From the NCBI RefSeq assembly GCF_003704095.1, contig NW_020846501.1, positions 434,001 to 498,000 of the forward strand: 64,000 nucleotides of DNA, in the 5' to 3' direction. Position numbers and translations under genes: made by a program. A model generated the notes under the pieces. The model did no database searches. It was given only the letters and a program-made list of their open reading frames with translations, and was not told the origin of the DNA. Origin of the DNA: Pocillopora damicornis (Eukaryota). Positions within the stretch are counted from its first letter, which is position 1. Each line of letters starts with the position of its first letter. Positions 1-64,000 of the stretch are shown here, in pieces.

Positions 1-1000
1 TACCTCTATTTTGGAAACTGAAGGTTCTCAGCTTAGACAGATCTATTTTAACTGATCACATATATTGGCATTTCACTGGCCATTAATTAGTGTACAAAAC
101 TTATTCGTTATGTATCTCTGTCTTCTGCTTGTTAGAACCAATTTTCACTTGCTCCCTACATCAAAATACTTTAAATTTCTGTTGTATTTGTATGAATGAT
201 GTCTACACTAAAAATTTAATTTTGTGCTGTTTTCTCTCTTAGTAAACTTGGGGCTTTTTTTTACCAAACCATTTTTATGGGGACTCCAAAATGCAAACGA
301 GTCACTCTCTCATTCACTAAGGTGTAGACACTGTTGACTGACACTGTGCTAATTTCTTGTCCGGAACTTGCCTGAGTGTATGACATCACAATGGAATTAT
401 CTTACATATGGGCTTCACTTTTTTAGCAGACAAAAATAATTATGTGCTTTTCTGAGTACTTGTGGAAATCACTGCCACATATCTTTAATTTCAATCGGTG
501 AAAAAATCTTGCAGGCACATAAAATGCATTCTGAGATATATAGTTTCCAAGGCAAAGAGATTAATAGGTTACAATGCAACTATGAGAGACTGTGAGGCAA
601 AACATGACGTAGGAATGGAAATTAAGGTCATTTGGCTTGTGCAGGCAAGAAAGATTTGGATTGCAGCATCTAAATTTGATATGTTTTTGCAAACGCAATT
701 CAATAAACACAGGATATTATTTTGTAGACCGCCTGAGGTATGCATTTATTATTCTGCAGAGTTAGATGGTCACCATCATTCTGGATATCTTGTGACTTTC
801 TGTAAGCAAAGTCAGAAAGTGATACAGAAAAAAGTTCGAGACTCTTTGGAGTACAAGTAGCAAGTTTTGCTGCAAGACTGCTAATTGCAAGTTTGCAGAT
901 GTGTTCCATTTCTAGATTACTTTATCCACAAGTTGGCCATAGGTATTCTTTGATTGTAATTCCTTGTCAAACTGATTTTTGCTTTGATATGTTCATTCAG

Positions 1001-1123
1001 GTGACAAACTGGGTCCTTGGGTCAGGAGAGTCATATTTAGCCAATTCCAATGATATTGGAGACTCTGTTATCTCTTGCGAGATCCTTAGGAAAGAGCATG
1101 AGGAATTTGAGTTGTCTGCCAGG
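1001..1123 (+). CDS. Spectrin-repeat exon, module 1, 123 nt
   Basis: ttcag|GTGACA...AGG|gtaag; VTNWVLGSGESYL...HEEFELSAR. Confidence 0.85.
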
Positions 1124-4100
1124 GTAAGAGAGATAATTTTAATGTAACTTTCATCAATTTATCTTTTATCAAATCAAACCCACTTCAACCTAGCAATAAA
1201 ATAGATATTTCCATTAGTATCACATATTATATTTCCCCTACTTTTTCCTTCCATCTCTAAATTTAATGAGTTGGTAATTAGCATGGATAAGAAGAGGCTG
1301 ACTAATTATATAATAGATGTTTTTATTTTCTTAATAAGTATTAATCATTGACGTATTTATTTGGGTGGCTGACCCTCTCTCATAAGAACTGTGGATGCTG
1401 GAAGGGCGCCTGTCTTACTTGCTTGAGGGAGTGGGTCGTTAGTGGAAATCTCAAACCTCGGTCTTGACGTGTTGATCGAGCGATATCGAGGTCAATACGG
1501 CAAGGCTAAGATTTGAGAATTTCCCGCAATGACTAAGTCATTTACTGGAAATTATTATCCTTCAGTTTTTGATGCTCAAGGTTACCAGCAGAGAGCAAAA
1601 AACTCTCACCTTCCCATATTTACGGGCTAAAAATTACTTTCTTACCATGTCACGGACGGTTTTTCTCGACAAATCCTCGCGATCTTTTTCTTCGCAGATA
1701 AGAGCTTGTTTGTCTTCTTAATCTTTATTGATTCCTCCACTCCGCTTTTTTTGGTCACATTGTTCTCTGGAAACTTAATCTAAAACTTTAATGGAACTCA
1801 TACCCTCGTAGTGTCAGTCAGCCTTGATCGTTTTTATCTGCACGTATTTTCGGATAAAGGAAAAAAAAGGGCGCGGTTCTTGAATGACCTCAGTTATTCT
1901 TTATCGGCCGGTGGGTAGTCTGAGCTCTCAACCAATCAGAGGACGCGTCATTAAGTCGAAGCCCATATCATAAACAGTCGGCTTCGTTATTGTGGACACC
2001 CTCGGGAGGGGGGGGGGGGTAATAACGGGTACGAAAGAAAAAAAAATTATCTTTAAATATATGAAATAATATGTAACTACGTAAACGTTAAGTTTCGAAC
2101 GTGGCATCATGAACCAGGAAAAGATCCGGCCGCAAGCAGGAAATTCTCATGTTCGTGCCCAATTGAAAAATGGTTTCTTTATTTTCCTTTACCGTAATGT
2201 CGCTCTATATTACGCGAGTCAGGATTTTGGACAAAGTACTTAAGTGTCCACTATAACGAGAGAAAACACAAGTGAATGTCGTGCTGGGGTGGGGCATGAA
2301 AGTGTCCGCATTTCCGTAATAACGGCAGTTTGTTTCAGTCGTTAATTTATGCGTTTTGCCGGGGGTCTGACTTTTGTCCGCAATGCGGGGTGTCTGTAAT
2401 AGCGAGGTGTCTGCAGGAGCCAACTTTAGTAATCATAAATAATCATCAACTCTGTGGAATATTCTCTCTCATAGGAAGTGATAAACCACTTTGCTCAGGT
2501 GCGTGAACTTGCCAAGAAAATGCTCCAGGAAAATCACTATGCCTCCAGAGATATTAAAAGTCGCAAGGAATTCCTGGACAGAGGTTGTCGAAACTTTGCC
2601 CTGCGGATGAACAGGAGAAGAGACATCATACTGACATCACTTAAATTTCACAAGAGTGCAGGGGAGGTAAAGGGAGAGTTAAAAGCTTATATTTGTTTTA
2701 ATGGCAGATGATTTTCAAATCACCAATCATTGGAGTCTGGAGCTGCAATTCCTTTATATGATGTGATGAACTTTTTACTTGCTACTCAGTGACCTTTCTT
2801 CTTCGCTCAAAAAGTCAGCTTTGAAACTCTTAATAGTGGCTAATTTACGTTATCAACTCAGTTGATAAAACCAAATTACCTTGCTATAATCTCCCAACCA
2901 AACACCACAGTTCATTTATAAACTTAACCCCCTCTTTAATTTTTGAAACCTGCTTGTTAGTAACCATCGCAAAATGGAATAATAAACTTTCTGAATTTGC
3001 AACCAAGAAATTATTAATTTGTCATCTGTCCAGTTGATTGGCACATGTCTGTTTAGAACGCTCCACCTCCTAGTCTAACTTAATTTTGATTGGCCAGGTT
3101 CAGGGAAAAAAAACCAACAGGGGAACTGAGTGAGAAACTGGTCCAATTTAATCTTACGCTTCTTTAGAAGCCCAGCTGAGGTCATTTTCTGATCTTTATT
3201 TCAGTGCTCAGTTAATTTGGATGACTTATTTGAACTGCTGTGTTCTGATTCTGTTCTCATGTACGACTATGAGACTGCAGAGAGCATGCTCAGAACATTG
3301 GAAGAGAAGGCTGAGGGTGAGTGAAGTGTTTATGTCATTATAAATATTTCCCTAACGGGGTTCCTTCCTTTGGCCTTGTATTCCGTTGTATCACATGGTG
3401 TAATATTTTCCTTTTACACTCAGCGGTTGCCATTTCGTCTGAAGACACCTTGCGAGATGCATTGGCCGTGCAGGAACTGATGACAAGTCCAATGTCCAAT
3501 ATGCGGGGTGATGACGTCACTCAGGATTATGGGAAGGGTATTGCGCATGTGCGGCTTACTTTAGACGAACTAAGAGAGCGGAAACTACGCACGGATGAGT
3601 TGTGTGATGTGCGCAGAATCAAACTGCAGCAACTGTTGCAGCTCAAACAGAGCGAACGAGACGCTGAGCAGGTAAAGCAAAAGTCGACGAATGATACAGA
3701 AATAGCTTAGAAAATGTACGAATTGATTTTTATCGTCCCTATGGGCCTTACTATCCACTATCACAAATAAAGAAAGCGCGTCTTTCAAAGCGCTGTTCTG
3801 ATGAAGAGTAAAAATTTATGAAAGTCAGAGTGAAAGTATTGTTCATCAAATCACACGGCATACGGATATTTGAAATGGAAAAGAAACGTTTCTTACTAGT
3901 AAAGATAATCTGTTCTTTATCCACTTCCGAATTTCAGATTTTTCCTGTGAAAGCGAGAAGTAACGGAAGGTTTCAAAGACATTGAGAAAAAGGAATAAAT
4001 GCTTTTTTACTGAGGAGATTTCTTACATTTTTCATAATCAGGGATAATAGGACTACGTTTTCCTTCGGGGGTGGGGTTCGTTATCTGATAAGCATGAAGA

Positions 4101-7100
4101 ACAACTTATGTCTGAATTTGAATTAATCAGGCGACTGTGTGGATAAGTCAACTGCGTGACGCTACAGAACATAACTTGGGAGATGTGGGAAGAAACTCAG
4201 AGGATATCGAGGCTTTGCAACAGGAACACGAGAAACTTGAGACTACAGCTAAAGTAAGATGCCGCTTAAGATGAGTATCGTTGTAGTCCTTGAACGAGAC
4301 AGATATGAACGTACATCTCAAATAGGTTCTGCGGGTGGAAGCTTAAAGCATTGTTAAAACTTATTTGGGATTGACGTGTTTATGAAACATGGATTTTGTC
4401 AGACGATGACACAGTAAGTCACGTAAGTCAGTGAGTCACGTCTTCGTGAATGATAGTTGCGGTGAGCAGTCACTATCAAGATGTGAAGGGAACATCTTAA
4501 AGATTCTGAACAACAATTTCATCCGAACGAGAATATTAAGAGGATGATTTTGATCTTTTGCAGAGTACTTATGATTATGGTCGACAATTTCTCCAGGCCT
4601 CATTAGTTCTTCGCCGCACTTGTCGCTATGAATTGACTCCAAACTACCAAATGGAGGAAAGGTTAAACAGCGCTTGGAGTGAATTTTCATCGGCCATGGC
4701 TGAGCGAGGAGCAAGACTGTCTGTGGCGCTCATGTTTCATCGGAGCGCGGAGAAGGTAAAATAGCAGCAACTGACCATAGTCTTTAAGGAAGTAGTGCAA
4801 GTTTAATGCCGGGTTTAATTGCTGAATAGCAAATACATTCGACTTCTGTTGAAGCTTTAAGACCTAGCTGTTGTACCCGTTTCTCTCGACGTAAGGTACT
4901 GGCTGATAAGAATTGTGAGGAGTTACCGACACGTTAGCCAACTTTACCGTGAGAGGCCGAGGTTATATCTACAGTTCAACTTTTTTTATAATCATATACA
5001 GAATACCCTTTGGCCTCTACTTTGACAAACTTCAGAAACAATTTTTTACCTCACGTAGCTTGTCCAAGAAATTGAGGAGCACAGAGAGAGATACATGCGA
5101 GAGGACCTCCTAGAAGACCTCACAGCTGAATTAATCGAGGAAGAAATTCGCCGACACTCTGGCACAAGACAGGCCATCGACAAAGAATACGCTGATACGG
5201 TTGCCATGGGGCAAGCCTTGGTTGACAGAATGCAGTTACCTCCCCTGTTTGGGGAGAACGGTGCACCAAATCGGCCTCCTCATCTCATCGAGGAATCTCT
5301 GGCCGACTTAGAGGAGAGAAAAATGGCCTGGGAAAGAGTTTGGCTAGACAGGGACGAGCGCCTACGGCATTGGTTGAAACTCGGAGACTATGAGCAACAG
5401 ATGCGAGAGGTGAACCATGTGTGAATATAATAGTCTTAAACAGAAGGTTTGATCTGCAGTTCTAATTACTCTACTCCTTGTAATCTTAGTGATGCACTTT
5501 TAACAACTTGGTGACGCAGTAGCACTTTGAAAAGAACGTCTGTGTGGTTAGTCGTTTGCGACCAAAGTATAGCCTATGGGGTTAACTTCTCGCCTATCGT
5601 TTATCAGTTTTTGAAGGTGATAAAATCTCTCTTCTTTGTTACTTTAAAGCTTCTTCATTGGGTTAAAGATAGAACTAGCGAAACAGAAGAGAAAAAACAC
5701 GTGATTGGTGAAAACCTGACAGAGGCTGAAGCGCTTAGTGCAGACCTACAGGAACTGGAAGCAAGACTCAAGGTTTGTATCACATGATGCGTTTGTGTAG
5801 TGCGGATTGGTCGACATAATATATTCATGCTGTTTAATAGCGTTATGAAGGGAAGCAGCTTTTTTATTAAGGGAGAACAATTGTATGAAAGATGTGATTT
5901 AGAACATATCTGCCTTTGAATTTTCCGTTGTCTCGAAACGTCACAAAACATGCGAGATTCGAAAAACATTTAAGGTTAACCTCTTTAGAAAACACGTACT
6001 GAAGTCGAGACTGAATGGCTCTTGGAGGATGTATGTATCCGTGATGAAGTGTATGTCTATTCCAGTTAAAGAAACGTAAATAAAGAATCGATGTGTGGTT
6101 TTGTGTTATGGCCTAACGCGAAACAAAGCCCATTGGTCGTAACTTTTACCCGGACAACCGAATGCCAGTGGACTTTTTTTTTTTCTACGAATAAAGAAGG
6201 AATTAGTTCGGGGAAATAGACGTGGGAGAGTTCATTAGGCATCAGGTTCATGTTTGGTTCTGTGATTGTCTTTTAATGGCTAGATGCATGGCAGCTCGAA
6301 AATCTTCACAGAATTTCCGTTGAAAGGTTCTTTCAAACTCGTTGAGATTATGAGCAGTTTGTTCAGAAGTGCAAAGCTATTCCAAAACTTATGTTTGTTT
6401 TCTATTTAAGGATACATCTGAACTTAGGCTTATTTAAAAAAAAACAACAACAACAAAGTTGGGCTGGGAAGTGCTCTTGTTTGTCCAGAGCCTGCCCGGC
6501 GTTTTTTTTTAAACTTATCTGCGGAGCCACATTTGCATCTATCAAGGCTATTAGTTTTCAGCACCTGTGTAAAATGAGGACATGATGACTAAGAGCATTG
6601 CTTCCGACAAAGGTGACATTTCAACATAGACTTAAAAAATATGACTAGTATCGATAAGATTTTCGGAGTAACTTAGAGGGGAATGGTTTCACCACCGGCG
6701 GCAACGCTTCTGGTTTTTCGTGGGCTCGTCACTATAAACTTTCTTGTGTACACCAGAATACTGGGAGTAACCCCCATATTTGAAAATTTCCATACATACC
6801 ATACACTTCCAAGTGCACGGTCGAAGTTGCAAGGGAATGAGAAGAATGAGCTTGATATAAACAGTTTGTAAAGATGACGAATTTTAGAGCACAGATCCTT
6901 TGAATGTGAGAGCCGGAAGGTCATCCAAATTTCCGAGAAGTTAATGCTGTCTTTCCAGGAAAAACCTTCATCCCGCATAATAAGTTGTCAGAATTTGAAA
7001 CGCTACATTTTATGGAATTTGTATAGACTCGAACCGTTTTGTAATAAAAATTATCTTAAGTTATTAAGGGAGAATATTCACCATGTGATAAATTGTCTCC

Positions 7101-10100
7101 GTCACGCCATGATATCAAAGTGCGCCAGCTGCGTTTTCTTTCTTTCAGTGCAAATAGAAAAGTATATTAATTGACCTTTGTAAACACGAAGTTTACATAC
7201 AGTTATACTCGACGACGTGACATAGCTTGGACTACAAATCGTCTTTGCTCGTTCCTCGCTTTTCTGTTATGTTTTTATTTACCAGACATGTAATGTGACG
7301 CCTTTCGTTTTGACCGCAGCCAAGCGAGTTCTGATCAAATGCGCGTAAACATTAGCCTCAAGTATGAAAAGTATTTGTTCACTGGGGCGTGGAGAGCGCG
7401 ATGGAATGTGGCTGGTTTTAAGTGGGTTGGCATGTTTCGGCATTTTAAGTTTGCATAAGTAATCAGCCTTAACTGTCGACCTGAGCTTTTGGCTGAATAT
7501 TGCTGCATCAATTTAACTCACCATTGTTGGATTCTGAGTATCGAAATCCTGAGAGGAGGTAAGTTAATGAAAGCACTTTTAATAGTTATTTTCGTGGAAG
7601 CCATTCTCATCCTGGATAATGCCAAGGGAGAAGCCATTTTAGTGTCACGATTGCTCGTCCTGACTCACCTAAAGTGAAAAGTAACACATCCTTAAAGCTT
7701 CTGTTCATTCGATCAGGTGTTCTATCGCACTTAGTTTGGCGTTCGATCATTATTTTCTTTCCTTTTCGTGCTTTAAAGAGCTGGGAGCCTTAATAACTAT
7801 CATGCGTTTGAAAGATGGTGCGAATCCATGCTGGCAAAAGAGCAGTGAATCATTGTTATCGTGTATAAATACTAATTGTCAATTTGTATACAACCACAGA
7901 AACATTCAGGTCGATCACAATATCACAGAGTCCTGAGTTTATGTACTTGCCTGGCTTGGAAGATTCTTGTTTAGCGAGAACATTACTAAGATTTTTGGTT
8001 TGATCGAGGCTATGTCTGTGTAGGAATTACAGGTCACTGTTTACAAAATACACGGATTCTAAGAAGAAAAAGTATTTAAGGATTTCAGTCACAGATGCTA
8101 AACACGAAGGGCAGATTTCATCTTAAACTAAGTGAATTGTATATCTGGCTGTAGATCGATATGACGATAATCGATGAAATGGACGTTTCGTGTTAATTAT
8201 AACGCCAGAGGCAATGACGATAATGTAATTTCCTATGAACATGGTTGCGGGATGTGAAACCTTTCTAATTAACTCTTGAGATCGATCGAGCAAAACGAAA
8301 GGATTGTTTGTTAGATGTTAATGAACTCAAGGAGATGGAATTTAAGAGGCGAATCCATGTTAACTAATCACGATTTGGCGTTGAAGACTTGTTTTTTTCT
8401 TTGCGATAAAAAAATCATCTACGGGAAACATTCCTGAACAATTCAATTTCTTCATGATGCATGACATGACCGTCTGTTTGGTTCTTTTAGATTGTTTTGA
8501 TGAGATTAACCAAACCTCTTATGTCCTTACGTCAGTGTTTGTGCAAAAGTATCCCTCAGCATGTGCTAGATAGCTGAATTTTTTCTTCAAAGGATTTGAA
8601 GACTTTAGTTTGTGTGGCCCTCAATTCGTGTATAAATTTTGTATCGGATGTTTTGTATTTCGTGAAAGGGGCATACTGATTATAACCAAAACATTCTTAC
8701 CATATGCCTGAAATCTCTTCAAGAAATTTAGGGAACAATTCTGTTGTGGTAAACAAGGTCAAAAGGTTAAATAAAATATCACTGATTGTCTACAATACCC
8801 AATAAGCTTGAATTTGTATGAGGTATTTGTAACTGAAGAGGCTCTGGAGAGATTATGTTAAGGACTTTTACAATTAACCCCAAGATATGTTATGAATATT
8901 AAGTTACTTTGTCTTACCACGTGAAATACACCCTGCCCATTTTAGGGTTATTTGCAGCTTAGATGAAGGGCACCGTATCAATTTATTGGAAACTTCATAA
9001 ATAAATCAGTTATGAAAGCATATCCAGTTCAGATCACATCACTGTCTAAGTAGCACTTGAAATGCTTTTCTTTTTATTACCTTCAGATGTTTTTTGTTGG
9101 CCTCAATCACTGTATTGGTTACCTATTTTATCATCAATTTTTATGTATACCTCCTTTATACCATTAGTTTAGATATTAATTATGATTTGTGTATGGTATT
9201 TTCCTAAAATGTTTATTTTCAGGAGAAAGAGAGAGAAGTTTCTGAGCTCATTCAGATCATCAAGTCACTACATGTAGCCTCAACAGAAGATCAAGCTTCC
9301 AGACCCTATGGAAGGATGGCAGATTCTTTAGAAGAGGCCTGGAATGACCTCAATGTTCAATTAGAGGGAAGGAGAATACTTCTTGACACATCAGTGGCTT
9401 TTCATCACAGTGTAGAGAAGGTATGATGTAAATAGATGTGGATGACCTCCAATACAGCTGTATTGAGTTTGGGTGTGTGAATTAACTTGTCATGATTCTG
9501 AAACCTTCATTGATACTTGTCATATGTTACTCTTACTGTGTTAATATTTCCACAGGAGTTGAAGTTTTTTATTTTTTTCATAAATATTTGGTTTATGATC
9601 TTACAACACTGAACTCCATGTTGTCGCAATTTAGTAATACTGCTCTGCAAAGAGATACTCCTTTCACATTAACTGAAAAAACCTTCAGTTCATATCACAT
9701 TTGACTTTTTCCATCAACAAAGCAATAGGAAAAATTGTTATATTTTGGATTCCTCTATATTAGTAGGTAAAAAGCCTTAGAAAGGCCATCATTTTAGTTT
9801 TAACTCCCTCTTTTCACCCCTGACTTATATTCTGTATTTTGAGTGACATACTGCAAATGGAGGGGGGTGAAAGGTCACCGGTCATATGAAGTGGTAAATC
9901 TTTTGTAACTCTTACTGGAGAAGGCTTGTGTGCTCCAAAAGAGCATGTGCATCTGCCCTGAACTCTGCTGAGTGTTATTAGGAATTTTTGTAACTGTCAA
10001 GGTTGTTTGTAAGTTGACCTTCACTGTTTCATTAATTGCTTTTAGAATCATATTTGGCTGATTAGGATATCGGTAATTTAATGGAAAAGATCAAATTAAA

Positions 10101-13100
10101 TATTTTCATTTTTAATGACATTAATGGCAGGCTTTGTGCAGAATACTGAGTACTATGAGAAGTTAGTTGAACTCAGCTGACAATTATTCCAATTTTTTTC
10201 TTATGGCAAAAAGCATTTAATATGCTCAATTTTCCTAAGTTTATTGATTCACAATTTACCCTCTTATTTTTCAAAATTATTCTTATGAAAAGAAATGGTT
10301 TGAGTTACTTAATTATTAGCAGAATTTTAATTGCTTGTGAGTCTTATGTGTATATGTACTTACCTCTGACAGCTTTTTTAAGCTTCCAATACATATAAGG
10401 TATATATTATGGTTCATATTGTATTTGTCTGATAAAACTTACATTGCATATAGAATGCAACATTTACTTGATAAAAAAAATTTAAAAGGGTGACCCTGTA
10501 AGAAGAAATCTTGCATTGAAAAATCTGTGGAATGCAAGGTAACTGGTATTTAATGTTAAGATTTTTGACGATGATACCTTTTATGGGATGAAATCACCGC
10601 TTTTAAACTTGCATGGTTAAGGGTTTTGATCTAGTCGTTCCATCTGTCTGTCCATTTTACAATATAGTCCTTTGCACTTTTCTTGTTATGGTGCCACAGA
10701 ATGTGAGTAATCAATCTTTACAGATGATTTTTGGTGTAATACCAAATCTTGTCATATTCCATGTCCTTCTGTTTTACAGATATTAAAAGCTGATCCTTCA
10801 CAGCCTTTGTATGTGTAGCTAATTGGAATTTATCCAAGCATCTATGATATCTGATTTGGGAAGTTATTAATTTAGGAATGTACATGTATGTTTAGGTTTT
10901 ATAGAATTTAGTTGGTAAGAATTTTAAACTGCTATTGAATACATGTAGCTTCAGTAGCTGTAGATAAACTGAGCATCTGTGTGGATGCCTTTTATCTCAG
11001 GGAGTAATCTGGATGTCTCGATAATGAAAACATGTTATCTACATTTCATTAGTGATAGCCATAAGGGGATATTCTAGGTTTATATGATCCCCTGCAATCT
11101 GACTTGTTAAAGTTTTGTTGATAATGGCCAGTTGAGCATGATGTTAACTTGTCTCTATGTTTTAAAAGCTGTGATGTAACCAAAGCTAGCTTAATGAAGT
11201 TAATAGTTATGAGAGAAATGTTATAACCAGTCAACATTTTGATGGATTGCATTAATCAATTTTTCTTCATTGACAATGTTCAAAATTAAGAGGAATTTAA
11301 TAGCATTATACTGAGCTAAAAATATCCTCAGGTTTGATTAATTGAGATATAAATGTTTCTAATTGGAAAATCTTCAAGGGAGAAATTAATGAACAAAACA
11401 TCCTGTCTGAACTGAGAGACAAAGGGTTTTATCTTGAATAGAAAATAGTGCTGGTCACCATCTAAATTGATATTTTCCTACTCTTGAGATATCACTTAGT
11501 TATTGGCAGTTTCTTTGCTGCATTTACAGTTTGATTCTTTGGAGGCTTTCAGTTTCTTCCTTTTCTTAATGATTTCATAAGTGTAAGGTAGCATTATGGA
11601 TTTGTCATCTCATACTTACTTTGGATGAGACATCTTCCTTAGCATCTGAGATAGGATGAAGCTTAAGCTGGCCACAAGGGGCTGTGATTGGCTAGTAAAG
11701 GCACACCCTTACATAATCTTGAACATCTCCCTAGATCTGTCCATGAAGTGCACAAACATTTTGTTTTTTAGAATCAACCTCCTAAACTTGAATTTGATAG
11801 ATTTGCTTTCCTTATCATTGCTCAAATCAGTTAGATCTAGTATTAGTGTGACCATCATTTTATATAATTCCTTAGTAAATAAAATGTGGAAGGTTTGTAC
11901 AGTTTAATGACTTTTTCATTAACCATTATTTTACTATGACCTCAGTACTGTGCAGTTTATAATGTTTTTTGTTGTTGTTTTTAATTGACAGTTTTCTGAC
12001 AAAATCAATGCCTCAGAAGATGAGATCAGCCGAGTCCTTTTAGTGGAAGATGTGACATCATCATCATCATTACTTCATCAACATCAAGAACTAAGAAAAA
12101 GTGTATTGGAATTATCCATGCAGACTTTATCCAAAGGACAAGCTCTCTTGGACAAATTACGAGAGGCCAGTTCACATGCTGACATTAACAATCGTCATGC
12201 CACAAAAGCAGCATGTTACAGTGTGGAGCGTATTCTAGAAGCACTACAGCACAAGCGACAGCAGCTTGATGAACAGTGGAAAGAGAGAAAAAAAGTTTTG
12301 GAGCAGTGTATGAAAAGATGCAAGATTGATGAAGAAATAAGAAAGGTATCAGAAGGGTGTGGACCATTATAAAAGTGACTGATCCAAAATTGTTGAGATA
12401 TTAAATTGTTCCTAATTCTAGTTTATTGACATTGAAGCTGAATGGTTTGTGGTTTGGACCCTTGATCCTGAGTCTCTGGATCATTTTCTCACTGGGTCAT
12501 TTGTGTTGCTGAACATGACACCTTTTTAATACTGATATGCTTATATTAGGTAAAGTAACATATAACTCTAACAGCATTTTTAAACATGGCAAAAGAAGGT
12601 GATATTTGTGATCATTAAGTGTAACTTTTGTTACAACTCAATCTAACAGATCACAAAATGGCTTAATGAAGAAGGAGAGGATTATATCAGCTATCAAGAT
12701 TATGGAGACTCATCACCTTCAACTCAAGTTCTTCTTGATGAACACTATAAATTTGAGGAAGTGGCAAAGGTACATTTGAGAATTGTTGTTGATTCCTTGG
12801 CAAACTTGTCCTTGGCTTTTCATAACTAGTGAGTGCAGGAATTGAGTGCTTATTCCAGGGTGCTGCCTGTTGGTCACAACTTGCTGGCCTCACTATACAC
12901 TTGATTCTTATATATACTATTTGATCAGTTCTTGGAGTTATTGCTTGTTTAAGTGAAGGGTTAGTGAGTTATAATTTCAAAGAATTGACAATCAGATAAT
13001 GTGTTGTTACATGCTAAAGATGAGCAGTTGAGCATCTGATGACAACTTTATAAGATTTTGTAAATAATAGAATTGAAAAAAAATGTGATGGAAAAGTTTC

Positions 13101-16100
13101 TTTTTTGTTGTCAGGAAAAAGAAGAGGCTTGCCAGAGGCTTGCTCGAGAAACAGAAAAGCTTGTGCATGGAAATTTCAGAGATGTACAGGAAACACAGCA
13201 AAAAATTACCCTGCTTCTAACAAACTTGCAGTTATTCAAAGAACGTTTGGAAGACAGAAGGAAACTACTGACAGATACACTATCTTTTTACAAGAAAAAC
13301 ATCAGAGTAAATGATAGTATTAGTTATGTTTGATTTTTTTTAAAACTGTAGACATATTAGTCAAAGCTGTCTTTAGCATTAGTTTTAAATTTTAATGGCA
13401 AAACTTTCCTTTCTATTCTTGTCTCTTTAAGGCACATGATAAGCTTGATGAAATAAGAGACAAAATTACAGAAGAGAAGCTAACCATTGAAGATCAAAAG
13501 GAGCTGTATGGAGCAATTAATGCAGCATCTGCAGCTCAACTGCGAGATGGAAAGATACTGCAAGAGAAGATGGCAGATGGGAAACACCAACCTGTCATAG
13601 TGAGAATGTATGAGGAACTGCAAGAGCGCAGCACAGCTATGCTTGTTGACGTTGAACCTGATCCTGCAGACAAGGAATTTGAAGATGTAAGATTCTGATC
13701 TTTATCCAGTTTTGTGAAACTTGCCTAAAACAGACAGTCAGGTTGTGTTTTGTATCAGAAGAAGGTGATATCACAAGAAAAGAAGGAGAGGACTCAGTAA
13801 ACACATATCTATACCACAAGTGAAGGGGAATGCAAGTAATTAATTAATGACTGATCATTGGTTTAGTGTATGATTGGTTGAGACGGTGGGGGTCTTATTT
13901 ATTTAATGCATTGGAGAGGGTTAGGGTTAGAGTAGACGTATCACTGATCAATAATATGCCAATATTTACCATGTACTGTTTTATTTCTACTTAGCTCTTT
14001 GGTTGGATTAGGAATGTTGGTGAAGACTTTCTTGATAGCAACATTGCAATGGGTGATTCTGTCAAAACATCACAGGAATTTCTGTATTCACATCAAGAAA
14101 TGGATTCTGAGAGACAGGTCAGAAACAGTAACTGGGTAAATTACTTGCTTACTACTTATACCTGTATTACCAGATCCAACAAAACATCTGGTAATAGCAC
14201 ACCTGTGTTCAGCAAGGTTTTGCAGCAGCTTATGACCAGGTTCTAGTTTAGAGTTTTGCTACTGATAAGATCTTCACTCAAGCCATTAAATGCACTAGTT
14301 AAGCAACCATCTCATTATTCTTTAGACAGTAAGTGTTTTTTGAGCTGATTAATCAGAAAGCATTTTCTAGGTTATTTTTATTATTTTACCTGTAACATGA
14401 TAAGCTTTTCATTAATTTTAAAACTTATGTGATAATTTTACCATTGGGGTTCTCACCACAAAGGGATTTCAGAAGAAGGAACAAATCCGAGAGTAAAGAA
14501 AGATGGTATTTGTTTTGCCACAAAAGCTGAGCAAGAAAGGCACAAAGTAGTTGCAACAATTAAGTACAGAATTTATACCTGACAAAAATTTTGCAGTATT
14601 CACCAAATATTTATTTTTTTGCAGGTTTTTGCAGATCAAATGGCCAAAGCTATTGATGCATCTAATATGCAACTGAAAAAAGATAGTGCTAAAGTTAAAG
14701 ATATTCAGGATCTGTGGATGAGGTTTTCAGCTCGACTTGAATACCGGCTTAAGTTGGGGAAAATGTACTTTGATTTCCATCGCCACAGACAACTGGTTGG
14801 TGCATTATATAGCAAAATGATTGTAGAGCAGATAAAAAGGTTCAATGCAAGTTTTAAGTTTCCTGATCAATTATTTGCTTTCCTGATAGCTGTTTGGGAA
14901 ATTGGACGAGCTCTTCAATCAGCTGACAAGTGATGAGCCTAAGGAGAATGTTGATGCATCACCCACATTACTTGCACGACAAGAACAACTGCAGGATGCC
15001 ATTCTTTCAGCATCTGGACAAATGCAGAGGGAGTCACAGGCACTTCTTGATGAGTTGCGAAAAGTAAGTAGCTCCCAACACTAAAAGAGCTTTTGGCCAT
15101 GGTTTAAAGAGGAAAGCATGTATTGTTTTATCTTTCTGTAGGAACCAAGAGAGGAGTGTTTGGACAGAGGGGCAGCTGCTGATTGCATACAGAAGTTCCT
15201 GGCAACTCTAGAGGCGAGGGTTCATAAGCTTGGCCAGCTTTGGAACCTAAGAGAAGAACAGCTAAACAAGAACAGGCAGCTGAGTGCTGAGTTTGTGCAG
15301 TTTGAAAAAGACACGAGGGAGGTAAGAAGTCTTGTTGTTTGTATTTCTTTATTTGAACACACTATGCATGCTCAGGAAGGCTTACATAACTCACAGTGAT
15401 TAAAGTGTTAAGTGTAAACTTTGTAGTTATTAAGTTGTAACAGGAACCTGTCCTAATCTGAGAGTTATTTCCATCTTCAAATTGAGTGAAACTGAGCTTA
15501 TTTGATATGCCCTCAGTACAGGCCAAAGTGATTTCTAAAGGACTAAAGAAAGCCTTCAAGTTTTATTTTGCAATGGTGTCAACCATACTAAAAATACACA
15601 ATTGATTGATTTGATGCTGTAATCCAGCAAATCTACCTTTTTTTTCCATTTTGGAATATTGATTGCTGTAACGGTTTAATCTTCAGAGGCATTAAAATCA
15701 ATAAACTACCTGAGATGTCATGTTCTAGGCCTTTTTTTTTTCTAAACAGTGTTCTGTTGTCATTGTTTTAGGTCATACTATGGATCAAAGAACAGAGTGA
15801 TACATTTTTCCCTGTCAAAGTAGACTACAGCTCCCTTCCCATTGACCCAAGAGAGTTAGAAGACAAGCTGCAAAGGTTCAAAGATGCTGCAAGGGTAAGA
15901 AATAGAGAGAAGTTTAAGTCATTCTTTTCAAATTTAAAACCTGGGCTCTACTTGGGGGAATTGGTTGAAAGTATAGGGAGTTGAAGGGCTTTGCTCTGTG
16001 AGCTTCTGGAAAGAACTACTTTTTTAACATCTGGACACCATTTTTTTCTAAACCTCACATGCGCCTTTCATCAATATTTAGTCTTTGTGTGAAACTGGTT

Positions 16101-19100
16101 AAAACTGGTCTGAGAAAAGCAGTATAAGTTAGTCTGTAAATGTTCATGTAAAATGTACATAGTACGGGGTAAAGACCACCTATTGAAATTTGTTCTTCTT
16201 CACATGTAGTTCTAAGTTGTTTTTGGTTCCTCCCTCAGCGTACTGATGAAGATGTCCAAGCTCATCTGCGCGCTGCAGAGGAGCTGTCAGAGGCAGAGGG
16301 TAGCTACAAAGCAGCCATTAGAGTCATTACAGATGAACTTCAGATTGCTTATCAAAGGTTTAAGACCCTGCTAGCAGATTATGAGGTTTTGCTGTCAATG
16401 TCAGCAACATTTTACACTAGTGTGGAAAAAGTAAGTGTTGTAATCTGCCCCTTTCATTCCTAATTTCTCAATAGTTATAAATTTGGTCATACATTTTGTA
16501 GAGTTTTTGTTCTGAGAATTAGCATTGGATTATGTAACATCCTTGAAATGATCTTTTCTTTATTTTCACTATATGTTTACTTGATTAGTATTGATATTAT
16601 AAGTAGAAATTACTTGTTACTGTTGGAAAAAAAGACTATCAAATAAATTTGCCAGGAATTTTAAAATGTAATCATTTTGCTTACAGCTTTCCTTATTGCA
16701 TTATTTTTGTTCTATGTTTGCATAACAGTAAAAGTGTCATTATCTTTAACTGAACTACTGACACTCTTCCATTTCTTAATGCAACCATTAAATATACATT
16801 CAGGAACATTTCATAGATCTGCAATGATCATTTCGAAGCTTGAACATCCCCTCCTTGGCATTAGAACTTTTGAAGATAAGTTTATTCAAATTCCTGCCCC
16901 CTTCCCCACAGGTTAAAATTGTGTTCAAATGCCCTGCCTAAGTGCTGAATTTGATGGTAAATTTTTTTGCAAGTGGCAAGATCAGTAGCTGTGACTTTCT
17001 TGTGGACCTTTTCTTCAGAGCCATCTGCTTATGAAATTAAACTCTTTACCTTTTAACACCACCACATTAAAAGATAAAAAACATGTATTCCACTGGAGAG
17101 AATTTACAGTTATGCTTTCAATTCCCCACCCAGACAAGGTTCAAATCAGGGCATTAATAGGTTGAATGAACTCATTTTGAGGTTTCTTGGTGGTGCTTTG
17201 TGCACTCTTGATTCCTAGAGAATTACAACATCAGGAAAATAACTTTTCTCCTGACTGGATTTCATTTCAGCTTCTCCAAATGATGGATGAAATGACATAT
17301 GGCCTTCAAAGCCAACCCCTCCCCAGAGACATCAACAATGCCCAGCTCCTGCTACAAGACCATCTTGCCAACTACCAGACAGTTCAAGACCTGTACAGCT
17401 TCACCACTGTTAGTGCACAGGATGTCTTGAGCCGGGCTGCCACTTCAGCAGCTGTCTCTGTGTCTCGTGATGAAATCAAGGGCTTCCTTGAGAGATCAGA
17501 AGGAAGACATGAGGAATGGAGGTCTCTTTGGGAGCACCATAGGGACAAGTTGTTAGAAAGTGTGCGATTGTGTGAATTTGAGCAGGCTATCAGTGCGGTA
17601 TGTTTGTAAACTCTATTAGAAGTATGTAAAGGCTGAAATGTCTCAATTACCTTTGAAAGTAATTTCAATTTTTACAAAGTGAAATAGATAACAGTATGAG
17701 GTATTTAGAATAAGAGAGATGGTAAGTTTTGAGCTCAGTAAAGTGATAGAGAAAGATGTTTTTTGTCTTGTCACGAGTGTGGGACAAAGAAAAAATTCTG
17801 CGTTCCCATGAGGAATTGAACCTTAGACCTTCAGATCTACAAACATGACGCTATCTTGCTCGTGACAAGACAAAAATCATCTTTCTCAAGCTTGAGGTAT
17901 TGTTTTTTTTTTTCTTTTTCTTTATTAGGGGATATTTCCTTCTTGACATTTTATTTCTGTCAACTCCCTTTGTGTATGGAGCTCATTCAATTTGAAATGC
18001 TTTGGTTATGATTTTATGGGAATATTTATTGGCCCTACTTCTTAATGCTATTTTAATTATTTTATGTTCTAAAATGAATATTCAGTGTAATAGATGAAGC
18101 TTTATAAGTTTTAGTTTACAATGTTTGAACTGGTCTCAGTCATTTTCATGTGTGTTGAGAGAGTTTTTACTCAACTTTCTATCAATAATTATTTTTATCA
18201 GGTCAACTTGACCATAGAAGAGCACACCAGAGAACTGCTTGCTTTGAACAGAAAGTTTGGAATCACTTTACTTGATGCTGTTACTCTGCTTCAAGAGTCA
18301 GATTCATTTCTAGAGTCTGTCAAGGTAGCTATAATAATAATAGTGATAATGATGAAAATGAAAATGATAATAACTTGCTTTTCTTTCAAGTTGCTATTAA
18401 GGGGAGATTAAGATTAATTTTGATAGGGCTTGTAAATACCTTGGTGTTAAAACTGTCAGAGAGCTGATCATTTATCTCCCCCATCTGCTGGTCTGTTTTT
18501 TTTTTAATTTATTTTTTATTAAATATAGTGTTTTGTAGATTCAATTTGAGGTACATAAGTGCATTTAAAATATTTTTTACAGCCAGCTGATGTGGAAGTT
18601 GGTAGACTGGTAGAAGAAGCAGAGAAATTGAAGCAATTAAATCATCATGATGCACCTGCCATTGTGCGACAAGTTTCTGCAATGGAAGCCCGCTGGCAGA
18701 GATTTTTGTCCAGGATGGAAGACCATAGGGCCATGCTTGAAGCATCAATAGAGTTCCATCAACTTTATGAACAGGTTTGTTACTAGTATACTCATGTTTT
18801 TATTAGTAACAGAATTAGATGAGAGTGTTGATTTTGTTTGTGTTACACTAACCATTTGCTGTTACATACAGGCAAATTTACCACCCCTTCTTTTACTTTT
18901 CTATTACCCATATTCTTGGTTCTTTAACAGTTATTTCTCCCAGTCAGATTGATTGTGGCCATTTATAGTATGTGTTTTTCTTTTTAATAGGCAACAGTTT
19001 GGATCAGTGATAGTGAGCACTTCTTGAAAACCACCCAAGATGAAGCAAAAAGGTGCAAGACTGAGGAGGAAGTTATAGACCTTCTGGACATGTTGGAAGG

Positions 19101-22100
19101 ATTTGTTAAGCCTGGGCTTAATAAGCAAGAGGCACGACTGAAGAAGTTGGCTGAACTCTCTGCGAAACTTACAATGGATGAGCCTCGTTACCAAGCAAAG
19201 GATCTTATGACCAAACAGAAACACATCACTACAAAGTTTGATCTCATGGATAATGACCTTTTTCGTTTAGCAGAGAGGCTCAGGGAGAGAAAGCAGCGAG
19301 GACTTCCTCCTAAGGTACAAATCCAGCTGGTCATTACTTCTTTAAGTACTACACAAGTTTCGTTAAAAAGTTATGCTTAACAATTTTTTTAACCCAAGTA
19401 CCATTCAATTTCACTTGTCATGTATTATACACGGAATATATGAATACGAAATCAGTCGGTGAAATCATCACTTTATCTTGAGATGTGATTCACAATGTGT
19501 TAGTTGAAACCTGTAGTATTATCTGAAAATTTATACTTATGTGATTGCACGATGTTTTACAACGAATCAAGAAATCCAGGTCCTATAAGTGTATTTTTTG
19601 TTCTGTAACTTCCAGGCAGAAGAGGTAACAACAGAGCGTGTGGAAGCTTACGAGAAAGAATTGCTGGAGACCACTCCTGACACGTCGGGGTATGAAAAGC
19701 CAATACGTGTAAATGTGTTGTCATCATTTGTTGATGGAGTCTTGGGTAGTAAAAGACCTGGGGACTGGGAAGTATTTGAAGAGGCTGGACCAGCCAAGCG
19801 TCCACAGGTTTCAGTGCGAGTGAGATCAGACAAACCAGTTAGTACAGAAACAGAGCAAAAGATCGAGCCTATCATCAAGTCAGAGATCCAGGGTTGGTTT
19901 GAAGGTGGAAAAGCTCTGAAGCCAGTTGAAATCCCAGAACATGAGATACTGGTTCATATCAGTGAAGATACTAAGCGAGAACCTAATCAGATGGGTTTAG
20001 CTCCATGGGGTGTAGAAGTGGTAAAGAAAGATGTTACAGTGACTTCCTTAGGGCCTTATGTCAGCACAGACATTGAAGTCGAAACAGCCCTCCACACTCA
20101 AACATTTCCACCATCTTCAGCAGACCAAGCTCAGCTAACTAGAAAACGTGTATGGAAAACGACCACAAGGGAGACCACTACAAGTATCAAGCAAGAAACA
20201 AGAACTGAAGTAGAGATGTTGGTGCCAGAAAAACCAGAAATGATGTCAAATCTCTATGTATTTGGTGCTTTGCCTAGTTCTGAGAATCTGAGTGTTGAAG
20301 TGCGGTCTAAGAAAACTGTCGAAAGTACACCAGACACCTCAGAAAATACCAGCCCAGAGGAAATAAACAGGGTGGAAGGAGGCATGAAAAGAGCTAACGA
20401 GAACATCTGTCGGAAAATTGAAGACTCTGTAGCAAATACCCACAAACCGTAAGTCCTCAAAAGGTTACAGTTTGTGAGAGATACACAGTTAACTGTTGTA
20501 CTGTTTGTCAATCATAGATACATTGTGTACGTGCAATAACTGTTCTTTTTCCCACAGATTGCAGCATACTAAACATGCTGAGCTGCTCATACCCCAACAT
20601 GCTGGTTCAGTTCTGATCTTCACACCACCAGATACCCCACGAAGGGGGTCAGCTCCTTATGTTGATTCTAGCAAGCTACCAAATGGCCACTCAGTTGATG
20701 AAGGTCAACCGAGGTTTGAGTCTGAAGTGCATCTCATGACAACACCTAATGACTTCAACTTTGATGCTGTGGAGTTAACTCTTCCATATCCCTTTATGAA
20801 TGGGGAAGCCCCTGCCTCAGACAAAGGAGCTAAACTGCGTAGAATGAATGCCATCACTGATAGGTTAATTGAAAGTGAGAGCAATTATGTGGATGACTTG
20901 AAGTCACTTGCAGAGGTAACGTTTTTATTTTTGAAATTAGTATCAAAAAAGGTAGATAGTTAAGATTTCTTGACTCTGCATTTTTTAGTTGTGAGAGTAA
21001 AGTTCCTTGATTTATTTTTCAGGATTACATCTATCAGCTTCCCAACGCGCCATCTCAATTGGCGGACAATAAAGACACCATCTTTATCAATTCAGAAGAT
21101 ATATTCTTCTTCCACAAAGTGTATGTTGTTAATGTGATTGTCGCTATGTAGCTAGGCATGTCTCAGTGTTTAGGATAGGTAGCTGCTTTTGCTATATGGA
21201 AAGTGAAAAAAACCACATTTAGTTTTTCTTGCTCGCGTTTCCTTCACCAAGCAAATGCCCTCGAATTAGACAGATGTTGTGAGGCCTGACTTTGCGAATA
21301 TCTAGGTAAAACTGAAAATTTAAGTTTGACTTTAATTTCAATTTTGTTAGGATCTTTTGTGACGAGTTAGCAAAGTGCAAAGGAAATCCATCAGAGGTTG
21401 GAAAAGTGTTCAAGAAGAGGGTAAGAGCCGGCTATGCCATCCCTTCCTATTTTCTGATAATTATCCTGTGGAAAATCCGTAATAATGCTGCCATTTTAGT
21501 ATGGCTAAGGACCTTTACTTTTTTTTCTACCCAGGAACATGAACTTGACAGATACATAACCTTTTGTGATGGAAAGAGTGAATCAGATAGCTTTTTGGAA
21601 TCACATCCAAAGGATTTCTTCAAGGTAGCTACATTGAAATCTTATGCAACTGGTGTGTTTTCGCCATTTTTGCCATCCAAAGCATGCTGGGCATGTCTCA
21701 TTGACGTTTTCTAAATTTTATTTTACTTTAAATTTTACAGAAATGTGAAAATGAAGCGCCTTCTCGTCCCATAAAAGAACTCTTGGATCGGCCAGTTGAA
21801 CGTGTTTTAGAATATAAAGCCTTTCTTAGTGATCTGCTGGAGTGTGGGGAAAAGGCTGATGTGGACACAGCTGACATTGAGGTATGACACATTGTTTTAA
21901 TTGTATTTTTAATAATTTTTTGTACCACTTCCTCTTCATTTGTAAATTTACATATATATTTGAAAGCTAAATATAGTCCTTGTGGTCGTTCACCCAAATT
22001 GTATCTGTTCAGGCTGGCAAAGAAGTAATTGATCGCCTTTGTGCAGAAATTCGTCAGAAGACCAAGTAAGTGTTTCATATTTTGGTCAATATTAGACAGG

Positions 22101-25100
22101 GTGTTTACCTAAGAGCCCCCTTATCAGTGCTGGTTTCTGAAGCTTCTACTTCAGAGCCCCCTTTTTGATGTGGGTCTCTTTTTGGACCATCAGCGTGAGC
22201 ACAGGATCGAATAGAGTAGCATTATTTAAAAAAATGGATTTGTTAATTCTAGGTTTGAGATCCTTTTGGCTTCTACTCCCAAAGAAGTTGAGTTCTGTAT
22301 AGCATTAGACGACTATAGAGATGACCACAACAACATTTGCCTCAGGAAAGGAGAGACTGTGGTTGTTTTGGATCGAGTGTCACACCCTGGAATGTACAAA
22401 GTAGTCAAACTTCTCGCAGATGGTTCCCAAGGCGATGAAATTTTGGTTCCAGCAACAGTTCTTCAGCGTAAGAAGTCCACAGCAGAAATCATAATGCCTG
22501 CAGGTAATTCCATGCAAGTTTATGCCAGTGTGAATGACTCTGGTGCAACCTGCTCAATGAAGAACCCTATCAGCTTAACCTCTCGTCGGCACTAGCTGGA
22601 AATGATGATTCAGTTGAGAGCAACTCAGTGCCATATCTTTATGGTGTCTGCCATTTTTCGGAGGCGAGGATGTAGGTTTAATTCACATTTCTCTCTCTCT
22701 CTCTTTTCACAGAATACACCGTGAATCTCAGGTCTAAGCCCGGATCCAAATCGCCAGAGGAGGTAGGAACGCACATAAATCGCATATCCGTATTGACACA
22801 AGCCGCGGCCTCCATTAGATTTATCCGTTTCTGATAGGAACCATATTTTTTTAAATCGCAGACGGCAATTGGAACACATATTATGTAAAACAGAAAATTT
22901 CTTTGTCTCCCACTGTTTTCGTAATTGTGAGTATTGTGATATACACAACGAGAATGGTGAAGATTATTTATTTATTATTGATTTTATTATTTTTCCCTCA
23001 TATCCTTAAGTAAATGCCACATTATTCCGGTTGAATGCGGCGTTTTTCTGAGGGAGGTGACTAAATATGATAGTTTTCGTTGGTGGTGACATGGCCTTAT
23101 TTAACTCCTAATATCCACTGCTTTCTTTCCTGATCGCTGAAAAGGTTTCGGAAATTTTTGTCCCTGCTACGGAAAGAGAAGTTGTAGAAGTGGCACTGGT
23201 AGAGGTCGCATCAGGTCTGTTGATAACTCAAGTCATAAATGCACACGCAAATGCACTCATAATACTCCTGAATATTTAGTGAAATGTGAATAGAAATAGT
23301 AATGAGCTATTTGAAGAGAACGTAAAGAAATAGGAATTGTGTGTTGTTTAGTAATCATGTCCATTTGCAGTTCAAAAAAGGTCTATCTGGCTGTTTAAAA
23401 ATGACATAAGAATTAACTGGTTTCCAAGCACGTGGAAAATGCATTGTGAAAAAATGTACATTTAGATTTATTCAGCTCATAATTTAGGCTTGCTATCTAT
23501 GATTTCCCTTTCACCTTTCTTGACCCAAATTCCAACTATGCCAAATCCAACGGTCTACCCCCTTACTAGAGTTGTTTCATGTTTTGTCTAAAGCTTATAC
23601 TTGCATATGCTCCTCATAATCACAGCTCCAGTTGCTCCAGTATTCACTATGCCATTAGAAAATCTTAAGGCAGCTGAGGGCCAACCAACACACCTGGAGG
23701 TTCGTGTGAGTGGTACCCCAGAGCCTCGAGTAGTATGGCTTAAGAACGACCTTCCCATCAGAACTGGAGAGCGCATTCATACTGAGAAGGATGGCAATTT
23801 GTACAGTTTGAAGATTTCAGAAGTTGATATTGAGGATGGGGGAGTATATACATGCCGTGCTAAAAACGTAGCTGGATCAGCAACTTCCATGGCAGACCTG
23901 AATGTTGAATGTAAGAAGATAAAAACACAGAGCCATGTTACTGCACGGCCAGTCAAGCGTAAGGCCTTAATGACTAATTACTAATGCCTAGTTTCTAAAA
24001 TATTTATGATAAAATATATTAAAGTTCACACGGCAACCAGATGGACAGTCAGACATAGTTTGATGCTACTCTGGTTTGCAGATTTAATGAATGTAACCGA
24101 AGAAGTTACATTTATGGTCTATGAATTAATGGGTCTATGAATTGTAACTTCTTCGGTTACATTCATTAAATCTGCAAACCAGAGTAGCATCAAACTATGT
24201 CTGATATTTATGATATTTACTAATTCTGGTGTGACGCGTCCATGGGAGTTAACGGCTTAGTTTGATTTTAACACAAGCTGATAAAGAATTTGTATTGTGT
24301 TGAAATATAACGTAATGGGAGTTTTGGTTGTGTCATGTGATTGTTGTGGTGGGTTTTTTCAACTTTAATTAAAATTAAAAACTAACACACACAAAAAACG
24401 TTTTTTACAGCTGGTGAATCAGAGGGGGAACTTGACGTGGATGATGAAACTGACAGCTCTGTTTTAGCAATGTAAGGGTATTGATATAAATTTCTGTACA
24501 AAATTATTCTTAATCCAGTAACAGTAATTTACACGAGTAAGCAGTGGTAGTCGGTAATTTTCTCTTCACCTGGATCTATTCATTTCGCAAAAGTGCAAAC
24601 CATTCAAGAGTTGTCGTTATATTATTATTATGCAGGAGCTAAACTACATCCAACTTTCGATACTGTACAATAAGGAAAGTCATACCGCAATTTTAGTTGA
24701 TGTACTTCTCAACAACTGAGTTTGCTGATTATCTTTTAAACGTAAAAGAATCTCTGTCGTTTACTGTAATACACTTATAGTACTTTAATACTTGAGATGA
24801 GTGTTTGAAATATTCAGGCCAATCAAGACAGTGAAGCTAAGAATATGATTAGATAGTGGAAGTGTAGAATTTATTACAGAGAATCTCAGAGAATTCAATA
24901 AAGGTCAGTATGACATTGAAGATTTTTTTTATTATAATGGTTGGGACACTATTTTACAAGTTATTTAAAGACAATCTGAGAATCCGTTTCTTTACTCTCC
25001 TACAGAAATCTAAATCAGCTACCCCAGTCAGTGACATTGACTGTTGATGGGCAAGATAGCACTGGGTTTGCACCCATCGAAGTTCAACTTCCTACACCCG

Positions 25101-28100
25101 GTGATATAAGTGCTTCTGAAATCCATTTGATGACAGAGAGTAGGCCAACATCTCGTCGAAGGTCTATTCCCCCCGAATTCACCACAGAACTTACAGACAA
25201 AACAATTGAAGAAGGAGACTCTGTAGAAATGCAGATCTTTGTTACTGGCACACCTCCACCCGAAGTGATTTGGTATAAAGATGATCAACCAATCACAATT
25301 TACCCTCACAGGCGCTTCCATGCAACCAGAGAAAATGACATCTGTAGCCTAGAGATCAAGGATGCGAGATGCAGTGATCAAGGAAACTATATATGCCGAG
25401 CGAAGAACACTGCCGGTGAAGTCAGAAAATCCTGTAAACTAACTGTAAAGCAAGTCACTCCAACAAGCCCTCCTTCCTTTGTTAAACATTTAAAGGATGT
25501 GCATATTGTGGAAGGCTCTTGCACTCGTTTCGATGTGAAAGTCACAGGAATGCCAGAACCTGAGGTAGCTTGGTTTAAAGACGGAGTGCCAGTTAAACAA
25601 GACAAGCATTTGGAAATTGTTCACGATGAAGACACGTCTGCTTTGATTCTTATGTATGGCACACTAGAAGATGCAGGTGACTATGCTTGTAAAGCCAGTA
25701 GTGAGGCTGGGGTTGCTGAATCATGCGCGCATCTGTACATATCACCTTTACAAATACCTGCCAAATTTACGTCACAGTTAGAAAGTGTTGTGGTGTCTGA
25801 GGGAGACCCAGTCAAGCTCAAGTGCTCAGTGCTTGGAAAACCAGATCCCAATATAATTTGGTTTAAGGACCAACAGCAAGTTAACGAAAGTAGCAGGACA
25901 AAAATGAAAGTGTTATCTGACAACACATGCTTATTACACATTCTCAAGACGGACATGGATGATGAGGGGATTTACACATGCGCTGCAACAAATTCTGCTG
26001 GAGAGGATACTACCTCTACCACAGTGACAATAAATGGTAAAGGGAAAGCTCCGGAGTTTACCAAAGCCTTGCAAAATACTGAGGTTTCAGACGGCAGTCC
26101 ACTTTGTTTAGAAGTAAGAGTTAATGGAAAACCAACACCATTTGTAGAATGGCTGAAGGACACAAAGCTGTTAAAATCTGGGCCACGCTTTGATATCCAA
26201 ACAAGAGGAAATACACATACATTTCTAATTACGAATTGTAGAGATGACGATGGTGGTACGTATGTGTGCAAGGCAAGGAACAAGTTCGGTACAGCCTCTT
26301 GCGAAGCAGTGCTAGTGGTTGCAGAGGATACTGTACCACCAAGATTTACAAAGAAACTCTACGACTCTACAGCTGATTCTGGTAACACCGTTGAATTTTC
26401 TGTCAAGTACATTGGTAGTCCAGAGCCAAAAGTCAAATGGTATTTGGATGATGAGGAAGTTTCTGAAGACGACGAAGGTATGGACATTGACACAGAACCT
26501 GGTTCATCTTTGCTAGTACTAGAAGACATAGCACCGAATGACTCTGGGCAGTACAAATGCATTATATCTAATGTAGCAGGCAAAGCAGTCACAAGTGCAC
26601 AGCTCAAAGTGAGTGATGAAGGTAAAGAAACATTCCCAACCAGTATTCAGCGGGTTGTCGAGGCTGTTCCTCCCCCAGTGGAAAAAAGGCTTAGTGGTAA
26701 AGCACCTATGTTCATTAAGGAACTTTCAACTCTCCGTGTTACTGAGGGAGATGCAGTCCGGTTGGAAGTAATAGTTGATGGCTCACCCAGACCGGTTGTG
26801 CAGTGGTTTGTTGAAAATGACCATGTGGTAGAAGACGAGCATACACATACAGTCCAAGAGGGAAATAAGTATGCTTTGATTATTGACGGAACAGTATTGG
26901 ACGACGAGGCTGAGTACAAGTGTGTTGCCAAGAATTCTCTCGGATTAATAGAATGTACAGCTGAACTCTTGGTGGATGAGATAGCTATCAAACCTGAATT
27001 TCTAAAAGAACTGAGGCCAGTTGAAGTTTTGGAGGGGTGTAATGCACAGTTTGAAGTGGAGATTCAAGGAAATCCTGAACCAGACGTTGCATGGTTTAGA
27101 AACAATGTTCTTATTGAACCCAGTGAAAAATACAAACCAAGCTGGACTGAAAACGTCCACAAATTGGTTATTCATAAAACTGTTCTCGGTGATTCAGGGG
27201 AATTCGCGTGCCAGGCAAGGAATGATATTGGTTTGGTTTGGAGTGTTGCACCCCTCACTGTTAAACCAGGAAGAACTCACGGGAAACCTCCAACCTTCTT
27301 GGAAAAACCTCAAAGTACACATGTAATGTTAGGGGATGTTGTTTCCTTCGAGGTGAAAGTTGAAGGTACGCCGATGCCTACTGTTAAATGGTTCAATGAA
27401 GAGGGTGAAGAAATTCCAAAAACTGGTCGTATTTTTTCCTTGCCTAGTGGTAAATTAGCATTCAGTTCTGCGACTCTAGATGACGAAGGAATCTATAAAT
27501 GTGTTGCTGTCAATGAGAGTGGAGAAGCGTCATGTCAAGTGGAGCTTTTAGTTAATCAAGGAAATGCTTGCCAAGAAACTGAAGATATTTCTCCGTCACA
27601 TAATGTTGTTGTGGAACGTGAAGTATCCCTTGAAGGTGTGCTCGGCGTTCTAAAGGAGGCAGAAACGCCGCTACCACCACAAATCGTGAAGAGGTTAAAG
27701 GATCTTAGTGTAACAGAGGGTGACACAGCACGTTTTGAAGTGCACATTACTGGAGACCCTACACCTGATGTAGAGTGGTCCAGCAGTGGTGAGAAGATAG
27801 AAGGAAACGAGGAGACCCTTGTGGAATGTGATGGTGATATTTACAAACTTATTCTGATGGATGTTCTTCCAGACGATGATGGAGAGTACACAGTCACAGC
27901 TACAAACAAGATTGGAAAGGCGTCATGTACCGGGAAACTCTCTGTCGCAGAGAAGATTAAGAAGCCTTCTTTCTTGGATGAACTGAGGAATGTTGACGTA
28001 ACAGAAAATACTGATGTGCGCCTGGAAGTACGAGTACAAGGCACAGAACCTGATATTGATTGGTACAAGGATGGCGTTTTAATCGAAGAAGTTACGTCGA

Positions 28101-31100
28101 GAACTGAATTTGTTGAGAACGAAGAGAGAGGAAGTTATGCTTATCTCATTTACGGTGCCACATCAGAGGATCAGGGCACCTATCGTTGCACGGCGGTAAA
28201 TGAGGCCGGCCGTGTGTCGTGCGAAGGACAACTGACGGTGAGAGAAAACGTCACTCCTCCCAGGTTTCTCCAGCGCCTCGAAGACAACTCAGTTGTGGAG
28301 GGAGGTGCTGTTGACTTGGAGGTTGAGGTCAGTGGGAGACCAAGACCAGCTTTGAAGTGGCTGAAAGATGGGAGCATTGTTGTTCCAGATGATCGTTTTA
28401 AAATAGACACAGAAGGCCGTATTCATACATTGCAGATAACTCAATGTATGCTTTCAGATGGAGGGAAATACACTTGTACTGCTTCTAACAGTGGCGGCAC
28501 GGATACTTGCTCTGCTAATCTGCAAGTCGAAAAAGAGATGCACGCCCCAGAATTTGTTGTTCGACCTGAAGGAGCACACATTGTCGAGGGAAGCCAAGCC
28601 AGATTTGAGGCAGTTGTTTCTGGTCTACCAGAACCCGAAATTGAGTGGTTCAAAGATGGAAAACTTGTACGAAACAGTCACCGCTTTGAACTGGAGTTCG
28701 ACAGAAATCGATCCGCTCTTACTGTGAAGGGAGCAAAACAAACAGATGACGGAGAATTCACGTGTACAGCTACCAACCAAGTTGGGAAGGTTTCTTGCTC
28801 TATAGAACTTGTTGTTGACGAGGCAGTTGTTGCACCTGAATTTGTCAAGAAAATGACAAATATAGAGTTATGTGAGGGTGACTTGGCACGATTTGACGTT
28901 CGGGTGTCTGGCACACCTCAACCAGACATAAAATGGTTGAAGAATGACGAGTCTTTGCGAGGGGAATCACGATACGAATTTCTCTCCGATGATGACATGC
29001 ATTCCTTGGAGTTGTCTAATTGCCTGTTATCTGATGCTGGAACATACCGCTGTACCGCCTCAAATGAGGCAGGAGAAACGTCTTGCACTGGCGAACTCAC
29101 TGTTGCAGAAAAGCTGTCCCCTCCAGTGTTTACGGATGAGCCCTATTTTCCAAGTTTGATTGAAGCTGGAGGTGACATTGTGCTAGAGGCGATGGTTAGT
29201 GGTAAGCCTACACCAACTGTGGAGTGGGTCAAAGATGATACAGCTCTTAAGAACAGCAGTCAATTTAACATAAAGGCCAAAGATGACAAACATACCCTAA
29301 CTATTTCTAGTGCTAGCCCTGCTGATTCTGGAGCTTATAAGTGCATCGCACATAATACTGGTGGAACGTCCACAAGGACTTTCAACGTTAACATTGAAGG
29401 TAAGGATGTTTGTTTCAATGTTTATCTTTTGTAGCAGCTTCCATGTACATGTAGCACAGATATTTCACTGTGCTATGTCATCCTCAGATTAATTTGTGTA
29501 TTTTAACATGCATTGCTCTAACTGGTGATGGCAGAAGCGTGTGAGACCAGATACGTTTGTAATCATTTCGAGTCGGACAATACATAAAAATATTGACCAA
29601 TCATATGGCTCTTTAGTGGCTCCTATGACTTGAACTGTTTTTTAAACAATGTGCTCTGTGGTAGATGTTAAATGTCGGAGAAGCTTGCAACAGTTTGCTT
29701 TTACATGAATTACACTTCGTTAGTGAGCTGCAATCAGCATACCAAAAACGCTCTAGTTCGGGTATTTAAGAGGCTGCTTCGTAAAATGATATCAACTGAC
29801 ATAAGGTTCTCTATGTAACATTGTAAGAGCAGTGGTAGACCAACAAAGGCCCAAGCAAATAGAATAGAGTTTAATTCTGTAAAATACTTCTTAACCTTAT
29901 CATTAGTAATCCTGCCCAGCTTTCTCAGCTATTGGCTTCAAGGTGGCTTTTATTTGTAAGCATCTGAGGAACGACCTAGCACTATAAAATTATTTAAGTG
30001 TATCAGCATACTTTACATATATTGTCGGTTAAAAGCATAATTATATCGCTCAACCATTGCTCTGTGTGTACTTTGTAATTGTTATCAATCAAAGGCACCT
30101 CCCTCACCTCAACTAATGCTTTTTATTCTGCTAACTGTACTTTGTACATTCTGCCTTGGTGCAGTGTTTCTTCCTCACTTGTCGTCTGTGGACGAGCTAT
30201 GGCTTTGTTGAAGTCGGTCTTTGTGTAGGCTAACTGGCCTCTTCCAAATCTTGTAACACGTTTGATTCTGCTTATCATACGTCGTTCATACCTCTGTCGT
30301 GACGTCTCGCAGACGAGCTTCTAGATACAGACGGTCTACCTTTACGGAAATGTGAAGAAACAATCCCTTTTTTATTGCATAGCCTCAAAGCCGCACGGAA
30401 CTGCGCCCACGTTTACAAAGTTGTTGGTGTCACCAACAGCCATTGAGAACTCTCCAGTTACTCTGGAGTGCGAAGTCGTTGGTTCTCCTGAAATATTCAT
30501 CGAGTGGATCAAAGGCGATTGTCGAGTTAGGCAAACGACACGTGTTCGTACCGAATTTGATGGGAAAAACTGCCGTCTAATATTCTTACGCACAGAGCTC
30601 GATGATGAAGCAGATTACAAGTGTATTGCTAGAAATGCGTTTGGCACTGCATCTACAGATTGTGAAGTGCTAGTGGAGGAAGATCTCAGTCAACATCATA
30701 GTCCACCTTTTTTCAAAAAGAAGCCACACAACCAAACGATATCAGAAGGTCAACATGCAACGTTCAGTGCTATTATCGGAGGAACCCCAGAACCCGAAGT
30801 CGATTGGTTTAAGGATGAAAAAGCGATTGAAGATAAAGGGAGATTTGTTATTAGAGACGATCTTGACAAGGGAAAGTTTTCCCTAACTATTGAAGAAACC
30901 TTTGTTGAGGATGCCGGCATATACAAGTGTGTTGCCTTTAATGAAGTTGGAGAGGAGTCATACGAGGCAAGATTAAGTATTATTCCCCTTGGAAATAAAA
31001 GTGAACCCACCTTTGAGGTGCCTTTTGAAGTCTCCGTTAATGCAGAGTCGGCCACACCCCTGAGCTTTTCCAACCAGCCAAAGTTTGTGGTAACATCAGG

Positions 31101-34100
31101 AGAACCAGGTGCAACTAAGGATCAACCTCGACCCACGAAAGAGAAGCTTACAGCTTCAAGAAAGACCGCAGACTTTGATCTTGAACCTCCGCACTTTATT
31201 GCCTTGCCGGAAGGTCTCAGTCCTTTTGAAGTGAACGCAGATGAAGATGTCACTCTGCAAGTGAGAGTAAGAGGTAAACCTCTCCCGGAGGTAAAGTGGC
31301 TGAAAGATGAGAAGCCCCTGGTAGAAACAAGCAAATTCCTATGGAACAATGACACAGATATATATACGTTAGTGATCTGTGGACCTACACCAAGAGATAA
31401 AGGAACTTACGTCTGTTTAGCATCAAATAGTGCTGGAACTGCCACGAGAAGTTTTGAAGTGAACATAGAAGGCTATGAAGACTGGGTTATGCCTTCATTT
31501 CAGGAACATACAGCAAACCCCTTTGTAATATCAGATGATGGCGATGTGACCATGGACGTTAGAGTAGCGGGGAATCCTTCACCAAGCGTTGAGTGGAGAA
31601 AAGATGGTCAACCCATATTGGAAAATGAACGGGTTAAATTGTTTTCTTCAGAAGACGTTCACAGACTTTTTATCAAAGGAGCTTCGCCAGAAGACGAAGG
31701 GAATTACATTTGCACGGCAACTAACCCAGCTGGAAAGTCGACCAGAACATACACTCTAGACATTGGTGGTGTTGGGCCTGAAGAGGTCAGAAGTCGCCAG
31801 GAAGTTGTAGACGAAACATTAGTGCCTCCCAGAATTGTAAAACAGACAGAGCTAGAGACACCAATAAGTATTTCTGAGGATGGTGATGTTAAACTGGAGG
31901 TTATGTTCAATGGAACCCCAGACGAAGAGTGGACAAAGGATGGAATAGTCATACAGGAAAGTAACCATTTTCAGATAAACTCAGAAGTTGGAGTGCAGAA
32001 TCTTGTTATTAAGGGTGCCACTCAGGAGGACAAAGGAGTATACAAATGCATGCCTTCTAATAAAGCTGGCTCCTCGTGGAAAACATTTTCAGTTGATTGT
32101 AAAGAAGCGGAGAACGTTCACCCAGAACAACCTTCGGGACTGGAAAGGCCTTCTTTTGTTGAAGATGACAATGTCGTTCCTTTTCAACTGACTGTCGATG
32201 GAGATGTTAAGCTTGCAGCAAGAGTTCAGGGTAGCCCCACACCACAAGTTGAGTGGGATAAGGATGATGTTCCTCTACAAAACAGCGAGCATATTGTTAT
32301 TACTTCTAAAGATGACCTTTACTCCTTACTGATTTCAAATCCAACTATCTCTGACAAAGGAAAGTACACTCTTACTGCCACAAATGAAGCTGGAGTTGGT
32401 ACACGTGCTTTCGATGTTAAAATTAAAGGTAGCTCTTTATCTTGAAGTTATAAAGTGAGAGGTTTCCTTTTGTAATCTTTTTTAATTTCTCTAGTTTAGA
32501 CATTTCTCATTTTCTTGCTGGCAGATGAAAGTTTCTCCAAGTAATAAATTGGATCCTTTTAACTGGTCTTAGTTTAGTCGCGATTTTGGTTTTCTCGTAC
32601 GGATTTGCCACGTTGTTCGCTAGTAGACAAACATTAGAAAGAGAATGATACTCCTCTGACCATCGGGGTGCCTCCACAGATAGTACTTTCTCGAATTCTT
32701 ATTAAATGCATTGATCAGTTGTTTAATTTTTCCAGTTTCCCCCAAATCCATCATCTGGAATTCTTGGTAAAGTTTGATTTACAAAAAGATGAACTTGATA
32801 CAATTTGTTCGCCCAAGGGAACCATATGGTTGATATGCTTTTCAAGCTTTATAGCTGCTTATTGCAGTCGTCTAAAATTTAATTGCAGTTATCGATGAAA
32901 CATGTTTAACTCGTAATGATTTTGTGTCATTATTACAATATGCTTTTTCTTCACCAGATAGACAGTTGATCTTATTTTTCTTAGCCACTAATTTGCTGAA
33001 TAAATTGAATTATAATGAATGTTGATCAACGTACATGTCACAGGTGCAAAGCCAATTAGTTCGACGCCAGAAATCACCAAGGAACTTGATGAGGTAGAGG
33101 TACTTCAAGGACAACCAATCACTTTGGAGTGTCATGTCTCTGGAGCTTCTGATGCTCACGTGAAGTGGTTTCATGACAATGTTCTTCTGACTGACAATGA
33201 GCGAATAACCACCTCATTCGATGGTGTGGTTTGTGTCCTGACAATCCAACGCTCAATTCTAGATGATGAAGGGGACTATCTGTGTCAGATAGAGAATGAC
33301 CAAGGTGTCGTGTCAAGTTCTTCTGAAGTGATAGTGGACGAAGGAATGGCGTTACCAATTTTCAAAGAGCCACTGAAAAACACAAGCATTACCGAAGGCG
33401 AGAATGTCTGCTTTGATATCCGTGTTGTAGGAAACCCAGAACCAGTCGTGGAATGGTTTAAAGATGGTGTACAGCTTGAAGATGAGGGCCGTATTATGAT
33501 AATTGATGACGTGGATGATGATCAGCCAGAACTCTTCTCTCTTGTAATCGAAAAGTGTGAACAATCAGATGTTGGTCTGTACAAATGTATAGCTATGAAC
33601 GAAGCTGGCAAAGATTCGTGTAGTGCTCAACTGCAAGTCACCTCTTCATCAGTTGCACAGAAGAGTCCAGATATTGCTAAGATTCCTGTGGATGTCACAG
33701 AGGGCCAAGACGTAACACTGAAGGCTTTGACCAGTGCACAACTTCCCAAAGTCATTTGGCTTAAGGATGATGAACCTTTGATGCAGAGTACCCACTATGA
33801 TATTGATGCTAAACAAGGCATCCATACTCTGACAATAAGAAATGCCTTACCTGAGGACTCTGGGATTTACAAGTTTGATACTAATGATGATAGCACCAGT
33901 ATCTTCAAGGTCACCATTAAAGGTAATACTAGCAAATTTGATTTTCAAAGAGAAAATCTTGCGTATGAAAAATTGTGGAAGGCGGTTATGTGCCTCATTA
34001 GATACACGAAAAATGCACTGCGTCGGTGCTCGCTATCAGTTAGTTTTGCAATCATACTTTTTTTTAATAGTTCCACTAATAATTTCCTTACTTTCACTAA

Positions 34101-37100
34101 AATATTTGCGGAAGCTATGTTTACTTGAATGTTTTTCTAAATTTGTTGAAGAGTGTTTTCACGTAATTATGGTATTTATTGAGGCGAGGTTTGGATAGAG
34201 TTGCTTGATGATAAGGGTAATTTTTTAGTCAATAAATTGGGTGTGGTAAATGAATATCGGACAGTGTCCCATTTAAACCTCTTACCTCTCTCATTAAATC
34301 TCATCTTAATTTATCTTGAAGGGAAAGATTCTTTAGATGGCGTCGCACCGGAGGTCACAACAGTAAATAGTCCTGTGGAAGTACTTGAGGGAAGTACAGC
34401 CAAACTGACTTGTGTGGTCACTGGAACACCATATCCAAAAGTTACTTGGCTAATAGATGGTAGTCCTGTTGAGACAAGTGAGCGTGTCATTTTCGACTAC
34501 GATGGAGAGTTCTCATCACTTCTCTTCCTAAGCACTGAGCTGGATGACGAAGGAGAGTATCAGTGTAAAGCACAGAACGAGATTGGATCAGCAATCAGCA
34601 CTATGGAACTTCTGGTAAATGAACTCAGTGACCTTGAAGATCAGAGTAAACCAGCGTTTTCAGAGAAATTGAAAGAGGTCAGCACATTTGAAGGTGATAC
34701 TGCAGTCTTTAGCGTAAAGGTTCAAGGCTTTCCACTTCCTGACGTTCAGTGGTACTCGTCTGAACGGGAAATTTTAAAAAATGAGCGGTTTGTTACAGAT
34801 TCAGCTGTAGATGGTCGCCACACGCTCACTATCAATGACTGTGTAACTAAAGACAAAGGGAGATACAAATGTGTTGCATCCAATGTAGTTGGGAAGGCTG
34901 TGTGTTCAGCTGGGTTGACAGTTAAGGAAAAGTTAATCCCACCCCAATTTTCAGACCAAGATAGTGGAGCTCCGATGTTGATTGATGAAGGAAGCGATGT
35001 TATGCTGCAAGTTGAAGTAACTGGAAAGCCAAAGCCGTCCACTAAGTGGTACAAAGACGACCAACCAATTAGTCGAACCAGTAGCAAGTACAAGACTGAT
35101 GTTCTAGGAGAGAGGCAGTCTCTCAATATTGTCGCTGCAACACCAGAAGACTCTGGAATTTATCAGTGTAGAGCTACCAGCCCGTCTGGGACAATAACGA
35201 GAACCTTCGATGTTAATATAAAAGGTTAGTTTTCGAGTCTGAAACATTTGTTTTCCATATTTCAGCCGCAGAGAATGACCGAAAAATAAATGTCAGTTTT
35301 TCATAAATTGTTCTGAGCGAGAGGTTTGGGTTGTCGCCATCGTTTCTGTGATTTGTTTGGAGTAGCACTCTGTGGTTTGATCCTTTTTATTTTTTTCTTT
35401 TTTCGAAATTTAAAACTTCGAAGTATAAAATACAGTCATGATAGTCCACCTTGTTCATTGAGGTGGGTCTTTCTCCTCGAGTTTTTTCGTTTAAAAGTAT
35501 ATCTCATAGTGAGCAAGAGACACCAACTTGTGAATAGAAGTATTTCCTTACTCATTACATGAACAGCAAAACAACCGGAGGGTGAGTCTCCCAAGTTCAT
35601 TCAGCCCTTAAAGTCCAAGAAGGTGTTCGAAGGTAGTGCCGCAAAGCTTGAGGTCAGGATATCGGGTGAGCCAGAGCCGAAAGTGGAGTGGTTTAAAGAT
35701 GAACAACCAATAGAAGAAGGTGGCAACTTCAGAATTGAATTTGACGACACTGATGGCTGTACGCTCGTCATCAATTCTACCAAGACGAGTCATGAAGGTC
35801 TGTACAAGTGCGTGGCTTCAAATTCATTTGGAAAAGCTAACTCTGAGGCAGAGTTGCTGGTTACAGGTTTGTATTTATCTTGAGGCTAGTCGTAATGAAA
35901 GGTGAAGTATTCTTTTGTGGGAGTGTGAGAGGAAGGATTGGTCAGAATTTGTGACAGGAATGTAAATGTTCATGCCCAGCATAATACGTGAGCCTGTAAA
36001 TGTTGGTGTTTGGAACGACATTCTTTCATTTCATTCATAAGATAGTTCGTAAATTCGTAGAATTTAATTAATTGGGCGGGCTTACTTTATATTTCCACTA
36101 CCAGGCTAACGACATGTTTGAACGCATGGACGTGTTCGCTATTCAACAAGTGCGATGAAAATTTGGTTAAAATTATTATTACATGCGTCAGCTTTGCGTT
36201 GATCGAAGCACTTAGGACGTTTGGAGAGCAACAAGCTTGAGTTTGCTCACGGCTGCACTTCTAGCGAGTCTTCAACATACTTGGTGCTCTCCGAAGTTCG
36301 CGCGTGCTACATGTTTTAATTGACGCATGTTGACGTAGAGCCATTTGTTCATTAGAGTCATTCTTGTATACGGTTCTTTTCTTCTGTAGGAGACGATGAA
36401 AATAAAGTGGAGTCCCCAGAAAACTTAGTAACGGTGGAAAAAAGTGTACCGATAAGTTCAGTACCTTTTGGACCAGTGGAAGTTGCACTCCCAGTTAAAG
36501 AGGAGAGCCTTCCTTCAACCTACAAGGAGAAACGTGAAGTGTCAGAGAAGGAGCTTCCACAAAGTAGACCTTCTTTTGAAGCTGTTCAGGTATCCTAAAA
36601 TTTCTATTTGCGTAGAGACTATCAGTCAAATACAAGAGCGTTGAAATAAGCAGTGCTATTTGTTAGTGTCTTGGGACTCAGAACTTAGGCTCAAACTGCA
36701 GTCAATGTATTGTTTCAATGTTTCATTACAATCACCTTTCGGGTAAAAAAAGGATAGGAGCGCAAAGTATGTCAATTGAGTACGATATGGGATTGGCTTG
36801 CTAACGTTTCAAACATCTGGATGTGGCGGAAACCCTTATAAGATCTCTGTGTTTGGGTTTTGTATTCTTTTATGGACTAAGAAGATTTTAATTATTGTAT
36901 CTCTGTCAATTCATTTTTGTAGCTTGTTTTACCTGGACCAGGAGATGTGCCTTTGATACCAGACACTATTTCAGCCTTGGAATACGAGCCAGTTCAACTG
37001 ACACTGCCGGGTGCGAATGAACCCATTCTGCCTGACTTTATGGATGTTCCTAATGACTTAAAGGTAAATGAAGGCGCCAAGGTGGTTCTCAAAGTGAGGG

Positions 37101-40100
37101 TAATTGGACAACCTGTGCCTGAAGTTACATGGTTTGTAGATGACGAGCCAGTGCAACCAAGTGACAATATTTCTATTCGTTCTGATGGAGATAAGCATGA
37201 GCTTATTATTCATGAGGCAGAAGTGGATGATGAAGGGATGTACAAATGTGTAGCAAAAAGTGAGGCAGGAAAAGCTATCTGCGAAGTGGAATTGCTCGTA
37301 GAAGGTAATTTTTGTAGACTCTTAGAGACCAGCCTTCGGGTTTCGAAGGATGGATAACGCTACAACCGTTTGCCTTTTGAATAAACCTTTATCCGTTGGA
37401 TAAGATAGTACGTGGGATAGCGTTATCTGCTATTTTAACAACTGGGCGTAGGCGACATCAGTTGGAATAAAGCCTGTGGAAAATTGATGTCATTGAAAAA
37501 CACATCAAGTAGCGAAGTTGGAAGCTTTTTGGATCTCAAATCTGAACCAGTTATCTTTCCTCATGGTATTTCGCATGTAACAATTTTTTTCCATAGAACG
37601 TTTTTAAGCGTTTAAGAGTTATGTTGTAAGTTAGCGTTTATTACGACGCATCAGATCCATTGGTACTCATGAAGTTTTTTTGTAACAAATGAAAAATGTT
37701 TAGTAGAGTGTCTTCTAACTACATTTACAGAAGCAAGAAAGCCAAAAACAGAGGAATCCCTTGAAGTTCAAATCACAAAGGAGCTGGAGGACGTTGAAGT
37801 TGATGAAGGAGAACCAGCAACTTTGGAGATCTGTTTTGTGAGTCGAGACAAACCAGCTGTGTCCTGGTTCAAGGGAATGAAGCCTGTAGAACCGAACAAG
37901 AGAGTCAAAATTATAACAGATGAGCAAAGCAGTAAGCTGATTATCAAGAAGACCGTCGGTGAAGATGAGGGACTTTACAAGTGTTCAGTTAAAAGTGGGA
38001 CTTGGGAAATGAATTCCTCTGCAGAACTTATAGTGGAAGGTTTGTGAATTAGGCAAACTCAAGTAAATAAGCACTTTGGTCTTAACGATACAATTTGACC
38101 TGGTAACACGTGCATTGTTGACTTAACGCAATATGATCGTTTACAGTACTTTAGATGAGCTGTTTCTCGATATTGAACTCTCACAACCACCAAATTCAGT
38201 ACCGGTACCGTATGAGTGCTGTTTGAAGTACAGATTAATTTTTGTTTGTTTTAAATTACTCGATGATTTTTTTAAAAACTCTCTATTTCATTTCAGAACC
38301 AAGTGACGACGAAAAAGTGATGTAAGTAATTTCACGTATTGTTTTTATATTATCATAGACATAGACGGAACCAGAACCTGATAAGAAGTTGAGACAAATT
38401 TTATCATTACCTTTTAAACTTAATTACTCCACATTGTTTACAACGTTCAGGATCCGAAAGGCATTTTATTTGAAAATGAACGTTCATTATTGTTTTGATC
38501 AGACTCAGGAAGCCTGTTCTGGTTCAAAAATTTTCTGATGGGGACATTGTGGAGGGGGAAAAGCTTGAACTGCAGATCAAAGTGATTGGCTCCAAACCTG
38601 TCACTGTCACGTGGTACAGAGACGATGAAAAGATAGAAGCAGACGATCACTGCAAATTACTCTCAGACGACGAGATTCATGTGCTCAGAGTAAACCAAGC
38701 AGAAATCGACGACGAGGCCATATACAAGTGTGTAGTGAAGAATCCTGCAGGACAAGATCAGTGTGAGGCACAAATCCTGGTTGAAGGTACTGCAGTGTTT
38801 TTACCATATGATGTTTTTGCTCAGGACCGAAAGAATTTTTTTCACCATTTGCAACTTGATTTCTCTATTTGCAGAAAAGACTGATTCTGTGGAATTTGTT
38901 GATGCAGAGTTCAGTGGTATGTGATGTTCGAAATTTTAGAAACGACCAATGAAACGAAGTTCAACGTTCAAGTTGCAGCGGGTGTTTTACTCTAAAAAAT
39001 ACTCTTTGGTCTTTAGAACTATCGTTGTTGTAAATTCTTAACATGACCATGGTGGTGACTAAGTCATCAACGTGCAACGTCTGCAAACAAATATATTAAA
39101 CGAAACAACAAAAAAAAAACAAGCAGGTTTCATGTACCCTTGGTAGTGGGCCGAGCAAATCGGCCGAGAAAAATGACTTCAGAGCAACATGAGAAACTTT
39201 GACTGAAGTAAGCCATTCAGTTAGCTATTTACAAGCGTGCGCTTTAACTCGAACGTTGTCCTTCCGGCTTCTCTTTCTCTTTCTCGAAACCGTTTTGACT
39301 TAGGCGATCTTTGACTTTCCGAATTTTTTTTTTCACTCAGAAAACGCTCCTCATTTCATCTCACGTTTGCCAGAAGAGATAGAGGTTCTTGAAGGTGACT
39401 TAACACGGCTTGAATGTCGAATAGGACTTGCGGCAGAAGTTTCCTGGTTTAAAGATGACGAACCTTTGGAGGAGGACGATCGCATCACCATTGAAAACGA
39501 GGGTGATGCTTCTGCAGTTGTCATCTCCTGTACAGAATTAGACGATGAAGGTGACTACAAATGTGTAGTGCAAAACGAGTTTGGTAGAGCCATGTGTCAG
39601 ACTGAGGTAATTGTGGAAGAAGGTGTTAGTATGCCACTGATTAAGGAGTCGCTGAAGAACCTTGAGGCCAATGAAGGTGATGTGGTTAAGTTTGAGGTTC
39701 GTATCACAGGTAACCCTGAACCGGTGGTGGAATGGTTCAAGAACGGGAGTCAGTTGCAAGACGAGGGACGTGTGATCATTGTTGACGATGCTGATGACAA
39801 TGACGAAGAGCTCTTTTGTCTCGTCATTGAGGATTGTAAAGTTGGTGATTCTGGGACGTACAAGGTCGTGGCAATGAGTGAGGCTGGAACTGCCAATTGT
39901 GAGTGCAGCCTGAATGTTACTCGTACTCAGGTTCCGCCGGAGTTCAAAGATGAAATGGAAGAGGTAGGAGCATTTTATTCAAATGTGCCATCGTTTTTTC
40001 GAATTATAGATATCCTTCATGGGTAACGCACTATCTTTAGCTCGAAGTAAAAGCAGATGGTACAGCAGGTACGAAAATTATTTAAACGTCGATCAGTTAG

Positions 40101-41609
40101 CCACCTTAGACTTGTGAAAAGAAATATTAAAATGGTGTGCTGAAAGCAGTCCTCTCCTTCCCCTCAGTCTGGGCTATTGCCCTGACAGTCCCACTGGGGT
40201 CATGGGTTTATGTTATTTTTGGTCCATATCCGGTTATCCTTGATAACCTCTATGGCAGAAGGGGATTTGCTCATGCTCCGTTTACCTTTGGTTATTTATT
40301 TCTTTTCAAACATTCGTGCTCAATTTTCATTTGTGTTACTGCCAGGTGCCTATGGAAGGCTCTCAAGGCGACAATGTGTCTATGGTTGTGAATACTGGTC
40401 GGTTACCCTCACCAGTAATTGCATGGTTCAAGGACGAAGAGCCAGTCGTGTCCAGTTCTCATCTTGAGATCTCACATGACCCCGATCACTCTAAGCTAAT
40501 GGTTCATCATGTCACCCCAGAAGACTCCGGTACTTACAAGTGTGTTGCAACTAGTGTAATGGGTACAATTACCAAGAAGTTTCTTCTTAATATAGAAGGT
40601 AACGTGATCTTTCTCTAACGTTCTAGCAAGTATTGATCAGTTAGCGAGCATATTTATTTGGTTTATAAAATCGGCATTCCTAAATGAACCCTCTTGAGCA
40701 AAGACAATAAAATACTGACATTGGTCGCCAAGAGAGTGCTTTTCGTTCGATGTAGGAATCAGTAAATTTCTGTAACTGCCTCGAGGGACTGCATCGCGTT
40801 TTTCTTTGCGCTCAATTTTTCTTCTCTCCGCAATTCTGATTTTTCCTCATGAGATGAAGATATTTATTGTTGTTCTGTTTATGGTTCTGGACGTTTTTTT
40901 TTTGTTATAAATGATTGTAAAGTGTGTGCTTTTTCTCGTCACTCAGGATCAGAACCTAAATTAGAACAGACAATAAGTACTTCCGACTTGCAAGCAGAAC
41001 CTGTAAGAGATGTTGCCGCACCGGTGTTCCTAAAAAAGATGGATGCTGTTGTAATTAATGCTGGAGAGGAGGCCCGATTTGATGTTAGAGTTTCTGGCGT
41101 TCCAGAACCTAAAGTTGTATGGTATCGGGGGTCAAATGAGGTGAAAGATGAAGGACGATTTGTGCACATTGATGCCATTGAAGAAGATCTGTTCACATTG
41201 GTTATTGAAAGCAGTGAATCAGGAGATGCTGGTCAATACAAGTGCGTTGCTTCCAACGAAGCTGGTCAAACGTCATGTGAAGCTCAGTTGATTGTACGCG
41301 AAAAGGAAGTTGACAAAAAACCTCTCAATGAAAATGTTCAAGGTACAAAAACTAATACTGTCGAGGACTTAAAATTTGGACACGCCTACTATACTAAGTT
41401 GCATCCAGTTAGAAGAATCACTCATCTGACTCTTTTTGGAGTTGATTCAGACTCAGTGCTGCTTTGGGATTAAAGGTTACACCCTTACATTAGTTATATG
41501 CATTGTGGCGTGTCCAGTAGAGCAGTTAAATGTATTTCCTATTTCGAATACAAGGGAATTACTTACTAGTGTGTTAATAATCATCTGTCTGTCTATGAAC
41601 TGAAATAAA

Positions 41610-41654
<45 letters not shown>

Positions 41655-44600
41655 TATAGCAGGTAATTTAGTGTTAACAACTGGGTTGAAAACGTAAATT
41701 AGCCACCGTAAAGGGTAAAAAAGCTGACGTTTCGAGCGTTAGCCCTTCGTCAGAGCGATCTAATCGATCTAAGCGATCTAATAATCGATCTAATCGATCT
41801 AATAATCGATCTAAGCGATCTAATAAACATTTACCCCTTTATTTCAGTTCATCTAATCTTAGGGCTAACGCTCGAAACTTCAGGTTTTTTACCCTTTACG
41901 GTGGCTAATTTACGTTTTCAACCCAGTTGTTAACACTAAATTACCTGCTATGAACACAAAATATATTGTTAATGTATGCTGAAATTTAATGATAGATAAA
42001 AGCTGGAGTTAATTTATATCTTACATAGCTAAACCACGAGAAGAGGCCCCCAACTTCTCACAGCCACTGCAGACAGTTGAGGTCATAGAAGGAACTGAAG
42101 CCACTCTTAAGTGTATGGTCACAGGCAATCCAGAGCCTAACATAGCTTGGTTTAAAAATGGTGACACTGTGGCAGAGGAGAAAAGATACAAAACTCGATA
42201 TAATGGAGAGCAAGCCACTTTAAAAATCCAGAATACAGAATTGGATGATGAGGGTGAATACAAGTGCGTTGCTGAAAATCACCTCGGTTCAGCCTCTTGT
42301 TCCGCTGAACTCCTTGTTAATGAACCAAACACTATGCCTGAGTTTGAAGAAAAAATGAAACCAGTTGATGTCATTGAAGGAGAACTTGCAAAATTTTCTG
42401 TGAAAGTGGCTGGTAATCCACCTCCTGTTATAGACTGGTTTAAGGGAAAAGATAAATTAGAGGACGAAGGGCGAATTGAAATAATTGATGACGAAGACAG
42501 TGGTAATTACACACTTATAATCAATGACACGCTCTTAGGGGATGCTGGGACATACAAGTGCATAGCTTTGAATGAAGAAGGTGAAAGGTCATGCAAAGCC
42601 GCCTTGGCAGTAAAGGAAGCTGTTACTAAACCTGAAATAGTAATTGAACCAGAAGCGACTCCGTTGAAAGTAGCAGAGGGTGATGTTGTCAGTCTTAGTG
42701 CGATCGTGAAAGGAAAACCTGTTCCCACAGTCGACTGGTACAAAGATGATGAGAAGCTGCGGGAAACAAGCCGTTTGAAGATAGATGCCAAAGATGGCGA
42801 ACACTCTCTTCTTATTCTGGAAGCCAAACCTGAGGACTCTGGGGTGTACAAGTGTCAGGCAAAGAGCAAAGGTGGTAACGTGGAAAAAACCTATCATGTC
42901 GACATAAAAGGTTCGTTGCTTCATGTTAAATCTTATGAGAGTAGAAGTATATCATTTGTATTCAGGTAGTCGTTATGATGCAAGCAATCTTGACACAGTT
43001 TTTTGCTGTAATTGCATGTGAAAAGCATTTGAAACCCTTTCACATTCTTTTCGAACGAGTTCCTGGAGCCCGCATGTAAAATATTCGGACTCCTCTTCTC
43101 TAGAGCCCCTAAGCGATTTTTTACCAAAAGTGGATGACCCCCAATTTGAAACCCAAACCTCTAACGGAGTGCCTAGCCAGTGGCATTCGTGGCATCATGA
43201 CACTTCTTCTACTTTTTTTACCATTTATCGAGATTTGCACACAATTTCTAAGTAAGGTGTCAAATTAGCTGAAAGCTGCTTGTACACTCAGATTTGGATT
43301 TTCATCATTTCATTTAGCCGCACCGCCCGAAGGTATTGCACCAGTATTCATAGAGTCCCTACAGACAGTAGAGGTAGTGCAGGGGTCACCCGCCAAGCTA
43401 CAGTGTAGAGTTACTAGCAAACCAGAACCAACTATCGACTGGTTCAGAGACAACGAACCGGTGAAGGAAGACAAGAGGATCAAGATCCGTTTTGACGGCG
43501 AATTGTGCACTTTGAAGATCTTAGAAACTGAGCTTGAAGATGAGGGCGCTTACAAATGCTTTGCAAAGAATGAATTTGGATCTGTTTCCTGCACTTCGGA
43601 ACTTCTAGTTAACGAACCATACAAGAAACCGGAGTTCACACAGAGAATGAAACCCGTTAATGTCACTGAAGGAGAGGCAGCACGGTTTGATGTCACTGTG
43701 GAAGGAAATCCAATTCCAGTGGTGGATTGGTTCCGTGGCAAAGACAAACTGGAAGACGATGGTCGTTACGTGATGATGAATGACGAAGAGGCAGGCATCT
43801 CCACACTGATCATCGAGGACACTCTTCTTGAAGATGCAGGAACGTACAAATGCATAGCTGCGAACGAGGAAGGACAGGCAAGTTGTAAAGCTGCTCTTGC
43901 TGTCAAAGAGAAAATGATGACACCAGAGTTCACGGACGAAGAACAAAGCCTTCCATTTAACTTTATGGAAGGAGATGAGGCACGCTTAACTGTAGGTATA
44001 AAAGGCAAGCCTGTACCAACTGTGGAGTGGTACAAAGATGACAAAAAGGTAAGAAAAACCAGCAGAATAAGAATGGACGAAAAGGATGGCAAGTTCTCTT
44101 TGGTGATTTTAGATGTTACTTCTGAAGACAAGGGAAGCTACAGATGTGAGGCCTCAAGCAAAGCAGGCACTGTCACTCGTAGATTTGATGTAAACGTAGC
44201 AGGTAAGGTAGCGTTTCACTGACGTGCATATTAAAAAGGGGTTGCTACCTTACTCGGCCCTTAATCTAAACGTACCGTGAAATAAGATTGAGGTTGCAAT
44301 ACTAGAAAGATAATTGTATGTTTGGGGCTCATAACGTTAACAAAGTGTTATGCGGTTTGATGATTTTAACTTGATGGAGTTTTTTTTTTCCCTATTGATT
44401 CAAATACATTTCTTCATTTACGCTAGGATGGTAACTTTGTTTTAGGCGGATGCTAATCATCGAACCTAAGAAACACTTTTATCAGCCTAGGCCCAGCTAC
44501 CTCTTTTCAGTCCTCTTTTGGAGACCACCTTTTTCTTTCGTGATCTTGCTCGCCGACGGTATAAACAGTCGTGCGGTATTGATACACGAGGGGAGCTATT

Positions 44601-47600
44601 TCCTTATTTAAAATCAAACATTTACAAGATGACCGTGATTTTAGGCAAACTCTTTCGGCTTCTCTTACTCTCAACATATTAAGGTTCGTTTCTTATTGTT
44701 TCGCAGAAAAGAGCCCGGAAGGAAAAGCACCGGAAATTGTGGAACCTTTAAAGTTTGTTCAGGTCCTTGAAGGTTCTCCTGCCGAGTTAAAATGCCAAAT
44801 AAGCGGACAGCCCAAGCCAACGGTGGAGTGGCTTAGAGGCAACGAGAAAGTGAAGGAGTCCGAGCGTATACAGTTTGTAAGTAATAATGAAACCTTCTCT
44901 CTGAATTTCAAGGAAGCCGAACTTGACGATGAAGGTGACTACAAATGTGTTGCCCAGAATGAGTTTGGCAGTGTGTCTTGCTGGGCTGAATTTCTTGTAA
45001 ACAAACCAGCTGCAAAACCGGAGTTCAGGGAGAAAATGAAGCATGTCACTGTCCAGGTTGGTCAACAAGCCAGGTTTGATGTGCTTATTACGGGAGTACC
45101 CAAGCCACAAGTTGATTGGATGAAAGACGGTAAGATATTGGAAGAACCAGCTGAGAGATTTACTTTTCTGGATGATGAGGACGAGGAAGATGAAGGGCGC
45201 TCCTCACTTACCATTGAGGACGTAAAACTAGAAGATGCTGGAAAATACGGATGTCTTGCTTTCAATGAAGAAGGTGAAGTATTCTGCGAGGCCAACCTTT
45301 TAGTGCAAGAGACCCTGATTGCCCCTGCGTTTGTTGACGAAGCTGAAAGTGCCCCAATTCTTGCTGAAGAGGGAGGTGAAATCAATTTGAGTGCAGAACT
45401 GAGGAAAAGCCAACCAGAACTGAAAGTTGAATGGCTCAAAGATGACAAAACAATCAAAGAGGATCAACGTTTGAATCGTTTTGTCATAGAGGACACACAC
45501 ATGCTGAAAATTACGGGGGTTGTCCCAGAAGATTCTGGGTTGTACAAGCTTAAGGCTAGTGGCAAAGCAGGCTCTGTAGAGAGGGAGTTTGATGTACAAA
45601 TTTCAGGTATTGTGTCTAGCTGCAGTGTGCATTCTCTGGCACCAAATTATAATCACTAGTCAATCCCAGCTGAGCTCTGTCTTTATTATCATAACATACC
45701 CAATCCGTAATCACTTAGTAAGCATCTCGGTTTTCTGTTGCAGGAGCAAGTGGGTGAATATCTGTTTCTCTGAACTTTTAAGCTACATTCCAAGGCATAA
45801 TTATTTGTGACACTTCCCAAGAACAACTTTCATGTTGTTCTTTCACCCCTTTCCCCCTTCCTATGATGTTAATTGCCACTGTCTCTGCCATCTTCTTTGT
45901 CTCAACCATGGTGTCTGGGGTGTAAACCTGCACGACACTAACAGACAGACAGGCCGACAAACTAAAAGACAGGTAGGACTTGCTTGTTTCATAAAAAAAA
46001 ACCTTAAAAAATCTTTTGACTTTACCTCAATAGCCAAGCAGCCAGAGGGTGATGAACCACAATTTACAGAGCCCTTACAAGCAGTAGAAGTGAAAGAGGG
46101 CGATGCGACTAAACTTCATTGTACAGTTACCGCTGAACCACCTCCGACCTTTGAGTGGCTAAAAGATGGAGTTCGAGTGAAAGAGAGCAGAAGAGTTAAA
46201 GTGGATAGTGATGGGATGACATCCTCTCTCTCTTTTAAAGACGCGAGGCCAGATGACAAAGGAGAATACAAATGTGTTGCCTCTAACGCATTCGGTTCTG
46301 CTTCGTGCGCAGCAGCGTTGAAAGTGATGGTTCTATCTAAACCAGACTTTAAAGAGAAATTGGGAGGGGTTGAAGTAGTTGAGGGTGATTGTGCCAGCTT
46401 TGACGTTGTTGTAGTCGGTTATCCTGAACCGTTTGTTGAGTGGTACAGAGGGACCATAAAACTACAGAATGACGAGCGCACTGAGATCAAAGAGGTTAAG
46501 GATCTTGCCCGTTTTTCTCTTACCATTAAGGATGTTAGTCGTGATGATGCTGGGATCTATAAATGCGTGGCCTCCAATGAAGCTGGAAAGACCACAGTAC
46601 GTGGTGAGCTCTCTGTGAAGGAGAGGCTGTTTGCTCCTGAAATTCCTGAAGGACAGGAAGAGGCCCCCATTACAGTTACAGAAGGCGATGACTGTAATTT
46701 GAATACAACGATCGTTGGGAAGCCGAAACCTGACGTGAAATGGTACAAAGACGATAAACCCCTTCGCGAGAGTACAAGGCTTGACATCAAAGCGCGTGGA
46801 GATAAACACTCTGTAGTGATTCTTGGCATCCAGACGAATGACTCTGGTGTTTATAAGTGTGAAGCTAAGAGTAAGATGGGAACTGCAACCAGAAAGTTTG
46901 ATGTCAGAGTACGAGGTATGTTACCTTTGTTCCTGGAATCGTTGACGTTTTTTGCCTCCGGAAATCCATGTAACTGAAACTATGACCATATAAGGTGTGC
47001 AGGATAGCCAGAGCTTTATCGCATATTTTCTTAATTGGCCTATGTCCTCCCAGAACGTTTAATGTCAGAGTACGAGGTATTTTACCTTTATTCCTGGAAT
47101 CGTTGACTTTTTTTGCTTCCGGAAATCCATTTAACTGAAACTATGACTAAAGATATGCAGGGCTGCCAGAGAGTTTTATCACATATTTTCTTAAATGGCT
47201 TATGTCCTCCCAGCGTCTCAAGTAACATGCGTTAACATGCGTTAACATGCGTTAACATGCTTGCGACTGAAATGGTTATATCCTTCATTAGTTTTTATAA
47301 AAATAGGCATTGTATTATTATAACACAATGCCCTTTTTTGCCTGTGTTTTTTCCTTGACAGCCGAGAAACCGAAAGGAATAGCACCAGAAATCTTAACAC
47401 CCCTCCAAAACCTTACAGTTGTGGAAGGTAAACCAGCAAACTTGGAGTGTGAGGTAAAAGGAGAACCACAACCCAATATTGAATGGTTTAAAGATGGCGA
47501 GCAAGTGAAACAGTCGGAGCGCATCAACTTGAACTTTGAAGGCAATTTTGCTTCTTTATCGTTCAAACCAGCTGAGCTTGACGATGAGGGTGAGTACAAG

Positions 47601-50600
47601 TGCGTGGCTCGTAACGAGCTCGGCAGTGCGTCAAGCGAAGCAGAGCTTCTGGTGGAAGAAGCTGAAACCAAACCAGACTTTAAAGAAGAGCTGAAGAATA
47701 TCAGTGTCTTGCCAAGGGCCGAAGCCAGGTTTGATGTGCGTGTTGTGGGTGTACCGCCACCAGAAGTTGACTGGTTTAAGGGAAAACAAAAGATCGAAGA
47801 TGAGGGTCGCTTTATTTTGATTGATGACGAAGAGGACGACCTGTTTTCTTTAGTGATTGAAGAGGCAAGGCCAAGTGACAGCGGTGAATATGAGTGTGTT
47901 GCATTCAATGAAGTCGGTGAAGTTTCATGTAAAAGTAAATTAATTGTTGGAGAAACGCTGATCCCACGAGAAGAGGCTGAAAGTGCGCTGCCTGCGGTTG
48001 AAGAATCCATCACTGTACCCGAGTCAGCTGCCAAGGTCGAGAGCGCTCTTGTTATGGAACAGGAAGGAGGGGATGTGAAAGGTAGTCAAGAAAAAAACAG
48101 CATTTTGACAGTATGTTCGTGTGTGTTGCTTTCATTTAAAGGTAGCCCTTCCAAACCATCAGTGAATATTCTACAGTGTGAGGTTAATTTATCTGAAATG
48201 TTGCGCATGTGGATTGGAGGTCCTTTCGTGTAGTCTCACCATTGCAATACATCTACTGTTTCTGTGAAGATCCATTTGAAAAAAGGAGACAACCCATCGG
48301 AAGGCTTTGTTCCCAAAGACACTTTTGAAAGGGAAATAGCTACCTTTTAACGCCTTACTCGTTTCTTTTAAACATTTAGCATCTGCTAATTATCTGCATG
48401 TATTTACTGTTGTTATTTTTCTTGGTTTTTCTTCATACGTGCATTCCGTTGTAGTGGTAGGCTTCTTTTATTCTTTCCATTAACGCGTGAGTATCATTCT
48501 TAAAACCGTCGTTCACATCAATGAAGGGATCTTTTGTAATTTTGCTGGTCCTCTTTACTATTTTTGTTGCTTTAAAATGTAGCTAAGAAACCAGGAGGAA
48601 AAGCACCGGTATTTTCTGAATCTCTTCAATCCGTGGAGGTAAAGGAAGGAAGTGATGCCAAACTACAGTGCACTGTGACTGCTGAACCCAAACCTAACAT
48701 CGAGTGGTTTAAAAAGGGAGTGCGGATGAAGGAAAACAGACGGGTCAAGTTTGAAAGTGATAGTGACTCCTTTGCTGTAACAATTAGGGATGCCAGATCT
48801 TTTGATGAAGGAGAATACAAGTGCGTGGCTACCAATGAGATTGACTCAGCATCCTGTGCGGCCACTCTAACAGTGCGAGTCGTAGCTAAGCCAGAATTCA
48901 AGGACAAACTCAAAAGAGTCGAAGTGATGGAAGGAGACTCTGCGCAATTTGATACTCGAGTAGTTGGTTACCCTGTGCCTGAGCTACAGTGGTTTAAAGG
49001 GATTAGTAAGCTGAAGAGCGAAGGTCGAATTGAGTTTAAAGAGAATTCTGAAGACAATATGTTTTCACTTGAAATCCGTGATACCCAGCGTGACGATGCT
49101 GGGATGTACAAGTGTGAAGCCTCAAACGAAGGGGGTAAGGTGTTTTTTTTTTTTCGTTATGTGCAGCTTTAAAATTTTGCGCACATCTGTGCGCGTCTGT
49201 CTAAAATCAGTCTTAACGAGTGATTGGCGTCAGAGATTCCGCGCATTTGTCCTGGTAACGGAGATGTATGCTTTGTTATGTATGCACTTACATCTGTAAT
49301 CGCGCGCTTTTTTATGAATGATTGTCGACCAATATAGACCCGTTAATTTGCTAATAGTTACTTAGGGCGAAGTCATATAAAAGAGATTTAACGCTTATTC
49401 TTCTGACCCAGGTAAAACCACATGCCGAGCGGACCTCATAGTAAAGGAGAGGCTTTTCGCCCCCGAAATTTCAGGAGACCAATCTGAGGCTCCCCTTACT
49501 GTGACTGAAGGCGGAGAAGTTAGTTTGGATGTCACAATCAACGGAAAACCAAAACCTGACGTGAAATGGTATAAAGATGACAAACCCCTTCGCGAGAGTA
49601 CCAGACTAGACATTAGAGCACGTGGAGATAAACACTCTGTGGTGATTCTTGGCATCAGGGCGGATGACTCCGGTGTTTACAAGTGTGAAGCTAAGAGTAA
49701 GATGGGAACTGCCACCAGAACGTTTGATGTCAGGGTACAAGGTAGGACTCTTTTAACCACAATGACGTAATTTTTCCGACTGTAATTGAACGTTGTTTGA
49801 ACCTTTTAGGTGAAACTTCTTTTAAACAAGAGATACTTCCCTCCACAGCTCTCTCTTTTTAACGCACTTCTTATTTCTGAAGTGGAAGAATTTTCAAATG
49901 TGATTTTGGTGTATGCGTTTTTAGAGTTTTATGATTTTGAGAGAAGCTAGAGTCTCTTCTTCACAATGATAAGGCGCACTAAAATCGTCACTTAAACATT
50001 GTAGGCTGGCTATGTAGACGAGTTCTAACCCAAACCGCGGTTTTACACAAGTAGTGAGCCTTACATATTCTCTATAAAGAGAGTTGTTTTCATTAAATGA
50101 TTGTCCTTCCAACGCTAGTTTTGGGCCTTCTTGACAACGTGCACAGTTTAGGACGCGGTTTTTTTAAAATACGGCTAAACTTTTTTTTTTTTTAAATAAC
50201 CGGCCTTGTATTTCACTTTAGCACCAGCCTCTGAATTTTTACTGCGACAAACAATTCAAAATAGGACCTGCAGGAATGTCAGACGTTTGTGGCCCATTCA
50301 ATGTTTATTGTTTCATGATATTATAATCACTACATTGTGATATATACTTCAGTAATTACTATATTTTTGTTTACACCCTCAGCTGAGAGGCCTAAAGGAA
50401 GTGCCCCAGAGTTTACCTTTCCTTTGCAATCAGTTGAAGCATCCGAAGGGACCAAAGTGAAACTTTCCTGTACTCTGAAGGGGACTCCGCAACCAACCAT
50501 CCAGTGGCTTAAAGATGGAGAACCATTAGAGACCAACAAAGGAGTTACAGCTGACTTTGATGGAGAACTTGCTTCTTTGTCATTTAGTGCAGCGGAACTT

Positions 50601-53600
50601 GACGATGAGGGTGATTACAAATGTATTGCTCAAAATGAGCTGGGTGCTGCATCCTGCTCTGCAGAACTTCTCGTAAACGAAGCTGATAGTAAACCAGAAT
50701 TTACCGAAGCTATGAAGGACATCGAAGTAGCTGAAAACAAAGAAGGAAGGTTTGATGTGCGTGTAACAGGATATCCTAAACCAGCTGTGCAATGGCTTAA
50801 AGGAGCTGACAAGATCGAAGATGCTGGAAAATATATTTTAATTGACGATGAGGAAGATGATCTCTTCTCTCTTGTAATTGACGATGTTTCCCCAGATGAA
50901 GCCGGTACTTACACCTGCAAAGTAACTAATAACGTTGGAGAGGCCGTCTGCGAAGCTGAACTTAAACTAAAGGAGAGTATAGCGGCCCCTGAATTTGCTG
51001 ACGAGGAGGAGACAGGCCCAATCACAGCAGTTGAAGGTGGCGAGGTGACATTGTCTGTTGCCGTAAAAGGCAAACCTCGTCCTGATGTCGAGTGGTTCAA
51101 AAATGATAAGCCACTGAAAAAAACAAGTCGTCTGGACGTAAGATCCCGAGACGACAAGTTCTCTTTAGTTGTTATGAATGTCTCACCAGAGGACTCTGGC
51201 CTTTACAAGTGTGTGGCTAGCAGCAGGGTTGGACGCGTTATTAGAACATTCCAAGTGAATATCGAAGGTAAGATATTTCTTTTTTCGCAGTACTATGATG
51301 TAAATACTTTTTCAGAGCTGGAGAGAATTTTAAACACGGTGTAAGGGAATAAGAAATCACTGAAAATGACATACATGGCTTTCTCTGGGTGGGGGGGGGG
51401 GGGGNNNNNNNNNNNNNNNNNNNNNNNNNNNNNNNNNNNNNNNNNNNNNNNNNNNNNNNNNNNNNNNNNNNNNNNNNNNNNNNNNNNNNNNNNNNNNNNN
51501 NNNNNNNNNNNNNNNNNNNNNNNNNNNNNNNNNNNNNNNNNNNNNNNNNNNNNNNNNNNNNNNNNNNNNNNNNNNNNNNCACCACAAGTTACACAGCCTT
51601 TAAAAGCAACGCAGATTGTAGAGGGAAATCCTGTAAGACTGAAATGTCGCATGACTGGATCACCAGAACCCACGGCAGAGTGGTTAAAAAATGGAGAACA
51701 AGTCGAACTTAGTCAAAGGATCAAAGCTGATGTAATAGGCGATATGTGTCAATTGTCCTTCGCTGAAACGCAAGAAGACGATAGTGGATCTTACAAATGT
51801 GTCATTATAAACGATCTAGGGTCGACTTTTTCAGAAGCAGAACTTGTCGTGACCATACCAATTGTAGCACCCAAATTTAAGGAAAAGCTAAAAGGTTTAC
51901 AGGTGAATGAAGGCGAACAAGTTCAGCTTGATGTACGGGTTAGCGGAAATCCTACACCGAACGTTTCTTGGTTCCGTGGACCTCAAGCTATCATTAACGA
52001 AGGGCGATTTATTGTTAAAGCAGACGACGGGGATGAATTATATTCTCTAATAATTGATGAAACAACTTTAGATGACAGTGGTACTTACAAATGTGTTGCG
52101 TCTAACGAGGCAGGAAAAGCCACATGTCGTGGGGAATTAGAAGTTAATGAAAAGCTTACGGCTCCAGAATTTGCAGGCGTGTTCAGTGACGCTCCAGTTA
52201 TCTTCAGAGAAGGGGAAGAAGTTTCGATGGAAGTTACAATACGAGGAAAACCTGCTCCTGACGTTGAGTGGTATAAAGATGAACTTAGTGTCAGAAAGTC
52301 ATCAAATATGACCACCCTGGTCAAAGGAGAGAAACAAACACTTCTCATTTACAACGCCAAGCCAGCTGATTCTGGAGTGTATAAATGTGTGGCAAAGAGT
52401 AACATGGGAACAGCAATGCGGACGTTTAACATCACCGTAGAAGGTTAGCTAATTTCAGATAAAAATGAGTTATACAAACATAGGGCCCATCTTATATTTC
52501 TTTATCTACTGTGAAGGACTCAAAACTAGTTAAGTCATCCTTTGAGCCCATATTTTTTTAAGGCGATGGTGGTAAACGCTACAATTCTTGTATCACCAAC
52601 TCCAAACCTGTGGAAAAAGAAACATCTCTCAACCTCAATATTCCTAACTCTTTCCTTTTTCTTAACTAGCCAAAAAACCCAAAGGCTCAGCGCCGGAGTT
52701 TTTCAAGCCTCTAAAGAAAATAGAAGTTGTTGAAGGCAGTAGTGCTAAATTAGAGGGCTGGGTTCATGGAAAGCCAGAACCAAGTATCGAATGGTACAAA
52801 GACGATGAACTTGTCACATCTAATAGACGAGTGAAAACCTACTTCGACTCGGAAGTTTGCAGACTGACAATTTCTGATACTGTTGCTGATGACGAAGGGG
52901 AATATAAATGTGTAGCAACCAATGAACTTGGCAGTGTGTCGTGCTCCGCAGAGCTGCTTGTAAATGAAGCTATTATAATACCAGAGTTTGAGGAGAAATT
53001 GAAGCACACTGAAGTTATTGAGGGTGATACCGCGCGATTTGATGTCTGCGTGGTTGGCAATCCTAAGCCTGTTACCGAATGGTCAAAGGGTGGAAAAGCT
53101 ATCGTCAGTGGAGGAAGGTTTAAAATTGTGTATTCTGAGGACAGCAATGTACATTCCTTATTTATTGAGAATGTGTCATTAGATGACTTCGGAAGCTATA
53201 AATGCGTTGCGTCTAACGAAGCTGGAAGAATGCAATGTTCTGCACGGCTTGATGTAAAAGAGAGACAGATTGCGCCAGAGTTCTCCGATGAATACGGTGA
53301 TTCACCAATAGAAGTTAAGGAAGGCGATGAACTTAAGATAAACGTGACAATTCGGGGGAATCCAAGTCCAGACGCAGAATGGTTTAAAGATGACAAGCCA
53401 TTTAAAAGAACAAGTCGCGGAAATATATCAGCGCGAGGAAATAAATTTGGTATCACAATCTTCACTGTTACTCCCGAGGACTCTGGAGTATATAAATGTG
53501 TTGCGAAGAGTGCTGCAGGTACAACGACTAAAACCTTCCAGGTTGATATCGAAGGTAAGTAAATGTGCGTGGTACTGCATGGAGTGTGACGCTATTTATA

Positions 53601-56600
53601 TCATTCACACAACAATGTAAGTTGTTTTGTAGAACTCATTACTGTTATCCATCCGTGGTAGGTTTGTGGCAAAGTCTTCTGCAGAATTTTTCTGGATTTT
53701 TCTTGGTTATGTTAATTTTGTTTTTTTAATCGAAGTGTTTATGTCTTCTACAGGCAAGAAACCTGCACCCAGATTCACTCAACCGTTGGAAGAGACTCAA
53801 GCTACCATCGGAGGGACAGCGAGACTGAAATGTCGCCTAAATGCCACAGCCAAACCTAATATTGAATGGAAAAAGAATGGTCAACCTGTTAGTGAAAACC
53901 GACGGGTGAAAACAGAGTTGGAGGGTGAACTCATCTCACTGGTCATCTCGGACGCTAGGTTTGAAGATAGCGGAGAATACCAGTGTGTTGTTAAGAATAA
54001 GAGTGGAACTGCGTCTTGTAGTACGCGTCTTTTTGTGAGCGAATCGACGAGTAAACCAGAGTTCAAAAAAGTGATGAATGATCTGGAATTACTAGAAGGA
54101 GATGACGCCGTTTTTGAGATTGCAGTTAATGCCAAGCCCGACCCCAAGGTGCAATGGTTCTTGAGAAAAATGCCCATCAAGAGTGAAGGAAAGTACACCA
54201 TCGATGAAGACTCAGAGCGGCAGAGGTTTTCACTCACTATAAGCGATTGCCACACAGAGGACAGTGGTCAGTATCGGTGCCTTGTAACAAACAGCGCTGG
54301 TGAAGTCGCGAGTTCAGCTGAGCTCAAAGTCAGTGATAGACAAGTGGCACCCAGATTTATTCAAGGCACAGAGGAGCAGCTGTTTGAGGTTTGGGAAGGA
54401 GCTCCTGTCAAGCTTGTGGTGCAAGCCAGAGGGAAGCCCACCCCTCAAGTGGAATGGTTTAAGGAGAATCGCCTGGCTCGGAGAGTCAAGCGAGTTGAGC
54501 TGGAGACCGAAGATGACCAGAGCATTCTGTTGATTCCCAAGGCAGTCCCAGATGATTCAGGGAATTACCGAGTTGAAGCCACGAACTCCGCTGGAACAGC
54601 TGTCAAACCATTTGTTGTTAAAGTCAATGGTAGGCTTAAAATTCAAGTATTTGTCAAACATTACTTTAAAAAAAAAACACTAGAAAAGTCAAGATAAGTT
54701 ATTAGGGCTGTCAAATAATAAAACTTGGTAATTAGAGTATCATATTTTTAAAGAAAAATTGCCACAACTTAGCGGAGATTTTTTGATATGTGACACTGAG
54801 GTAAGGAATGTTCTTATAACAGCCTTCCATTAGTTGGATACTTTTTGCTCATAATTCCTTACACAGAAGCCAGACTCTAAGACAACAGAGGTTGAGTCTT
54901 TAAAGCGAATTAAATGAGTGTTATTCTGGTTCACAGCTCAAAAGCTTGTTCTTAGACGAGAACCAGTTCCTGCCGGAGCTGTAAAACCAGAATTCATTCA
55001 GCGACTTCAGGACGTTGAGATCGTTGAAGGGAGTGCTGCTAAGTTTGATGTCCGTGTCAAAGGTAAGATTAATTCTAATCCTCTATTGAATTTAGTCAGC
55101 CTTATTCCTTGAATATTTCCTGATATTGCGGCAACTGTAGTGCTTGTAATCTCAACAATTTGATCATTTCATTTTAAATAAGAAATAATACCAAAGGCGA
55201 TAATGTAACTGAACGCACACCACACAAAACAAAAAATAACTCAGTCACAGTTAAATGGGAGTGGGGGAATTAATTGGCCTTTGTTTTGGTTGTTATGATA
55301 TCTTGTCGATATTATGGTTTCCGTCTATTCAGGGACACCCGAGCCGGAGGTGGACTGGTACAAAGACAACCGTGTGATACGTGAAGGCGGTCGAATGAGA
55401 TTCTTGTTTGAAGACGACGGTTTGTGTTCACTGCTCATAAGAGAGGCTGAATCATCTGACCGAGGGCGTTACAAGTGCGTGGCGAGTAATCCAGCCGGCA
55501 AAGTTCAGTGCAGTGCAGAACTATTCATAGAGAGTAAGTATCTAATTTTCTTGTTAAACGCTGTCATTAACTTTGTTTTTTGTGATAGAAATCAAGCAAC
55601 ACGGTGTTTTTTTTGTTTGTTTGTTTGTTTTTTTGTAATGTTACCATAAGCTTGTTGTTTCACTAAAATTGTTACTTTCTCTTTCGTGCACAGGCCATGG
55701 TTTTGATTCTACCAGTGGCTCTGATCACGAGAGACGTCTTTCACGGTGAGTTACGATCACTCAATAAGCACACAGCAAATATTATTAAAAAGATTGTTCA
55801 GTTGGCAAATGAATCCTATGCTTCGCGAGGGAGACATACTTGTGTAATATATTTTTTAACATGAGCTTCCCATTTTGTTTCGAGAAAGGACATGTTTAAT
55901 CCAGGATTGAATATCTTACGACTTATATAAATTGTTTATTTTTTCTTTTGTCAGAGAGTCAACTTTTGATATGCTGTCGGACGACACAGAAGATGAAGTT
56001 GAATCATCCTCCTCAAGTGGTCCACCTAAGCTTCCTCCAGACATAACGCTTGTGTTACGCAACCGTGACGTGAAGGAGGGTGGCGTGACAAAGTTTGCTT
56101 GTCGAGTGGTTAGCAGTAGTAGCGTGACTGCTGAGTGGTACAAAGATGATCAGCTTGTCAATAAATGGCCCCGCTTCACTTGTGAACGTGATGAGGATCT
56201 TTATGCTTTGAACATCACAGACGCCAAGAGGACAGATGCAGGACACATTCGATTTGTGGCACGGAACGAGTTTGGTCAGGTTGAGAGCAATGCATACCTC
56301 AATGTTGAACGTGAGTAGCACCAATTTGGGAATTTTATGATAATTTGGTTCTAAAGGTCAACTCAAGGTGGTGGCACCTTATGCTCTTCGTTTGGTCATG
56401 GGCTGATAATTTTTTTTTTGACAATTTTATCGTTTGGTAATGAATTCGGTTAAGCGGTGTGTTCGTGTGGTGATCTGAGAATTTTTTGGCCCTATTTCAG
56501 CTGACATGGAACCTGAATTCGAAGGAAACACACCAAGGTTTATTCAGAAACTTAAAGATGTTGATGCAGTGCCCGGTAAAACGGCGAGACTGGAGTGCCG

Positions 56601-59600
56601 TGTGATCGGCGACCCGCGGCCGGATATCCGATGGTACAGAGAGAACGAACCCTTGCTCGAGGGAGGGAGGTACAAGTTTGAGGATGATGATGACAGACAA
56701 GTGCTTGTCATAGATGACGTGTGCGGAAGTGACGAAGGCATGTACAAGTGCGTGGCAAGGAACAGCGCCGGCAAGGCTCACTGCTCAGCAGATTTGTATA
56801 TATTACGTAAGCGATTAATTTGTGTTGTCTGCTTCTTTGTTTATTGTCATTCATTTGTTTCTGCTTCTTATAATTCCCTCTTATAAAAACAATTGATCGT
56901 TCGCATCGCTTCCTCTGTGAAATTATTCCCTCTGCCTCCAATAAGCCATTTGCTGTCTTTTAATCACAGAAACAGATGACGAAGAGAGCGAATCAGCTGG
57001 TGAACAAGAACTAGAGGAAGAGAAGTATGTTACAAACAAAATTTTCACTGTTTGATTAATCTTCGTGTAAAGCCGCAGTTGGTTTGACAAACGGCAAATA
57101 AATTTTCCTTTAGATATTGATTATATAAGAATGAAAGTTGAGCGACCCTTTGAGTGGATGGAAATTAACAAATTGTGGTTTTTTGTGTAGACGAAAACAA
57201 CGTGTTTCTACGGAAGCATCACCAGTGATTGAGACCCTCATCTCGCCTGATTCAGCTCAGGTAGAGAAGTCAGAACCACCCTTGCCAACAACTCTAAAGA
57301 CACAATCCAAACCGGAGCCTCCAAAACCAAAAGAACGTCTCCGACAACCAGAATTTATTCTAAAGCTTCGAGATAAGTCAGCGGTTGAAGGCAGCTCAGT
57401 TCGCTTGGCATGTCGGGCCATGGGAACACCGGAACCTGGATTCCAGTGGTACAAGGATGGCGAACCAATTAGCGCAGGAGGACGGTTTGACATCAACCAA
57501 TCAGTGAGCGGATTTACGCTTGTGATCAAAGAATGTCAGTTGGAAGACTCCGGTGAATATCAATGTGAAGCCACAAACAAAGTAAGCAGCGTCAGCACCT
57601 CCGCTAAAGTCACTATTACAGGTTGGTCTCATTCGTTTTCTATGTTTAATTACCCAGAATTTATATGAAGACCTTACAACATTACCTTGATTTGTAAACC
57701 CTTTGATTGTTTCGAGGAAGTCTTTGACTGTCTTGGTTTTTTAAAGGGAGTAAAGATGTAAACAGTTCAGAAGAAAAGAAAAACGGAAATAGTTTGACCT
57801 AACAATTCTTTTTTGTTGTTAAAATTTGTTTAGCACTCTCCAAACCTCGTCAAGAAGTAACGGTTAGTCCAAAATTTGAACAGAATTTCACTGAGACAAA
57901 AATCACTGAGGGAGAGGACATTAAACTGACAGCTAAGGTGTCGGGTAATCCAGTCCCAGATGTGATATGGCAGAAGGGAGGCAAGCCAATCAGAGAAGGC
58001 CGTCGAATTAAGATTGACAAGAGCAAAAATGGGGTGCATTCACTTCGTATACCCCGTGCACAGGCTGATGATGGAGGAGAGTACACGTGCATAGCAAGAA
58101 ACAAGGCAGGGGAGGCTTCATGTTCTGCTAAGCTTACTGTTGAAGGTGTGGAGGGCTACTTTTATTACAACTTGGTAAAATTATTTCGATTTGATATGAT
58201 GGTCGGTATACATCTTTCTTTCCCTTCAGTGATAATCGTAGTTGCGCTCGTTCGTCCCCCAGTGGGTAATTTTGTCTCCTTATTGCAGTCGCTCCGTCCG
58301 CCCTTTTTTATTGTTTGATCATTGTAAACTTGTCAATCCAACCATTCGTTTGCCCATCGTTCGTTTAATCCATTCGCTTCTTCGTCTTATGTATTGGCAC
58401 TGGCCTGTCTTCGCTCTTTTGAGACTCATGCTTTTGTCTCTTTGTTTCTTTACAGCTCCCAAGCCAGAAATCAAGGAGGGTGTTATGTCACTGTAAGTCA
58501 ATTTATCGCCTAAACTTACTCTTGAAAATTCTTGTTACTTCATGTTTCTTTTTGTACGTCTTTTCTAATCATACGATCCTTGTTTTGTCTTTCAGTCCTA
58601 AGAAGCCAGTTGACGAGGACATTGTAGTAATGGCCACAGACATTCCAGTGTCGCGTGAACGTGAGCTTGAGAGTGGTACTCCTGCGACCCCTCCTAAGTT
58701 TGATCAGACGATGCAGACAGCAGAAGTTGTAGAAGGAAGCGCGGCGCGATTTGATGTCACGGTCACTGGAAGCCCTGTCCCGAAAGTACGCTGGCTAAAG
58801 GATGACAAACTGCTTGAGGAGAACCGAAAAATCCGGTTTGATGAGGATGACGACGGAGTGTTCTCCCTATTTGTTAATGATGTTGTTGTAGACGATGAGG
58901 GTGTGTACAAGTGTGAAGCAACAAATGTCAAAGGAGAAGTGACCTGCAGCGCAGAGCTAATAGTAGAAGGTTAGTTGCCTTTGATGCTTTTCTTCGCTCA
59001 GTTATCTAAAAAGACTCAAGAAACATATATCATGTCAGGATTAAAGGTTAATACTGGTTGAAAACCTCTGAGCTCAATGATTGTCATTGCCGATCTTTTT
59101 TCACCAGAACTTCATTTGAGGGAGATATCGAAAGCCTAATGTTTCACCCTGAACAAACCCTCTCATCTTTTCTAAGGAATTAAAATTTGAAGAGCTCTAC
59201 TGAATTCGAGGCATTTCAGATGTGATTGTTTGTTTGTTCATTTTCACACAGGCCTTGAAGAATCAACAGGAGATGAGAGTGAGGAAACTTCGGAAGATGA
59301 GTTACAGTCCAAGGAAGAACTTCCAATAAAGTAAGATAAGATGGGGTGTGACGCTCGCCCACATACGGCTCACGATGGAAAATTAGCTGGATTGTCAATG
59401 ATGGCCATCAATTAGTTCAATACCCAACGGAGTTTTTGTTATAACTCCATTGCTTTCATTTTACTTTTTATTGTGCCTACTCTTCTAGCTTTGTGAACCT
59501 TATATATTCAGAAAAAAATTAATTTAAGACCCTCCTTTTCCTGATTTTCGGTTGGCTTCTATTTGCTAATTTCTTGTCGCTTATTCCCATTCTAGGGAGG

Positions 59601-62600
59601 CGCCGAAACCTACTGACAAGAAAGTGGCGCCCCCACCTGCACCAAAACCAAAGCCTGCAGTTAAATCAGGTCAGGCAAGATGTAAACAATTATCCTTTAC
59701 TCCAACACCGACTCTTGGTCGAGGCGTTAAACGTGGATGCGTTTGAATATTTCGACTGATTTTTGTTTCGTTTCTTTACCCCTAGTTCCAAAACCGGTTT
59801 TCTCATCAGAGCTTCAAGACAAACAGGTTAAAGAAGGAGACAATCTGACGCTAGACGTTCGAGTACCACTCGAGTGCAAAGCCGAGGTCACGTGGTACAA
59901 AGACGACCACGCTCTGAAAGAGGACCATCATATTGCCATTATCTCCGCTGGAGAGATGCAAGCAGTTAACATCTTCGATGTGTCAGTCAAAGATGAGGCG
60001 GTCTACCGTTGTGTTGCCGCCAATGATGATGGATCAGTTTCTACTGATTGTGAAGTGCTTGTTGAAGGTATCCACTCTATTTTGTTAGCAGTATGAATTC
60101 ATAATAATGTGGCTATATATGTAACGTCATCAACGACAACACCTTTGTGCTATTACACTGGCGAATTGTTAGGATTTCCGGATTTCGGTGTAACAAATGG
60201 TTGACAAAAAGGGGGGAACTATACAATGGTTGAATTGAATTGTTTTTGCGTTAAGACTATCATTTTGTGCTTTTATTTTTACAGAGAAAGTCAAAGTTCC
60301 CCAAACAGTAATGAACCGCGGGTGAGTACATCGTGATTCTTGCTTGAAATGTGGTTTACACATAATTCTTAGATTGATCTTAAAATTCACATATCTGTGG
60401 AAAACATGTCCCCCTAATTTACGTCCTTATCGGTAAATTTTTTTCATGGTTCGTTTTGAAGTACACTCGCTCCATGAAATTAATTGAGCAAACTCGTTCC
60501 GACTGCCAACAGCAAAATCACTGATATTAGTTGATTAGGAGGATGACTGCAGTTGAATTTATTTTAACGAAGCAAGAATCCTGTAATTATTTTCGCCGTG
60601 AAAATGTTTGAACTCATCGTTCAGTGTCGAGCACACTTGGGATCTCTGTTTGCATTGGAAAAGATCTGAGTTCGATGTTAATTAATACTGTTCCTTTTTT
60701 TTTATTTCAATCTCAGTCGCCTTTCCCAAATGGCGCCCGAATTTGTTCAAGAATGTAGCGACCTGTGTGTGGTAAAGAATTCCACTGCACAACTAGAAAT
60801 AATAGCCGCTGGCAGCCAACCACTGCAGATTCGATGGTTTAAAGACAACGAGCCGATCAAGTATGGAAAGCGGTTGAAGTTGTCGTCTGATGGAGAACAT
60901 TGCTCGCTCAAGATTTCTCCTATTGAGATTCAGGATCAAGGAATTTACAAGTGTGTTATATCTAATAAGGCTGGAACCCAGTCCTGCGAGGCCAAGTTAA
61001 CAGTGGGAGGTTGGTAATGCTTTGCTGGAATGTACATGTTTTTCAAAATGTTTGTAAACCGGCAATGTACCCACATGATGCTTCACGCTTACTGATGGTT
61101 GTGTAGGTGATATTGTTTAAAGGAATGTTGTCGTGTGTTAGAAGATTATATAACTCTCGGGATGTTTCTTCAACATAACAATATTAATAAATTATTGCTC
61201 TTTTCTTTGTGTATAGAATCGGTAGACTTTAAAGAAAGTACCGATGGCACAGCCCCAGGTTCCCCAGTGGCAAAGCGGCCATCCAGGTCAAAGAGTGGTG
61301 CTAAACCGACTATTGTCTCTCCACTGGAGGATATTGAAGTTAATGATGGAGAAAATGTCACTTTAGAGGTATAATAACACATATCTTATTATTCGTGGAA
61401 TTTTATTAATAGGGCACATACTTAAATCTATTCTGAACAGCTGACAAGGAATAGTCGCTGAAATGGTAACAGGACGTATTCGAGCCTAATATGGAATTTG
61501 TTACATTTCCTTTTTTAGGTGACTTCCGGTCCTGAACCCATTGACAACATCGAGTGGTTCAAAGACAATGACCTCATCCGCTCTCAGCCTCGGTTCACTC
61601 AGTCATCAGCGGGCGAGCAACACACCTTGGACATTCAGTCAGTCACTGTCGATGACGAAGGAATTTATAAATGTGTGCTGCTCAATAGCTGGGGCATTGC
61701 TTCGTGTTCGGCTGAAGTCCTAGTGGAAGGTGAATGCCATCGAATTGCCTCAAGCATTGCAAAAGTAACCTTTTTTCGGTCGCAAGTTTGTTCCATCTGA
61801 AAGAAAATCTCCTTGATGGCAACTTGCAGAGTTATTCTTGTAACATTTTTCACGCTAATTGCCCCTTAATTTTGCCTCTGATTGTTGTTGTCCTTCTTTC
61901 ATATTAGAATCAATGTCAGAATCTTCATCCCAAGATGACGAACAACTTGAAAAGTTTAACGCCCGTATGGAACGTCGGAGATCACGTGACAGTGTCTGCG
62001 AGCCAGAATTCCAACAAGAGCTTAGCAACAGCGATGTCTTTGTTGGGGATACTGTATACTTTACTGTCAAGTCAAGGGGCATACCGGAACCGAAAGTCTC
62101 ATGGTACAGGAACGGAGAGCTCGTGAAGGAAGACTCTCGAGTGAAGTTTATCAAAGATTCGCAGAGTGGAAACTATTCCCTTCTTATCAACAAAGTGACC
62201 GTGGAGGACGAGGGCGAGTATCGTTGTGTGGCTTCCAACATGGGGGGATCTGTTGCCTGTCAAGCAAAACTTTTGGTTAAAGGTAAATGTCAAAGGGTAA
62301 TGTGCATGGTGCCAAATCATAGAATTTTGTTTTGGGGTTATGTGCCTCAAGTATTCCTCAAATGATAATTCGTTGAAGTTTATGATGACTTTGAAGAGAC
62401 ATTGTATTAAAATTGTCTTTTCAAAGACAAAATAAAGACGCTTCTGATGTTCGGTAGCACGTCGACATAACTCAGAATGAACAGACATGGAATAGCAAGT
62501 CCGATGTTTTTATTGAAATTTTTTATTATATCCAATGCAAACAAATGTCGTGTTAGTGAAAGAAACTGGACCAGACCTCCATTTAGTGACTGAATATTGC

Positions 62601-64000
62601 ATTTGCTTTCCCTCAGGGCATAATCAAGATGAAGCGCCTTCATTCACAGCGCCGCTGACCGATCGCTCTATCGAAGATAGCAGTGCAGCTAGGTTTGATG
62701 TGCGTGTGCGCGGAAAACCTGCTCCAACAGTCTCTTGGTATAAAGACGGAAAAGAGATCAGTGATGAACAGTTTCCACACATCAAAGTTTTGCAGGAGGA
62801 AGACTTGTTCTCTATTCTGATAACAGAAGGCAAGTTTGAAGATGCTGGAACGTATAAAGTGGTCGCCAAAAACGTTCTGGGAGAAGTGTCTTCTACTGGA
62901 ATGTTATTTGTTGAAGGTGTGTAAGGTAGATTGTGTAGTAACTAGGATTGTTTAAGATATATGAGAAGTAGGAGTACCTCAGAATTAGGCTGCGAATAGT
63001 ATTTGGAACTTTTTATTTCCGAGGAAATCATCTTTGCACCGCACAAAAACATGCAATTTTTCTTTTAAAAATTACCCGTACTTTCCAGACCACAATTTTA
63101 CAGTCTTGAGGAAACAACTGATACTAAGATGTGCAGCGCCATATAAATTTCAGCCCATTTCAGCACCTAAATTTGTTGATTATCTGAAAATTCTTTCTTT
63201 GAAGGGAAACTCTGCTCACTTTTTTATTCATACCCTTTAAGATTAAAGAAAGAGCTAATTCGTTTCCTTCATTTTAGGAGCCGATCAGCTGCCACCCTTT
63301 GCTGGAGGAAAACCTCCGCGTAAGAACTCAGGCCTCTCAAGAGTTGAAGAGGTGAGAGTTTGATTAACCCTTTACACTCAACGTCAATATGCATATTGCA
63401 TATGTATACCAGTATATGTTTATCAGTATATGTCTACCAGTATATGTACAACGGTATATGTATATCCGTATTTGTATATCAGTATATGTTTATCAGTATA
63501 TGTACATTGGTATATGTATATCAGTATACATATTCACAATTCTGTTATTTTTACATTCCTTTTCTTGGCACTAGCAAGGAGAAGGTGTTTAACAGTTGAT
63601 GATCAGTTACTTTATTCTCATGACCTTAATGTTTGATTCAGGGCCGAGACTGTGTGGAGAAATTAGATGCTAGTCACCTTAAGGGGTTAAAGGGAAGAAG
63701 GAGTCGATATTCATAGATTAGGGAATTTTGAGAGAAGTTATATACACATACTAAATATTAGGTCAATCAGTGTTTGGTCCATAATTCATCTTGAGAGAAG
63801 ATTTCATCTTCCCTAAAAAAAAAAATTATTTTAAGTCACTGAAGAGTTATAGAAAACTTTAGTGCATAAATCTTTGTGAAGATAATACTTGGTTATATCA
63901 TAGTTTTATTCCCTCACTTGCTTCCCAGGTTCTGACGCTCAAGCTGTACACAGCCATTGAGGACTTCTATTCGGAAGAGACTGGAAACAAATTTCTTAAG
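1001..64000 (+). CDS. Giant spectrin-repeat / DH / SH3 / poly-Ig protein gene (titin/obscurin/UNC-89/Trio-like), partial at both ends, ~80 exons, ~10,200 aa in window
   Basis: Continuous chain of GT-AG exons with compatible phases and no in-frame stops. Recognisable spectrin, DH, SH3 and I-set Ig motifs (PxF...W.KD...D.G.Y.C.A.N..G). Confidence 0.9.
1444..1973. mobile_element. Interspersed repeat (non-autonomous DNA transposon-like) with an internal imperfect hairpin
   Basis: Imperfect IR at 1444-1524; CpG-containing island inside a CpG-poor intron; resembles coral repeats from recall only. Confidence 0.45.
1974..2425. mobile_element. MITE-like element with GGACAC/GTGTCC subterminal repeats
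   Basis: Starts CAGTC...GTGGACACCC; several inverted GTGTCC(G/A)/GTGTCTG motifs toward the 3' end. Confidence 0.45.
2475..2666 (+). CDS. Spectrin-repeat exon, module 1, 192 nt
   Basis: atag|GAAGTG...GAG|gtaaa; EVINHFAQV...FHKSAGE. Confidence 0.85.
2804..2933 (+). mobile_element. Degenerate truncated copy of the same Penelope-like repeat
   Basis: cgctc.aaa.gtcagct...gtggctaatttacgtt.tcaac.cagttg...aaattacc matches 41870-41945. Confidence 0.65.
3205..3316 (+). CDS. Spectrin-repeat exon
   Basis: ttcag|TGC...G|gtgagt; CSVNLDDLFELLCS; ends in phase 1. Confidence 0.8.
3424..3671 (+). CDS. Spectrin-repeat exon
   Basis: ctcag|CG...CAG|gtaaag; ...KLQQLLQLKQSERDAEQ. Confidence 0.85.
4131..4253 (+). 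CDS. Spectrin-repeat exon, module 2, 123 nt
   Basis: atcag|GCG...AAA|gtaag; ATVWISQL...QQEHEKLETTAK. Confidence 0.85.
4564..4755 (+). CDS. Spectrin-repeat exon, module 2, 192 nt
   Basis: tgcag|AGT...AAG|gtaaa; STYDYGRQFL...FHRSAEK. Confidence 0.85.
5059..5409 (+). CDS. Spectrin-repeat exon, 351 nt
   Basis: cgtag|CTT...GAG|gtgaa; ...WERVWLDRDERL...YEQQMRE. Confidence 0.85.
5650..5772 (+). CDS. Spectrin-repeat exon, module 3, 123 nt
   Basis: taaag|CTT...AAG|gtttg; LLHWVKD...IGENLTEAEAL. Confidence 0.8.
7300..7564 (+). promoter_or_regulatory. Candidate internal promoter / non-coding alternative first exon
   Basis: Orphan consensus donor GAG|GTAAGT at 7558/7559 inside a CpG-retaining zone, upstream of a CpG-depleted domain. 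Confidence 0.35.
9223..9420 (+). CDS. Spectrin-repeat exon, 198 nt
   Basis: ttcag|GAG...AAG|gtatg; ...LEEAWNDLNVQLEGRRILLDTSVAFHHSVEK. Confidence 0.85.
11992..12345 (+). CDS. Spectrin-repeat exon, 354 nt
   Basis: gacag|TTT...AAG|gtatc; ...LDEQWKERKKVLEQC. Confidence 0.85.
12650..12769 (+). CDS. Spectrin-repeat exon, module 4, 120 nt
   Basis: aacag|ATC...AAG|gtaca; ITKWLNEEGEDY...EHYKFEEVAK. Confidence 0.85.
13115..13306 (+). CDS. Spectrin-repeat exon, 192 nt
   Basis: gtcag|GAA...AGA|gtaaa; ...LEDRRKLLTDTLSFY. Confidence 0.85.
13432..13686 (+). CDS. Spectrin-like exon, shortened, 255 nt
   Basis: ttaag|GCA...GAT|gtaag; open frame AHDKLDEIR...KEFED. Confidence 0.75.
13995..14117 (+). CDS. 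Spectrin-repeat exon, module 5, 123 nt
   Basis: cttag|CTC...CAG|gtcag; LFGWIRNVGEDFL...MGDSV. Confidence 0.85.
14625..14795 (+). CDS. Spectrin-repeat exon, 171 nt
   Basis: tgcag|GTT...CTG|gttgg; ...LWMRFSARLEYRLKLG. Confidence 0.75.
14890..15063 (+). CDS. Spectrin-repeat exon
   Basis: gatag|CTG...AAA|gtaagt. Confidence 0.8.
15142..15321 (+). CDS. Spectrin-repeat exon
   Basis: tgtag|GAA...GAG|gtaag; ...LGQLWNLREEQL...FEKDTRE. Confidence 0.85.
15772..15894 (+). CDS. Spectrin-repeat exon, module 6, 123 nt
   Basis: tttag|GTC...AGG|gtaag; VILWIKEQ. Confidence 0.8.
16239..16430 (+). CDS. Spectrin-repeat exon, 192 nt
   Basis: ctcag|CGT...AAA|gtaagt; ...LLSMSATFYTSVEK. Confidence 0.85.
17271..17597 (+). 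CDS. Spectrin-repeat exon, 327 nt
   Basis: ttcag|CTT...GCG|gtatg; LPRDINNAQLLLQDH...LCEFEQ. Confidence 0.85.
17720..17888 (-). mobile_element. tRNA-derived SINE-like fragment with an inverted segment
   Basis: Minus-strand B-box-like GGTTCAATTCC at ~17812-17822; 17749-17777 is inverted at ~17859-17887. Confidence 0.5.
18202..18324 (+). CDS. Spectrin-repeat exon, module 7, 123 nt
   Basis: atcag|GTC...AAG|gtagc. Confidence 0.8.
18583..18774 (+). CDS. Spectrin-repeat exon, 192 nt
   Basis: tacag|CCA...CAG|gtttg; ...MEARWQRFLSRMEDHRAMLEASIEFH. Confidence 0.85.
18991..19314 (+). CDS. Last spectrin-like exon, 324 nt
   Basis: aatag|GCA...AAG|gtaca. Confidence 0.85.
19616..20448 (+). CDS. Long E/T/V/P/K-rich disordered linker exon
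   Basis: tccag|GCA...CC|gtaagt; lies within a 287-aa ORF; ends in phase 2. Confidence 0.8.
20558..20915 (+). CDS. Linker plus start of DH (RhoGEF) domain
   Basis: cacag|A...GAG|gtaac; RRMNAITDRLIESESNYVDDL resembles DH CR1. Confidence 0.85.
21023..21120 (+). CDS. DH domain exon
   Basis: ttcag|GAT...GT|gtatgt; KDTIFINSEDIFFFHK (compare IFGNIxxIYxFH). Confidence 0.85.
21351..21420 (+). CDS. DH domain exon
   Basis: gttag|G...AGG|gtaag; IFCDELAKC...VGKVF. Confidence 0.85.
21535..21624 (+). CDS. DH domain exon
   Basis: cccag|GAA...AAG|gtagc; YITFCDGK...FFK. Confidence 0.85.
21741..21881 (+). CDS. DH domain exon, CR3
   Basis: tacag|AAA...GAG|gtatg; LLDRPVERVLEYKAFLSDLL. Confidence 0.85.
22013..22065 (+). 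CDS. DH domain final helix
   Basis: ttcag|GCT...AA|gtaagt; AGKEVIDRLCAEIRQKT; ends in phase 2. Confidence 0.8.
22253..22503 (+). CDS. SH3 domain exon, atypical
   Basis: tctag|G...G|gtaatt; IALDDY...LRKGETVVVL...LVPATVL. Confidence 0.85.
22713..22762 (+). CDS. Linker micro-exon
   Basis: Strong pyrimidine tract, cacag|AA...GAG|gtagg; phase 1 to 0. Confidence 0.65.
23145..23214 (+). CDS. Linker micro-exon
   Basis: aaaag|GTT...G|gtctg; phase 0 to 1 restores the frame; VSEIFVPATEREVVEVALVEVAS. Confidence 0.55.
23626..23910 (+). CDS. First I-set Ig exon
   Basis: APVFTMPLEN...WLKND...DGGVYTCRAKNVAG; T|gtaag. Confidence 0.9.
24049..24204. repeat. Perfect 62-bp inverted repeat with a 32-nt loop (hairpin/MITE-like insertion)
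   Basis: 24049-24110 is the exact reverse complement of 24143-24204. Confidence 0.9.
24411..24471 (+). CDS. Acidic linker micro-exon
   Basis: tacag|CT...AT|gtaag; phase 1 to 2 is required by the next exon. Confidence 0.75.
25006..29399 (+). CDS. Giant 4394-nt exon encoding 14 I-set Ig domains
   Basis: 1467-aa ORF; tacag|A...G|gtaag; 14 PxF...W...DxGxYxC units. Confidence 0.95.
30383..32428 (+). CDS. Exon encoding 6 Ig domains (A,B,C,C,C,C types)
   Basis: 697-aa ORF; catag|CC...G|gtagc. Confidence 0.93.
33044..33922 (+). CDS. 3-Ig super-repeat exon
   Basis: cacag|GT...G|gtaat; phase 1-1. Confidence 0.9.
34322..35224 (+). CDS. 3-Ig super-repeat exon
   Basis: tgaag|GG...G|gttag; phase 1-1. 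Confidence 0.88.
35567..35866 (+). CDS. Single Ig exon
   Basis: aacag|CA...G|gtttg. Confidence 0.88.
36390..36589 (+). CDS. PEVK-like linker exon
   Basis: tgtag|GA...CAG|gtatc; rich in P/E/V/K/S; phase 1 to 0. Confidence 0.8.
36923..37304 (+). CDS. Linker plus Ig exon
   Basis: tgtag|CTT...G|gtaat. Confidence 0.88.
37329..37447. mobile_element. Short palindromic MITE remnant
   Basis: GGATAACGCTA...TAGCGTTATC inverted pair; internal TATCCgttGGATA palindrome; AACAACTGGG end. Confidence 0.4.
37731..38039 (+). CDS. Single Ig exon
   Basis: tacag|AA...G|gtttg. Confidence 0.88.
38297..38321 (+). CDS. 25-nt micro-exon
   Basis: ttcag|AA...AT|gtaagt; phase 1 to 2 is needed to join 38503. Confidence 0.75.
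38503..38786 (+). CDS. Single Ig exon
   Basis: atcag|A...G|gtact. Confidence 0.88.
38875..38916 (+). CDS. 42-nt symmetric micro-exon
   Basis: tgcag|AA...G|gtatg; phase 1-1. Confidence 0.6.
39341..39963 (+). CDS. Super-repeat Ig A+B exon
   Basis: ctcag|AA...GAG|gtagg. Confidence 0.88.
40346..40598 (+). CDS. Super-repeat Ig C exon
   Basis: gccag|GTG...G|gtaac. Confidence 0.88.
40947..41342 (+). CDS. Single B-type Ig exon
   Basis: ctcag|GA...G|gtaca. Confidence 0.88.
41593..41955. mobile_element. Penelope-like element terminal-repeat insertion, inverted arrangement
   Basis: 91-bp inverted repeat 41656-41746 / 41861-41951 with 2 mismatches; 22-bp IR 41595-41616 / 41831-41852; internal CGATCTAA(T/G) tandem array; flanking CTATGAAC direct repeat. 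Confidence 0.7.
41723..41756 (-). ncRNA. Minimal type I hammerhead ribozyme motif (Penelope/retrozyme-type)
   Basis: Minus strand reads GCU-CUGACGA-A-GGGC-UAAC-GCUC-GAAA-C-GUC-AGC. Core boxes intact; stem I GCU/AGC; stem II GGGC/GCUC; GUC cleavage triplet. Confidence 0.7.
42029..42910 (+). CDS. 3-Ig super-repeat exon, 882 nt
   Basis: catag|CT...G|gttcg. Confidence 0.9.
43318..44202 (+). CDS. 3-Ig super-repeat exon, 885 nt
   Basis: tttag|CC...G|gtaag. Confidence 0.9.
44707..45606 (+). CDS. 3-Ig super-repeat exon, 900 nt
   Basis: cgcag|AA...G|gtatt. Confidence 0.9.
46034..46915 (+). CDS. 3-Ig super-repeat exon, 882 nt
   Basis: aatag|CC...G|gtatg. Confidence 0.9.
46889..47213 (+). repeat. 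~161-bp tandem duplication spanning an exon/intron junction
   Basis: 46889-47049 is repeated, diverged, at 47050-47213, including GTACGAG|GTAT. Confidence 0.85.
47222..47260. repeat. (GTTAACATGC)x4 tandem repeat
   Basis: Directly visible. Confidence 0.85.
47362..48081 (+). CDS. Truncated super-repeat exon (Ig A+B; C lost)
   Basis: gacag|CC...G|gtagt; 720 nt; phase 1-1. Confidence 0.82.
48583..49134 (+). CDS. Super-repeat exon, 5' part
   Basis: tgtag|CT...G|gtaag; ends inside Ig B. Confidence 0.88.
49412..49741 (+). CDS. Super-repeat exon, 3' part
   Basis: cccag|GT...G|gtagg; 552+330 = 882 nt. Confidence 0.88.
50383..51267 (+). CDS. 3-Ig super-repeat exon, 885 nt
   Basis: ctcag|CT...G|gtaag. 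Confidence 0.9.
51405..51579. other. Assembly gap (175 N) preceded by poly-G
   Basis: N run in the sequence. Confidence 0.99.
51580..52443 (+). CDS. 3-Ig super-repeat exon; 5' end lies in the assembly gap
   Basis: Open frame PQVTQPLK...FNITVE G|gttag. Confidence 0.88.
52670..53554 (+). CDS. 3-Ig super-repeat exon, 885 nt
   Basis: actag|CC...G|gtaagt. Confidence 0.9.
53754..54629 (+). CDS. 3-Ig super-repeat exon, 876 nt, basic variant
   Basis: tacag|GC...G|gtagg. Confidence 0.9.
54937..55062 (+). CDS. Ig exon, N-terminal half
   Basis: cacag|CT...G|gtaag. Confidence 0.85.
55333..55533 (+). CDS. Ig exon, C-terminal half
   Basis: ttcag|GG...A|gtaagt. Confidence 0.85.
55694..55745 (+). CDS. 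Linker micro-exon (…ERRLSR)
   Basis: cacag|GC...CG|gtgag; phase 1 to 2. Confidence 0.75.
55955..56310 (+). CDS. Acidic linker plus Ig exon
   Basis: gtcag|A...C|gtgagt. Confidence 0.87.
56501..56806 (+). CDS. Single Ig exon
   Basis: ttcag|CT...C|gtaag. Confidence 0.88.
56970..57024 (+). CDS. Acidic micro-exon
   Basis: cacag|AA...AA|gtatgt; TDDEESESAGEQELEEE. Confidence 0.75.
57191..57621 (+). CDS. PEVK-like linker plus Ig exon
   Basis: tgtag|A...G|gttgg. Confidence 0.87.
57834..58145 (+). CDS. Single Ig exon
   Basis: tttag|CA...G|gtgtg. Confidence 0.87.
58456..58492 (+). CDS. Linker micro-exon
   Basis: tacag|CT...CT|gtaagt; phase 1 to 2. Confidence 0.75.
58596..58969 (+). CDS. Linker plus Ig exon
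   Basis: ttcag|T...G|gttag. Confidence 0.87.
59252..59330 (+). CDS. Glu-rich micro-exon
   Basis: cacag|GC...AA|gtaag; LEESTGDESEETSEDELQSKEELPI. Confidence 0.75.
59596..59669 (+). CDS. Pro/Lys-rich (PPAK-like) micro-exon
   Basis: tctag|G...G|gtcag; EAPKPTDKKVAPPPAPKPKPAVKS. Confidence 0.75.
59786..60067 (+). CDS. Single Ig exon
   Basis: cctag|TT...G|gtatc. Confidence 0.87.
60285..60321 (+). CDS. Linker micro-exon
   Basis: tacag|AG...GG|gtgagt; phase 1 to 2. Confidence 0.75.
60717..61009 (+). CDS. Single Ig exon
   Basis: ctcag|T...G|gttgg. Confidence 0.87.
61217..61368 (+). CDS. Linker plus Ig N-terminal half
   Basis: tatag|AA...GAG|gtata. Confidence 0.82.
61519..61729 (+). CDS. Ig C-terminal half
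   Basis: tttag|GTG...G|gtgaa. Confidence 0.85.
61908..62282 (+). CDS. Linker plus Ig exon
   Basis: attag|AA...G|gtaaa. Confidence 0.87.
62617..62916 (+). CDS. Single Ig exon (about the 75th Ig)
   Basis: ctcag|GG...G|gtgtg. Confidence 0.87.
63278..63351 (+). CDS. Linker micro-exon
   Basis: tttag|GA...GAG|gtgag; phase 1 to 0. Confidence 0.75.
63400..63525. repeat. 14-bp minisatellite (ATATGTATATCAGT) x9
   Basis: Directly visible degenerate tandem units. Confidence 0.85.
63929..64000 (+). CDS. Start of a probable second SH3 domain exon; runs off the window
   Basis: cccag|GTT; only phase 0 is open: VLTLKLYTAIEDFYSEETGNKFLK (compare SH3 Y.AL.DY). Confidence 0.7.

Follow-up and report, generated by a model that had tools for sequence, protein, structure and literature searches.

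Connectitin is a giant gene described by Hanashima et al. (2025, J Mol Evol 93:306; PMC12198301) in Acropora millepora, Nematostella vectensis, Hydra and Aurelia. In the available sections of that paper, connectitin combines a SEC14 domain, more than 10 spectrin repeats, numerous Ig domains, RhoGEF/PH/SH3 modules and C-terminal kinases, of which jellyfish and hydra have two, while coral and sea anemone have three (PMC12198301). The same sections treat it as homologous to SESTD1-CCDC141-titin and as a paralogue of TRIO/KALRN that predates both cnidarians and placozoans (PMC12198301). They describe its orthologues as single genes and report that cnidarians carry both connectitin and a separate Trio/Kalirin gene (PMC12198301). 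A report of cnidarian obscurin/UNC-89 orthologues dates from 2012, and a 2017 review lists such orthologues in Hydra, Clytia and Nematostella, with broad, not muscle-specific, expression and no clear titin (PMC5253434).

Here we analyze a giant gene that runs through a 64,000-nt stretch of the Pocillopora damicornis genome (hereafter the window). It can be set against four described systems. Relative to the connectitin of the available text, it carries a PH-less DH-SH3 between rod and Ig array that is absent from that text, and four kinase-like domains downstream versus the three given there for corals; the species set of that text is without the coral studied here (PMC12198301). Its likeness to obscurin and UNC-89 lies in a long I-set array, a Trio-subfamily SH3-DH-PH triplet and an Ig-Ig pair followed by at least two CaMK-type kinases. 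The obscurin/UNC-89 combination of SH3-DH-PH, tandem Ig domains and two kinases is found here, and obscurin/UNC-89-like giants are among the best database matches of the coral Ig-kinase exon. Obscurin, however, is without a Sec14 or spectrin head and without a second DH, and has FN3 and IQ modules, while UNC-89 has its SH3-DH-PH at the N-terminus; at the coral locus, both Sec14 and a spectrin head are present, and 204 kb contain no FN3.

Trio, Kalirin and UNC-73 resemble the coral gene in having Sec14, a spectrin rod and two GEF modules, each with an SH3, followed by Ig and kinase, and the Sec14, DH and SH3 of the coral gene are closest to Trio and Kalirin structures. Whereas in Trio and Kalirin each DH is followed by a PH and there are one Ig (joined by FN3 in Kalirin) and one kinase, the coral gene has an SH3 straight after its first DH, 75 Ig domains between the GEF modules, and three or four kinases. 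With titin (connectin) it shares an elastic-type giant Ig chain, three-Ig exons that recall the titin super-repeats, and an MLCK/titin-like Ig-kinase with an autoinhibitory tail; CCDC141 and insect Sallimus/Zormin show the same pairing of spectrin repeats with Ig domains. Unlike titin, it has no Ig-FN3 super-repeats, no long PEVK spring (its linkers measure ~66 aa) and no Z-repeats, it carries several kinases rather than one, and it forms a single gene where titin, SESTD1 and CCDC141 are three neighboring genes.

Materials and Methods

The window corresponds to C3136:434001-498000 (+ strand) in a 234-Mb assembly of 4,393 contigs. Flanks of 60 kb upstream and 80 kb downstream were examined with it, and all positions are window coordinates, negative numbers lying upstream. 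Exon ends were derived from RNA, from strict exon chaining and from comparison of sister exons. Strict chaining yielded 97 exons, among them 10 of the 12 defined by RNA; short spectrin exons escaped it and a few Ig exon ends were misplaced, and both faults were corrected by hand from sister exons. A looser version of the chaining returned 571 exons and was discarded as over-predicted. Domain searches were done exon by exon, and the joined sequence was used for stop and length counts only. RNA evidence consisted of RNA-seq contigs from four independent studies, mapped on 19100-25099; the runs are labeled coral or marine metagenome. The local Ig HMM was seeded from one domain, and the local FN3 HMM was built from 30 FN3 exons of the same genome.

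Results

Spectrin rod and first GEF module

Table 1. Features of the coral locus, in window coordinates.
Feature	Position	Strand	Evidence
Rod module	1001-1123, 2475-2666, ~3424-3671	+	Exon classes, splice-site scoring
Rod module	4131-4253, 4564-4755, 5059-5418	+	Exon classes, splice-site scoring
Rod module	5650-5772, 9223-9420, 11992-12345	+	Exon classes, splice-site scoring
Rod module	12650-12769, 13115-13306, 13432-13686	+	Exon classes, splice-site scoring
Fifth rod module, atypical	around 14004-15063	+	Exon classes, splice-site scoring
Rod module	15772-15894, 16239-16430, 17271-17597	+	Exon classes, splice-site scoring
Rod module	18202-18324, 18583-18774, 18991-19314	+	Exon classes, splice-site scoring
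Linker exon, rod to DH, 833 nt (~278 aa), E/T/V/K/P-rich	19616-20448	+	RNA junctions 19312>19614, 20448>20558
DH (RhoGEF) exons, Trio subfamily	20558-20915, 21023-21120, 21351-21420, 21535-21624, 21741-21881, 22013-22065	+	RNA junctions in three to four runs
SH3 exon adjoining DH	22253-22503	+	RNA junctions; weak SH3_KALRN and SH3_2 matches
50-nt micro-exon	22713-22762	+	GT-AG joints 22500>22710, 22760>23143, four runs
70-nt micro-exon	23145-23214	+	GT-AG joints 22760>23143, 23211>23623, four runs
Ig array	23626-62916	+	Pfam I-set, local HMM, stop-free GT-AG chain, RNA junctions up to 25006
First Ig exon	23626-23910	+	RNA junctions
61-nt exon	24411-24471	+	RNA junctions
4.4-kb exon, 15 Ig	25006-29399	+	RNA contig extends ~4.3 kb inside
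2-kb exon, 6 Ig	30383-32428	+	Pfam I-set, local HMM
200-nt exon, 66-aa P/E/V/K-rich non-Ig linker within array	36390-36589	+	Predicted exon chain, translation
Phase-1 cassette exons, 876-900 nt, three Ig each; some units with an extra intron	42029-54629	+	Exon chain, sister-exon comparison
Assembly gap (N), in phase-1 intron	51405-51579		Sequence, sister-exon alignment
Predicted 74-nt linker exon, last Ig to second SH3	63278-63351	+	Exon chain, in frame, canonical splice sites
Second SH3 exon, cut by window end	63929-64051 (63929-64000 inside window)	+	SH3_2 E 4.4e-5, above cut-off
Kinase K1	75760-77490	+	Kinase-like domain pieces
Ig plus kinase K2	83190-84670	+	One exon, Pkinase 2e-74
Kinase K3	88095-90180	+	Split kinase
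Kinase K4	96299-98402	+	Split kinase

The rod (1001-19314, + strand) is built from seven recurring modules of 123-, 192- and ~324-360-nt exons, all in phase 0 (Table 1). Three of its large exons match the Pfam families Spectrin_SESTD1, DUF7799/Spectrin_7 and Spectrin; five more exons gave weaker spectrin-type matches in the same profile register, bringing the total to eight. Because the 192-nt exon corresponds to positions 56-104 of the Spectrin profile and the ~350-nt exon to most of one repeat, each module would hold two repeats. This predicts about 14 spectrin-type repeats in the window, most of which are recognized by internal periodicity and not by significant family matches. An additional rod-type exon lies upstream of the window (-508..-142). 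Between the rod and the first DH stands the 833-nt linker exon, for which Pfam returned no family.

The first DH begins near 20836 in an RNA-defined chain (20836-22065) with exons of 53-141 nt. One of these exons matches RhoGEF positions 116-166 in Pfam (E 2.6e-4), and the same exon, compared with the PDB at E values up to 1, retrieved only the DH domains of Trio, Kalirin and ARHGEF25. The signal of the SH3 that follows is weak (SH3_KALRN, E 0.049; Kalirin SH3 structure 1WFW, E 0.17). Among the RNA-defined exons, there is no PH exon between this DH and its SH3, which are separated by an intron of just 187 nt. Pfam searches with single DH, Sec14 and SH3 exon pieces mostly found nothing at E<0.01; these domains are divided among exons of 50-140 nt.

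Immunoglobulin array

The array comprises 75 I-set Ig domains on the + strand, spread over ~40 exons. Two counts lead to this number. Pfam detected 74 I-set domains across open frames and one more at 62517-62921 (3, 41, 20, 10 and 1 in successive stretches); between 23592 and 62921, no + frame of at least 90 aa is without them. The local Ig HMM gave 76 matches between 23643 and 62891, all on the + strand and none on the minus strand; since one domain, split by an intron, accounts for two of these and another match is partial, they also correspond to 75 Ig domains. The three-Ig cassette units share a DNA identity of only 54-62%, so the duplications that gave rise to them are old. The Ig HMM found no match in the 66-aa linker exon inside the array, which has the look of a miniature PEVK-like segment.

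FN3 domains were searched for in three ways. No Pfam scan of the locus returned an FN3 match, the local FN3 HMM gave nothing below E 0.1 in 204 kb, and the contig that carries the gene is absent from the genome's 150 best FN3 matches. The first-pass annotation of this DNA, made from the letters and their open reading frames, had described at least 14 spectrin-like repeats, a DH with an SH3, about 75 Ig domains, a second SH3 and no visible FN3; all of these descriptions agree with the searches, with the reservations that the first SH3 signal is weak and that the second SH3 is truncated by the window end.

Flanking domains and identity of the gene

For each of three colinear ORF pieces at -2797..-889 (0.9-2.8 kb upstream of the window), the best match was 7UR2, a structure of the Kalirin Sec14. 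The matches cover residues 51-90, 99-122 and 123-151 of that structure with E values of 0.51, 3e-4 and 0.018, each weak alone, and 7UR2 was the only match for one of the three pieces. Neither Pfam nor a whole-genome CRAL_TRIO_2 scan matched these ORFs. The best CRAL_TRIO_2 match of the genome, on contig C55, bears no similarity to them and represents an unrelated BCH-like domain.

At the other end, the last Ig (62916) appears to be joined to an SH3-DH-PH-kinase part, a connection predicted from the phase-consistent chain alone. The second SH3 and the SH3 of P0003, an obscurin-like protein, are colinear. Beyond the second SH3 lie a third one, pieces of a DH, a PH of NGEF type (2.5e-10) and an exon that resembles SH3; two of the downstream SH3 domains score above the cut-off, and the pieces of this second DH and the SH3 are colinear with the obscurin-like protein. 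The SH3-DH-PH-SH3 segment is followed by two Ig domains and a split kinase, then by a single exon with an Ig and a complete Pkinase domain (2e-74), and finally by two more split kinases. Downstream of the window there are thus three further Ig domains (at 70736, 74374 and 83216) and, within 35 kb and on the + strand, four kinase-like domains (K1-K4), of which K3 and K4 look like tandem duplicates. When the Ig-kinase exon was compared with representative proteins, bilaterian titin, obscurin and MLCK giants dominated the matches; the two coral matches, 70% identical, are ORF-level calls rather than gene models. The full locus would extend roughly from -5,000 to +98,000 and encode roughly 13,000 aa.

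Of the features listed for connectitin, four are represented here: an N-terminal SEC14 in the three upstream pieces; more than 10 spectrin repeats after it, in seven two-repeat modules and at least one upstream exon; numerous Ig domains, 75 in the window and three downstream; and RhoGEF, PH and SH3 domains, with the first DH and SH3 in the window and two or three SH3, the second DH pieces and the NGEF-type PH downstream. For the C-terminal kinases, the four kinase-like domains downstream are candidates. The separate Trio/Kalirin gene, too, has a candidate in this genome, at C2278:334111-354762 (+ strand), where two NGEF-type PH domains 12.6 kb apart are followed by Ig and FN3. By its predicted domain order, the gene studied here is very probably orthologous to cnidarian connectitin, a gene formerly named the obscurin/UNC-89 orthologue of cnidarians, and an ancient paralogue of Trio/Kalirin. 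This assignment is one by domain architecture.

Could the gene instead be the coral's canonical Trio/Kalirin orthologue, enlarged by a lineage-specific Ig expansion? Its Sec14, DH and SH3 do have Trio or Kalirin as their nearest solved structures, and its domain order parallels that of Trio (Sec14-spectrin-GEF1-SH3-GEF2-SH3-Ig-kinase). The C2278 locus, however, has on one strand the layout expected of Trio/Kalirin and is probably the canonical orthologue, and several kinases lie at the locus studied here, among them an Ig-kinase of MLCK/titin type that has a regulatory tail. Given also that the available text of Hanashima et al. places both genes in cnidarians (PMC12198301), we consider this reading unlikely and prefer that of a distinct connectitin orthologue.

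Splicing of the spectrin, GEF and Ig exons into one unit

RNA-seq contigs revealed 13 GT-AG junctions between 19312 and 25006, each in three or four runs: 19312>19614, 20448>20558, 20913>21021, 21120>21351, 21419>21534, 21622>21739, 21879>22011, 22065>22253, 22500>22710, 22760>23143, 23211>23623, 23910>24411 and 24471>25006. Single contigs bridge 19100-20913, from the last spectrin exon through the linker to the first DH exon. Other single contigs bridge 20558-25099, covering the DH exons, the SH3, the two micro-exons and the first Ig exon and reaching into the 4.4-kb Ig exon. RNA contigs also reach ~1.2 kb further 5' of 19100-19312. Since the spectrin, linker, DH, SH3 and Ig exons are spliced together in RNA, they belong to one transcription unit. 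Rod, DH, SH3 and Ig array form one spliced polyadenylated unit; the contigs are assembled from short reads and are not proof of one full-length molecule.

Three joints of the first-pass exon model fall within this region. Those at 19314/19616 and 24471/25006 recur exactly in the RNA contigs. A direct junction 22503>23626 does not, as the exons 22713-22762 and 23145-23214 intervene; with 120 nt in total, the two micro-exons leave the frame as it was in the model that omitted them. That model had also raised the question of whether the spectrin and Ig parts are separate genes, which the contigs answer by splicing both into one unit.

A reading along the latter lines supposes two adjacent genes, a Trio/MCF2-like GEF (Sec14-spectrin-DH-SH3) and an obscurin-like Ig-GEF-kinase, linked by read-through or by chimeric contigs. 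Internal promoters are indeed used by giant genes of this family, and a Dbl-like protein might naturally end in DH-SH3; moreover, two tiny exons sit in the intron past the SH3, and there are repeats in later introns. Yet the in-frame GT-AG joints 22500>22710>23143>23623>24411>25006 were found in four independent studies, and single contigs run from the DH exons to the 4.4-kb Ig exon. The RNA-defined chain has neither a stop codon nor a terminal exon, and the orthologues in the available text of Hanashima et al. are single genes (PMC12198301). A pair of genes is therefore very unlikely, and the data favor a single connectitin-type gene. Hardly credible is a hemicentin- or Dscam-like adhesion protein, secreted or membrane-bound, whose Ig repeats gene prediction had wrongly fused to cytoplasmic modules. 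Extracellular proteins also have long I-set arrays and secreted acidic proteins adjoin the locus upstream, but RNA splices the Ig exons to the DH and SH3 exons with the frame kept, and neither a signal peptide nor a transmembrane segment, EGF or FN3 is present; cytoplasmic SH3, DH-PH and kinase modules come next on the same strand.

The chain was also followed by frame and splice sites. Its RNA-defined part (exon 18991-19314, the 12 exons after it and 25006-29431) adds up to 7,110 nt with no stop. From 18991 to 51267, the chain comprises 19,744 nt with no stop and GT-AG introns only, and from 51582 to 64051 another 6,699 nt with no stop and canonical introns only. The coding length in the window is ~10,100 aa, including ~1,300 aa of rod, close to the ~10,200 aa that had been read at first pass as one phase-consistent chain, and stops are absent on either side of the N gap.

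The gap itself falls between two Ig exons. Upstream of it, exon 50383-51267 (885 nt) closes with a canonical donor and one base left over, and the N stretch begins beyond 137 nt of intron and a run of poly-G. Right after the N run, an open frame sets in whose alignment to the neighboring 876-900-nt three-Ig exons starts near their residue 8, which suggests that the acceptor and ~8 codons of the next three-Ig exon lie inside the gap. That exon ends at 52443 in a phase that fits the next exon. The frames on either side of the gap are thus compatible in phase; continuity across it is putative, as is its length. Near-identical repeats collapsed into the gap were considered as an alternative and are unlikely, given that identity among the three-Ig exons is just 54-62% and that the gap has poly-G at its edge.

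Discussion

The gene is of a kind already known. The first-pass annotation had presented it as a cnidarian titin/obscurin counterpart uniting Trio/Kalirin-like with obscurin/titin-like parts, a view that RNA splicing, the flanking domains and the published connectitin all support. Its observation was accurate and its interpretation right in substance; the novelty that it implied does not hold, as an identical architecture appears in the available text on connectitin (PMC12198301). Between the two origins that it allowed, ancestral or convergent, the former is favored, since the available text places connectitin as a TRIO/KALRN paralogue and a homologue of SESTD1-CCDC141-titin.

We propose that the gene encodes a giant cytoplasmic scaffold whose N-terminal and central part lies in the window. 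Its order from the 5' end would be a Kalirin-type Sec14, ~15 spectrin repeats, a Trio-type DH without PH, and an SH3; then 75 I-set Ig domains with short P/E/V/K-rich linkers, followed by SH3-SH3-DH-PH-SH3; and, toward the 3' end, Ig-Ig-kinase, Ig-kinase with a calmodulin-type regulatory tail, and one or two more kinases. Judging from the families concerned, the Sec14 and spectrin head could anchor the protein to the membrane or cortical cytoskeleton, and the tandem Ig chain (~75 x 4-5 nm, >300 nm folded) might work along actomyosin as a tether or ruler able to stretch. Through the RhoGEF modules and the CaMK-type kinases, position or strain may be converted into signaling by Rho GTPases and phosphorylation, in line with proposals for titin kinase and obscurin/UNC-89. 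To be set against these putative roles is the broad expression reported in other cnidarians (PMC5253434). Shorter isoforms would probably arise from internal promoters and skipping of cassette exons, as in KALRN, OBSCN and TTN.

The position of the two GEF modules invites a more specific scenario, which we put forward tentatively and with less than even confidence. A Trio GEF1-like remnant (DH minus PH, plus SH3) would stand before the Ig array and a complete SH3-DH-PH behind it, an arrangement that would have the spring of ~75 Ig domains arise by Ig expansion in a Trio-like ancestor, in the interval that separates its two GEF modules; tandem duplication of the last kinase may also have given the lineage a fourth one. 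If true, this would be a more exact model of how titin/obscurin-type giants originated than the available published text offers. The PH-less DH-SH3 ahead of the array and the fourth kinase are possibly small additions to a known gene type.

More broadly, the gene bears on the question of a single pre-bilaterian origin for titin, obscurin and the striated-muscle machinery, an argument already made, in the available text of Hanashima et al., from the same architecture in other cnidarians (PMC12198301). To that argument, our analysis adds an independent transcript-contig check (19100-25099) that the spectrin, GEF and Ig parts form one unit in a reef coral, together with an exon map of two-repeat spectrin modules and three-Ig phase-1 cassettes. 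A further result is the correct annotation of a gene that is prone to being split up by automated pipelines.

Neighboring genes and repeats

Upstream of the locus, + strand ORFs of 778, 417, 801 and 281 aa (-24114 to -6503) have signal-peptide-like starts and long Asp/Glu runs, and Pfam returned no family for them. They look like secreted, acidic and disordered proteins in tandem, possibly of the skeletal-matrix type. The next gene downstream, seen as + strand ORF pieces at ~104158-106308, resembles by eye a PIG-A-type glycosyltransferase. The intron at 23911-24410 contains a palindromic repeat of ~160-200 nt (24046-24208) that matches itself on both strands. A first look found at least 666 candidates for this repeat genome-wide, its RNA-contig depth exceeds 1000, and its matches to Rfam miRNA families are sub-threshold only; it looks like a MITE-like hairpin element. 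Elsewhere in the genome, contig C3127 carries dozens of strong FN3 exon matches at ~15-190 kb, suggesting another giant FN3-repeat gene or a cluster.

What the first reader, a model, noticed from the sequence alone, without database searches (positions are those of the whole stretch)
28530..54629. Three-Ig A-B-C super-repeat encoded as interchangeable ~885-nt phase-1 cassette exons
Seen: about 13-15 units with a fixed order. A has PL..VEV.EG..A.L.C...FDGE...LDDEGEYKC; B has FDV.V.G.P.P...EDEGRF.IIDDE..DLFSL; C has GKP.P.VEWYKDDKPL..TSR...DSGVYKC...TRTF.V.IEG. Most units are single exons of 876-903 nt, all phase 1-1. Known: titin has higher-order super-repeats and its length is tuned by exon skipping. 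Inference: this is an independently evolved super-repeat. Any cassette can be skipped in frame, so filament length could be adjusted in three-domain steps, and the period may match a partner filament.
Basis: partly seen in the sequence, partly recalled or inferred. Interest (0 to 1): 0.75.

Follow-up and report, generated by a model that had tools for sequence, protein, structure and literature searches.

The report
Three-Ig super-repeat in coral titin-family gene
A giant coral cytoskeletal gene of the titin-ancestor type carries about fifteen old, individually conserved copies of a three-immunoglobulin-domain block, mostly one block per exon, and the transcript assemblies examined join the blocks in order with no skipping seen.

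Summary
My own Ig profile finds 75 I-set domains on the + strand. Between 28535 and 54629 they form about 15 A-B-C units. Domain identity is 42-50% at lags 3, 6, 9 and 12, against 27-34% at other lags. Tree clades hold 14/14 C, 14/15 B and 12/15 A domains. Nine units are single predicted exons of 879-903 nt in phase 1-1. RNA contigs from four studies confirm five GT-AG junctions.

Exceptions: one exon is A-B-C-C-C-C, one unit lacks C, two units carry an internal intron, there is one orphan B exon, and four non-ABC Ig exons interrupt the array.

The assembly gap hides the acceptor and first ~21-23 nt of one unit, so continuity there is untested.

The gene runs spectrin repeats, RhoGEF, SH3, about 78 Ig, then three kinase regions. 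That matches the cnidarian "connectitin" described in 2025.

The units are old (35-67% identical). Nine have their own orthologues in other assemblies, so they are not interchangeable. No cassette-skipping junction was seen, although contigs cannot exclude rare isoforms.

The closest analogue is titin's 6-Ig and 10-Ig I-band super-repeats. I rate it a new variant of a known kind, of moderate interest.

The parts
28535..29399 (+). U0: A-B-C unit formed by the last three Ig domains of the giant multi-Ig exon (open frame 24980-29431; donor after 29399)
   Evidence: Matches unit profile positions 4-294 at E 2.7e-93. Its B and C domains fall in the B and C clades; its A domain is unresolved. Donor aag|GTAAGG is in phase 1 (predicted).
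30383..32428 (+). U1 exon: A, B, a 72-aa linker, then four C-type Ig domains (2046 nt)
   Evidence: Pfam finds 6 I-set stretches. Domains d18-d21 are all in the C clade. Linker length. Splice sites are predicted.
33044..33922 (+). U2: single-exon A-B-C unit, 879 nt
   Evidence: splice sites predicted.
34322..35224 (+). U3: single-exon A-B-C unit, 903 nt. Its B domain is atypical and falls outside the B clade.
   Evidence: It has its own orthologue clade of 3 rows with support 100.
35567..38786 (+). Four single-Ig exons of no A, B or C class that interrupt the array (about 35567-35866, 36942-37304, 37731-38039 and ~38503-38786)
   Evidence: Domains d28-d31 lie outside the three clades. Splice sites are predicted. 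No phase-1 acceptor was found for the last exon.
39341..40598 (+). U4: A-B exon 39341-39963 and C exon 40262-40598, with a predicted phase-0 intron between them
   Evidence: not checked with RNA.
40953..41342 (+). Orphan B-type Ig exon (390 nt)
   Evidence: Domain d35 sits inside the B clade. Its mean identity is 43% to B, 31% to A and 26% to C.
42029..42910 (+). U6: single-exon unit, 882 nt
   Evidence: Orthologue clade of 16 rows with support 100. AlphaFold2 model with pLDDT 94.4.
43318..44202 (+). U7: single-exon unit, 885 nt
   Evidence: Donor 44202 is confirmed by RNA contigs in 4 of 4 runs. Orthologue clade of 35 rows with support 95.
44707..45606 (+). U8: single-exon unit, 900 nt
   Evidence: Both ends are confirmed by RNA contigs in 4 of 4 runs. 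Orthologue clade of 12 rows with support 99.
46034..46915 (+). U9: single-exon unit, 882 nt
   Evidence: Both ends are confirmed by RNA contigs. Orthologue clade of 13 rows with support 99. 67% identical to U11.
47362..48081 (+). U10: A-B plus a 44-aa tail, with no C domain (720 nt)
   Evidence: Both ends are confirmed by RNA contigs. No C remnant is found in the following intron.
48583..49741 (+). U11: exons 48583-49134 and 49412-49741, separated by a 277-nt phase-1 intron inside the B domain
   Evidence: The joint 49134>49412 is GT..AG in 4 of 4 runs. Sequence shown. The 49741 donor is predicted.
50383..51267 (+). U12: single-exon unit, 885 nt
   Evidence: Orthologue clade of 15 rows with support 100. 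Splice sites predicted.
51405..51579 (.). Assembly gap (175 N). It covers the 3' part of the U12-U13 intron plus the acceptor and first ~21-23 nt of the U13 exon.
   Evidence: Not filled and not looked up.
51580..52443 (+). U13: A-B-C unit whose 5' end lies in the gap
   Evidence: Matches profile positions 6-294. Donor aag|GTTAGC is in phase 1. Orthologue clade of 5 rows with support 100.
52670..53554 (+). U14: single-exon unit, 885 nt
   Evidence: Orthologue clade of 9 rows with support 100. Splice sites predicted.
53736..54629 (+). U15: the last and most divergent unit, 894 nt (876 nt if the acceptor is at 53754)
   Evidence: Orthologue clade of 8 rows with support 100. Splice sites predicted.

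Best explanation
The region is the central rod of one giant + strand gene. Its layout is spectrin repeats, a RhoGEF piece, SH3, about 78 I-set Ig domains, and three kinase regions downstream. This is the architecture published in 2025 for cnidarian 'connectitin', the Trio/kalirin-derived ancestor type of titin.

Shown here:
- A three-Ig block (A-B-C, about 294 aa) was copied in tandem about 15 times.
- Most copies were made as one phase-1/phase-1 exon together with its intron. At least one event was a two-unit copy: U9 and U10 gave U11 and U12.
- The copies are ancient and each is kept as its own orthologue in other assemblies.
- In the transcript assemblies examined, the five junctions laid (U7 to U11) join consecutive units.

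Inferred:
- The protein segment is a fixed, segmented rod. The model gives a stiff A-B pair (5-6 residue linker, pLDDT 97-98), a softer hinge before C (pLDDT 71), and a 9-10 residue Pro/Gly-containing link to the next unit.
- That gives a regular pattern of stiff segments and hinges every three domains. It would work like the 'carpenter's ruler' spring proposed for titin's I-band Ig super-repeats.
- In-frame skipping is possible in principle but is not the main mode seen.
For: - Period-3 identity and the three domain clades.
- Full-length unit matches occur only at this locus: 11 full-length matches, and 30 of the 31 matches lie on this contig.
- Exon lengths and phases.
- Five GT-AG joints in 4 of 4 RNA runs from 4 studies, and a 16.6-kb RNA contig through the region.
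- RNA runs hold 0.64-0.66 of the sampled words of 42000-48000, where predicted exons make up 0.70.
- Units are 30-67% identical in protein and 57-65% in DNA, 80% at most.
- Nine units each sit in an orthologue clade with support 95-100.
- 97 of 120 listed hits cover the whole unit in one 272-454-aa open frame.
- Hits share contig lengths with orthologues of the giant exon.
- AlphaFold2 model: pLDDT 94.4, pTM 0.71, with the low point at the B-C linker.
- The best structural and sequence matches are titin I67-I69 and I65-I70.
- Gene architecture, compared with PMC12198301 (passages).
- The carpenter's-ruler model as summarised in PMC3859903 (passages).
Against: - Only five junctions were checked with RNA. 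All other splice sites are predictions.
- Contigs cannot show rare isoforms, tissue-specific forms, or the level of expression.
- Rigidity and hinges come from a predicted model of one unit.
- Period-3 conservation could be nothing more than duplication history.
- One-transcript continuity from the spectrin repeats to the kinases was not shown.
- The organisms behind the orthologous proteins are unknown, so the age of the array is expressed only as percent identity.
- The gap could hide more sequence.
Confidence: 0.72

Rival explanations
1. One reading: the units are interchangeable cassette exons, and filament length is tuned in three-domain steps by exon skipping, as in titin's I-band.
For: All whole units are multiples of 3 nt with phase-1 ends, so skipping keeps the frame. 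Titin's middle-Ig super-repeats are spliced out in heart (PMC12241362, passages). Contigs cannot exclude minor isoforms (tool note).
Against: - No GT-AG joint skips a unit in 4 of 4 RNA runs. Only the five consecutive joints appear.
- The other joints listed are non-canonical, have 21-49-nt sides, and do not lie at exon ends.
- Units are diverged from one another and each is conserved as its own orthologue, which argues against interchangeability.
- Phase 1-1 is the usual phase of Ig-domain exons (textbook knowledge), so it is not a special adaptation.
Confidence: 0.15
2. The three-domain period is a molecular ruler. Each A-B-C unit is matched to an axial repeat of a partner filament, such as the ~14.3-nm myosin/paramyosin stagger, and A, B and C each make a position-specific contact.
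For: - Class-specific conservation persists across about 15 old copies: 40-42% within a class against 28-33% between classes.
- Linkers are regular: A>B is 5-6 aa in 12 of 15 units, and B>C is 6-8 aa in 11 of 14.
- Charge is consistent by class: mean net charge A -7, B -8, C -2.
- Titin A-band super-repeats do act this way (PMC3859903, passages).
- A length of about 4.4 nm per Ig is recalled, not computed here.
Against: - No partner was tested.
- The array is interrupted by four other Ig exons, an orphan B, extra C domains and a unit without C. A strict ruler should not tolerate these.
- The period may simply reflect block duplication.
Confidence: 0.12
3. The Ig array belongs to a separate extracellular adhesion gene of hemicentin or IgCAM type, not to the spectrin/RhoGEF/kinase gene.
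For: Databases name distant matches hemicentin-like or titin-like. PDB sequence matches include DSCAM, Robo and contactins.
Against: - All parts lie on the same strand and in one uninterrupted exon series from the spectrin repeats to the Ig domains.
- A 16.6-kb RNA contig reaches 14.2 kb of mRNA upstream of 43600.
- The top structural and sequence matches are titin I-band Ig domains.
- Signal peptide and transmembrane segments were not looked for.
- The architecture equals published connectitin (PMC12198301, passages).
Confidence: 0.03
4. Assembly artefact: the repeats were created by mis-assembly.
For: There is an N gap inside the array.
Against: Units differ by 35-43% in DNA. Independent RNA contigs match at 99% or more across the junctions. 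Orthologous units exist in other assemblies.
Confidence: 0.01

Closest known systems
Titin/connectin I-band middle-Ig segment: 6-Ig and 10-Ig super-repeats (PMC12241362, passages; Gautel 1996, seen only as a cited reference)
   Same: - All-Ig (I-set) tandem array whose domains group by position within a repeated block.
- Grown by block duplication.
- Exons are symmetrical, so blocks can be removed in frame.
- The best sequence and fold matches of the coral unit are titin I65-I70 and I67-I69.
   Different: - The block is 3 domains, not 6 or 10.
- One whole block per exon here, against one domain per exon in titin.
- No differential splicing was seen here.
- The copies are much older: 30-67% identity between units.
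Cnidarian connectitin (Hanashima et al. 2025, PMC12198301, passages)
   Same: Spectrin repeats at the N-terminal side, RhoGEF and SH3, numerous Ig domains, and three kinase regions as stated for coral and sea anemone.
   Different: The paper's main text mentions 'super-repeat' once, and only for human titin. The variants 'super repeat', 'superrepeat' and 'tandem Ig' occur 0 times. No PH domain was found here, and SEC14 was only faintly detected. The paper's figures and supplements were not seen.
Obscurin / UNC-89
   Same: A giant RhoGEF + SH3 + tandem-Ig + C-terminal kinase protein. A 2026 review says this organisation first appears in Cnidaria (PMC12812942, passages).
   Different: [quoted passage not shown] PMC12198301 states that OBSCN is absent in cnidarians, so the naming in print conflicts. 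N-terminal spectrin repeats are not part of obscurin.
Titin A-band 7- and 11-domain super-repeats
   Same: Position-specific conservation within a repeated multi-domain block. The A-band repeats are thought to match the thick-filament period (PMC3859903, passages).
   Different: They are built of Ig plus Fn3 domains. No Fn3 was seen in the coral array, and no partner period has been shown.

Membership tests
Ig super-repeat of titin-family rods | Tandem I-set Ig domains | tested here: met
   PF07679 at E 6.5e-79 with 3 stretches per unit. 75 domains found with my own profile.
Ig super-repeat of titin-family rods | Domains are more alike at the repeat distance than to their neighbours, and group by position in a tree | tested here: met
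   Lags 3, 6, 9 and 12 give 42-50% identity against 27-34% elsewhere. Clades hold 14/14 C, 14/15 B and 12/15 A. AU tests are not rejecting.
Ig super-repeat of titin-family rods | One domain per exon (titin middle-Ig segment, obscurin) | tested here: not met
   Three domains per exon in 9 units, and 6 to about 15 domains in two other exons.
Ig super-repeat of titin-family rods | Blocks removed by alternative splicing | tested here: inconclusive
   No skipping joint in contigs of 4 RNA runs, but contigs do not show rare forms.
Cnidarian connectitin (PMC12198301) | SEC14 domain at the N-terminus | tested here: inconclusive
   One exon piece 0.6-0.8 kb upstream of the window matches CRAL_TRIO_2 at E 0.079, below the cut-off.
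Cnidarian connectitin (PMC12198301) | Many spectrin repeats | tested here: met
   Spectrin_7, DUF7799 and Spectrin hits on two of the exon pieces tested. The number of repeats was not counted here.
Cnidarian connectitin (PMC12198301) | RhoGEF, PH and SH3 domains | tested here: inconclusive
   RhoGEF PF00621 at E 2.6e-4 on one 51-aa exon, below the cut-off. The SH3 at 22.3 kb is weak (E 0.05-0.09). A clear SH3_1 lies downstream (E 1.3e-5). No PH domain was found.
Cnidarian connectitin (PMC12198301) | Three kinase domains in coral | tested here: met
   - Pkinase hits at window-continued 75.7-76.4 kb (E 8.9e-12 and 3.8e-11).
- Pkinase hits at 88.0-88.7 kb (E 1.1e-8).
- A third kinase-like region at 96.2-97.1 kb, with a weak PDB match to titin/twitchin kinase (E 7.6e-4).
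- From. That they lie on the same transcript was not shown.
Obscurin / UNC-89 | RhoGEF plus tandem Ig plus two C-terminal kinases, without spectrin repeats | tested here: not met
   Spectrin repeats precede the RhoGEF, and three kinase regions follow. Orthology of the kinases was not tested.

The most novel reading that the evidence does not exclude
In an animal lineage without a conventional titin, the titin-ancestor gene already carries a true structural ruler. The A-B-C unit would be one step of a periodic scaffold laid along a myosin/paramyosin or other filament, with A, B and C each holding a fixed contact. Super-repeat-based filament measuring would then predate bilaterian titin rather than being a bilaterian invention.
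Probability: 0.1. Interest if true: 0.8.

Novelty: new variant of a known kind. Interest (0 to 1): 0.45.

Why it matters
Ig super-repeats have been the hallmark of vertebrate titin. Human obscurin was reported to have none (PMC2196875, passages). Cnidarian connectitin was described only in 2025, at the level of domain cartoons.

An old, regular and orthologously conserved three-Ig block in the coral gene has three consequences:
- Higher-order periodicity arose in this gene family outside Bilateria.
- It offers a compact one-exon unit for structural and mechanical study.
- It provides a concrete test of whether giant Ig rods in non-bilaterian muscle act as springs, rulers or both.

It also corrects the expectation that such exon arrays must be splicing cassettes.

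Tried and rejected
Searches and tests that gave little or were left unfinished:
- The whole-library profile search with the unit alignment. Its top 150 are giant generic Ig proteins ranked by summed, overlapping domain scores. My class-specific HMMs found no multi-unit A-B-C array among the 150: 2 of 150 (P0049, P0140) end in a single a-b-C run, and P0008 ends in a U0-like full-length unit match. This says nothing about absence, because single-unit proteins score below the cut of the list.
- The search with the giant exon. It gave 23 unnamed orthologue clusters at 45-99% identity, and otherwise only generic titin-, hemicentin- and DSCAM-named hits at 35% identity or less. No named orthologue was found in the permitted length range.
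- Pfam on single small exons of the DH, SH3 and SEC14 regions mostly fell below the thresholds.
- The AU test for the 14 C domains did not finish and was not repeated.
- PMC3398149 (Steinmetz 2012) is not held. What I say of it comes from two reviews.
- A search for a C-domain remnant after U10 found none.
- A genome search with the U11 intron found only itself.
- Findings look-ups by words gave nothing useful for this question.

Ideas I rejected:
- The odd joints (44963>46267, 44968>48803, 46288>46739, 46759>47723 and the 'goes back' rows) as splicing. They are not GT-AG, their sides are 21-49 nt, and they do not lie at exon ends.
- The 49581>46756 joint as real. It is the U11 C domain running past the end of the laid stretch onto its 80%-identical paralogue in U9.

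Caveats on the domain set:
- d51 carries 8 residues and d34 several residues translated from intron sequence, because domains were extended to profile length within the open frame.
- The two longest end branches in the tree are d24 and d34.

Limits of sources:
- Supplements and figures of the papers were not seen. They may hold domain maps of Acropora or Nematostella connectitin that bear on novelty.
- The organisms behind the unnamed proteins were not looked up.

Full report
WHAT IS THERE.

The + strand of the window carries one long series of open exon-sized frames. Pfam calls three I-set Ig domains in each of two test exons and six in the 30325-32442 frame. It calls Trio/kalirin-type spectrin repeats in upstream frames. 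A profile built from the window's own domains finds 76 Ig hits. I kept 75 of them as domains, from 23637 to 62912.

THE SUPER-REPEAT IS REAL.

I labelled domains A, B or C purely by their position in the claimed units and built a tree of all 75.
- All 14 C domains fall in one clade, together with three extra domains of exon 30383-32428 (SH-aLRT 99).
- 14 of 15 B domains fall in one clade with the lone Ig of exon 40953-41342 (98).
- 12 of 15 A domains fall in a weakly supported clade (82).
- The labels were as clustered in 0 of 500 shuffles.
- Trees forcing all 15 A or all 15 B together are not rejected (p-AU 0.82 and 0.80). They in fact scored better than the quick free search.
- The test for C did not finish.

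Independently of any tree, identity between domains peaks at 42-50% at lags 3, 6, 9 and 12. It is 27-34% at all other lags in the two uninterrupted runs. The Ig runs before and after the array show no period. 43 of 44 labelled domains have their nearest neighbour in their own class.

Ten whole units align end to end at 35-57% identity to U6. In the whole 234-Mb assembly, matches to the full 294-position unit profile occur only here: 11 full-length matches, and 30 of the 31 matches at E<=1e-20 lie on this contig.

EXONS.

Splice-site inspection gives whole-unit exons of 879, 903, 882, 885, 900, 882, 885, 885 and 894 (or 876) nt. All are divisible by three, starting and ending in phase 1.

I laid RNA-seq contigs of four runs from four studies on 43600-49599. 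All four show the GT..AG joints 44202>44707, 45606>46034, 46915>47362, 48081>48583 and 49134>49412. This verifies both ends of U8, U9 and U10, the donor of U7, and the first exon of U11 with its internal intron. All other splice sites remain predictions.

The RNA runs hold 0.64-0.66 of the sampled words of 42000-48000, where predicted exons make up 0.70.

- U0 is the tail of a ~4.3-kb exon.
- U1 is A-B-72 aa-C-C-C-C.
- U4 has a predicted phase-0 intron between B and C.
- U10 has lost C. No remnant is found.
- U11 has a phase-1 intron inside B.
- An orphan B exon and four unclassed single-Ig exons interrupt the array.

THE GAP.

N runs from 51405 to 51579. On the left, the U12 donor at 51267 is followed by intron sequence ending in a poly-G run. 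On the right, sequence resumes two bases before the first codon of the U13 A domain. In eight other units the exon starts 20-23 nt before that codon. The acceptor and the first ~21-23 nt of U13 are therefore unread.

Frame across the gap is not a meaningful question, because the left side is intron. Continuity, and whether anything more is hidden, could not be tested.

WHICH GENE.

Upstream are spectrin repeats, one exon with a sub-threshold RhoGEF match (E 2.6e-4) and a weak SH3. A faint CRAL/TRIO match lies just before the window.

Downstream of the window there are two more SH3-like exons, three Ig domains and three kinase-like regions. The best solved relatives of the kinase regions are DAPK, twitchin, MLCK, titin and obscurin kinases.

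This is the architecture that Hanashima et al. 2025 give for cnidarian 'connectitin', with three kinases in coral and sea anemone. They regard it as a Trio/kalirin paralogue and the ancestor type of SESTD1-CCDC141-titin (PMC12198301, passages).

Two reviews instead speak of cnidarian obscurin/UNC-89 orthologues (PMC12812942 and PMC5253434, passages). The naming in print conflicts, and I did not resolve it.

One RNA contig of 16.6 kb reaches 14.2 kb of mRNA upstream of 43600. That length is compatible with inclusion of the upstream Ig exons, but I could not lay that part.

AGE AND CONSERVATION.

Units are 30-67% identical in protein and 57-65% in DNA, with one 80% stretch. They are therefore old copies. 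U9/U11 (67%) and U10/U12 (54%) point to a two-unit block duplication.

A profile search limited to unit-sized proteins found 208 hits at E<=1e-40 among 8000 scored. The 120 listed are all unnamed and 272-454 aa long. 97 of the 120 cover the whole unit in one open frame.

In a tree of 11 window units and 109 of these hits, U3, U6, U7, U8, U9, U12, U13, U14 and U15 each sit in their own clade with support 95-100. The clade sizes are 3, 16, 35, 12, 13, 15, 5, 9 and 8. U0, U2 and two hits stand alone.

Several hits share the same longest-contig length with each other and with orthologues of the giant exon at 54-82% identity. I take this to mean that several units sit on one contig in other assemblies. 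That is an inference.

So the array predates the divergence of these unnamed lineages. Each unit keeps its own identity, and the one-unit-one-open-frame layout recurs elsewhere.

HOW IT PROBABLY WORKS.

An AlphaFold2 model of U6 with an 80-row alignment is confident (pLDDT 94.4, pTM 0.71). pLDDT is 97-98 through the A-B junction and dips to 71 at the B-C linker.

Linkers are regular. A>B is 5-6 residues in 12 of 15 units, and B>C is 6-8 in 11 of 14. A and B are acidic and C is near neutral, with mean net charges of -7, -8 and -2.

The best fold and sequence matches are titin I67-I69 and I65-I70. That fragment is the basis of the 'carpenter's ruler' model of stiff segments and hinges (PMC3859903, passages).

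My reading is a fixed segmented rod or spring with a three-domain period. That step is inference.

No GT-AG joint that skips a unit was present. The other joints listed there are non-canonical, short-sided and off the exon ends. Contigs cannot exclude rare or tissue-specific isoforms.

COMPARISON AND NOVELTY.

The nearest known thing is titin's middle-Ig segment, with 6-Ig and 10-Ig super-repeats, one Ig per exon, spliced out in heart (PMC12241362, passages). Human obscurin was reported to have no super-repeat (PMC2196875, passages).

In the connectitin paper's main text, 'super-repeat' occurs once, for human titin. The variants I tried occur 0 times. Full-text searches for a cnidarian or obscurin Ig super-repeat listed no paper that describes one (listings and passages only). 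Figures and supplements were not seen.

I rate this a new variant of a known kind.

Noticed in passing
window 49135-49411: A 277-nt intron sits inside the B domain of U11, and RNA contigs of 4 of 4 runs splice it out. The paralogue U9 (67% identical) has no intron there. The intron is flanked by the same 5 nt (GGTAA) on both sides and is single-copy in the assembly. It is a candidate for a lineage-specific intron gain.
   Followed up: partly
window 47975: Contigs of two RNA runs (X9, X11) carry an in-frame 9-nt insertion in the tail of U10, while two others (X1, X4) match the window. This is probably allelic or between-population variation in the linker left after C was lost.
   Followed up: no
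window 47949-48081: After its B domain, the U10 exon ends in a 44-aa acidic tail whose last residues resemble the start of a C domain. The rest of C is gone, and no remnant is found in the next intron.
   Followed up: yes
window 38032-38513: Between the single-Ig exons d30 and d31 I found no phase-1 acceptor. The candidates fit a phase-2 intron (donor 38043, acceptor 38503 or 38509). If so, not every Ig exon within the finding's range is phase 1-1. Not checked with RNA.
   Followed up: no
window 51388-51404: The assembly gap begins right after a run of about 17 G interrupted by one T. The homopolymer probably caused the break.
   Followed up: no
L006 6580-9902 (0.1-3.4 kb upstream of the window start): Exon-sized frames with a possible start (the frame at L006 6580-6768 holds a methionine followed by open sequence), a faint CRAL/TRIO match (E 0.079) and a spectrin-like piece. 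This is probably the 5' end of the same giant gene. An unrelated large open frame lies at L006 62-3497.
   Followed up: partly
L001-L005 (window-continued 64.4-97.1 kb): Downstream there are two SH3-like exons, three more Ig domains and three kinase-like regions. The last two have an unusual catalytic-loop wording, already noted by the scan. There is also a serine/glutamine-rich low-complexity open frame at ~100.4-101.2 kb and a 100-N stretch somewhere within these five loci.
   Followed up: partly
window 24980-29431: The giant exon encoding about 15 Ig domains in one open frame is conserved as a single 1337-1496-aa open frame in 23 unnamed protein clusters at 45-99% identity. The absence of introns between these Ig domains is therefore old.
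   Followed up: partly
literature: Print sources disagree on what the cnidarian gene is. Two reviews call it an obscurin/UNC-89 orthologue, while the 2025 connectitin paper says OBSCN is absent from cnidarians.
   Followed up: no
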